Assembly: GCA_904063045.1 (NCBI GenBank)
Contig: CAJFCJ010000002.1
Location: forward strand, 2,289,891-2,353,890
Origin: Dimorphilus gyrociliatus
Taxonomy: Eukaryota > Animalia > Annelida
Direction: 5' to 3'
Length of the DNA: 64,000 bases
In this document: positions 1-64,000 of the stretch, piece after piece
Numbering within the stretch: position 1 is the stretch's first letter
Layout: every line of letters begins with the position of its first letter
Notes under the pieces: generated by a model
Told to the model about the DNA's origin: nothing
Seen by the model: only the letters and a program-made list of their open reading frames with translations
Database searches by the model: none
Made by a program: the position numbers and the translations under genes

Positions 1-965
1 CCTTTCTTTTTTTTTTTAGTTAGAACGAACCAATTGCGTATGAATATCGGATTACTTAATCTCCGAACGAGCGCCGGCGTTTATTCGGGTAATTGAAGAG
101 TATAGATTGATATATAGGAGGATTGAAGCATTTTGCCTGTCCACAACCTTCCCTTCTTTCCATTTAATCCCACGTAAGCGAGGATTCCGCGAATTTTATC
201 TAGCTCTAAAAAAAAATATAGACTCGGCTTCCCTTCTTTTCCATTTTAAAATTTTTATATAGAAAGAAGTAATTTCACTAAGCACTATAATTAACGCCAA
301 CTGACCTAATTATTTCACTGGCGCACATTTATGTGAATCTATTATAAATCCGGCCATTAAAACTCGGTAACTTTATATACTGTTAATCAATAGACGGAGA
401 TGCGAAGGGTGAGGGTGGCGATAAATAATCATTCATGCCAGTGCTTTCAAATATTGACTCCTTTATCGGCCTAGATTGTATAAATTTGCATAATTTCTAC
501 TTAAATATCTTAATATATTCACAGAGTATTCCAGACTATAAATAAGTAAATATAGACAATATAAGCAATTAAAAATACATATACAGGTATGTCGCACGTT
601 ATACATGACAATATAAAGCACCGTATTGTTGTAATACAATGAATAATGTCTTCTATTATATAACTTTTCGGATATATCTTTTTGTTTCATATATATACTA
701 ACTATATTTCAAAGGTAATATATTTGTATGGTGGTTTTTTTATGATATAAACAACAAACAAATGTAAACTTGTTTGAAATAGGCAGATTATTGTATACTC
801 TTGTATTTTAATGTGTAACATATAGACTATATACTGTATATATATGTATACAACATTATTAGTGTTACTAGAGCATACACTGTACTGTAAATACTTAACT
901 GCTACAAATATACTATTCTTACAAATTGTATTAATGCCGTTTGCAGTTGTACTGACATACTATAT

Positions 966-967
<2 letters not shown>

Positions 968-999
<32 letters not shown>
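968..999. repeat. (TA)n microsatellite
   Basis: About 16 TA units read directly. Confidence 0.9.
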
Positions 1000-1002
<3 letters not shown>

Positions 1003-4000
1003 AATACATATATGCGTGTGTTTTGCGATCATATCATATGAATATTTCTTTTCAAGATGTCGTGCACAAGCACCAAAACCACATCCAGCAAGAGTTGTTT
1101 GCTTCCTCTCCATATCGCGTCAAGCACCAATTGTAGGCCTAGTTCAACGACTTACACTTCTTATCGTATATGGAATCGAATTATTTGCGGGTATCGTATG
1201 ATTGATACGTCATTAACTTTCTTTTTGTGCGAAACAGACGTTACTTTTTACCTCTTTCCCGGACATAATATCGCGTAGGATGAAAGGGATGCTTAGTCTG
1301 ATTATCGCATGTCATTTTCTTCCAAGACCAGCGGCATGAAAGGCTTTCAAACTTTTTCTCTTTTCTGCACACTTGCTATAAATCCTTAAGACTAGAAAAC
1401 ACCCAACAGGCGTTAGTATTTGATTCTGTTGCTTTCAAAAAGCTAACATAGAGAGAATTTTGCAAGACAGTTTAACAACCATAACCATCTGCTATTTCTA
1501 ATAAAAAAATTAGAGATCGTCAAGTAGTTTTATGGCCACTCACTGAAAATATTCCTCGTATGTCATAATGACGTCAAGAAGCGGCTGTAAGTCAGGAATA
1601 GAAGGTTGTATTTGTACAATTTTCTACTAATTACACGCCTTCAGACGATAACAAATAAGTACAGAACCCATTTACATACGTCGTATATACATTTCTATAT
1701 GCGTTTTTGACGGCAGCAACTAATGTAAATTTACTAAAGTCATTTTTCGTGATGAACGATTCTAGTTAACATTAAATTAGATGTTAAAGCTGTGCACAGA
1801 TTTCCTATAGCGTTTTAAATAATGAATAAGTGAGAACAAATAGTGTGTAAATTTTCTCTGCACGAAGCAATTGGCGTTAATATGTCTAGTTTTACGGCGA
1901 TTCGAATAAATAATTATTCCTTATGCAAGTTTATATAAGAAAAAACAAATATAACAGAGTAGCTTTTAGCTTTATTCCTATCTCTATTTCTCTCTCTCTC
2001 TCTCTCTATCTGTCTGTCTCTCACTCTTACACTCACTCCTTCTATCTTTCTCTTTATATCGTTTCCTCTCTGTGTCATTCCTTCTGCTCAGTTCTCCTTT
2101 TCCAATCTCCTCTTTCCGTTTATAAAATAGATATACAACGTTTCTCTCCACCGTATGTATTCTACTTAATCGCTTCTCCATTTAAAAAAAAAACATTTTT
2201 ACTATCTCAATTATTCTCATCCATTAGATAAGTTCCCCCTTTTCTCAAAGAAAATGCAAAAAATAAATAAGATATCTCCCCTCTCCCATCCTTTTTAATG
2301 CTGAAAGTACACTTTTATCAGTAGTTAAAAAGAAAAAAAATTTCAGAATTAAGATAATAGACTAAAAGTTAAAAACGTCAAGTATTGATTCGAATTACGA
2401 AATTAAGCTAATTTTCTAGTTGGAAGAAAAAAAGCAGCAAGAGCCTGAGCTGTCACGGATTGCATAAAAGACACGTCTTTTTAATATGACATACCAACAA
2501 CGTAAAAGAGAGTAGAAATAAAAGTGGCTCTCTTTGTAGAGTTTAGTTATTTATCATTTTTATTAAGTTTCTCCAGACGTCTATTAAGGTTCTTGTATCT
2601 TATTTTAATATACGCCTTTTAATAGAACACAGTGTTTTATTTGCTATTACTTTTTTCATTTAGGGAGAATTATATAAATACAAGTATATTACATGTAAAT
2701 ATAGATGGTGAAAATGTTATTTCATATGTAAACTATATTACCAGTAAATATCTATACAGGAAAGAAAGATAGAATAAATGTAAACCGAAAATATGCGCAA
2801 TGAAATTAGTTAGTTAATCCAAATAAAAATAATGAAATTTAACCTTGTAAAAGTGATTTTGCTAATAAATTTAAGTATAGCAACATCCTTGAATCTTTCC
2901 ATATTTAGGTCTCAATTTTACCATTTACTTGCACTATTATGTTTGCTGTATAGCAAATGTAATAGAATAAATATGATAACGTCTGATTATAGTATTTGAA
3001 AAAGAAAAACATATTAAAAATCATTATATTTAACTAGAATTTGCTATTGAAATTTAGTTTCCAATTGATTTATAGATTATGATCAATAATAGAATGAATA
3101 GTAGATGTGAATTTATATAGATCTTATGGAAAATTTACATTTTTTCTATAGAATTTGACTAATGTATAGAAGAGGATTTTTGCAGCGTTGATGATTTTTT
3201 CTCTATATTCTTCCCTTCTTTTTTTTCAACATGAAAAAGATTGCCAATGGATTAGATCAGCTAAAGAAAAATATATATCTCCTAGATTTTTAATATTTTA
3301 ATAATCTCTTCTTGTTTAGAGCACTTATTAAAAGAAAATTACGTGATTACTTATCAAAACTGTTTTTGGATTAGGAAAGGCACTATAATACTTAGGTAAG
3401 GGGATAAAAATAAGTTTAAATTAGCCTACTTCTTCCTTGACTTCGAAGAAATGATGCATAAAAAGGTGTGTATAGAATGCAGAAACAAAGTAGGTGTGAG
3501 AAGAGGAGTGGAGGACAGGGACTGAGATGATGAAATCCGATATAGATTCTTGAGGAGAGTCAGAATGTGGATGAGTTTTTTATATAGTAGAATAGGCGAA
3601 AAAAATTTTTCGAAGCCCCAGAAAATATTAAAAAAGGCTTAGACGCCTTATACATTTAGGTCAATGATGAAAATTGTCGTTCGGCTGGTGTCTATACAAT
3701 TGACAGTCCATTCCAAAAGCTACTTTAACCTTGGCGACAAAGATTAAAAAGAAATATTTTCATCTGAAGGTAACCGAAAAAAGGAAATTCCTCGTGCAAC
3801 TAGTTTCAATATAATTTTCAACGGGAAATTTCACCTTTTTATGACACAATGAGAAGGTTTGGTGGAGAGGGTATATGGAGATGATGCAGGATTGAAAGGG
3901 TAAAGTAGGAAAAAGAGCTATAGGCCTAGACCTCAAGCGTTATGCTGCTAAATTATTTACGTGCATTATACGTGGAAAAGGTCGACTCCTAAATGTTGTA

Positions 4001-4497
4001 ATGAAGCGTTTAGGAATAGGAAAAACAAGATCAAATAAGACGGGTAATTAATCAATGTAACAACGCGACACGTAGGCACAAGCCTCCAGACACTATCATC
4101 GATTTATTTGTATACTCAATGTAGTTTAGATTATTTTCAAAAGGACCGATCAATTGAAGGAAATCGAACACGGTATAGGAAGGATAAGAAAAAAGAGGAA
4201 AAAGGCGCTTGGAAGGATAAAAGAAAAGAAAACCGGTATAGGAAACGGAAGGAAGTTTCGATTTCGGTTCTAGGTATATCTATAAACTTTCTCTGTACTT
4301 TCATTTAGTTACTTTGTTCGCCCTAAAGCTTTAATTTCTATTTTAGTCTAAGTCTCTACATTCTCAGCATTTTATCCTTTCATCCTAGTTATAGGAATTG
4401 AACTGTAATACAACTGAACATTTTCTAACAATTATTCAAACGATAGTAGAAGAATGTATACAACCAGTCAATAACCTTGTCAGGCACGAAGAAATGG

Positions 4498-4500
<3 letters not shown>

Positions 4501-4540
<40 letters not shown>
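4501..4540. repeat. (TA)n microsatellite
   Basis: About 20 TA units read directly. Confidence 0.9.
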
Positions 4541-4542
<2 letters not shown>

Positions 4543-6290
4543 TCTATATATATATAATTCTGATCGATTTATGCTGATTTAATTTCAATTTATTGAAAAA
4601 TATTAATTTTTTAATACTCAAGTGAATCATAAAGGTAACACCTTCTTTTTTCTTACTTAGGATATATAACTATATGCTTATACATTGAATATACTATATA
4701 CCCCTATATAAGTGTATTTAGAGTATATGTATATTATAATATTATATTATAGAGCATGAAAGGTTTTTTAAGGTAAATAATTTTCCTTTTTTTTTTTAAA
4801 AAAAAAGGAAAAAACTTTTAAGAAATTTTTTCCCCTTTAAAAGTACCTAAATAACTAATTATATTATAATGACTATACTAGTAGATTACTCTTATTAAAT
4901 TTTTATTGAAATTAGCATAGTTTCGTGGTAAGTTAAAGTTATCCAAAGTAAAAAAAATGATAACGATGTTATTAGCAGTAAATATACGTATTTGTTATAT
5001 ACAGCTTCATTCTCAATGAGAAAAGGTCCCGGAGTTAGAAAAATATGTGTGGGAGTTAATATGTCAATAATTTTTTTTTCTTTCAGCTGTATATCTTATT
5101 AGGTAGCGGGATAAACATGCTACATCAGCAAGAAGTTTGCAGTTTTAGACGATGTCGCTTACATAATAGTACCGTGACCGGTATTTTACCGGAAATATAC
5201 TAACCGCTTGTAATTAGAGAGAGCAAATATAAATCTTATATGTAGAAGATATTTGCTAGTATTAATATACGTTCTGTATATTTTGTAGTTAATACAGTCA
5301 TGGTTGAGAAAATCTTTAAGACTTATAGCTGTTGTTTTCTTTTAGTATACCTTATACAAGCCTTTTTTAATTATTAAGTTACAGGAGTATAAAGTTATTA
5401 TAGAAACACTGCAATTAAAGCACGTATGTAGAGGTAGTTAAAAAAGTTACCTGAAACAATAAATCAAACAGTATTTTTGCTACCTTTTCGACTCTATAAA
5501 TAGTTAGCTCTCCCTTTTAGACGAAGAAGAGGAAGAAGAGAGATAAAGATAAAAAATTTTTGTTAAATTTAGTAAAATAATAATGAGGCTGATAGCGACG
5601 TTAATGATAATGGTATTCCGGTTAAAATTAACAAAAAACAGTTTTTAATAAGATATGCATGGAGTTCTATATATTAATTGTTAGTTTACTCTATTTATTA
5701 GTTGGTAACAATCTAGGGCACCGAATTTAACTTTTTTTTAAATTATTAATGAGAATTTTATTACAATAAAAAAAAACTTAGTTTAAAAAAAGTATATATA
5801 AAAAAAGAAGACGTAAAAGTCTATTTATACGAAAGGGTATTGACTTAAACAAACGCTGCGATATAATAATTGAAGATGTAGCTTTTACTGTCAAATGAAT
5901 TCCGAAAGGTTCAAAGAACACTATTAACTTTCCATTGACACAGTAAAACATAAAAACTATACAAAATAGCCTATCTAATTCTCTGTCTTCCTTTTATATA
6001 AAAATAGTATTGCATTACTTTGCCTATTTACTTAATTAAAATTAGAAGTGTTTTATAAAGCTCTATTTAATGTATATATATTTAATCTGAACTATAAACA
6101 TGACTTTTTTTAAGACATTCCGTTTATGCTATGAATTAACTGTGTGTATTATTAATTCATATATATTAATAAGAATAGAATAAATGTATACGGCATGTGT
6201 ATATAACATATAATATAATTTACAAACGAATGAAATATTCATCTTGGCATAAACAACAAAAGTACATAAAAATATACACACACATATACA

Positions 6291-6291
<1 letters not shown>

Positions 6292-6331
<40 letters not shown>
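6292..6331. repeat. (TA)n microsatellite
   Basis: About 20 TA units read directly. Confidence 0.9.
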
Positions 6332-6339
<8 letters not shown>

Positions 6340-9300
6340 TAGAAGTATAAGAATACTAGATGTGCATAAATATATCACCCTGTATATAAGATACTTTTAT
6401 TTATACGTGTTCATATTCTTATGTTACCGCTAACTTTAAAGTTGCTAAGAAACATATGAATAACCCTTCTAATTGGAAATTAGAATAAATTTATCAAAGA
6501 ACTTAGAAGAAACTCAATTACATCTTATTTTTATTATTCTATGCTAATTGAAAAGATATTAATAGAAAAGATCAAAAATATTTTGCCTGATAAATCATCA
6601 GTAACGATATTTGTATAAAGCTATAGATATACTGCATTGTTACTGGACGGTTCTTTTTATACTAAAGCTGTTGTATACACTCGTCATATGCATATATTTA
6701 TCCTTTACGTCCTTATCACACGTATCTTTTGTAGTACAAAAGATTAAAAATGACTCTGTCATTATTTTGTTTGATTACCCAGAAAACACCTATCAGAAGA
6801 GAATAGAATACTTCCAACAGCAGAGTTCTTATACAAAAATGCCCTAGGGAAAAGTTTTAAGTTTATAACAGTAGTACAATTTTTTAACGATAAAAACTAC
6901 AACTTTTCCAAGTAAGAGCTCATAACCCTAATATATGAAAATAATTGCCATAGTAAAAAACTCGGTTAAACATTTAATGAAATAAGAAACGTATTACTTT
7001 TCTTAGAGATAGCTTACACTGAACAATATATAATTTACAATAGATGATTTATCATTCATTTGGAAATAGTAGCTTAATTCAAGATATTTCATATAGACAG
7101 GATGCAGGGGCGAATATTGCGTTTGATTTTAACATTTTATGATTCCTCCATTAGATATACGAACAAAGGCTTAATGGTACGAAGTTGAGTAAGTTAAGGT
7201 GGACTTAAAGGATTAAGATGAATAAGTAAGAGATTAAGCAGCTCATTGCATTGTAGTGTATTGAATACTAACTTTTTCAAAGTACTGGAAAAATGATTTT
7301 TGCTCCCGCTGTCCCTGGAAAGTCGGCTCAATCGAAGAATTAACTCTTTCAGGTTTGGGGATGTAAGAAAACTCTAGAAAATTAGTCTTTAGTCTGAACT
7401 AAAAGTGGACAGGCCGAAATACGAAAGAATTAAATAGCTATAAAAGGGTGTTCTTCGGCACGAATATCATTCGCGAATAGCTTGAAGAGAGATAAATAAA
7501 ACAAAATTGACACCAAAGAAATAATTAAATTGTACCACAGTTTACCTGATGGAATTAGAATGTTGTGGGAGAAAATGAGGTCCGAGTAGCTAATAATTTT
7601 CATGTGGAACATTAAATGTAGTTAATTGAATTGTACTTCCTAATACTTAATTTCTAATTATTTTCATACTTTTAATTAAAAAACCAATATAGAATGTTTT
7701 TATTTAAATATATCAAACTGATCTATCGCTTTCCTTTTATATTTCCATTCTTCTTGTCTGTCTTCTCTCCTAATACCCGCTAAACACCCACCTATATCGA
7801 CAAGAGAAAAAAGCCCAAAAAGTCTCAACTACCTATATTTAGCTAAGAGAATTAAGTTTAACAAGAAATGATTATTGTATTAATATTTGTAAGATATCTG
7901 TCTACCTATTAGATAAATTTGTTTTTCCTAGGGTTATGTTTTCTGCATCAATATTAATAAGATTTAATCAGTTTTTACTGAAAAAGAGAAGTATGGTAGT
8001 TACATTTTTTACGGTAGTACGAGTCATAAAGTATACATAACTCATTGAATTTTAGCTCAATTTTTATGTTTATAAGCTTTTCTTACATTATTTAATCATC
8101 AAGAAATGTATTAGTTCGTAAGTTAAATTAAATTGATATTTTTCAGCTGCAAGGAAGAAGCAAGTTACTTTAACATGAGAGTTATAGTTGAAGAACAATA
8201 GATTAGTATTCTGTTTCATATGAATAATAAACTTTAAAGTTTAATATGATCTTTGACGTTTCTAAAGGTGAATCTATAATGACAATACAAAATAGGTTTA
8301 ATAAATTTCTGGTATTGAATCATATTTGAAAACTACATGCACAAGGATTTGAAGTTGAAGAGTGTCTATCTTATTTACGAACTGGTTAAAAGATCTCCAT
8401 CTATTTTTTTTAATGGGATAAAGAGTAATAGGTGATATTTGTGTCATCATTTTAGAGCAGAATAGCTGCTGTTCCCTAAGCATCTGTATTCGTTTACCAG
8501 CTTTTAAAATTCTTGAGTGAAAAAGAAAAAGAAGGAAAGTAAATAGATGGAACGAGAGAATCAGTACCACTTTTGAGACACGCTTTAAGACGTGTAAGTT
8601 GAATCCAAAGCTGCCGGAGTTAAAAGTCACGTGATGATGAGGAGTACTTCAATAGAGTAATAAACTTTTTCGCAGACCGTTGGATTTTCCATTGCGGAAC
8701 CGAACATGATTTGTTTACATCTATTGCAGATTGCAAATTTTCCTGTAGGCTACTTGCCTTTTTACGTGGTATATTCAAAACTAAACAGTGTGTGATTGGG
8801 TGGGAAAGAAATCTTCGAATTAATACAGATGCGACGTCGTGATATTTTAATAACTTCTTACCCATAAACGCTAATTGTAATGAATCACGAATACAGTAAG
8901 AAGCCGCCCATTTTCCATCAGTTTTAGTCATGTATAGATAAGATATTTTAAAGCAAACATATATAATACGGCGCTGACAGTATCTGAATAGCAAATAGGC
9001 AAATTTGATAAGTTATCTGTCCAGAAAAGATTTTTCCTAGGCAACCAATTCTGTTGGTTTGTATTTATAAGTATGGTACACATCTATAGAAAAGAATATC
9101 TAATGATAAAGTTCACTTCTTTTTCGTAGACAGCTACCAATTAGAGTAGTAGGCTGCAGAAATTACAGATTTTTTTTTGTAATACTGTTGTCGTTAGGTC
9201 TCTTGTAAATTATCTCGATACTTAATCTACAATAAAGCCGGATAAATACGAGTAAATTTAATTACTCCGTTTACTGTTGCAGAAACACCACCTCCGCGTC

Positions 9301-9715
9301 TGATTAAAACTAAAACGTCTAACGACGTCATCCGACACCTCAACTATTCATGAAAATTTTCACAAAGTCGGTTTAGTATAACTCAGACGTTTCGTCGGTT
9401 GCTTATTAATTAAGCACGACTTCAGGATTATAATTCCATATTTTAATAACATATAGATATAAATACTTTATAAAGTTTATGTACCCTATTTTCGATTCTT
9501 AAGTTAGGGACTTTCTTTCTCTCCTTAAAAAACTCCTACTTATTCTTAGATTCCTGTTAAACGAAAGAAGAAAAAAGCAATCAGACGCACGGTATCCTCT
9601 GTATCTTTTACGTATTTGCTACACTGATCACAATGAATGCGAAACATAATTATTGGCAATAGTTAAATAAGAATGGTTCTTTGTTAAACATACCTCTTTT
9701 ATATTCTTTCTTCTT

Positions 9716-12032
9716 CTACAACAGTTTTCTCTTCAATCGTTTAGTAGCCGGCTGTTTTTTCTCTTTTAACTTTCTTTTTCGTTTTTCGATGCTTTTGACG
9801 TGTTCGCCGTCAAAATGAGACAATTCGTAATCTAAGCAATGTTTCTTCTTTCTCTTGCTTGCTTTTAGGCATTCTTTCTTGTCTGGTTTTTCCTTCAACT
9901 TCCTCTTTCCATTTTCAATGGTTCTGTCAAATTGAGACAAACTGTAATCAGTGCAATCCGTTTTCTTTTCTTTCATATCTTCTTTCATCCTCTTATTTTG
10001 TTCGGTAGAGATGACGCATTTAGCGTTAAGAGAACTCAATCCATTGTCAATTGTTTTTGTTATTTTTTCCTTTTTCAAAGTTTTCTCAGAACTTTCAGAG
10101 TCTTCATCCACTTCTGTTAATCTTCTGTGATCATCTGGCAAGTGACAAAAACCACATTGTGAGCAATGCTTTCTACTTTCCTTAACACATTTTTCACAAG
10201 CTCCGCAATGAACATATCTGCCACCATCCTAGTTAGATGTGTATTAAATTAGTTATTTGGAAAGGCAATTTAAGTTAGATCAATCATGTTATACTTTGCC
10301 TGTACAGGAATTGCATTTAGGGCAGTGTACATTATTCTTCTTAACATATCGTTCACATTGGCGGCAAAATCTGTAACAGTTACAATTATCACGTATATCG
10401 TGTAAACGAAAGGTTTCATCCGGGTTTACCTGTAGTCTTGGCATGGTAATCGGATTTTTGCAGGGGAAATATTGGTAAATATTCTAACTGGTGAACCCTT
10501 TGCTCCATTTGAGGATCTCTTCAACTTTTTATGATTTTCATATGTAACCTGTATAAAAAATTTAAAGTATAATAGCGACGTAAAGAAGGCCTTATCGTTA
10601 GTAAAAATATATGCTTGCCTGATATTCGAGCATAGCTGCACCGGTCAGTGACTTTAAGATTCGTTTTTCCATAAAATATGGCATTACCAACATATAAAGT
10701 AACTGTTTTTCATCGTTTTCACTATACCATTTTTGCATGGTTCGTAAAGAATACGCTAGAACATCTACTAAGGCACCGAAAGGGGGATCGATTACGCATA
10801 AAGTTTTACCTCCGCTCCTTAGCCAGTCGATAAACTTCTTCTTTACATCTCCTCCTCGGAAAAAGAAAGAATTTAACATATTGAAATAGTAAAAATTCTC
10901 TGGAGATATAAATTGCTCCTGTATCGGTTGTTGAAAGTATTTAGAAGATTTCCAATGATTTACCCTTTGTATATATACATATATATACTGTATATACTAA
11001 TATACATTTATATATCTATATATCTATACTGTATATATATATATATATATTTAAATATTCATATATATATACTAACATATCTTGAATCGATGTCCATAAG
11101 TACGACTTGCGAATTATCCATTTGCCGAACGAGACTTTCGTATAACCTAATAAAAATGTAATACTATCATATAGACTAAATAAAAAAAAACGTCTTCTTT
11201 TTTTCAACAAACCTCGGCGTTCCAATACACACAACCCGCTCAAATTTCGAGTCTAATATGGTCTTTGTCAAGAATTTTTCACTATCTTCCGAAAAATGGT
11301 ATTGCTGTAGGTATTTATTGATATATAGATAGGTAATATAAATTGTTACATATTATCGTGCATAGAATTAATAATTACTGACAGCATTTTTTGAATCTCT
11401 TTGCAACGGTCGCAAAAGAGATGAGGGTTTGATATCATTTGAACAGATTATTTTTTGCAGGTGCCCTAGATGAGTCTTTTCTTCATCCTTTTTTAACAGA
11501 ATTTCACAAGTTTCGCAAAAGTTAATAGATGGGGAATTAGTTTCTTTCAGTTCTTTGAATCTATAAATAACAATTGATTAGGAAATGTAGCTTTATTATA
11601 TTAGTTGAAACTTAATTGATTTAGGAGACATTCTTTGAAGCGACACCGCGTGGATTTAAAATTATAAGAAAGGTACTTAATTATATTCGTACCTGTTAAA
11701 TCTTCTTACGCTTTCCCTCGCGCCCTTTTCATTTAGCTTAATCCTGGCATCCGCATCTATCTTTTTGTTTTGTCCACCTTGTTGATCAAGCCATCTAAAA
11801 AAGTTGCAATCTTTGCGATTTCTACAGGCAGAACAGGCAAAAAATTTTCTATCTTTATTTTTTCCCTCAGTTTGCCTCGAAAGAAGTAAGCACGGTCCTG
11901 AATTGGTAATTTACTTTCAGCAATTGAGCGATAATGTAGACTTTTAATAATTAAAACTTTACCGTGAGGACATTGGGGTGTATTTGGATCATCTACTGCT
12001 TCGGGATAAACCCTTATATTTTGACGATACAT
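9716..12032 (-). CDS. ZCCHC4: rRNA N6-adenosine methyltransferase ZCCHC4 (spliced, about 9 exons)
   Basis: Hand-spliced exons give the N-terminal GRF zinc finger (PQCPHG|GPCLLL...[18 protein letters not shown]), [16 protein letters not shown], catalytic [25 protein letters not shown] and a Cys/His cluster ([18 protein letters not shown]). Boundaries read include exon 1 12032-11963, exon 2 11897-11693, exon 3 11560-11383. Confidence 0.95.
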
Positions 12033-12869
12033 ATCTTTTTACACTGACGTAGCAGGTTTCTGTCACGCAACGTTAACTTTACAAAAATTTTCACGCTTAC
12101 ACCATGCATAAGAATTCTCAAAGTGTACACTAGCCCCATCTATTGTTTCTTTGAACATTTCATAAAGGGAATTTTTACTATTAAACCTAAAATTAGTACA
12201 AATTCTATAAGATATTATAAAGAGAAGCTTATAGCGTCAGTATTTATAAGAGCCAAAACGGGTTGACATCTTTGTTATTGTATTAAAATAGAATACCCGA
12301 GATATAGTAGGATTACAAATGATACGAAGGTTAATGCATAATACATCACAGCGGAGGCGTACACTCTATTAATACCGTGTTAAGTTGTTAGAACAAATTG
12401 CTGACAATCTAACTTTTATACTTATTCAGTTTCTTAAAAATTCTAAATTGTAAACCTACAAACCAACGAATCCATACTTAATATTCATTAATATAATTTA
12501 CCACTTAGGGTAAAAACTTTTGGATCTTCTCTTCCCTATCTAGAATATTTTTAGTACTTTATCTAGAAATTCAATATAAATTATTACATTTACCGAATAA
12601 TATATAGGACTATATTTTTCTAGGAAGAGGAAAACAGATATATAACATTCTAAGACTGATACTTGTTTTCTATTATCAAACAATTCATCATTCCGACGCT
12701 ATCACTTATCCCCTATCGCTACGTCTTCAGATTGATTAGTATCGGAGTTCTGCTCAAAGAAACTCTCCTAAACATAGTTTAAGAATTTTTCCTCCTTTTA
12801 TTAATTTGCTCTTCTACAGTGAAATTTGTGTTATATTAATTATTATAGAAATACCAATTCGATTCTGGG

Positions 12870-12883
12870 GCGCCATCTAGTGT
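12870..12883 (-). promoter_or_regulatory. CTCF-type motif between the divergent ZCCHC4 and claudin-like genes
   Basis: ACACTAGATGGCGC on the minus strand. Confidence 0.65.
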
Positions 12884-13307
12884 TTAAAAACATATATTTT
12901 TTTTACTAAAAAGAAAAACAATTGAACAACGAATACCTAATCAGTACTCGATTTCTAAGAAATCAACACAACAAGTAAGTTTTATAGGGCATTTTTTAGT
13001 TTTTACAAAAAGAAATAGTTTTTTCAGTTGTGTAATTAACCTATAGGAAATGTCTATTTAAAAGTGATGAGCGATAAAACCAGTATGTCACGTTTAAACA
13101 TCGATTTTAAGGTTAAATAGTGTTAGAAATCTCATAAATAAATATATAATCTGAATATATATGATCAATTTTTAATTTTACATGAAGATGAATGAATTTG
13201 AACGAAATATTGATTAATCACCTTTTTCACAGGTGTGCTTTGTATTTTGGATCTCTTATGAAGTAATAATTTACACATAAGCATTCATTTCGGAATAAAG
13301 ATAGACG

Positions 13308-14587
13308 ATGGCCAGCAAATTGGGTGCTCAAAGTCATGTTATTGCATGTGCTCTCTTCGCCTTATCTATTGTATGTTTTCTCAGTCATATAGTATCGTTT
13401 TCCGTTGATTACTGGTACGAATCAGAGCCTGAACTCTCAAGGCCTTTTGTAAGATTGGGCCTACATCGAATCTGTTTTAATAATTTCTACGAATCCCAAG
13501 GGGACGAGGGTAATCAACCACCCTATAATGGATGTCACGAATACATATCAAATATTCTTCGAGACATAGAAAGACAGATAATAACTGGTGAGATAAATTG
13601 TCAATCTAATTTATAATCTACCATCAAGTTACCTTTAATTTTTAACTATATTATAATTGTCAATCTCTCTCCTTTTTAATTCTGTACAGACTGGTTCTCT
13701 AGTGTTCGAACAATGATGATTATCAACGTTCCGCTGCTGGCTTGTGTTATGTTTATTAGTATTCTATTTTTTGTGGTTATAATACTACAAAAATGCAGGA
13801 AAACTTTTTCAAAACAATCCAGATTAATACAAATTTTGTTCTTCTTAATTGGTGTGGCTTTTCTAGCTGCAGGTAAGTTGTTTATTATTAATTTTACAGT
13901 TAAATAAGAAAGTTAAAAGTAAGAGATAAAGTTTCGCACAATAGTTGTTTTTCTTTTCTTCCTTTTTTTGAACATTTTAATTAATTCTAGAAAATTCAAG
14001 ATCTAATCAGTTTTCATTTTCTCCTTCAAATGTAGCGTAAATGCTATTTTTGTTGTTCAGTTGAGATATTTTTGTTCATTTATAGCATGCAATTAAATTT
14101 AAATCTCAGTTCGATTATCACATACCTGTGTGTCCCCGTATACGCACCGATTGTAAAAGAACCAACTTTATAATAGAATAAATGAAAGTTTCTTTTTACC
14201 TAAACGAGCCATTTATACGCTCAAAAGAACCACGTGATTGCTGTAAAATACCTTGATTTGTTCTACTGAAATGGATGCTATTCCTTTGTATTATTTTATT
14301 TTAGTATGCTAAGATATTTCTATTCCTATACAGCCCTGATCTCCCTAATCGCTTTGATGACATTCTACGCCAATTGCCAGAATAGAGAATGGCTACCGAA
14401 CCGACATCAGTACAAAGCAGGACATCGTCTGGGCTACGCCTTTTGGCTACAATGTGCCACTTGCGCTTTACTTTTTATTAGTTTTATTCTGGCCATTATC
14501 GGAGGCGTTTTCAAGTCGATAGCCTTGAGCGAAAAACGAAGCGTTCTTTATTCTGAGGACATGGCTTTAAGTGGCCGAAGCATTTAA
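13308..14587 (+). CDS. Claudin / PMP22-EMP-MP20 superfamily four-TM protein (invertebrate septate-junction claudin-like)
   Basis: Exons 13308-13587, 13690-13872, 14334-14587. Four hydrophobic segments; first loop VDYWYES...LGLHRICF..GC matches the W-GLW-C-C signature; REWLPN..LGYAFWL precedes TM4. A probable non-coding 5' exon ends near 12975 (gtaagt). Confidence 0.85.
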
Positions 14588-15457
14588 AACCCCCCTATTA
14601 TTCTTTTAATTCAATGTTTATTTTAACTATTTATCTTTTTTTTAAGTGAAAAAAACAGCAAAACAAATAATAAACAAAAAATTATTCTATTTGTTAAATA
14701 TTCTATTTCCTTCCACCTATATTTCTCCTTTTTTTTATTATTTGCTCACTGTTTGTTGCATATTAAATTAGATTAGCTGTTATTTTTATTCTGTATTTTT
14801 TTTATAAAAAAAAAAGAAAAAAAAACAACTCATATCATATTAATTCGATTTTAACACGATGTCGTGACTTTTTTCCTTATATAATTTGTATCATCTTATA
14901 ATCGTAATAAAAAACAATGTAGTCTTTGAAAACAATTTAAAGACATTAATTTGAAACTTTAGTACATGCTTTTCAAACAATGTTGAACAGAGTTTTTTCA
15001 TGTGTACGTTTACAATACTAATATTATGGTACGTTACCGTTGCTTGTCCCTCTTCCCTGAGGGATTGAAAGATTTCGTGTATAATACTATTAAAATTCCA
15101 TACGTCTTTATTCCCAATTACAAAACAAGAACATTTTTTCTAGTTTAAGTAACAATTTCATTGACAGTTCAAAAGAATTGAATATAATTTGAACTAAAAA
15201 CAAATCCTTTAAGATCTCCAATTAAATTATTGCGCTTGGAAAGAAATTAGTAATCTTCTCTGGTATGCCTTTTTCTTTTCTAACTCTTCCTACGCCTTCC
15301 TTTTTCATTGTATTTTTAAACCTAATAGGCATTCCTATTATTTATGAGAAAATAAACTTTACTGCACATAGGCCTGGGACTTGTTAATATCCTGATTTCT
15401 TCTTAATGGGTGCTTAGAGTGAACTATTTATATTGCTACATATATACATATATGTAA

Positions 15458-15488
<31 letters not shown>

Positions 15489-15792
15489 TGTGGTATATAT
15501 GCATCTTTGTAACGCCACTTATTCTACAACAGTCATACAGAAAAGGAAAGAAAGAAAACCGTATAAATAGACTTTTTTTCTTCTTTCATGAAAAAAAATG
15601 AAAGAGTGAGAAGTGATAGTAAGGAGAGAGAAAGATAGAGAGGAGGGGAGGAGGGAAGGGGTGGATGGGAGGTTTTTTCTAAAAAAAGGATATTTGTCTA
15701 TTCAATGTATTTTTTCTTAAAGAAAAGGGTGCAGATGTGAGGTCAGATGTGCTTACAATACACAACAATTTCTTCAACCGTACCGAATCCAA

Positions 15793-18143
15793 TTAGCAAT
15801 GGTATCTACTTTGAAAAGGAGCTTTTTTAATTTTTTTATTTAGTGTTAAATTTCTTGCACGACTATATTTTTCTATATTTTGATGTTGATAGTTTTTATT
15901 AAGCTTCAAGCAATACTCATGATCTATCGTTAAAGGTTTAGACCATTTTGACTGTCCTATTGTGAGAGTTTCTTCTAAAGATCTACCTCTTTTACAATAA
16001 TTAGTTATTTTAAATGAGATATCTTTATAAAATTTAAGTTCTTCAAAGACGTTCTTCTCTTTCGAGACCTTTCTCCAAAAGGTTTTATTAAAGGCGTTAT
16101 AGAGCATGTAATCCGCTTTGCTCCATTCTTTGTGAATTTTCTCATCACTTTCCCGGTTATGGGATATCGATAGTTTCCGCTTGTTTACGTGGTGTTTGAT
16201 GTAGATTAAGTCTAGAAAAGACCATCTCAAATATCTTTTCAGTAAAACCATTGACAAGTTGAAATATTCGACAATAATAACGAAATTCAATTTTTTTTGG
16301 AGGTGAGCAATGTATTTAAGTATTTCTTTATCATTATTTTGTATGTTCTTGGAAGTGTAAAAGCCCAATGGCATACCCAGATCATAGGACATTCCATTTC
16401 TGTACTGAAGTGGAAATAATTTAGACTATTTTTTTTTAAATAGCCTTATAAAGGCCTATGAATGTCGTTTATGATGTCATCTCAGTGGGCTCTAAGAATC
16501 GTAACCACAGGAAGACAGAATAATCGGATCACTAAAATTATAACGGAATGAATAAGCGTTCAATCATGGATAAACAAATGTTAGCGGGACCCCTTGATGG
16601 AATTAGCTTCGTAAATTATAATAATAAAATAATCGCATATTTTGTCCTTTAAATTACCGTGCCCGTATTTGACTTATTTACCTACACCTTTGACTTGAAT
16701 AATTTATTCTAGCTAGGAGGTAGAAATAGGTCGGGGTTCCAAAGAGTTATGGATCGGACGTGTCACTACTTTTATGCGATTCGTGGTGGGTGGTGAACTA
16801 ATTCTTGACCCTTATTGGACTTCGTTCGGAAGGCTGTTTAAGGGAATCGGAGGAGGTTCAAGAGTAATAAAAAAACAGTTTTATTACAAATAAAAAACGT
16901 GTTAAGTTAATGAATAATTTAGCAAGTAATTGAAACAGTAACTTTGTTACTAACCGCTTTGTTATACGATTCGTTAAGCATATGCTTGTTTCTTAGGTCG
17001 TAGGTTAAAATTTTTGTTTGATGTGGGTCATAAAGGGCTAAAGTTTTTAAGGGTCAAGCGAATCGTATGGGTCAATGACTAGTGTGTATTGGGTCAGATG
17101 AGTTAAACTGACCCATTTTTGGCCACATGGTGTTTTTTTGGATAAGATCAATTATTGATAATTAAATTTATACCCACATTAAATCCGTCGTCTAAACATG
17201 CATAGCGATTTCGTCGAACATACGGAATAGGTGACATGAAAAGATTGCTGTAATAGTGTAACTGATTCATATAAACTGATACTGCATTGGACCAATGCAG
17301 ACCAACTGTCTTATAAAATTTTTCGTGGTTAAACATAGATACGAATTGATCAAATGGTTTTCGAATGCTGGCGATATAAACTGTATCATTAGGCATTAGT
17401 GATTCAAGTTCTTCTGAATTATAAACCATATGTTCACTAATTACATTTGACTTCTTTTTCATAGGCCTAACGAATTCTTGTCTAAACAAATGAGGCCATC
17501 CCAGAGTAAATTTTGATGGATAAGGAATTCCACAACTTAAGTTGTGCTCGATGCAAAATCTTCTAAAAATATTGGCTAAAGTGAGACTGGCACACTTATG
17601 AACTCGTATATAGACTACATTAACAATAGGATCGTTTTTATAAGTGTCACTTTTTTGGAGTAGCCTCTTTTCCTTTACAATCTTATCTCTTTTCTTTTGA
17701 GGTCGACTTTTAACTATCCACCTATCAGCCTGTTCTCTTTTTTCTACTTTTTTCTTTAATATGAAATGTTCATATTTAGTATTTCTATTTCGTAAAGCTC
17801 TTCTAAGTTGAAATCTGCCAAAAAATCTGCGGTCATGGAAATTATGCCATCTGCCAACGTAATCAAATTCGGGTCTAAACGGTACAAAAGTGCTTTCCTC
17901 CACGAGATCCATAAGTTGTACGGTAGATTTGACATTTGACAGAGTTGAGACCATCTCTCTATAATTTGTATTATCTTGTAGATTTCCCATAGGGGACACG
18001 GTTGTTTTCCTTCTCACTATCTTTACTTCGAAGTTTATCGACCAATCTTTGAAAAAAGAGAAAGCCGTCTGATAAATAATCTGAGCAAAACAACAGAAAA
18101 CAAAAAGAATAACAATATTAGACAATTTGGCAAGACGAGGCAT
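15793..18143 (-). CDS. Galactose-3-O-sulfotransferase family, type II membrane protein (2 exons)
   Basis: N-terminal TM; VVYIRVHKCASLTLANIFRRF (PAPS 5'-PSB); EHMVYN..LMPNDTVYIASIRKP; exon 2 YRNGMSYDLG..FVIIVEYFNLSMVLLKRYLRW..WSKADYMLYNAFNKTFW. Intron about 17177-16405. Confidence 0.9.
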
Positions 18144-18256
18144 ATTTTAATTATTCACTAGAATTCTCCATGCTTAATAGAGATGCTGCATGCGCATTTA
18201 TACTTTATTTAAAGGTCATCCTAAGCCTACAATACTAGCTAATTATAGTTGAGTCT

Positions 18257-18270
18257 ACGCCATCTAACGG
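18257..18270 (-). promoter_or_regulatory. CTCF-type motif 5' of the sulfotransferase ATG
   Basis: CCGTTAGATGGCGT, identical to the 14-mer at 44587. Confidence 0.6.
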
Positions 18271-20119
18271 TTTCATAAGTAATAAAGATAAGTTGCATAG
18301 AAATTTGACAAAGAGAATATGCATCTGTTTATGAAAAGGTTATTATAACCCTAGCTGCATTCATACAATCAACATTAACGGGTATTATTCAAAAATAAAT
18401 CGACTTGAATAGCTTTATAAAAAAAATACTACAGCGACCAATAAGAAATTTTGACTGAGGTCCTTAATATTCCGACGAATAAGCGTCGAGCTAACAAATA
18501 ATCGAAAGCCCGGCGCCATTTTACGATCAAATGAACTCAGCTGAACTCAGTTTTGAAGGAAATTAGCCGAAATATGCCCAAATACCGCAGGTATGTGTAC
18601 TCATTTTATACTTTGCTTACTGATCAATCATAACATAAGCGTTAAAAGTGCGCGATCGTCTTAGTAGCAAGTTTATTCGTGATAATCGCTCTTGTTGTGA
18701 CGGTCGATCGGAACATATGTGAGTTCTCTTTAAAAGTTTAAATAGATCGGAATAACTTTTGGACAGTTGCGTTAGACATCGTAAACATTATCCAGGTATG
18801 GCATAAATATCGTTGAAAACGGTAGTATCGAGTGACTAGTTCAATACTAGTCATTAAACTAACAATGAATCTGTTTGGCGTAGATGCTTATCAATTCAAC
18901 GTGTACACAAAGGCTCATGTTTACAGTAGCAGTGGAAGTTTGTATTAAACTTTCCCAAACTTTTTCTCAATTTGATGGTGAAGAACATACTGTTACACGA
19001 CCCGAATGAACGCGGGAAAGCTTGTCCCTTGAATTAGGTAGAATTTAAAGTAAATTTTAACGCAGCACCTGGCTTCTAGCAGTCGCACCTGTTAGTTGCT
19101 AAGGATTTATTTACGAGCAATTATTACAAAGTAATGATGGAAGAGAAATCCTACGTAATCGCTTAGCTCGTTAATCAATCAAAATCTAATGAAGTTCAAA
19201 AGCGAAGAAAATTCCTCTATTCAATTAGTTAGGTGTCCCGCGAGTACGGTAGACTAGTTAGTCTTTGATCTGTTGCTATTTTCGAATTTGATACGAATTC
19301 CCGCTAAAATCCCTGTTTTATGTCAATTGTTTAAGTCGGTAATGTACCGGGTTGTGTTTTTTTTCATTGAAATTTCTAAACCTTTCCCGCGGGGCGTTTA
19401 ATTTGTCCAGATAGCGATAGGCTCGCGCCGTTACACTTTCACCGAAATTGACTGTAAAAGTAGCACTTAAAGATCTTTGGCATGTTCAATAATTGTTGTA
19501 TTTTATGAATTTTTCTGGTTTGAGATTGTATTTTAACTTGTTTAAACATAGCACGCGTAGTTTTCTAATGAAAACTTTACTTTGCTTGACGCATGCCTAT
19601 AAGTCTCTACGTTATGACAACGTTTCTCAAGGAATACCTCTATTATACGTCAAAATTGAATGTAATTAAACGCGTCGTCTACACCAATAATTATACTCCG
19701 TATCGGTCTCGAGTTTTTCAAACATCTCTTTGTGGAAAGTAGATGATTACATAATCATCAAAATGATAAAGAATCTAAACTGACGAGTTCAAGTTTAACT
19801 CTTTCTTTTTGATCTGTTTTCTCGATCTTGCTCTACTCTCTGCCCCCTAGGTGGTTTTATAACTTATAGGAAGTAAGAGAAACAGGGAAAATGACCTTAG
19901 GCAGTCTTTAATACTTTGGTTTTTTGACACTTTCGCTATAAAATTTTACTGCAAAACTAGCACCTGAATGTGAATATTTGATTTGAAAGAGAAAAATCCG
20001 GCTTTAATTATACGCACGCGCATTTCTCTCTTTGCAACCTTGTTTGCGTGCTAATTATTCAGTCGGTGGCGAAATGAAGAATGTGACCGAGTGAATAGGA
20101 AGTTGTCGAGATAGGTTTG

Positions 20120-20133
20120 CCACTAGGGGGCGG
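20120..20133 (+). promoter_or_regulatory. CTCF-type motif upstream of ARHGAP19-like
   Basis: CCACTAGGGGGCGG, near-consensus; an opposite-orientation weaker site at 19841-19854. Confidence 0.7.
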
Positions 20134-20809
20134 TTGACGCTTTGCTTAATTGGAGAGCGTCACTGTTGTGCTATACGCTCGTGCGTAAAGGACTAAAACT
20201 TTTTTCTCACCTTCGCTTTTCCAATTTCCTTTATTGTCAATTTTATTTTATTTACACTGTTTCGATTGAACGAAAGTATCTCTAATAAGGACAAAAAGAA
20301 ACTTTTGCAATTCTTTATCCTACAATTTGTTTACTTTTTCCGGATTTTTGTTCTCTTGAGGTTTGTAGATAAATAATGTAAGTAGGAAAAGATAAGGAAA
20401 TGATTATTATTTATGTATAGTTAATGAATAAGAAATATTATTACAACTATTTATTATTCTCATGCTTGATAGTTATCTATTATGGAATAAATAGTAATAA
20501 TTAGGGATTTCTTTTGAATACTTAAGAAATCACGCTGACTAGCTTACAATTGCATTTTGAAATCTGTGCAAGAGGCAGTGACGTAATATTATGTGGTGGA
20601 GCGCAATGCTTCTCCCTTGATTTCTCTTCCATTCAATGATTTGAAGTACTTGCACATCTCTTGACATTTCTTTAAATTACTGTGCGGGTGATTAGCGAAC
20701 TAACGAAATCGGGTTGTCTGTCTCTCACCCACTTTTACTTAAAATATTTTGACAAAAGAAGAGATCTAGTTAGTGGTTATTTCATTGTCAGAATTATACA
20801 AAGGAGAAT

Positions 20810-23800
20810 ATGTTAAATTTCAGAAAAGTTGATGATATGGACGGCGAATCGATTCGTGTCGTGAATAGATTAAAGAACACGAATGCCGCCAAATTTGAGA
20901 CCATGTGCAAGATGCATCTATCCTTTTTACTGCATTTGGACGGCGATCAATTACAGGTTTGTTGATAGCTTATTTTCAAATTAAAATCACATATACCGCC
21001 TGTTTACTTTTCCATGATTCGAACATTATTTGTTATTTATTTCCTATCAGGAATTCCTGTCTGAGAAGGAATTGAATAAGGCGAGAGTACATTTCCCTTT
21101 CTATAAGCGAAAACCTACGAAAGAAAAAGGTAAGTGGCTTGTTTTTGGTAATTTTAATGCGTGTCATTCGACTAATGGCTTTTATAGGCCTCTTTTTCGA
21201 GTGTCATTTTCGTATTTGAATAGAGGCGCGAAAATATCTTATTTATGCATGCAGCGAACTATCTTGAAAAGTGAACGGTATTCGCTTCAAATATGCCGGT
21301 AGATTGTCTAGAAAGTGCCGACGTCTATTCTGTTAAGCGACAACGTTTACTCACCAACAGACCGTCCTTTAATTAGTCCTATAAGACGACAGACACGCCC
21401 ATAAAAACTATCTGCTAAGGAATTTCCCAAAATTTCCTTTTCTTTTTTGCCGTCTTTTTTCCCGAACTGGATATCTTTTTTATAAAATCATTAAAGAAGA
21501 GGGTGGGGAAAAAAGACGCCGCCTCTATTTGCCGAATGTGACGTTTACGCATTGTATTTTCCTGAGCAGGTGTATTTGCGCTTTAAGTGGTATATACCTG
21601 TTTACTTTTTATGTATTTTTTTAAAAGAAAAAAAGGGGGTCTGTTTTAAGAAATACAATGATGTGTTTGGTAGTATTTAGCAAGCTAAAAAATTTTATTA
21701 TAACCTCTCTAATTGGTCTGCTATTACGTAATTTAAACGAGGAAGGATAGACAAAGGACACAAGGAAACCTTTTGTCCCTCTTAGAATATTTTCAAATAA
21801 GACACCAAAGGGGTAAGATGGGACGAATAATCGTTATAACAACTTTAGAAAAACCCTGAGGAACACTTTACTCAGAAAATAAACTTTAAAACTCAAAAAC
21901 CCTTGCAATAGACTATGTTAACGCTTTTGGGAATTAACGCTTCGCCTAATGACTGTCGTGTTTGTCCGCTTCGGGCTATATATTTCAAGTCTTATCTCTT
22001 ATCAAGTCGACGCTGGAGTTTGTAAAAAGAAAAATCGCTTTCGTACATTTGTTTGTTGTTTGTAAAGTCATGCCGAGCGTCGAGGGAAAAGCAGAATTAC
22101 GTAACCTGTCACGGAGCGACGAGTTTGTTCGGCAATATATTTTAAGTCTACCTAATCGAGTGTGAATTTTTGTTACTTTTGTCATGTTTTCATTTTGTCT
22201 GTTTATTCTAGGGGTAATGCCTGTTTCGGATTAACTTTTTAGGACTTTAGGGACTCTCTTCGTTAAAAAAATGCGTGACTAATTTACCCAAGCTGACAGA
22301 TTTCTTTGAATAGGCGTCAACACTTTAGACCCTATGCTTACCCATTTCCTGTCCTCCTGAGTTATGCTTATATATTTATATTATAATGTTTGGATGGTGA
22401 AAATTTATTCATATTTAATTCTCCCGAATGTCCTTTGTTAACTCGTCAACGGTGGCGTTATTCTTATTCGATTTGACATTTGAAATGTGCTCTGAGTTAA
22501 ACGATTTAAACGAACCGGAAACGCTCCGTCTACTAACTAAATTTATCGAAGGAAACCTTTCATTTCATTTTACTAACTAAGTCTTTTGGGGTTTAAATTT
22601 CGATAGATAATCATCTGAAATGACACTGGCAAACGATCTTGCTTAATGAACTAAGTATTGTAAATCATGCCCCGGAGCTATCTCAACAATTGTCCATTGT
22701 TTTCCTATCTAGATTATATCTCATTAACTAATGATAAAGTTTTTAGTACTCGGATTACAATGTCGCAAGATTGTAACAGTTTTAAAAATTTGAGCCAATT
22801 CTCTTAATAACTAATTTCCTTTATCCTAAAATGGACTAAAATTCAAGCTAATTTATACATCTTCCTTTATGGTTTTCAATCTGTTGCTTTTAGGAAGACA
22901 ACACTGCTTTAATTTTATCACATTTTAAAATCTATTTCCTTTCTTTCTTAATTGATAAGATTTGCTCCTTTTCTCCTATAATTATACTTTCACGAATTAT
23001 GAGTCTAGAAGACGGGAAAGGCGTCCGTCAACTATTGTAGTAATTGCGTAACAAAATTGGATTTTTTCGCGCTCGTCACCTATTTAACTAGGTAGGGGAA
23101 GGAAGTTTCGGGCGGCTGTAGGGCGGATGCGAAGGAAACTGTGCCCCTCCCCCGCGAATTCCTGTGTCCCGAGGATCTCCCTCAACCCGCCAAGTTGAGG
23201 TTTAGAATATCATTCTTGAAGACTAGACTGAAGTAATTCTACACTCGTGCGTCGGCATTAAATGATTGCAATTTGCTAGCTTCCTTTGTTTACGAGAGGA
23301 AGCTCAAACAAAGGGGTTAAAAAGACGACCAACGAAGGAATTTAACAACAGTTAAAGAACGCATATTACTGGTCATGGGTTAAATTATACCTCAAACTAT
23401 CTGTGCGTGTGTGACGTCAGCTTGCTAATTAATATTGATTAACCCTATTACGACATTCGAACGACCGTTCGTTCAACACCTGGTCAAGCGTCGACCAAGA
23501 ACGGTTGACAAAGAGAAATTTCGCACGCGGCGTTCGTGACGTTTTCGGGCCGTCGAATATTTTCTTTATGTTATTTATTTATACGATCTCGGAAAAACGA
23601 GTGTGAACGTATTGAAGGTTTATTTACATTAAAGGGGATAATCCAGATTTTAAAATGTGAGAAAAGAAGTGAAAAAGAGGGGAGGAAGGGAAAAAAAACG
23701 AAACAAAGAAACAAGGTGTTCAACTATGTATGACCTGCGTACTTTGATTTGATAAGGGTGATAAGTAGGGCGTGAAAGGTGTTTCATTAACCCCAACCAA

Positions 23801-26112
23801 AATATTTCGGGTCAATAGCGCGATCGTTTTTCCAAAGAAAGGGAAAGAAGGTCCTTTGTGATCCACGGAATGTAATCCTATATAAGTCCTTTGCGCCTAC
23901 GAAATATTTTCTCTTCTTCTCGCTCACCCGTTAATATATTAATCCTATACAAGCAAAAAAGCCCATGAGACGGGAGGGGGGCATCGGAGAATTTTTTTTT
24001 CCGGCACCCCTTTTGATGTCGATACTAACTTGTCCGCAAGCTATTTATATATTTTCTGCCTGGCGTTTGATCTATAGAATTTTACGAATTGACCGCGCTC
24101 AATTTTTTTTCTCGACCCCTTTTAAAACACTTTTAAATAACCTAGACTCTTTTTTGTTTGCCAGCTGAAAAATCGGCATCCGACGGTGTTTTTGGGTCGT
24201 GTCTCTCACACCGAACTATCCAAGCAATTTCACCTGTTATAGAATTTTTAAAAGAGGAAAAGAGTAAGTATAACATGTTCATAATGTTTTTAGAAAGAGG
24301 TGAAAGGAGAAACCGTGGTTACTCCCACTGTTCGACATTTTCTATACGACTTTACTCGCAACAGATGTGAAACAGGAAGGGCTATTCCGAAAGAGCGGAC
24401 ATCAGGTCAGACAAAGGCAGCTACGATCAAAAATACACAATTGGGAAGATGTGACCATGGAACTGGAGGACGGCGTCTATTCCCCTCACGACTGTGCGTC
24501 AGTCTTAAAAGGATTCCTTGGTGAAATGCCGGAGCCTTTGTTGACTGAGGCTCACTATTTAGCCTATTGCCAAATACCAGACTTTGCGAAGCGTTGTACG
24601 AATTTGGACGACAAGAAGAGAGCGGAAGAGAAACAGGTGTCTACACTGCAACTACTCCTTCAATTATTGCCGAAACCCAATTCACAGTTGCTCAACTACG
24701 TCCTTCAACTTCTGCATCTAGTCGCCTCAAACGCCGACAATAAGATGACGGCTGACAATTTAGGAACCATGTTCGCTCCTCATATTCTAGTTCCCCGTAA
24801 ATTACCTCCGTGTGAGCTTCAAGCTGCCGCTGCTAATGGTGGCCGTATAGTGTCATTCATGATTCAAAAAGAGCCGCAACTGTCTCAAATGCCAGAAGCC
24901 CTTGTCAGAGACATTAAGAAATATTGGGAAGAAGTTGAAAGCTCTTTCTGTGATAAAAATACAGGCGAAGATATTGTCAACACTACAAAATCGTTTACAG
25001 ATAGGGCTGCATCGGCTGCCGAGGATGATGGTGGCAGATATCAAGACTATCAGCTATCTTTATTGGCCACCCACATTGCAAATATGCCAGATTGTTCCAG
25101 AAAGCGTAAACTACTAAAAAACGTTTGTAACAATTTATCAAATCTATCAACCCCCATGGCTCATAATTTATTTTTTCAATAGTATAAGAAAATGAACGGC
25201 GTTATCGGAACCCCCCAGAAACAACATAAAAGAACGAGAAGCTTTGGTGATACAATCAAGAAAATAATGCATAGATCCCAATCAAGATCTAGAAAATATA
25301 GCGCCCATCAACAGATTCGCTATTCGTCAAGTTCCTCCTCGTCATCATCTCGATCTCACAATTCCGTACATAGTTCAGATTCTTATACGCCTTTGGGATG
25401 CAGTCCAGTTGTTAAAATTGATGATAACGACGAGGTAAGTTTGTTTTTAACTTAAAAGGAATTAGGCATGTAGAAGGGATAGATATGGCATTAGATACTG
25501 TCGAATCTTGACAGCCTGCCCTGGGGCTGTATAACGTTACAAAGAAAATTCATCTAAACCTGTACATTTTATAAAGTATCCTCTGGTCTTTTCTGCTTAT
25601 TGCCTGACTAGGTTTTATTACTGCTATCAGTGGGGGGCCGACGGAAGGCCAATTGAAAGAATTATACGATACTAATACTTATTGCCTAACTACGGTAGTC
25701 TCCTTTACATTTTAAGCTTGTTACATAAAACTCTCTGGGGTGATTTGTCGTTAATGTCAAAGAGCTAGAAATTTGAACCTCTAAATGATTTAAAATGATC
25801 CTTTAACAGGTGTACACTGAAAGCCCAGTTCGCATTGTCGATTTACAAGAAGGAACGTCGAAGAAACGAAAGCCGGGTAAAGAGAACAATGATCCCAATG
25901 ATGGATTAGATTCATCAGATTCACCATGCGCGTCTCCTATTTCCAAAACTATGAGAAAAGCACCGAAATCCCTGCAGGTATGAGCAAATAAAAGATACCC
26001 TAATCAAATATTTTAAATAAAAAAACCCTATTCAATTCTATTTTACCCCTTCCAGAAACACATAATGACGCCTGGGTGCCGAGTTCCTTTCGCTGTGATG
26101 AATACACCTTGA
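20810..26112 (+). CDS. ARHGAP19: Rho GTPase-activating protein, ARHGAP19-like
   Basis: Exons 20810(or 20837)-20956, 21051-21129, 24165-24263, 24365-25122, 25183-25434, 25811-25976, 26056-26112, with compatible phases. GVFGSCL, QEGLFRKSG (arginine finger), LKGFLGEMPEPLL, NKMTADNLGTMFAPH, KRTRSFGDTIKK. Confidence 0.9.
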
Positions 26113-26908
26113 TAATGAACACCAAGGCGCTATATTTTTTTCTTCTTCATCTACATAGACTGTACATAATTAGAATGGAATTTTTTAATCTCTATTTTTC
26201 TAAGCGATTTTTTTTTCTTTTTGTAGTTTTCATGAAAATACTTTTGTGTGCCATTTTTTTGATAGAAAGAGTTTTTTTTTCTTTAAGAAAAGAAAAGAAA
26301 AGGAAAGAAAGAAATCACTTTTTTTTTTGCGTAATAAGTAGCAATGTATTGTCTGTGTCGTGGTGTTTTCTCGTTGTAATACATAACAATTTTCACAACA
26401 AAATACATTTTACTCTCTTTTGTTTAAAAAGCCTTTGATTTAGGTAAAAAACAATTACTTCTTTTTCACAACTTGAACGATTACGTTTAAAACAAGTTTC
26501 GATGCCGTTTGGTCAACATTTATTTTTTACGTTTTCGATTAAGATTCCCTGTGGATGCTTAAAAAAAGCATAAAAAACGAAAAAATTTTGGGTCAAAGTC
26601 ATAAAAAAGTAACGTTTTATAATATGATCTGTTTCAAAGCGGCCGGGAAAAATTTGTTACAGTTGGCAAATGTTATTCTAATACGGAAGTACGGTGTCTC
26701 TACCCCTAACTTGTTATAGCCTGCGTTTTTTAGCGGCTATCGGGCAAAATTAATGGTGCTAGAGTTGCTTTCAATAATGTATCATACATGATATCTCTAT
26801 ACCATTTTAATCAAAAAATAAATTTTTCTTATCAATTGCAAAAAATTTATCTTTTTAAGAAATTTTATTATAATCAACACTTTATCGCTCTTCTAATTTT
26901 ACCAAGTT

Positions 26909-29900
26909 ATGAATAACGTTATCAACGGTGATTCGCATTTTGAAGTTGTTGATTTCAGGTACGTATAACACCTGAGAAAACGGCTAATAGCTGTAAATCT
27001 AGCGATCTGTCAATTTTATTGCTCATTAGATCGGTTTAATGTCTAATTGAAATGTGGAACAAATTGTGTGTCTTTTTTTTAGTTTACCTCAGGAAAGAAA
27101 TGTGGCAAAAATTCACCCCGTTAGTGAGCCGAATGTCTGTTCAAATTGTCTTCAAGAGCAATCTCAACAATTCAATCCGGATTGTCACCTCTGTTTCCAA
27201 TTACTGTTAGAGCCGTCTACATCAATTTCGGAGATTTTTGCCATTCTTAGGCAATGGAACTCGGAGAGTCAATCTCGAATTCTATTACTGACAGAAGAAA
27301 TTCTAAAGAGGGGAGCACATATAAATGATAGAGACGGTTTAACTGATATGACACTCCTACACTATGCTTCTAGGTCAGGCGCGGAGGGTGTTGGAAATGT
27401 TGAAACCTCCTGCCAAACGGTACAGTTGGTCTTGGAGAGGGGCGCCGACGTTTATATCCGGTGTAGGTGGACTAATATGGCAGCTATACATTATGCGGCC
27501 TTTTTTGATGTTGCACCAGTGCTTCAGTTATTGCTAAAAGCTTCTGATAGCATCGGTAAATAAGGTTGCCCTTTTTATGCTAGGATCTTGTTAGATCTTT
27601 TTAAGTTAGTAACGGAGAAAAGGAAAGATTACGTTATATATTTTCCCTAGGGATCTTAAGTGTACATACTTTTTAACCGTTTACTCCTGTAAAAGGTTGT
27701 TAATCCTCTTTATTTATATTGTACTGATCAGGCACACACACTTCTAAGCACTTTTGTAACGTCTAGAGTCCTTAATATCTTATGTTCAAATTTTATAAGA
27801 AAAGCTTAGAGCAATTTAAAAATTAATTTCCTAAAATATCAAAGAGTATATTACATAATAGATGAAACTTGTTCAACTAGGCCGAAACTTAAAATAGAGT
27901 ACCTATTTAAGACTTTATTAATTTCAGATATTGATGCTCCTTGTTCTATATACGAAAACGGTGGACCACTACATATAGCAGCAATAAACTTATCAATTGA
28001 ATGCGCTCGTTTGTTAATTGCTATGGGAGCAGATTGTACCCTTAAAGACGATTTAGGTCGCATTCCCTTCAGTATGTACAATTTTACTGCCTTATTTATG
28101 ATACTTTTGCAGAAAAATAGATACTTATCCAACGGCTAGAATTTAAAATAGGTTAGTAATTGGAGAGTTTTAACGTTTCAGATTGCATTCCTGAAACGAC
28201 GTCGGAGGATCTTAAAGAAAAGGCGGAACGTTTACGACTCCTCCTTCGAGAAGCCATAGCCCAAATGAATGATAGAATCCCTTCTAAAGTTACACTACAA
28301 TCGCTAGGTTTAAAAATTGGCGACAAAGTCATTGTCGGTGGGGTAAAGGTGATTTTCTTCTTGTTAAATAGTTTTCAAAAACGGTTCTAGTCAAGTGGGT
28401 ATTCTTTCAAAACAGTCGGGAACCCTCAGATTCTGCGGAACTACGCAATTCGCTCAAGGAATTTGGGCCGGTATTGAACTCGATGAGCCAGTCGGAAAGA
28501 ACGACGGAAGTATCGGGGGGGTGACGTATTTTCACTGCTCCAAAGAATATGGTATTTTCGCGCCTATATCCAAGATTACGAAATACAACGACGAAGCAAG
28601 AACTAATTCCGCTTGTTCCAATCGTAAATCGAGCTGTAGCAGTAATGTGCAAAGTTCAAAATTAGATGTTTCGCATGTGACGGCTAAAGTAGATACAGGT
28701 TAGATAAAATTCTATTCAGTATCTTGTCTTAATTTATAGTTAATAGTATAAGGGAAAGAGGGAGAAAAAAAGGGAGGGCGGAAGATGGGAATGCGTTCGC
28801 GAAAGAAATTGATGGTACACATTACGGGATACGTGACATTTGCGAAAAAATTTCAACATTTTTCCCAACTTCCGTCCGTAATTTGGTCGCATAATAGAAA
28901 TTTTATTTTTAAAGGTTTAAGAGTGGCTAGGTCATACCCTCCTACGGATTGTTATAAAGTCGGTGAGAGAGTGATAGTAGCGGGAAAGAAAAGCGGCACT
29001 TTAAGGTTTTCCGGAACAACAGAATTTGCTTCCGGTTGGTGGTACGGAATTGAGTTAGATCATCCGCTCGGAAGAAATGATGGTAGCGTTAATGGGAAAG
29101 CTTATTTTGTTTGCAAGCCGAATTTTGGGGTTTTCGCACCTTCGTCAAAAGTAAAGAGGTTGTATTGTTCTTTTGCATCGATCCATCCAATCCAAGTTTA
29201 TTTAAATGTTTACAGAATTGAACAAATAACAACGCTCAAAGAACAAAACACCGATTTAGGATGTGAGTGAATTGATTACCTAGTCCATATACACAGGATA
29301 CAAATTTTATTATATATATAATTGACAACTAATACCTTAATTACACTGTTTACACTAAAAGATTCATTTCAAATCAGTTATTTATTTATTTTAAAATTTT
29401 ATCTATTTTTAGACCCTTGTAAATTAGGTCACTTATTTCTTTATAGCTGCTAATAACTCAAGTCAAAATATGAATAGAGGCAGTACTATCAAGGCCAGAC
29501 CGTCCTCTTTCAAGTAAGTACGGGAAAAATTCCCTTTTCCTTGATAAAAATAAATTAACACCCCTTCGCCCCCGGGCAAGAGTAGACATCTGATGATTAG
29601 CTTGCGTACGGTGCCGGAAAAGTAGGCCTACGCCCACTAGCTGTCCGCGTGCCCCAAATTGCCGGTCAAATTTAAATTTTTATTACTTCTTTATTCTTTT
29701 GAACAGATCGAGAAACCCTTTTGATACAAGTGCCGGCGAGATGAAAGTACAAGAAGGCATGACTGTTTTATGTAATAACGAATTAGGTATAAAAATAAAC
29801 TTGTAGTTATATTACAAGTAATTGATTATTTCAAAGATTGACTAACTTTCGAAAAATTCTACTCTATATTTTCTTCTCTTTTTGCATATTTAATCAACTT

Positions 29901-30130
29901 ATTTAGCAACTGTAAGATTTATTGGAGACGTTCATTTCGAAGATGGACTATGGTTAGGAGTTGAAATGAGAAAGCTATCTGGACGTAACGACGGAAGTAT
30001 TCAAGGTAGACGCTATTTCACATGCAAATCGGGCCACGGACTTTTAGTTAGGCCTAATAAAGTGACAGTCAGAGGAATTAATGCCGCCAATTTACCGCCT
30101 TTTAATGAACAATCAAATTCGAACAAATAG
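26909..30130 (+). CDS. CLIP4: CAP-Gly domain-containing linker protein, CLIP4/CLIP3-like (ankyrin repeats + three CAP-Gly domains)
   Basis: EIFAILRQW, ILKRGAHINDRDGLTDMTLLHY, RWTNMAAIHYAAFFD; three CAP-Gly motifs (GIELDEPVGKNDGS, GIELDHPLGRNDGS, GVEMRKLSGRNDGS); ends VTVRGINAANL...*. First exon MNNVINGDSHFEVVDF (26909-26958) is phase-compatible but less certain. Confidence 0.92.
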
Positions 30131-30527
30131 ACATTTAAATTTTTACACCTGTAGACAATTGGGAAATTAGCTACTGTAATATACAACATATCCGTTCAAT
30201 TCAGGTCCGTTTTTTTTGCCACCAATTCCACGTTTGCTTAAATAAGTAAAAAAATCCATGAAGATGTTTATTACTTTCTCTTTATTTTTTACACTTTTTG
30301 TTTGTTTTATATTCGTAATTAATTTATTATTTTTTTCTATATTTTCTCATATTTTTCTCTTGTTGCCGTTTTTTCTTTCTTTCTCTTCTTTTGCAGTGTT
30401 TGTGAACGAAAAAAATCAAACAAAATATTGAAACAAAAATATCGTTTAATGCACTTTTCTCTCATTTTTTATCGTTTTTTATAAATTCAATGAATTAAAT
30501 AATAAAGTGAAAAAGTTTATTTAAAAA

Positions 30528-30806
30528 TTAGTTAATCTCTTGAACTTTAGTTCCACCTAGACAACAGCAGAATAATGTTGATGAATTACTATCAGTTTCC
30601 TTTTCAATTTTACCGCCAAAACCGAGTTTAATATTTGAAATTCTTCGAATTTCACCATTTTCCGCTTGTTTCTTTAAATGAGGAGGTACGGATTTAGGTC
30701 TTGAATTATCATCTTCTTGGTCGTTTAAATCTACCAAAGATATTGTTTTCTCTGTTAAAATAGATACTTTTGATTCGGAACGAGTAGTTTTAATATTTTC
30801 CGTCAT
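30528..30806 (-). CDS. Small hydrophilic orphan protein (92 aa) with C-terminal CCC motif; possibly the last exon of a larger gene
   Basis: Uninterrupted ORF with protein-like charged composition (DLNDQEDDNSRPKSVPPHLKK...FCCCLGGTKVQEIN) between AT-rich UTR-like sequence; a possible acceptor (ctaac...gaag) lies just upstream of the ATG. Confidence 0.5.
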   Translation of the reverse strand: MTENIKTTRSESKVSILTEKTISLVDLNDQEDDNSRPKSVPPHLKKQAENGEIRRISNIKLGFGGKIEKETDSNSSTLFCCCLGGTKVQEIN

Positions 30807-31937
30807 AACTTCGTTAGTTAGTATGAATTGTGAGAAAGCAATTAGTGTATTTACTTATCGATTATTTTGCTAATTGATACTTTTATTATGAATTTTATTT
30901 GCAAAATATTTCGTTCCCTAAGAGGTAATATTCTTTTTTTTTAGTCTTTCTTATTTTAAGTATGCAGTTTTTTAGACGTTTAAAATCTAATCCAATTAGT
31001 TATAAATATCAGGATAAAAGAATAATTATAAAGAAACGCCCATTGACTATTAGCTGTAAATGACGGCATTTTAAATAACAAATTAATACTATCGGCTTTA
31101 ATCATAGGAAATTTTAGAGAGAGAGCTTTTGTTGTATAGATTCTGACGGAGAATCCTTCAATTTCAATTGGACAAATGTGAAGAGCTAAATAAGAGAGTG
31201 GAGTAGAAAAAGTATCTATTTTTCTATTAAATATCACCAATTATCACTTGAAATCATGTAACAATTTGGAATTGGAATTTTGGTATGTAAGTTTATTCAA
31301 GCGATAATTTAGAATCTTAAATATTCTTTGATGTAAAATTCGTAGGGCGACAGCCCTTTCCCCTTCGGTAAGTGAAAAATTAGGCAAAATTTACCCTAAA
31401 AGATACCCAATTCAAATAAGCACCAGATGTCGTTCTAACGGTTTTTCCGCGCTAAAACAACCAACGTCTTAAAAGCCATTAAAAAAGCATTTAAATTACT
31501 CTAAGACGTTAGTTCCATGATTTCTGTTGTATGTTAGAATTAAATATAATAAAATGTATTAAGAATTATAAAGAAATAAAAAAAAACCTCTTTTTTATCA
31601 AACTGATTAACAATTGTTGATAAAACGGAGAATGGTTAACAAAAATTTTTATTTGGTTTTTATTGCCATTGAAAACCTTTAGGCCTGAAATATAACGCTC
31701 TTTTAATAGTAATAAAATAGGGGACAAGAGAAAACCATCGAAAGGATTTAGGAATTCGCTATAATTTGCGAAATGAGGGAAAGTTTCTTAATGACGTCCG
31801 TAAAAGAAGAGGACAACTAAATAATATTAATTAAACAACGTTTACCATTGTAGAATTGTATTTAAGAAGAGAATAAGGAGAAAGATAGAGAGAGAGGCTT
31901 AAAAAAGAAAAAAAATTATTATTTATTCTAAAACTTT

Positions 31938-31951
31938 GCGCCATCTACTGC
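31938..31951 (-). promoter_or_regulatory. CTCF-type motif between the orphan ORF and the BNIP2-family 5' region
   Basis: GCAGTAGATGGCGC; a second site GCACCAGATGTCGT (+) at 31420-31433. Confidence 0.65.
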
Positions 31952-32116
31952 AAAATTGTATCTCTATGATAACGCTAAATTATTCGCTTATAAGGGACGA
32001 AGAGATGTTTGCAACTCATTACGACTTTAGAGTAGGAGAAGCCGGAGAATGGTCTGCAATTATTTAAATACCAAAATTTAATTGAGAAAGCTAGGATAGA
32101 TACGAAGGTATATATT

Positions 32117-32147
<31 letters not shown>

Positions 32148-34146
32148 TATATATAAATAAATATATATACATTGGTACAGCAAGAAAGAATTATAGAAGA
32201 CAGAGACAGAGAGAGAGAGAGAAAGAGAGAAAACGCGGAGAAAGAAAAATCAGAAAGGATATAGATGAAATAGAAAGTAAGTCACATTCGTCTTATTTTC
32301 AGTAGAGCGTGTTTTTTTTTTAATTTTTTATTGTAGGCTCATCTTTATGTTTTTTATTGGCCAATGCGGGTAAAGAGTACTTTAGATAAATTCCTATAGT
32401 GTTTTGACCGTCACTGAGGTGAGATTTTATAAAAAATATTATATTTTTCGGCTATTACACTGATTTATTAATGCTATCCGTTGACGTTTAAATACCCATA
32501 CAGTATCTTAATAGATTTATGCATGTGTCGTACTTTGACGTAGATATATATATATCTATTCTTTTAAGTATTATGCATTTATATATATATAACATTTGCG
32601 ACAAATATAAACCTCTCATTGCGCAGCTAGAAAGCTCTTTCATGATATTATAATTTAAGAATATGTCTAGCTTTTTTATAAGGATCAAGTTTAAATATAT
32701 TCAATTATTGTTGATTATTTGTAAATGGAAATGACGTTTTAGGAATAGACTGAATTATAAGTTTCCATTAATGGGGAGGATAAGCTTCGATTGAAGTAGA
32801 TAAACTAAACATATAGGCGAATTAGGGGGCGTCCTTCTAAAATAGGTTTCATTTCAGGTTTCTAATCTACGTTATCTCAATTGTATTGATTTTAAAAGTA
32901 GATAGATAACTACTAATTTTGTTATTGTCAACCGGTCCGATCTAAAGGGAGGGAAAAACGGCCTAGGGGGGAAAGTTGTCAATTCTTGTGCTTTGAGAAG
33001 ATGGGGGGGAGAACTATTTCCTTTAATATTTTTACTTAAAAAAGATTAAGAAAAGAATTTGTAACACCTAATTATCTTCTTTATGTCCAAACAATGGAGG
33101 TTTCTTTTGCAACGGTTGGAAAGAGCTGTAATACAAAAGAGTCGGAAAGTTAAAGAAATGATTTAGAGAAAGAAAAAGATACAGATTAAGATGACATTAA
33201 TGAAACTATAAAGACCATATTCCTTTCAATTAATAGAAAATATAAATTAGTTCTATATAAACAGTATAAGAATATTATAAATTTTAAAACCAACATTTAT
33301 CACAAACTCCTCTAATCTTTTTACTAAAAGTTAGAAATTATTAAGGGAAAAATATTCTCCATCTTCCCATTTAAAATGGAGTGTGTTATTCTAATATAAT
33401 TATACTTTATATTAGTCATTTTATCAATTTATATAATTTTTAACAGTATAACTTTTTATCGAATATGCAATTTTCATTAGATTGTTTACTATCTATAGTT
33501 TAAATCTTATTTTATATACTCTTACTATAGGCTAAAAAGTTATTACTGTTACAAATAGGCCTAAGGGCTATGTTAAGTTTTACAACGTAAATAATATGTA
33601 ATTACGCCTCCGTTTATAAGTTATTCTGTCTTTCAATTTTTCCTTGTGTTACAGGGGACAGCTACATTGAGGATAGCGAATTGCGGTCGACAGCTACTTA
33701 CTCGTATATATCTTTTATTTACAGTTTTTAAATATTTTATTAGGATTTCATAGAAGAAAAAATACGTCTTTAAACAAGTATACGAATACGCATATAGCTT
33801 ATTTACATGTACAGATATGCATATATGCATATATAACGTATATTTTCTATATAAATGAATATATATAAAAGTTTGTATTATGAATATTAATGAGAATAAA
33901 CAAAAATGTATTTTATGATCATGAAGAAAATATTAGAGATCGTGTTGATGTTTTCCCTACTAGGTGCAACAACGCGAAAGATAGAATTTTTGTAAGCTAT
34001 TTGGATCCTTAAAAGGAAAGAAACGTTTTTCGTTGTAAGTCTGATTATTAGTTTTTATAAGTTACTATCGTTATTATGAAGGGGAAGATAGATAAAAAGA
34101 TTCTGTTTTTTGTTAAACTACTCTTTCTTTCTGAAAGAAATAAAGA

Positions 34147-37100
34147 ATGGCGAGTCAGCCTGTTATCATAAAATGTGACGATGTCGTCGTTAATGAAGAA
34201 GGATCTAACGATGTTGCAGCTGGTATTGGGAAGGCAGAATGTGGAAATTCTAGCAGTATTCTAATTGACTTCGATGCTCCTGAGACACCGATTAATGATG
34301 ACACGAATACTACTAATACCACCTTTCGTTATGATGTTCTGGCCGATATAGATTTTACTAGCAATAATAATAATATTAATAATAATAACAACAATAACAT
34401 CGGTAATATTTCCATGGCTAATTGTGAAGCGCTTCCAAATGTCGAGGAAGCTAATAAGCTCGCTCTGTCGAATCCAAATCGTTTGGAACGTGCCAGGAAA
34501 AGCGATTCGCACCTGCATGATGTAAGCAACCTTCTAATTCCGAGAGTATCTAGATCGCATTCAACTTGCTTTGATAGCAATGCTCTTCATGATGCTGTGG
34601 ATTTTTGTCTTGCCAGACAATTAATTAATAAAGCCCTTGATAATTATGAACCGCCCACAAATGATATTGGTGACAATTCAGAAGAGGATGTTGAAACACG
34701 TTACTTACCTTCCGTCGACATAATGAGGGGTAGTATGGAAATGATTACTTCCGCCACGGAAGATATTGAAAATAGAAGTTTTATTATGTCAGAGGAAGAG
34801 AGATTTTTAGACGAGAACGAACCTATTATTGCAGATGTGAAATTGGAACGCCTACAAGACACACGAGTGAAAAAGAAAAGCGCCATTAACTTTGAAAATT
34901 TAAATCTAAATAAAGAAGAGGACCTGCTTAAAATAGCTGACCAGATTGTACAAGAATCAATGATGAAAGGAAACACAATGTTCCAAGACGGAAATGATAG
35001 GGTAAGTTAAATTATTTAACGGCAGATGGCGCTTGCTTCTGCCTTTTACTTACTAAAAGCGTCTAAAAGTAGGCCTTTCGTAAATATGATGCGCATAAGC
35101 TAAACGAGGTCAATATGCTGTTAGTGACCGCCCATATCCCAGCTTCCGCTCACATTCTCACTCTGACAGATTCCGTCTTCCCTCGGAAAATGAACAACCG
35201 TCGATTATCAAATTTCAAAGGACCTTAAAATACAGCAGATTGTAGTTCTTAAGACTCATATTTTCCCCTCTTAAATCCAATCCTTCTGTTTTTTTTTTAC
35301 ATATAAAAATAGATATTTGCTTGTTTTTCTCTTTCAAACTCAATATCTAACTACATTTCAAGTAACTTTTTATGGTTAATATAAAAATAACAGAGTCTAA
35401 TGCCTATAGCTGTATTGATCGACGTCAATAGATGCTGGAGGTGGAGGGAAGGGGGGGGGCGTAGCAAGCTTACAGTCTTTGCTATCTATTGCAAATTTTT
35501 CCAAGGGCATTACAGGCTATCTATAACTTGAAAAATAGAGTATAATAATCGAATAGAAGGAAGAAAGCTTACATTCCTTAAATCAGTTAGATTATATAAT
35601 AAATGTGATGTCATGCAAGTAACACTGTAATTAACGTGTGTCAAGGTGAAACAAATTATACTTCATCCACCAAAAATTATTTTACAGCTCAATCCCTAAA
35701 ACATTTTTTTTTAGTTGTCGATGCTTTTAGTTAAATGTATTATTAATGTAGGTGGAACGCTATAATAGTTAATATGCATTAAATATCAATAAAATCATTA
35801 ATTTCATATATGGTGAAAAAAGCATAGCTAGTTTATACACACGCCTGAAATTGTATCGCAATTCTCTATGTGCATGTCTTATTACTCTCTCATCTATTTC
35901 GCTCTCTTCTAACCGTTCGTCGTCACTGTTGTTTTTGTATAAACATACATACTTTCTCCAAGAATCTTCTTCTGATTCGCATCCTTCTATCTTCTCATAA
36001 TTTCACACTTAGTGTTGAGAGAATATATTTCTATTCACACCTATCTCATTTTTCTCCGTTAATGCCATTTCGTTTGTTTTTTATTTTAAATTCAAAGTAC
36101 AGTGGATGGGCGTTTTATGTCTGTTTGTCTTTCACAGTAAATGACCTATTGCTTACTACTTTAGTGAATGAGTAAATTTTACAATTTATGATATTCGCAT
36201 AAAATTTTCAAAGCTAGCTACGCCCCTAGACGCCGTCAGTAACGCTGCTAACGTACGCCACTACCCTTGCATACCGTCCATCGATATTTCGTGGCGTCCC
36301 TTCGATTGCGATCAAAGAAAATTGTATTGGAAGAGACATAGTTTTGATTGAGGAACAAGAATTCTTTACTTTCATCATTAGAAGTGTTATATTCTAAAAT
36401 AAAGATATTGGTACTAGAGGATAATTAATAATGGATTGATGGATTAAACGCGGAATAAAAATTCGGCATTATTTATAGAAAGGTTTTTGAAAAAAGAAAT
36501 TATATGAATATTTAAGCAAATAATTGAAATATTGCTTATAACAACTTGAGTTTGTGAAAAATTGAAAATATTCTTTGAATTTCGAATAGTCTGAGGCAAT
36601 GGTTTATTCTTTTATCGCAAGTACATTCGACGTTGCTTTTCCCTTTGCTATTTGTTCGTAAATCGATAAGTAGTAGGCCTTCAGTCTGTTTGCAATATAG
36701 CGCAGTGGAATATAAAAAACGGACGGGATATGAGAGAGAATAAAGACAAATTTGTCACTGTTTCGTCTACGGAACACCCATTGAGTCAGGACGACTTCGA
36801 GGAGGAATATATTAATAAGGTCAGTAACTTGGGTAAAGCGTTATGCGAAGAAAACTTATAGGGCATCATTTATAAATGATCTTCATTAATTTTTTTGCGT
36901 TCTATCACTGTTTAAATGATTAGTAAAACACGAAAAATATTTCATATACTGAAAACAGTCAGCTAACTAGGACAGTACAGAAAACCAAACCTAATTTCCT
37001 AACTGTTCATTAATTACTAAACTTCCGGAACTATCTATTAACATAAAAGTATGAAGAATTCCTATAATGTTCTTTGTTGGCTGTTAAATTGATTGAAAAT

Positions 37101-38996
37101 CAACTAATAAGGCAGATAAGCTCATTAGAATACGGCGTTGATTTTGGGTGTCGTTTCTACCTGACATGTCAGTCACATCTACTAGTTCATCAACGGCATC
37201 TAGTACTTCTTGTCGTGTACATTCACTAAGTCTACTGATGTCATCCACCTCTATTCGTTTTTCCTTGTAATTTGTGAAAGGTGGCGAAAGTTTGTTGCAT
37301 CCCGAAACCGGATTACAATCCAACCTTGTAAAAGTATTCGAAGTGGAGCACAATAGACGCTTACGTCGTTTAGCAGGTTTACGTTTTTTCGTTTGATTGT
37401 CAGGGGTCCACTCGTCATCCGAAACTTCTAGGCGAGCTTTCGTGTTAAATTCTTTTTTCTTTGATTTATTTAAATTAGTCTTTGATCTTTTACCGTCTTT
37501 GCGATTGCAGCAATCTAGACACTTACAGAGACTTGTACAAGCTATACTGGCTTCGTAGCATTCACAATATTTCTTACTACATCCTGATCTTTTACAGTTG
37601 CAACCTTTATAGTGCGTCTTTTGGTCTACTTTTGAGCGAAAAGCGTTTGGATTACGTTCCACACACGCTCTAGTTGCTGAATCTCTTTGTAGAGGATATT
37701 CATCTGTATTCATACATCCATTGCAACTGCACCACGATCCACAGTACTCACTGCGAGCAAAACAATCACAGTAAAGCTTTAGGCATCGTGATTTTTTACA
37801 GTTACAAGGCTTTGTCGACGATCTTAGACGGTCGCCATCTTGATATCGTAAAATAGGAAAACAAAGCCCGAAAGTTGGTGGCGACAAGCCACCAAGAGCC
37901 GGGAAAGGATTGAGCGTTTCGTTGCAGTAGGGGGTGCATATACCTGGTGAACAATTGAAGGAATGAGTGTCCAGGGGGTGGAAAGGCGGTTCGTCTGTAA
38001 ATTCTATAGAAACGCAAAGGAAACACGTAATATACACGCAAGAGAAAAAACAACAACAACACAAATGACTCATTATAATAATAGAACACTATAATTAAAT
38101 ATTGTCTTAAAAGACATAAATTATAGTAAAAAATAGTGTTGATTTATGATAAATGCTTATTATTTACTTGGAACGAAATTCGAGTAAAAAGAACTTACCA
38201 GCGGGCATCATTGTTCTAGAATAAAACTAATTAGAAACGCTCTAAAAAAGAATATTTTGACGTAATGTAATTTATTTTTTACGTAAAACAAAAAGAATAC
38301 ACTTGTTTCTTTTCCGTCTATCATCAATATCAAAGTTGATAACGTTAAGGGATTTCTTTTTTCGGAGGAAAAAAAAAGAACGTTACGTATTTAAAAAAAA
38401 AAAAAAAAGAAGGAATTTAACGTTCTCTCCTTTCCTTCTTTATAATAAGAGAAAGGAATTGAAAATCGTTTGACGAGCGAATGAACCGTAAATAAGGCAA
38501 GCGTGTAAAATAGAAATTATTCTATTTTTGCAATTACAAAGCTGATTTTCGGTGTTGTTTAAACGATTTAAAGGCTTGGGTCCAAAACTAAAGTGTCAGC
38601 TTAATATTTCAATCTTTATTTATACTTTGATGTCGGCCTTCAATTTTAATATGTAAATTAGAGGTTTATTAGAGAGGGAGAGGATAGAGAATGAAAAGAT
38701 AAAGAAATAAAAGAAATAAAGGTGGAAAGGGAGAGTTTGAGTAATTCCTGAATAATTCTATACTGTTTATAGATGAGAAGACTGCGAATAATTAGATTAT
38801 TTTTCCAAGTTATAAAGAGATAAATAATTAAGGGCCAGGGAATAATAAGTATTATAATTGTAGATAATTTAGGTATATAATTTGCGAGATATTGTAAAAT
38901 GATCGAAAGTTAGGGGAGAGAGTTAAAAGAGGGTGTGTAACTAAGTAATATAAGTGCTAAGGGCGTTGCAGCTGACCAATGAATATTATATTCATA

Positions 38997-39032
<36 letters not shown>

Positions 39033-41114
39033 TTGTACTATTATACTTAAGTATTTAATATCATATTACTAAAATATTTTTACTTCCAAACCAAAATAGG
39101 AAAATGAGAATCGTCCTACAAAATTGGAAAGGGAACAGTTAGACTCTCCATCCGATCGGGTTCCGGAAGATATCGCTCTTAAAGCGGCCCTATCCCCTGT
39201 TGATTCTGGTTAGTAATTCGTCTATTTTCCTCTATCTTAATTTTCCTATTCTTTCTGTCTTCTACCGTAATTAATTACTGTATATCTGCCACATTTCTTA
39301 CTATTGTTAAGTTCACTGTTTACAATCTTTTCTTCCCTTAAAAAATGTTTAGATTTGATTAATTATACGCCTAGAAATTGTATGGCTCTCTTTCTCTTAC
39401 AGCGGATAATCGACCGAATAATATCGATTGCCCTAGAAAGAAAAAGATTTTACCAGATTTTCGTCTCTTAAGCGAAGAGGCGGTAGAAGAGACAGAAGAT
39501 GACGATGAAGAATCTAAAAAAGCATTGTACGTATATTTATTTTTTAATTTGTTAGAAAGCCTTATTTTCTAATACCGAAACGTCTGATTCCTTTTAATTT
39601 AAACATAGCTTCATTATCTACTTATCATTATTTAAAATTGCTATATACGCTTGAGATTTTATGATATAAATATCAGTTTCATTCTTTATTCAGTTTTATA
39701 TTTATTGTTTTATTGTATTTTTTCTCTTTTACCTCCCTTTCTCTTCCTTACTCTTTAATTTACATGTACAAACTCTTTCTCCCTCTGCTTTCAGGCCTAA
39801 TGGGCAAGAATTTACGCTAGAAAAAACTATGTTCGAAGAAAAATCTTTAGAATGCCCTCAAATCGATATCGATTTACAAGGTAACTGTAAAATGCACTTG
39901 ATTAATACTGTATGCATTAATAAAGATGCAAACAGAAATTCCTACGTAAATTAGGTTTATTAAATGTGCACGGTTATTGCTCCTAAAATAGATAGTCCGT
40001 CAACACCCGGTGACGCCGTTCCGGAACTCGAAGAAGATAGCAAAGAAAAACGATGGAGAACTGTTACGATTGCGGATAAGCATTATCGATTGGATATGAA
40101 AGTAATTGAACCGTATAAAAAAGTTCTCTCGCACGGAGGTAAGGGAAATTTTAACTTGGGGTATGATGGGTAACGCCATCTGTTGTCTAATAACTTGAAA
40201 GAACGTTATTGAACTAACTGATGTTATCTGTACGAAACAGGATACTATGGTGGTGATGGATTTAAAGCTATTGTTGTATTTTGTACGTGCTACTTACCAG
40301 ACAAGAGACGGAAGGATTATAACTATGTGATGGATAATCTATTTCTTTACGTTGTATCTACTCTAGAACTACTTGTCGTAGAGGACTACATGATAATTTT
40401 CTTCCACGGTGCAACACCAAAGTATAAGATGCCTTCGTTAGTTTGGTTGAAAAAATGCTACGATATGATTGATAGGAGGCTGAAGAAGAACTTGAAACGG
40501 CTTCTAATAGTTCACCCAACTATATGGCTTAAGACATTAATGCTTATGATGAAACCATTTATAAGGTAGTTATTTCAACTAAAAAGCACTAGTAAAGAAG
40601 TATCGAGTTTAATTAAATAACGATCTCGCTCCTTTTTTTTATCGGATGTTTTACTCATTACACTGTTCGATAATAATCGATTTCGTAATGACAACGAACA
40701 AAACGGCTTTAGTAAATGCCATCTTTATAGTCTTTTCCTTTAATCTAATTTTTATAATTATACTTAATGTTAAAAACGATAATTGTTGTTTTTCCATTCA
40801 AGAAAAATGTAAATATTTATGTTAATATCAAACATACTTAATTCTTTTCTTGTTGTTTTTTTTATTTATTTTGCAGCTCAAAATTTCGCAATAAAGTAGA
40901 TTACGTAAAAAATTTGAAAGAACTTAGCGAAAAAGTATCGACCGAATACGTTTACGTGCCTGACGAAATAGTTGAGTAAGTATCCATCTATTAATCATTT
41001 AATTTAATAATTTAATTATATGAATAGAATTAATCATTTTACCGTTTTATATAAAATTTTATCTTTTATTCTTATAACAGATTTGATAAAAAATTAAACA
41101 AGGAAGAGCGCTAA
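34147..41114 (+). CDS. BCH/CRAL-TRIO domain protein of the BNIP2/PRUNE2/caytaxin family with a long acidic N-terminal exon
   Basis: BCH exons 39992-40138 ([29 protein letters not shown]), 40241-40565 ([37 protein letters not shown]), 40877-40975, 41081-41114. Linker exons 39100-39208, 39403-39526, 39795-39880. The acidic exon 34147-35001 ends phase 0 at a gtaagt donor, matching the phase-0 acceptor at 39100; that link is inferred. Confidence 0.85.
35019..35032 (+). promoter_or_regulatory. CTCF-type motif at the start of the BNIP2-family large intron
   Basis: ACGGCAGATGGCGC. Confidence 0.6.
36706..36819 (+). CDS. Candidate alternative first or cassette exon of the BNIP2-family gene
   Basis: Open frame (W)[37 protein letters not shown] ends at aag|gtcagt (phase 0); ATG at 36730; phase-0 acceptor gcgcag at 36705. 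Confidence 0.55.
37084..38211 (-). CDS. Tesmin/TSO1-like CXC (CRC) domain protein, tesmin/LIN54 family, nested antisense in the BNIP2-family intron
   Basis: Two CXC domains ([19 protein letters not shown]...CMN; [20 protein letters not shown]...CCN) joined by RNPNAFRSK. Mini exon 38211-38199 (MMPA, g|gtaagt) splices in phase to the acceptor at 38003. Confidence 0.92.
40173..40186 (-). promoter_or_regulatory. CTCF-type motif in a 102-nt BNIP2-family intron
   Basis: ACAACAGATGGCGT. Confidence 0.6.
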
Positions 41115-43504
41115 TAAAACTAACGATAATAGAATCAAAAGACAAACTCGTCATTGTAGTAATTTATTTAGATTATTTTATTTGTTTATTCATTATTTAA
41201 TTTGGAATAACATAAAATATGGAAGAAGATGAAGAAGAGAAGAAAGAAAGAGAAAAGAACAAGTCTATAAACTTTCTTCTTCTTTTGAAGGAAAATAGAA
41301 AAGTATTTGTTTTTCTTTTTTTGCTCCTTTTTTTTTTTCTTTTTTCAACTGCAAACAAATTGACGATAATAGGTGAATTATTATTTAGTTTATAGATAAA
41401 GTTCAATTATTTCATAGTATTAGAAGTATATGTTTATGCATAAATATGTATATACTGCAAAATTTTCCTCTAAATTACTTAAGTCGTAATACTTCAAACA
41501 AAGAGGAAAAAAAGATCAAACTAATTTACCTTCAATTAGAATAAAGAATTATAAGGAAAAGAACTAGGTTAAATAAACTTTGAGAAAACAAGCAATAACA
41601 CTTTATTAGCATAAAACGTTCTAAATTTTTTTTCTTTTTTTTTTGTAATACGCCTATGAAATGTTTCTTTTTATTTAACAGAGAATAAATAAGATAAAAA
41701 AGGGGTTGATTTTCAAAGACGTCTAATTTTTCTTAGTAAAATAGAGGCCGATTGCGCATAGAAACGTTTAATAGGTAATAATTAGGTGAAATGAATATTG
41801 GCAATAAACTATTGAAATAAGTAGTAGAAACGTTTATTTTGTGTCCGTTTTAAAGCATCTCTACGACCCGAAGAATGTAATAAAACAAATGTAAAACCTA
41901 ATGGAGTACAATAACTCATAAAACTTTTATCCTCTTTCCTACTTTCTTATTCCTTTCGAAAAATAACTTTTGACTCATCTATTTCATAGCATCCGATTCT
42001 CATAGGACTTATATGAGTACAAATAGAAAAAACTAAACAATACATTGATATCCAATTACAATCAAACTGACATGAGTTTTTATCGTCTAGAACGTGTTTG
42101 TTTCCATGTTTATTCTCTCAAATGTACCATCTTTTATGTTATTGTTTTGTTTTGTTTTTTTCCAGGGCTGTCCAGTATTAAGCCCTATAAATAAAAAACG
42201 AATATACTTTGTAAATAACTGATAGTAATTCCATTCGGGTTTTTTTCTAGATATGAACTATCTGACAAAAACAGTGCAGATTTTGATAGTTTGCTTATGG
42301 AACTGATTCGTGACGCGTATTTGATAAGGCTATAATATGGTAGATAAAGTGTAAAAAGAGTAGAAACAAGGGATCAGCTTGTTATATGAAAGAGAACCAA
42401 AAATAAGCCTAAACTCTCTACGCGTACTGTTAACTCAATCAAGTTTGGCGCCTATCAATTAACCCCTTTAATCTCTTTTGACGATTTTCTGTGAAAAACC
42501 CTCTACTAGTCGATTGGATAGTGTTAACAAGACGAAAGGACGTCTCTTTTTCCTTATTTTCTAAAACTTCGACCGAAATAATCGATTCTGTTATTAAATT
42601 TCCCGAAGCTTTTAGGGCCATTTAACATAATTTTCGTAGGTTGAAAGTAAAAGAATAATGAAATTCACTATCGTTTTCAACAACATGCAAATCATCTATA
42701 AGATCCATTTCCCACAAAGCGATTTTCATTAAAAGAACCACAGAGCAAGACCTCCGACAATCAAAAGCTTAATATTCTCGTTTCTTCTCTTCCCTTTGCT
42801 TTCTCCTTTGAAAAGCAAAGTTGATAATATTTTTTTCAAAATCGCTTCTCTTCGCACAAAATATAAATTATAAAAACTTGGTCCCGTGAAGTTTTACGAT
42901 TTTATCAGTTTTCCCTCTGTCTCCCTCTCTCTCTCTCACTCTTTCCAGAATATACACACATAAACACACAGTACATACACACTCTTTCTCTCTTTCTCAA
43001 GCTCTCCATCTCTTTTATCGAGAGATAAACAGAGAAGATTCTACTTTTTTTAATAAAAAAAAAATGAGGGGAAAAAAATTCGTGCTAACTTTTTTTTTTG
43101 TTAAAAGTAAAAAAACTTTTCCCAAAAGTTCTTTATCATCTAACTTACTCCACCCCCTTTTTACTGTACGCCCTTTTTTTCTGTATTTTAGGAGAACGGA
43201 AGAAATTGTACTTAAAGAAGTAGAAATTTGCATCCATATAAATATAGTATTTTTTAAGCATTTATATTCTGTTATTTCTTGGTGTTATCACAAGTAAACG
43301 TTTCTTCTTTGAAGCGGAAACATAAATAGGCCTACTTAAATGCCACTTTCTTCTATTTGTTTATAGAAAAAGACCCCAAAAGCCAAAAAGAAAGACTATT
43401 GCGAATAAGTGAAGGTGAGAAAGAATAAAATTGACATTTAATATAAATATTCTCAACAAAATTGCGGAGGGGAGCGAAACGCTGAGAGCAAGGAGTACAA
43501 ACAA

Positions 43505-43527
43505 GAGAGAGAGAGAGAGAGAGAGAG
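43505..43527. repeat. (GA)n tract in the RDL-like 5' region; similar GA/CT tracts near 1990, 32210, 42925, 48970
   Basis: Direct reading. Confidence 0.8.
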
Positions 43528-44229
43528 GAGCGAATAAGGGAACAAACCAACGAACGAATGAATAGCATATAAAAATATAGAAAAAAGGTAGCAGAGCGAA
43601 AGAAGCGGTAATTTTCAGAAAATTATGATTATCACTAATAATATTGTATGATAAAAGGTTTTTTAATATTGTTTATAAGCATATGAATATTGATTAAAAA
43701 CAGTTTAATTGACAATTTATAAATGAAAAAAGAGAAAATTCTCTTCATTTGACTGACTATTGCTAGCTTAATTTTCCGGGACTGTTTAGCCATTTATTAC
43801 CTAATTTATTTCTAAAAAATAATCTCGGTTTTTACTCTATAAGTTTATCTTTAAATTGATAAAAAAGACAGTTTCCGTCGTCAGTTTCCGTAGTGTTAAT
43901 TAAAATTAATAAAATTAGGTAAATAACTAAAACTACAGGACACGTTATTAGTCCCACGTTGAACGTCTAATTGGCAAACTTCCAAGAAGGTTTAAGGATA
44001 GAAAGCTTTTGTCAAGATTTTTAGAATTTACGAGAATTAGATAAAAGAAACGTTACTGGAAAGCAATTTACAACGATTCTATTTCGATACTAAATTTACT
44101 TTTTTCTCAAACCGATTGCGTTAAGAGAGCACAGAATCGACGATGGCGACGTCGTTGGTTTTTCCAGCTCAGTCAAACGGTCGCTAGACGCCCCTGCAGC
44201 ACCATCGATCATCCGCTAAACTGCAAAAC

Positions 44230-47200
44230 ATGTTCGCCGCTTTCCTGCTCTGCACGCTCTGTCATATTGGAACTAGTATACAATTTCGAAGTGTTTTACA
44301 GTCAGACGACGACTATCAGGATGGTCATCTATCTGATAATTACTACGACAGGAGAAACAGGTTCTCTCTTTTTCAAATGTATACTTTCAATAGGAAAACA
44401 TTATCCGCTTTTCTTCGCTTCATCGCTCTCAGTATAGTCGAAAACTCGGGACAAGCCAATAGCTGTTGTCTATAATGATAAGCGAAAATGATAATTCATT
44501 TTTATTCCCCAAATCCTTTTTAGTGAGAAGAAAGTATCCTCTAATGTTCATTTAATACTGCTTTAACAAGGATGGTTGATACATAACCGTTAGATGGCGT
44601 TATATAAATTCATATTTTGTAGTATATTACATTAAAAACACAGTATTAAGCTTATACTTTTTACAAATATACTCTTTAAGAGTGAATAGACATTAATGCG
44701 AAGAATAGCGAAAGAAGATATTGTGAGCAAAACTATGTGTAGTACGAGAAAGACAGACAGCAAGAAGCTAAATATGAAAGAAAGTAAGATTGAAAGAGAA
44801 GAAGAGAGGAATAAGTTAGAGTATGACTGAGACAGAGATTGACACCAAGAGAGAGAAAAGGAGAGGAGGAAGGAAGAAAAAATTAGAAGCATAGACAGTG
44901 ATGTGGAGAGAATAAGTAAGAATAAATATGGTAATATGAAAAATAAAGACTCATACTAAGAGTAAGAGAGAAAGAGAAAGAGCGAAGAAAGAAAAAAGTC
45001 ATCATGCTTTTTCTCGTCAAGCAAACGTCACTCTCTTTTTTATTTCCTCATTAATATAAAATAGATGCCAGGGACTGTAATATTAAATTTAAAAAAATTA
45101 ATGGACTATTTGTAAGAGTGTGTTAAAGAGAAGAAAAAATTAGACACGTTGAAGAATATACTTTTTAGCTAGTTTGCAAATTACAAACAAAAAGAAAAAT
45201 CTGTTTTAAATATATTGTTTTAGAAAAGAAAGAAAACTAAAAGTTCTTTTTCTCTTTCTACAATTTGTTTGTATAATTTTTAATGGGCTGTTATTTTAAA
45301 ATAAGCTACTTCCGCTATTTAAAGTTTATTACTTCAGTAAATTAAGTTTTTATTAGAAAAGGAAATAGCCGGAGGATCTAGTTTTACTTTATCTTACCTC
45401 TTTTCATGGTTGGTAATAATCGATCATTTTCTAGCAAATAAACAGCTAGTTAATTCCGACCTTTTACGCCCCTGGACAAATTTTTATTCATTAAGTCGAA
45501 ATCAAGTAATGAATCATATTATTAACCGACAGAACGATATTAAATGCATATCGCACATTTTTTCTGTCATAACCCTCTTCATTTAATATCATTTAATGGA
45601 AAAATATATTGTAAAATGATCGTGTATGATATTCTCTTCCTTGTAGTTTTCTCCTTAGTAAAAGATTGAGCCTGGGAGAAAGGTCATTTTCCAAATTAAA
45701 TTAATTTAACAAGAGAATCAGAGAAAGAAAATTGCATTTTTTTTCAGTTTCCCTGTCAGCTGTTTATCCTCAGTTCTAGGTGCAGATTTACTTCTTAGGG
45801 CAAAAACTTTACAAGAATCTCTAAGAGCTCTACTCCATCTAACGGTCTGCTGTCATTTCTCTATTCAATCGAGCCTACCACCAGATGGTGCTCCCTAGAA
45901 CCAAAAAACTTCGCTATCCGTACGCATTCTGCATAGTTATATAAAATATTAACGAACAAATCGCAGCAAAAATAAATCAAATTTGTTCGACAACCCGATC
46001 GGTAGAAAATTGTGTTTGCCCATGGTTTTTTGTAACGTAGGCCAAAATACGACCGCAAAAATTTGCAGACTGCTCTGAAATAATCCGGCTTCTATTCGCA
46101 GCTTTTACGAAGGGGATAGTGCGAACGTGTCTCGGATTCTGGATTCACTACTCCGAGGATACGACAAACGGATTAGACCGAATTATAGGGGTATAGAATG
46201 AGAAGCGTCTCTTAATTAGCTGACGCCTTATCATAATATCTAGGGGAAATTTGCTCTGAACCATTTATTATCTTTTCTGATTTCTTAACTGATCAGGTTC
46301 ACCCGTAGAAGTTGGTGTCACAATGCACGTACTAAGCGTCTCTAGTATATCAGAGGTTGATATGGACTATACAGTAGACTTCTACTTCCGACAACACTGG
46401 ACAGACCCTAGATTGGCTTTTGACTATGACGAAGAATTGTGCATTAGTACAGAGATGCTTGATCGGATGTGGTGGCCGGATACATTCTTTGCCAATGCTA
46501 AACTAGCCAAGTTCCATTATGCGACAACAAAGAATCACTTCCTCCGAATTAGGCCGAACGGCGACGTCCTGCATAGTCTTAGGTATAAGATTCCAGTCGC
46601 GAGTTTAACGGAACTGATTATGTTTATACTGGCCCGCAGGCTGACCGTGACCGCAATGTGTAATATGGACCTGACATTCTTTCCAATGGACAGCCAAATA
46701 TGTTCTTTAGAAATCGAAAGTTGTAAGTATATTAACCTAACACTTTTAAGAATAAACAAAGTTTGTCAAGGAGAGAAAAAGAGATAAAATAAATCCTTTC
46801 CTTTCGATTCAGTTGGTTACTTAATGAAAGATATTCATTATAAGTGGTTAGAAGAGGGAAAATCTGTAAAATTTGAAAAAGGAGTACAGATGCCCCAGTT
46901 TGTCATACACAGTCATCGACAAAAAGAAAAAGTTATTGGGACGAGTACAGGAAATTATTCGCGACTGGCTTGCGAATTTCATTTTGTTCGAAGTATGGGC
47001 TATTATATCATACAAATTTATGTCCCTAGTATTTTGATTGTTATATTAAGCTGGGTATCATTTTGGCTGTCAAGAGACGCCGTCCCAGCTAGGGTTGCTT
47101 TGGGTATTACAACCGTTTTAACAATGACAACTCTTATTTCAAGTACGAATGCTTCTTTACCGAAGATTTCCTATCTGAAATCGATCGACGTCTATTTAGT

Positions 47201-47600
47201 TACATGCTTTGTTATGGTCTTCAGCTCATTAGTAGAATTTGCATCTGTAAGCTATCTCACTCATAGGAATTCAAAAATAGTTCGAACTCAAAGTAACGGA
47301 GTGGCTGAAACTGAAGTTCGGCAAATATCTAACGATAAATACCAGATCCGTGCACTTTGTAAATCAACAGCTTTAGACGCCGCTAAACCTTTGTCGGAAG
47401 TGACAAGGAATGCCATAAGGAGCGGTGTCGACCGTAAAATCCCGTGTGCAGCATGTTTAGCGGCTCCTGGAGTTATTGAAAACATAGCAAGAGTTTGTTT
47501 TCCTGTCAGCTTCTTACTTTTTAACTGCATTTATTGGGTGGTATATCTGCATATTTCAAAAAAGAAGCCGGAAGATATGACCGATTTTGTTCCCATCTGA
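44230..47600 (+). CDS. Rdl: Cys-loop ligand-gated chloride channel subunit, RDL-like GABA receptor
   Basis: Exons 44230-44360, 46102-46190, 46297-46582, 46640-46722, 46813-47600. Signal peptide; YDKRIRPNY; DFYFRQHWTDPRL; Cys-loop CNMDLTFFPMDSQIC; EIESFGY; TGNYSRL; M2 PARVALGITTVLTMTTL; LPKISYLKSIDVYL. Family is certain; exact orthology to Rdl is inferred. Confidence 0.9.
44587..44600 (+). promoter_or_regulatory. CTCF-type motif in RDL-like intron 1
   Basis: CCGTTAGATGGCGT. Confidence 0.6.
45878..45891 (+). promoter_or_regulatory. CTCF-type motif in RDL-like intron 1
   Basis: CCACCAGATGGTGC; degenerate opposite-strand site CCGTTAGATGGAGT at 45832-45845. Confidence 0.65.
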
Positions 47601-50299
47601 GGTATTCTCCCCTTCATTCTCCTCTGTCACGTGATCCATCAAAAATAAAGCTTTACATCATTTCTGATATTAAAATATTGCTACATCGATAAACAATTTT
47701 TTGGCGTTTTGTTTAATTAGACATGACAAGCAACTGACTCCCAAGAGAAAACCATCTTTTTTTTTATCGGAAACTCATCCTTTTTGTGATATTCTGATAT
47801 GATTTGATGATCAGAGTGTTATTTGTATGCTGAAAGAGAATGGAAAAAAAACGGATAGAGTATTACCCTTTAAAGTACTAACTGCTTCTTGCATAAGGCT
47901 TAAATATAAAGTGACACCGTATGGTATGTGACGTTTATGAAATACCTCAAGAAAGAGAGACAGCTCAATTAAGGTTGAATAAATAATTGAAAAAAAAAAT
48001 TCAAATAAGCCGTTTAGGTTTACTCGTTTTAAAAATTGTATTTAAATATTCATAAAGGCTTAAATAAATACAAATATTATTGACGAAAAGGAAAAAAAAG
48101 GTCATTTTACGTAGTTTATTGCGAAAGTCCGGTCGCAAGTGGAAATTCGACAAGGATTCAATCAATATTTACAAGCGCACTAAGCCAAGTTGCTATCGAT
48201 CGAATAACAAACAATGTTAATTTCTTTTTTCCTTCTATATATCTTCGAATTACGTGATATTCAGTCATCATCGAATTTCGATAGATGGCGTTTTTCTATT
48301 AAACTTTTTTCATTTAATCCAATATTTGTTTATATATAACATTATATATAATTTTGTTGTATTAAAATCCTTAAAACTAATAGGCTAAACGTTATTCTTT
48401 GTAATCATAGGAAACTACTTTTTTTCCCTCCCTACTAAAGATGCAATTAATAAAAAAATTTCTTTCCTTTTCAATCAAATCAATCACTACTCATTTCTTA
48501 ACTAAATTTTATTACCTTTTCTCATAATTTAATAGAAACTATGTTTATTTATATAAATATCTAATATTTGTTTATATTTATATATGATTTATTATCCTAT
48601 TGTTGAAAGAGAAATTTAGTGGGAGGAAAAGAGAAAAGATCTTTCTTCTTGCATAAGCAATTGAAAGTCCTTCGTTCGGTCGAATGATCCTATCAGCAAG
48701 ACTAGAATTACCCCAAAGAAAATTTTCTGTGTAATGCACTCCAGGTCCCGTTTGGGGAGTAGTTATCCTATCAAAGGGAATGATGATAAAAGTTCGATAG
48801 GAAGATGTCAACAAAATCTTTATTAAACAGTTTCTTAATAATTTATAGATATTTTTAACTATTCTTTTAATGTTTAGTGTAAGAAAGCAAGAAGACAGGA
48901 TTTTTTATGCTAAGCTATTTATATCTTCATAAATCTTCCCTCTCTGTCTCTTTTTGTCCTCCTCCCTCCCACTCTCTCTCTCTCGCTCTCAGTGCTATAA
49001 ACTTTATCTACCATCTTCTATAGACAGTATACTATATAAGAATATACTATATATGTACATATATTTATTTATTTAAACATTTGTAATATAAAGCGTTGAG
49101 TGTTTAATAGGAAAAACTCTTCAATTACTTTAGGTTCTGCACAAGTTTTAGAATATCTTTTGTTGCCGAAAAAGGATAAAAATAATAATAAAAAAACAAC
49201 AAAGAAATGTTTAAAGGAAAAAGCCTCTTGAAAAATAAACAACTATGACCTAAATACATCTTTTATCTTTTAAAAATACATACTTGCATATATATTAAAA
49301 TTTATACCTCTTAATAGGCCAATTCCTCTTACCTTATCCTTTACCTTTAAACCGTTAATAATAAACATATTTTTAATTTTTATATTATTAATTTGAAATA
49401 AGGCATTAAACTTAATTAATGCTTTATTTTAATTAACGTATTGTTTATTAGCTGTTTCTTACCTTTTCAAGCTGTTTGAATTATTCTAAATTTGGTATAT
49501 TGATGGATATTGGAGACATTTCATTTGAAAATTTGATAACAAACTAATTCCGATCGCCCCTGGGATAAATTCAAATTTAGAACTTGTAGTTTATTTGCAA
49601 TCAAATATAACAATATTCATATTTTGCAAGGGTATTTGCTTTCCTCGTTCAACTGATAATATTATATAATAAGATAAGATAAGCCTCTTATTAATTCAGA
49701 GGACGAGTTCAAGGCAAGACAAACACAAAAAATTGATCTCTTCTTTATCAGTTACGTAAGAGAATGCCATAAGATAGGCGATTAGTTCTGTATGTACAGA
49801 ACACAATGTACCATTAGTGGACAAAAGAAAGCGACCTCGTCACATAGCCTGTTGCGGCTCCTTGACATTTGCTTAACAACATATTGGAATAAATTATGCA
49901 AATTCCTCAAATTTCGTATCCAGGGTAGAAATGTAAATAATTAGCACAGAGATAAGAATACATCCTTATTCCACCCCTGAAAATCTGTTTATTATCTTTT
50001 TTATCATTATGAATGATTAAGATTGTAGATACAATAGATTAATTACTAATTTTTGAATTAATTGCTCAAGAATTATAATAACATTTATAACGACATTGTA
50101 GATTTATCGGATTTGATTATAGGCTAAGGCAATTAAGTCTATAAGCTCTTACGTTATTCGCTATAACTCTTAGGTAAAATTATCTCCAAGGCTAAATAAA
50201 GAATTAGTGCGTGGACTTGGTATCGTTACGTAAGAGTTTAATGACCAAAAAAATAGTTTTCGGCCTATTAGGATGTCCAAAATTAGTTTAAAAAATTTG

Positions 50300-50330
50300 T
50301 ATAAAAGGCTCCAAGTTGCTTCAAATCAGC
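50300..50330 (+). promoter_or_regulatory. TATA box and initiator-like element of the vitellogenin gene
   Basis: TATAAAA at 50300-50306, TCAGC about 26 nt downstream, ATG at 50356. Confidence 0.7.
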
Positions 50331-50355
50331 ACGAAGCAGTGTTTGAGGCATAATC

Positions 50356-53300
50356 ATGAAGCAGTCGGCACTTTTGCTTTTAGTTTCTTTAGCATTTACT
50401 GGTAAGTAAAAATACAGAATCAGATTATTTATTCAATCAGAAAAAATTTATTAAATCATAAATTTCACAGCTGCAATCGACTATTCTACTCTTCCCGAAA
50501 TCTCCTACAAGGGCAGAACTTTGGGATCCACTGACAGACTTATTTACAAGTACGAAAATGACATTTTGAACGGAATCAATGGCGTATCTGAACAATATGC
50601 TGGACTTAAAATCAGAGCTGACTTGGTTGTCGAAATGGAATCTGATATGGGATTCAAATGCCAATTGCAAAATGTCCAACTTTTGGGCGTTAAGCGCATG
50701 GAATTACCCACTCCATTCGATCAACCAATCAGAGGTGAAATGACTCCTTTGACCAACGTTGATGAATTGATCGAACAACTTGAATTGCCCTTCGGAGCTA
50801 AATTCACCGAACAGAGAATCGTCTCTGGCCAAATCTATTGTCACAGACAAGACACTGAATGGTCCAGAAACGTAAAGAGATCCATCATCTCTACTCTCCA
50901 AATCAACGTTCCACAATACAAACTCAAGGAAAACCAACTCGTCAACTTCGAAGAACGTGATGTTGTTGGAACTTGCGAAAGCAGCGTTGTTGTCTCCAGA
51001 GTCAACCCTGAAGATGAGACCGAAATCGCTTTGACCAAGGTTCGCAACTTTAACAACTGCCGCAACGCCGAAGTTGCCCCAATCTACAAATATTCCTTGT
51101 CTGGTGTTTCTATGTGCAATGATCTCCCAGAAAGAAGCTTGGAATGCAAATACCAAGTTGTTCCATCTAACAGAGTTGAATACAGACTCCGTAGAGTTAG
51201 CGGAAACTCCAAATGGGAACATATGTTCACCGCTGTTCAACAAAAGACCGTCTACTTTTTGCCAATGACCCAACAAACCACCACCACCATGGCAATCTAT
51301 GGTCTCCAAAGATTCATGTTGGAAACTATCCAATCTGAATCCAGAAGAGAAACCCCAATCCCAGAATTGGAAGAAACCACCTACAGACGTTACGACATCG
51401 AATTTGAAGTCAACGAAAAACAATTGCTCCCAGAACAAATTGTTAAGGAAACCGAACTTTCCGAAACTGAACAAGAACAATTGGTAAAAACCATTGTTTC
51501 CGAAATCAATAGCCTCCACCAACACATCAGAGTTGGATCCGAAGAAGTTAAGCAACAATTGGAAAGAACTGTTGGCTTGATCAGAAAATGCACTCCACAA
51601 ATGTTGACCACAATCTACAAAGAACTTTCTGAAAAAGAAAAACAACTAATCTTTGCCGACTTGCTCCCAACTTGTGGAACCCCAGAATGCGTTCAAGTTA
51701 TTCTTGAAGCCATCAAAACCGAAAGAGTACCCCTCCTTAAGGCTGTCAGCTACATCAAGATGATCGCTTTGAACGCTCAACCAAACAAGAGAATCATCAA
51801 GCACATCATGGTAAGTAGGATAAACACCCTCTTTTACGAGTAAACCCAAACCCACTTAGGACTAGATCGGCATTTAGTACAGGCTCCAGGTTTGGCTGTA
51901 CATATAACAGCTGGAAAATGTGTAGCCAAAGTTTGGGTCCGTATTAGAGGGCGACAACCATCAATAAGATACCCCTTATATATATATATATATATATAAT
52001 TTATAGATATAGATACATATAAAGTATATATTTTTATATATATATATATTTTCTAATAGTGTACTTAGTCCATTAATTGGTATTTTTATTCCCTTGTTAG
52101 ACTCTTGGACAAAACGTTGAAAAGAAGACCCTTAAGAGACCATTGATACTCGCTGTCGGTACTTTGACCAACAGACTTCTCCAAGTTTACCAAGTTGCTG
52201 GAAAGGAAGAAAAAATCATCAACTTTGTTGAAGAAATCCAAGATTCCTTGATCAGAATTGTCAAGAGCGAAACCAGAAATGTTGAACTCTGCAGATGTGC
52301 CCTTAAGGCTCTTGGAAACATGAAATGCAGCGAAAACAAATACTACGAAATCATTAAGCTTATTGAAAAAACCGAAGTTCCAAGAGAATTGAGAATCGAA
52401 GCTGTTGAAGCTTTAAGAAAGACCATTTCCACCCGCAGAGTTGAGGAAATCCTCCTCAGAGTCTTCCTTAACATTAGAGAAGATGTTGAATTGAGAATGT
52501 ACGCCGTTGAAAGATTGATCGATCAACAATGCAGTCTTGAAACTCTCCAAGTTATCATTCAACACCTTCAAAACGAGCCAGACATGAACTTGCAATCCTA
52601 TACTTACTCTCTCTTGAAGACTCTTTCCGAAATCGAAACCCCATCCCCAATCTACTATAAATTCATCGAAAAACTTAGACTCTTGATGATCACCAACAGA
52701 CTCCCAACCTTCTCCCCAAAATACTCTCACACCTTGAAGGCCTGGAACCTCGATCTTGAATCCAAGACCGGAATCTACGCCTACTTGCAATATACCTACA
52801 GCAGAGTTTCCCAAGTTATCCCAACCTGGCTTAAACTTAAGACCTTCACCCCAACCATGGGACATTACACCAGACTTTTGGAAGTCTCCATGAGAATCCA
52901 AGGATTGAACGAATATACCGAAAAATTCCTCGGCAGAAAACTGAACTTGATCCCACAATTGTTTAGCGAAGATATGTCTTTCGAAAGACTCACTCAACTC
53001 TTTACCGATGAAGAAATGAAGATGCCAAGAGAATTCTTGAACTACTTCATGAACAACAAACATACTTACAACACCATGGATGTTAATGAACCAACCGGAT
53101 TAGAGATTAACGTCCGTCTTTTCGACTACGATCTCATGTTCGCTGATTTCGAATGCCTTAAGGAAATTGTTATGGATACCATTGAAAAACTCATGTCTAC
53201 CGCCATGAGAGGATCTCCCATGGAACAAGTTAAGGAAATAGTTGAAAGACTTCACCAAGGAGTCAGAATCCAAACCACCAACATCTATTCCTCCGTAAAT

Positions 53301-55664
53301 GCCATGACTTTGGTCCCAACCCCAACCGGATTTGCTTCTGCTTGGAACACCACTTTCGCCTGGATCAGTCACCTTAATGGAAAACTCCAAATCCAAACTA
53401 GACCATCCCTCAGAGAATGTATTGAAGAGAGAAGACTCCCCCAAAAGATCGTCATCAAGACCAATGGACAAACCTTCCAACAAAGAACTATCACCTTCTT
53501 CAGAAACAAGTTGGTCAGCATGATCCCACAATTGTCCCAAGGAGTTATGTATGAAGGATTCCTCAGCACCTCCCTCCCAATCAATGGTGAATGGCAACTT
53601 GTCCAAGGATCTGATAGAAATACCTTGATGATCCAAGGATTGTACGTACCATCCACTGAACATAGACCAACCATTGTCTCATACATCAGACCAGTCACTT
53701 TCGTCGAATACCCAGAACACGAACACTTGACTCCTCTTGTATCCAAGATGACCACCGAACCATACACCATCGAAAAATTCATTGAATTGCCATACCTTGC
53801 AAAGAACTTGAAACTCCAAATCCAATCTTGCATCAGAAAGACTCCCGTATCCTCTCTTGTTCCTTTCGCTTGCCCCAACAAGATGGAACTCGTTTTGGAA
53901 CCAATTGTCCCAACCCCAGTTAGATTCAGTTTGGAACTTAGACCATTCCAAACCATCCAAAGACCAGAAACCGGAGTTTACGAAACCTTGAGAAAGGCTT
54001 TGTTCGGTGAAGAAGAAGTCAAATACGCTTTGGAAGATAATGAATCCCGTATCTCTTACACTTTCGGAAGAGGCAGTGAAGGAAGAACTGTCTACAAGAA
54101 CTCTCTCAGATTGAGAATCGTCCATGACACCACCACCGATCTTTCCATTGCTGAGCCTAAGGCTGATTTCACTTTCCATTGGGTCTTTACCCCTGAATTC
54201 ACTCAACATCAATTCGCTTTGATGATGAAACAATCCGTCCTCCCTGAATTGTACGTCAAGGGACATTTGATCGTTCCATCTCTCTGCATGAACAGCATGT
54301 GCGAAAGACAAGAATTCGCTGGACTCACCACCTTCTTGAACAGACGCCGTGTATCCATGGTCAAATTGTTTGTTGATGATGTAGAATCAATCAACAAATT
54401 CCTCGGAATCCAAAACGAAAGATGCTTCAACAGACAAACACAATCTTTGAAGAAAATCCTTCCCGAAACCATCCGCATGAAGGTCCAGACCAGCCCAGTT
54501 GCATTGCACTTCATTCCAGAAGGACTTGTTAACACTTTGGTTGTAGCTCAAGAAACTCTTCTCCAAGGTCTCAGAAAGGTTTCCGATGTATCCCTTAGAT
54601 ACCTCCCATCTCTTCCCCTCACTGAAACTGAAATGTACATGAAGATGTGCCCAGCTTTGGGCAAAGTTGACATTGTTGCCAACTTGATGAAACACTCCAT
54701 CAGAATCACCAACATCCGAGCTTTCCAATACTTGACTCCCCAAGTTCTTCCAGTTCCAGTTAACACTCAACCACAACCCATCCGTCAAATCTTCCCCGCC
54801 GGTCTTTCCAGATCCCTCTGTGTCAAGACAAGCAAATTTGTCAAGACCTTCGAAAATGTTGAATACCACACCAACGAAGAAACTGAATGCGAATCCGTCT
54901 TGGTCAAGGACTGCCGTCGTATGCCAAAATGGATGATCACTTCCAAGATCTTCTCTAACGCTCACCAACAAATCAATGCCTACTATGGCAACGAACAAAA
55001 ACTCGAACTCGTCCCAAGCACCTGGGGAGAACTTCCAGAAGTTAGAATCAACGGAGAACGCAAAGAAATCGAAGAATTCTCTACCCTTAGAATCCCAGCC
55101 AAATACAACCCAACTTTCATCACCTGCACTAAGGAAGGAAGACAACTTGTCTGCGAATGCGAAACTCTCGGATGGAAGATTGTCAGCGACAGCTACAAAG
55201 TTAAGGTAACCGTTGCCCCAGAAATCAGAAACTACGTCTGCGGTCAATGCGGCAATGATGATGGAGTTATGGATACCGGAAAACTCACTTCCCACACTAT
55301 CTCATTGAGATCAAAATGTAGAGTTGAACGTGAACCACTCAGAGAATGTCAACCAATCTACAAACACAAAGTTAGACAACAAACTAACCCAAGAGGACCA
55401 AACAAGGTCTGCATCTCCGTCCTTGCCTTCCCAGAATGCTCCAAGAACTGCCAAGTAGTCGAAAAATTCTCCAGAGGCAAATTGCAACCAGTCAAATACT
55501 ATTGTATGGAGAAGGAATACGCCATCAGCAAGGGATACTTGCCAGAATCTTTCGAAGGTGAAAGCGTCGAATCTGTAGGAGATCTCGAAAGAGACAGCAG
55601 CTTTGAAGTTATGACTGAAAGACTCTTGGACGTTGTCGATACCTGCAAGGTTAGAGGATGGTAA
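50356..55664 (+). CDS. Vg: Vitellogenin / large lipid transfer protein (about 1650 aa; LPD_N, DUF1943-like, VWD)
   Basis: Signal-peptide exon 50356-50401; exons 50471-51810 and 52101-55664. LIYKYE N-sheet, EERDVVGTCES, KVRNFNNC, helical domain ALKALGN...LRIEAVEALR, C-terminal VWD with VCGQCGN and Cys-rich tail. Very strong codon bias. Confidence 0.92.
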
Positions 55665-57017
55665 GAAGATATCATATGAACTTAATTGGAAATGTATAAT
55701 GGACTCAGCATTTTATTAAAATTTAATTGTTTTTGGACCTAAAAAGGTTACAAATGCTGTTAACGTTTAATAAAATATAAAAACAAAAATTTAGCATAAA
55801 AAAAACTAAAAAAATTGATTTTTTTCTGCTTAAATGTACTTAAGTAATAATTTTAACTTATTAAAAATAAAATTCATTTATGATCCCAAAAAAATATTAA
55901 AAAAAAAGTGTATTTTATTTTTTTCTATCGCCTGCTCCAGTAAAAAATAGATCTTCCTTTCTAGTCATTTTCTCTTATTCACTTTCCTTCTCTTTCTTCT
56001 ACCTCTTCATCTACTCTCTCTTCATCTTCTTCCTCTTCATCTTACTTAAGGAAAAGCTTAATCTTGGGAAATACTCTCTTCTCTATTTGATAAACGAGCC
56101 TTAAGAACACTTTTTTGCTGAAATGCCTCTGTCATTATTTAATTTATATTGATCAAAGGAGTAATTGTTTTTTTCAATAGTAAACAATCTCGTATTAATT
56201 AGTTTTACTTGGGGGAAATCAGGGTGAAAAAGGCGTTAATAAACAAGACGATATTTACATAGAATATTGAATGGAATAAGATAAAAGTGTGATTAAGAGA
56301 GAACGGTATTTTTTATGATAGAATGCTAAAACATTTGTATGATGGGAAGGGGTCTCATCAATTTAATTCTAAAAATAGTAAATTTTCCATTCAATACGAA
56401 ACAAGAATTGAATGTTAATGAAATATAATTCTTCAAACAGAAGAAAGATATTAATTAGTTTGTTAACGTCTTAAATTAAAGGGTTTTTTCTATCAATTAA
56501 CATATACTTAATAGATTTCATGACAATAAATAGTATAATTGATCTTTAGATTTTTTTCCTGTGATGGCAAATTGACGTAATTTATATTTACCGTTAAATA
56601 AGGATTTATCGGTAAATATGACAACATTCTTTTAGTAAGAAAATTTAATATAATAAAAGAGATATACTGTATATAGTATACTTTATATATACAAATATTA
56701 ATATTGCAGACCGTACACAGTGTATTATATAAAATTTTATTAACAATAAGACGATAAATTAGATTCGAACTATGATAGTTCTTTTGTATTTTCAAACAGA
56801 ATAGGTGAATTAATGAAAAAAAAGAGAAGGGAAATAGAAAGAATAAGGGGAAATTACTTTAGAAAAGTTTGTTATTGGAAATTTAGTAAAGGTTCGATAA
56901 ATGTTTACAAAAAGACTAAGGGCAAAGGTTCAATTGATCGAAAAATAAACATTGTTAATTTCCTTTTGTCGACACATACAAATCCCTAAATTTAAGTAGA
57001 TTCCAATATTTTTATTT

Positions 57018-58070
57018 CTATTGTATTCCGACAGATGGTGTTTTGCAAACTCTGATGAATGGCTTTTTAAGGAATTCTCTAAAATCTAGATTAAAAATTA
57101 AAAACGAAACAGGAGTACCTATAACACTACAATTTAATACTGAAATAGATATTAAAGAAACACTAGTCATAGATTTGTAAAGTCCTTCTATAATAAATGG
57201 AGACAACGATATTAGAGAAAAACAACTTAAGGTAAATAAAACTTTTGTGGCCTTAATTGACTTTTTTACTGTTTCGAATTTACTACTATTAACTTTATGC
57301 TTGACTAAACATATCTTAAATATGATAAATGTATAAGAAAAACATTGTAAAAAAAGACAGATGGCGATATGAACAGCTAGAAGTTGAATAGCAATGCATG
57401 TTTCGAAGTAGCAAGTCCATGTTGCAATATTCCGACTTTCTGCTATGCAAATACAAACAATATAAATCCCAAAGACAGTAGTAAAAAACTTTCTATATTT
57501 ATTTATAGATGATATTAAAAGAGTGTGATACAATCTATCAAATGCAATTATAGTCTGCAAACCAATAGTAACAACTAGTCCTATAATTGATGCTAAATTA
57601 CCTGCATAGGAAGGAATTTCGTCTGTAAACTAAATAAATAAAAGAAATAGTTAATGACAAAAAAGATTAATAGATTTATATAAATAATCTTTCAATACTA
57701 ATGGTAGAAAACTCACAAATTCCATAGTTGTGTTCCTCCAGGCAAAAATTATTCCCGAAGAATTTATACTTATAATAGTTAATATTAGTAATACAACTGA
57801 TAGAGATAAGATACAATTCATAAGTAAGTATATAATTATTATCCATTTTGAAAAATTATCATTGAATTTCTTTGAGACTTTCACAAGAAATATAATTAAT
57901 AGAAGAGAACCAAAAAAGCCAAGTAGATTACTGAACGTCGCAAAAATTTGATAAAATATATTATTGAGTTTATTAAACCTTACAGATAAAATATTGCTTT
58001 CTGTTGTATTTATGATAGTTTCTGTCATAATGTAAGAAAAAAAATACCATAAAATATTCTTATAAGTCAT
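57018..58070 (-). CDS. Divergent class A GPCR-like 7TM protein (orphan / chemoreceptor-like)
   Basis: Exons 58070(or 58028)-57717 and 57629-57018, phase 0. N-terminal NTT sequon, about seven hydrophobic segments, IAFDRL at the end of TM3, KATKVLF..SLSPF in TM6, NLDFREFLKK helix 8. Confidence 0.72.
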
Positions 58071-58709
58071 TATATAATAAGTTTATTATAAAATGTGTAA
58101 ATATAAATCCATTATTATAATGGCATTTAATGACTCCATTGACAAGAAATACGGAAAGTTGTTTTTAAATTGAAGTTTTGAATATTTTATATTGTATTTA
58201 GTTATTATTAAATATATATATATACATGTATATGTATATATAATGTATATTTAAATGAATTGTATATGTACGTATATTTACATGTGTATATATGTCAATA
58301 CTTGTATATTATATCTATATTTACGTAAATATCCTCCGAGTTAAGAACATATATATACTAGCGAGCTTGAACAATCAAGTATAAAATAAAATTTTATTTG
58401 ATAGATGTCGCTTTCGACTTAGATAATCGATCTAGTTTCATATAGGTATTAACGATCAATACTTTCACGCTCTCATCTTGTTCCACTTTGTTAGGAGGAC
58501 CCCTTTGAAACAATAGAATAGGAAGGAACTATTCGATAATATAGATTAGGTAAGGTTAATCAATTTAGCATTGATTCATACAGACTCCACCCATTCTTTT
58601 TTACTCTTCCATCTGTATATAAATATATTATATATGTGCTTGCAAACATTCTCTCACTCATTTATTAAAACTGGACAACGGCTTAAACAAAAGCCACCAA
58701 AGTTCTTAA

Positions 58710-59416
58710 ATGAACGATAAAAATGATTCAGTTTCTAACGATTCTTTTTCTTCATATGACGACAATGAAGATGATAGTACCAGGGTTGTATTTATGGAAT
58801 TACACGAGGCAGCAGCTAACGGAGATTCAGAAAAATTGGCCGATATTATCCAAGTAAGATTTGACTAAATTATACCGTAATCATGGGCACAAGTAGATAT
58901 AAAACACTTTAAAGGACTTTGCCAGCTGATTCAATTTCAGTTTGATATTGGTTACTACTTAAAAACAAATAAACTTATTGTTTGTTTATTGATAACGCTT
59001 TTTTATCTACAGTTAGGAAAACATAATATTAACGAGGCTGATCAAGATTGGAATGGAAAAACTCCGCTACACTGGGCCTGCAGCAAAGGGAATTTAGATT
59101 GTGCCAAAGTCTTACTTTCATCAGGTGCTGATTCAAGTCCAAGAATGCACGGAGGATGGACACCAGCTCATTCAGCAGCCGAAACTGGTAAACTGCAAAT
59201 TTTAAAGTTACTACAGACTTATAAAGCACCTTTAAACCTTATTGACGATTTCGGAGACAGTCCAAAGAGAATTGCTCAAACTTACGGTCATACGGAATGC
59301 GAACAATTTTTGCAAGCGTAAATATATACGATAACCAACAAATTGTATTCGTTCATATTGTTAATTGTATATTTTATACTTTCAGAATTGAAAAGGAACA
59401 GGATATTAATCAATAA
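58710..59416 (+). CDS. ANKRD66: Ankyrin repeat domain-containing protein 66-like
   Basis: Exons 58710-58853, 59013-59317, 59386-59416. ELHEAAANGD, DQDWNGKTPLHWAC, GWTPAHSAAETG, DDFGDSPKRIAQTYG resemble the ANKRD66 pattern as I recall it. Confidence 0.82.
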
Positions 59417-60633
59417 ACTCTAGTACTATATATAAAAGGCATATTTCCGAGACTTTCCACAAATCGAGTCATGCAAAAGGATCTTTGAAATCCATGACCC
59501 CTCCTCTTTGATAATCCTTTATAAAGATCTTTACCACGAGTACTTTTTAAATCTCCTTTTACTAATAAAAATGCTTCTGTGCATTGGCATAATTCTGCTA
59601 TCATAAAACTCATTGCTATATCTTCACAAGCCTGCCATCTATCAATGACGTCTTTCCATTTTAAAACATATGTCTGATAAAGTACGTAATAATTCCTATG
59701 AAGGAAGATTGAGTTTGCAAGAATAAACGAAGATCGACCCCGTCGAGGAGCACCAACATATTCGAAAGTATAAGGTGCCAATATATTATAACCCCTTGCC
59801 TGAAATCCTATCATCTTTAAAGGGTTCTTCTATCAAGGAATAAGCAAATAAGATCTTATATATACTGTATAAATATAAACGTATATATATAAATATATAT
59901 AGACACATTTCCTTTACCTTCCATAATTCAAATGCCTCAGTAAATGAAGGTTCTGATATAATTACATCATCGTCTATATTGAACACAGCTTTTGTAGTTA
60001 TCTTTGGAAAAGGAAAATAACGAAACCTAATCAAATTAGGCATATGATAAAACCAGACATCTTTCGCCAAACATGATTTTTGGTGTGAGAATGTTGTATA
60101 ATTAAGATATTCTTCCTTATCTGGTCTTTCTTCGTTAAACCAAACAACAATTATAGTCTCAACATTCTTAAACTTGCAAAAGTGTGACAAAGATAGATGT
60201 AAGGCCAAAGGGCGCTTAAAAGTGGGTATAACTAATGAATAAGTCGTTTCATTTGTAGTAAAATTATTTAATCCATCATACGAAACGACTTCTGGATTTT
60301 TTACGTCAAGTTTACGAAAATCAATTACAAAGTCATCGACTTTGTATTTAAGAGGTTTTTGTTTTGAAAGTTGCGGAACGTCAAATAATTCCTGCTTTTC
60401 TGTTAAAGTGGAACTAACATCTCCATCAAACAAAACTTCTTTGTCCTATTAACAATAGTAGGAAACAATATTTAGTGAAATAAGTCATTTAAAAATAGCT
60501 TTTATATATAGATAAAAAATTATTGATTTACCTTCCAAAACGTCTCTTTAATTAGATAACAAAACGATATAAAGCCATAAATACTAAAAATCCATAAAAA
60601 AATTGTGACTAAAAAAGACGCTCTTGTCTTCAT
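59410..60633 (-). CDS. EXTL2: Glycosyltransferase family 64, EXTL2-like alpha-N-acetylhexosaminyltransferase
   Basis: Exons 60633-60532 (TM anchor), 60445-59918, 59829-59410. YSLVIPTFKR, IIVVWFN, RFRYFPF, AVFNIDDDV (DxD), MIGFQARG, CEDIAMSF, H..RSFC. Confidence 0.87.
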
Positions 60634-61768
60634 TTTATATGCAGATGAAAATTATCTAATTTCATATAAACAAATAGTTATCAGCATCTTAAGTCTTTCA
60701 ATATGAAAAATATGTACTTTAACAGTTAAAAAACAAGCCAATAACGTCTATCTTGATAAATAATGCTCGAGTATCAACATCTTATGATATTTTCATCAAT
60801 TTCATTAAAACTGTCTGTAAAGGATAGTTTAATTTTATATTACATTAATAAGTATATTTGAAATGATATTCAGGTGAACGTCTAAAATATTCACTGTTTT
60901 ATATTATTAGTATTGAAAAGTAAAATTGATAATGAATAATCAGAATTCCTCTTCCTTAATCCTTAAATGTTTAATTGTTTAGTGTATTTATACAGTATAT
61001 CTTTATGTATAATTAATATGACTCTATTCATATACTGTATATGAATCTAAATAAATCTATGATTCCTTTTTCTGACTGGGAAGTTGAACATAACAATGAA
61101 AAGTTACAATTTAGTAAATGAATTATAAATTTGATAGATAGTTTAGGTTGTTTTCTCTGGTGAACAGACACTCTATGTCGTTTTCGTTAGCTAAAACACT
61201 TGATTGAATTATTCGATACTTCTCTATTCACTTAGTGCTTGAATATATTAAGTATAATTTCTAAGAAATAGAGGAATATCTATTATTGACAAATTAATTG
61301 CAATAACAAGTTTTCGCGCGTATGTGAGGTTCTAGCAAAAAATATAAATGAATGTACACACACCTGATTTTTCTGTCTGTATTAATTTCTCCTAATATTT
61401 GTGTTGTTTAGAAAATTAATATTAGTATCGATGCTGTATGATAACGTTTAAGATAGCATTTGTAATATTACTTGACTTATTCATATATTACGCCAGATTC
61501 ACGTGCTCACCTATACAATATACTTTCAATTTATAACAATTAAAATAGTTCTTTAAAAATATATTTATATCAGACTTTTCTAAAGTTATTAAAAATATTT
61601 TATTGATTTTAAAAAATACAATTTTTGTTTTCTTTCTATTGTCAAAATGTTATCGAAAAATGTTTATTTAACATAAGCGCGCAATAATGGAAACGGTAAA
61701 GTAGTTCCGTGTTTCCGTTTCTGCCGTTGGAGCCATTACTACCTTTTTTACGCTCAAAAATAATCAAC

Positions 61769-64000
61769 ATGGCAGATAATTCTCAATCAAATCCTTTAAC
61801 TACACGAAATTTTTCAAAGGTAATCATATCCTTGGAAAATATATTACTACCGAAAGAGAAATTATCACCAACGCCGTCTGAATTGGACGGGCTAGAGCCT
61901 GATATTGAAATTCAATTAAGAGTTTTAGGATGTGAACTAATACAAACTTCTGGAATTCTTTTGAAATTACCGCAAGTATGTAAAAATATACCTTAATATA
62001 TAGTGTTTAAGATGTCAATTTTTAATCTTTGATTATTATTCAGGTGGCAATGGCTACTGGGCAAATCCTTTTTCAAAGGTTCTATTATTCCAAATCATTC
62101 GTTCGACATAACTTCGAGGTATTTGTGTACATTTTTATATAATACCCGCATTATGTTTAAAAAATATACAAATTTTTTCAGGTAGTAGCCATGGCTTGTA
62201 TTAATTTAGCTTCTAAAATAGAAGAAGAACCCCGTCGAATAAGAGACGTAATTAATGTTTTTCATCATATAAAGCAGGTTAAAGAGGGAAAGTGAGTTGA
62301 AGAAGCCTTGATTTTTCGTTCTGTAACTAATACAAAGTTTTTACTTTACTAGATCGATCGAACCGATGATTCTTGATCAAACATATGTCAATTTGAAAAC
62401 CCAAGTTATTAAGGCGGAGAGACGAGTATTAAAAGAATTAGGCTTTTGCGTTCATGTCCAGCATCCACATAAGGTGAGCTTTGATTCTTCTAAGGGATTC
62501 TAAAAGAAATTGTATTAAAATATTTACTTATCGTATATCGACAATTTTATGCAGCCATCCCAGACTTGAAAGATCAGTAGAAAAAGCGAAGCATCTTTCA
62601 ATCAGTTTTTTTTGCCTATTTTCCGCCCACAGTAAAATTCTTATATTGAAAAATCATAACCTTAGCTGAAATTTTCCAGATTATAGTGGTATATCTTCGA
62701 GCTCTTCGACAACAAGAAAATAATTCATTAGTACAATCTGCTTGGTAAGTTTCTATTCTAAATATTATGAGACCCTGTCCATCGTTACTCGTTGCCTAGT
62801 TTAAAGCTGCTTCCAATCTTTCGAAATCAGCTAACAAAAAAAAAACGAAAAGGAAATTGTAATTTCAATATGGTCTTCGCATAACAAAAAAATACATAGA
62901 TATATATTTATATATTTATATATATATAATTATGTTCGTAAAAGACATTAGATTAGTATATTTATATTTGGTCGAAAATGGAAGTAGCATGTTAAAAAGT
63001 ATTTAAAAAAAAAAGTTAAAATTTGATTGTTCAATGTTGACTTTATGGCTTTTACCTAACCAGTTAAACAAGAAAAGTTGTGGCGAAATTGAGCGATTCT
63101 CCCCAATCATGATTTGGTGCCACATCAAGATTTTCGACATCTTTTCTGGTGTATCAGGTGGTCCTGTACGCCTAGCACAGATTCATTTCTTTCTAATAAT
63201 ATTACAGTAATCTATTTTGTCTTATAGCTATTCCTACAAAAACTATTATTCAAAATCGTAATTTTTAAAGATAAGGATTTACGGTAAAGTATAATCATTT
63301 GCTTGAATGTTGCCGTTCAAAACATTTGAATGACAGTTTTTTTTGTAAAACATGTGATAGATGTTTTACCTTAGCAACGCTTTTTAAAGATCTACGTATT
63401 CAATAATTAAAACATGCTTAGAGCAACCTCAAGAGGAGTGCTAAAGCTCTCAAACTTCTCTTCTCCGACTCAGATGATGTCAGGTAAAGACAGATATCTT
63501 TCTATTATTTAATTGCCTATTCCTAGATAAGACGGACGAGACTTGAAAATATTTTTTTTAATTTAAAAAAGTTTTTATTATTTTCCTTCAGCTGGAAAGA
63601 CATTGTATATTTTCTAATATAAAATAGATATAGTAAATCTTTAGATGGCGATGCAAAGGTTGAATATCTCTTTTCTATGATGTGAAAATTCTGCTTGTGA
63701 ATAACCCAATACAGGGTCTCTTAACGCATTATAATTACTTGGCAGAAGAATATGTTTTTGCACGTAAATTATTTACCCACAGGAATTATATGAACGACAG
63801 TTTGAGGACGAATTTATGGCTTCGATATAAGCCAGAAAGTATAAGCTGCGCCTGTATATTTCTGGCTAGTCGAAATATGCAGGTTCCCCTCCCCAACTCT
63901 CCGCCATGGTACCGAGTTTTTGGAGCAACAGACGCTGAAGTAGAAGATATCGCACTGACAATACTTAATCTATACGAATTGAAACGCATGACGGCTGATT
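61769..64000 (+). CDS. CCNL1: Cyclin L (5' part; runs off the window end)
   Basis: Exons 61769-61975, 62044-62118, 62182-62291, 62353-62473, 62680-62744, 63783->64000. [90 protein letters not shown]. Confidence 0.97.

Follow-up and report, generated by a model that had tools for sequence, protein, structure and literature searches.

The closest described system is Dimorphilus gyrociliatus itself, whose assembly comprises about 78 Mb in about 350 scaffolds and in which the CTCF motif was the most abundant one in approximately 10,000 ATAC peaks (PMC7854359; Martin-Duran et al., 2020/21, Nat Ecol Evol). That work demonstrated accessibility and promoter bias, with ATAC-seq motif enrichment and an aggregate footprint published for the sites: the motifs were mostly located at promoters, stood singly and lacked any directional arrangement, a CTCF orthologue was reported, and the authors preferred gene regulation over an architectural role (PMC7854359). 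Thus, the excess of CTCF-type motifs in D. gyrociliatus is already known (PMC7854359). The sites considered here represent the same motif class, with the same abundance, single placement near gene 5' ends and absence of directionality, and differ in nothing essential; as the basic observation dates from 2020, no new phenomenon is added. The present analysis goes beyond it in counts made for each motif position across the entire genome, and not in ATAC peaks alone, and in two negative orientation tests (with TATA-like words and with splice donors), and it provides a cleaner motif grammar for D. gyrociliatus as well as ranked sites in one well-annotated 64-kb stretch, a possible experimental test bed. 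The question at stake is how CTCF worked before vertebrates linked it to loop extrusion, and a spiralian whose compact genome holds thousands of CTCF-type sites close to promoters, together with an intact orthologue, is well suited to addressing it.

According to a 2026 preprint (10.64898/2026.10.19.759930), CTCF of the fly, the sea urchin and the sea squirt favours promoter-proximal sites and a short motif that ends in a 3' C. The D. gyrociliatus motif resembles this Drosophila-type form in its short core without a strong 5' module, in its preference for 3' C and in its promoter-proximal position, but differs in that 3' T reaches the raw count of C and that A/T dominate the R/K positions. With vertebrate loop anchors (CCASYAGRKGGCR, arranged as convergent pairs at TAD borders) it shares the core register, and the YDF cohesin-interaction motif of the protein is kept, whereas most of the 5' CC has disappeared (only 49% of sites retain C at -3), the sites lie near promoters and not distally, and no convergent arrangement is seen either in the window (i.e., the whole 64-kb stretch of DNA that was analyzed) or in PMC7854359.

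Abundance of the motif in the window and in the genome

The 8-mer AGATGGCG was matched 10 times in the window, while dinucleotide shuffles gave a mean of 0.55; no shuffled window held more than 3 copies, and 0 of 100 shuffles reached 10. The chance estimate of 0.4 per window made in the initial annotation was about right. Its tally of eight non-coding matches plus one in the putative GPCR ORF also stands, but not its total of nine, as the match in the CXC-gene ORF at 37833 had been overlooked. When up to two mismatches were allowed, the 13-mer CCASYAGRKGGCR had 12 matches in the window versus 3.9 expected, a number attained by no shuffle; about a third of the matches of this class, to which the site at 19841 belongs, would be due to chance. 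The whole genome (assembly of 77.9 Mb, 349 contigs) contains 2907 copies of YAGATGGCGY and 151 of the reversed control word, an approximately 19-fold excess. Seven such strict sites fall within the window, which is about three times the genome-wide density (one per 27 kb on average), and all seven carry C at -3, which is absent from both 8-mer matches inside ORFs. The individual matches are as follows.

12870..12883, minus strand: strong site with C at -3, TAGATGGCGC, between the divergent ZCCHC4-like (-) and claudin-like (+) genes and upstream of both, at 838 nt from the ATG of the former (12032) and 425 nt from that of the latter (13308)
18257..18270, minus strand: strong site with C at -3, TAGATGGCGT, oriented like the Gal3ST gene, whose start codon follows 114 nt downstream
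19841..19854, minus strand: weak site with two mismatches, TAGGGGGCA core with the 5' part off-register, Gal3ST/RhoGAP intergenic region
20120..20133, plus strand: perfect vertebrate-style core CCACTAGGGGGCG, 0 mismatches; the RhoGAP gene has its candidate first coding exon about 690 nt downstream (candidate ATG at 20810)
31420..31433, plus strand: weak site with GTC instead of GGC (1.7-fold class)
31938..31951, minus strand: strong site with C at -3, TAGATGGCGC, intergenic, 2.2 kb upstream of the BNIP2-like ATG
35019..35032, plus strand: strong site with C at -3, CAGATGGCGC, assigned to intron 1 of the BNIP2-like gene because it lies about 10 nt beyond the GTAAGT 5' splice site closing the first coding exon
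37833..37840, minus strand: 8-mer match in the CXC (tesmin/LIN54-type) ORF, with A both in place of Y and as the 3' base, flank classes that are weakly enriched, and therefore probably a chance or weak site
40173..40186, minus strand: strong site with C at -3, CAGATGGCGT, midway along an internal intron (about 100 nt) of the BNIP2-like gene
44587..44600, plus strand: strong site with C at -3, TAGATGGCGT, at the 5' end of the gene for the ligand-gated channel; a candidate signal-peptide ATG precedes it by about 360 nt (exon assignment uncertain)
45878..45891, plus strand: weak site with GGT instead of GGC (GGC-mismatch class, 1.7-fold), in the 5' part of the channel gene
48278..48291, plus strand: strong site with C at -3, TAGATGGCGT, 678 nt beyond the channel stop codon, upstream of vitellogenin
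57359..57366, plus strand: 8-mer match, antisense in the putative GPCR ORF, without C at -3 and with 3' A, and therefore probably due to chance
58398..58411, plus strand: weak site with GTC instead of GGC (1.7-fold class), in the 640-nt divergent GPCR/ankyrin intergenic region
63638..63651, plus strand: intermediate site with C at -3, TAGATGGCGA and a 3' purine (A), in a large intron of the cyclin L gene

All 13 of the 14-mers listed in the initial annotation were recovered with position and strand correct. The word itself is real and enriched, but four of these sites (19841, 31420, 45878 and 58398) have to be regarded as weak.

Motif grammar and the CTCF orthologue

The motif logo was built from genome-wide pattern counts, each compared with a reversed-word control. 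At the 3' end, C (1439 versus 20 in the control, 72-fold) and T (1468 versus 131, 11-fold) are nearly equal in raw frequency, but the enrichment is far greater for C, while the 3' purine class is enriched 3.7-fold (606 versus 164). Replacement of the 5' Y by R (the AAGATGGCG/GAGATGGCG class) leaves a 5.5-fold enrichment (948 versus 173); 5' of AG, Y is commoner than R by about 3:1 (2907 versus 948), although A is the most frequent base, and Y was T in 61 of the first 100 genome sites counted by hand. With any base other than G at the G of AG the enrichment is gone (693 versus 570), and a mismatch in GGC leaves a class enriched just 1.7-fold. The other variants at the R/K positions (GG, GT, AG) are enriched 9-fold (1437 versus 156), A/T being favoured there, unlike in the vertebrate CTCF logo. 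C at -3 is present in 1432 of the 2907 sites, i.e., in 49% versus 16% in the control, and a count by hand in 100 listed sites gave 52. As a working consensus, these counts yield C-N-N-Y-A-G-(A>G)-(T>G)-G-G-C-G-(C>T). Fitted in register to the CCASYAGRKGGCR core, the nine 3' positions are as predicted, and the 5' module is down to one C; in the window, only the 20120 site matches the full CCASYAGRKGGCR 13-mer perfectly. The motif is the short 'invertebrate' form of the CTCF motif, with a strong 3' core, the CCAS module cut to a single C and a preference for a 3' pyrimidine.

The gene of the CTCF orthologue is located at about 1131085-1132625 of contig C1 of the D. gyrociliatus genome (G000). 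The lead to this locus came from a degenerate pattern obtained by back-translation of a peptide, and the identity was tested by PDB comparison, performed exon by exon with the exons unjoined. Three zinc-finger exons align, in order, with residues 218-359, 355-413 and 422-552 of human CTCF (7w1m_H; E values of 1e-62, 3e-45 and 7e-55, respectively, among the top PDB matches), covering human zinc fingers 1-10 in order. The recognition helices of fingers 3-7 are conserved with respect to human CTCF, and the N-terminal YDF motif is kept. Judging from these alignments, D. gyrociliatus clearly encodes a CTCF orthologue with conserved DNA-reading fingers 3-7.

Candidate readers of the motif

It is likely that the sites of the window are instances of the genome-wide CTCF-type motif, read by the species' own CTCF and having a promoter-proximal role. 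With its fingers 3-7 conserved, this orthologue would be the most likely reader of the motif, presumably occupying the sites. Binding by another sequence-specific factor, e.g., a lineage C2H2 zinc-finger protein resembling CTCF in the core that it recognizes, appears unlikely. The genome does hold at least several hundred C2H2 candidates (942 at first look), the CCAS 5' module is far weaker than the vertebrate one, and our search of the literature found no ChIP or CUT&RUN of CTCF in D. gyrociliatus; however, all tested positions follow the prediction for the CTCF core, the helices of fingers 3-7 are retained in the orthologue, and HOMER assigned the de novo motif of the ATAC peaks to CTCF (PMC7854359).

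The assignment to CTCF rather than to YY1, made already in the initial annotation, is borne out by the obligatory G of AG, the upstream Y, the C at -3, the enriched R/K variants and the encoded CTCF orthologue. YY1 accepts any base at the n of its site AAnATGGCG. Sites of YY1/Pho, or translation-start contexts (AAG ATG GCG), would account for the ATGGCG core, common to YY1 and the motif, and for the enrichment of the AAGATGGCG/GAGATGGCG class, one word of which lies in the CXC ORF at 37833; still, this reading is very improbable, since the motif requires G at the position that is degenerate in YY1, Y exceeds R upstream in spite of the abundance of A, a conserved C stands three bases further upstream, and none of the window sites is at an inferred start codon. 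Hardly any weight can be given to a fragment of a dispersed repeat, to a bias in mutation or composition, or to a proneural bHLH E-box (CAGATGG), even though this AT-rich genome shows an unusual usage of words, TAGGCCTA is over-represented as well, and sites with Y = C contain CAGATG. The reversed word is 19 times rarer and dinucleotide shuffles fail to reproduce the count, while the T prevailing at Y in the hand-counted sites breaks the E-box. The 100-nt flanks of the sites are similar only at the background level (mean local alignment score of 9.7 for 94-nt flanks versus 8.8 for random windows) and were diverse in 100 listed genome sites; being unrelated, they argue that the motif is not a repeat fragment, an origin by which the initial annotation had proposed that its reading could be refuted. 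The YY1/Pho site, the E-box, the repeat fragment and the start-codon context were accordingly rejected.

Position of the sites and their probable role

Exons were found via long open frames and Pfam matches, codon-usage scoring being dropped since it was dominated by vitellogenin, and 'promoter-proximal' in the window refers to the distance to start codons deduced from ORFs. Most of the neighbouring genes named in the initial annotation were confirmed by Pfam, namely the claudin-like (Claudin_2), Gal3ST (Gal-3-O-sulfotransferase, E value of 1e-25), RhoGAP, CRAL-TRIO/BCH, ligand-gated channel (Neur_chan_memb), vitellogenin, ankyrin, GT64 and cyclin genes. No Pfam match was obtained for the ZCCHC4-like, GPCR and 'orphan' pieces. 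The CXC ORF has a TCR/CXC Pfam match. The strong sites of the window are located 0.1-0.8 kb upstream of start codons or in and near first introns, with two in internal introns. The window scan found no site in the divergent EXTL/cyclin L promoter region or in the region upstream of the ankyrin/CAP-Gly gene.

The insulation of individual genes at their boundaries, suggested in the initial annotation, does not follow from these data: the strong sites are not specifically placed between gene ends, some promoter regions have no site, and regulation is preferred over architecture by the authors of PMC7854359. The sites would be single elements in short stretches of accessible DNA, most of them immediately upstream of gene 5' ends or immediately within them and a minority in internal introns; their most likely role would be promoter-proximal regulation of the adjacent gene, perhaps combined with a degree of local enhancer-blocking where genes are closely packed, loop anchoring of the vertebrate style being less likely. 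A reuse of CTCF as a per-gene boundary, in which single 5' sites would block the spread of cohesin or enhancer activity so that each gene or pair forms a micro-domain, would fit the retained YDF cohesin-binding motif, but we consider it doubtful. To our knowledge, gene-scale insulation by CTCF has been demonstrated in no animal.

Five of the six unambiguous window sites are oriented like the downstream gene. We take this shared orientation for chance, because the genome-wide proxies show no coupling of motif orientation either with TATA-like words (159 versus 181) or with the splice donor GTAAGT (19 versus 19). The sites at 40173 and 63638, both in internal introns, have no obvious promoter anywhere near them. 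The intron with the 40173 site is followed by a BNIP2-like exon with a CRAL_TRIO_2 Pfam match, and the site itself precedes the nested CXC gene, whose orientation it shares, by 2.1 kb.

Abundance and grammar of the motif

Ten exact copies of the 8-mer AGATGGCG are present in the window, as against a mean of 0.55 and a maximum of 3 in dinucleotide-preserving shuffles. When all 8-mers of the window were compared without prior choice, only simple repeats and the palindrome TAGGCCTA were more over-represented. A search for the IUPAC core CCASYAGRKGGCR that tolerated at most two mismatches gave 12 matches vs 3.9 expected. The over-represented motif is real, and all 13 CTCF-type 14-mers of the initial annotation were found where it had placed them. 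Its tally of eight non-coding AGATGGCG matches and one in a GPCR frame also holds, while its total of nine becomes ten with a match that it had missed, at 37833 in the ORF of a nested CXC gene. Since the 100-nt flanks of the ten matches resemble one another only to the extent that random windows do, an origin of the motif as a fragment of a dispersed repeat, which the initial annotation itself had raised against its reading, is ruled out.

Genome-wide counts covered 77,897,245 bases (77.9 Mb) in 349 contigs of the D. gyrociliatus assembly, in which the window occupies C2:2289891-2353890; the published assembly comprises ~350 scaffolds and ~78 Mb (Martin-Duran et al., Nat Ecol Evol, PMC7854359). 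The strict motif YAGATGGCGY was counted 2907 times vs 151 for the same pattern reversed (19x), i.e., one site per 27 kb on average. The seven strict sites per 64 kb of the window correspond to about three times the genome mean, a density similar to that over the initial 0.5 Mb of contig 1; local gene density is the probable reason. Positions 1-12000 of the window contain zero motif sites and consist mostly of simple repeats (TA and CT/GA) together with open frames of low complexity, with no convincing genes except ZCCHC4-like exons at ~9.7-12 kb; the rest of the window is gene-dense.

The grammar of the motif was probed by genome-wide pattern counts, one position at a time, each against the reversed control.

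Genome-wide counts of motif variants (motif; reversed control; ratio)
3' base C: 1439; 20; 72x
3' base T: 1468; 131; 11x
3' base purine: 606; 164; 3.7x
5' base R replacing Y: 948; 173; 5.5x
Non-G at the G of AG: 693; 570; 1.2x
GG, GT or AG replacing AT: 1437; 156; 9x
Mismatch within GGC: 2319; 1352; 1.7x

A C three bases upstream of the Y (-3 C) is present in 1432 of the 2907 sites (49%) vs 16% in the control. As read from these counts, the register and information profile of the motif are those of the CTCF core: AG and GGC are invariant, the R/K positions are degenerate, the 5' module CCAS is represented by its second C, and the 3' base is a pyrimidine. YY1 tolerates any base at the position of the motif's G and prefers A at that of Y. 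The obligatory G and the preferred Y reject YY1 and bear out the initial assignment to the CTCF type, which is well supported. The RAGATGGCGY class, which is YY1-like, is itself enriched 5.5-fold genome-wide (948 vs 173), and its members may be genuine YY1 sites, weak sites for CTCF or contexts of start codons. A proneural E-box was also rejected, because 61 of the 100 first-listed genome sites (hand count) start with T, not C. The grammar fits the preference reported for CTCF of fly, sea urchin and sea squirt, namely for a short motif whose 3' terminal base is cytosine (2026 preprint 10.64898/2026.10.19.759930).

The CTCF orthologue

A degenerate pattern obtained by back-translation of a CTCF peptide, used as a lead only, had a single match in the genome. 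The three zinc-finger exons at this locus (L032, on contig C1) were compared singly with PDB sequences, and they matched human CTCF (7w1m_H) in order.

Zinc-finger exons of the predicted CTCF, matching human residues and E-values
Exon 1: residues 218-359, 1e-62
Exon 2: residues 355-413, 3e-45
Exon 3: residues 422-552, 7e-55

Fingers 3-7 have recognition helices nearly identical to those of human CTCF, the helix of finger 7 spanning an intron according to the splice junctions, and the N-terminus of the predicted protein keeps the YDF cohesin-interaction motif; YXF is kept across bilaterians (10.64898/2026.10.19.759930). That the genome encodes a CTCF orthologue was reported previously (PMC7854359). 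A strict TAGATGGCGC and an adjoining GT-variant CAGGTGGCGG are located at C1:1130062-1130095 (L032 ~3063-3096), some 1 kb before the start codon (L032 4086), and the word AAGATGGCGC lies ~0.5 kb upstream of that codon, at C1:1130541-1130550 (L032 ~3542-3551); autoregulation of CTCF through its own upstream motifs is possible.

Placement and ranking of the window sites

Genes were identified by Pfam analysis of long open frames, and first exons served to infer the start codons.

Sites in the window
12870: upstream of the claudin-like ATG by 425 nt and of the ZCCHC4-like ATG by 838 nt
18257: Gal3ST ATG 114 nt downstream
19841: off-register
20120: perfect canonical 13-mer; candidate RhoGAP ATG ~690 nt downstream
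31420, 45878, 58398: mismatch in GGC
31938: BNIP2-like ATG 2.2 kb downstream
35019: BNIP2-like intron 1, ~10 nt beyond the 5' splice site (donor strand ambiguous from sequence)
37833: AGATGGCG match in the nested CXC-gene ORF
40173: internal intron, ~100 nt long
44587: channel gene, probably intron 1
48278: upstream of vitellogenin, 678 nt past the channel-gene stop codon
57359: AGATGGCG match in a putative GPCR ORF
63638: large intron of cyclin L; intermediate, with 3' A

The ambiguity at 35019 arises because GTAAGT brackets the site on both strands (window 34990-35060): the + strand copy precedes it by ~10 nt and the - strand copy follows it by ~12 nt. No motif sites were found in the divergent EXTL/cyclin L region of the window or upstream of its ankyrin/CAP-Gly gene. 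From these positions and the two site-free regions it follows that the sites are found preferentially at 5' gene ends rather than at the ends or boundaries of genes in general; the initial annotation had described them as lying at gene boundaries and in introns. Five of the six unambiguous window sites point in the direction of the downstream gene, a pattern treated as chance; genome-wide, with TATA-like words and GTAAGT as proxies for transcription direction, orientation was unbiased (159 sense vs 181 antisense within 18 nt of TATA-like words, and 19 vs 19 within 19 nt of GTAAGT).

All seven strict window sites possess the -3 C. The matches at 57359 and 37833 are probably due to chance, since both flank features are absent from them, and the significance of 31420, 45878, 58398 and 19841 is doubtful. 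A 16-mer, AACCGTTAGATGGCGT, is common to 18257-18272 and 44585-44600, and the extended word recurs in the genome, e.g., at C1:2507269 and C8:647269 among the matches listed; its CCGTTA part, read on the opposite strand, is the Myb-type element TAACGG. CGAT and CAAT are also frequent directly upstream of the core.

The abundance of CTCF-type motifs in D. gyrociliatus is already published and not new: among ~10,000 ATAC-seq peaks the CTCF motif was the most abundant, lying mostly in promoters, as single motifs with no clear directional arrangement, and gene regulation rather than chromatin architecture was suggested as the role of CTCF (PMC7854359). Promoter-proximal sites are likewise preferred by CTCF of fly, sea urchin and sea squirt (10.64898/2026.10.19.759930). 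A literature search found no ChIP, CUT&RUN or Hi-C data for D. gyrociliatus. The initial annotation had inferred that CTCF would insulate individual genes, which the data do not support but which may still hold; published and present evidence together favours a promoter-proximal role of the sites. What remains of value here is the position-by-position grammar and the ranking of sites along one 64-kb stretch.

A second over-represented word

The 8-nt palindrome TAGGCCTA occurs seven times in the window vs 0.54 expected (1134, 3921, 17462, 29623, 30049, 33556 and 43327), and 4597 times genome-wide vs 634 for the reversed word. Since the flanks of its occurrences are dissimilar, it is regarded as a second over-represented word, to which a dimeric factor may bind.
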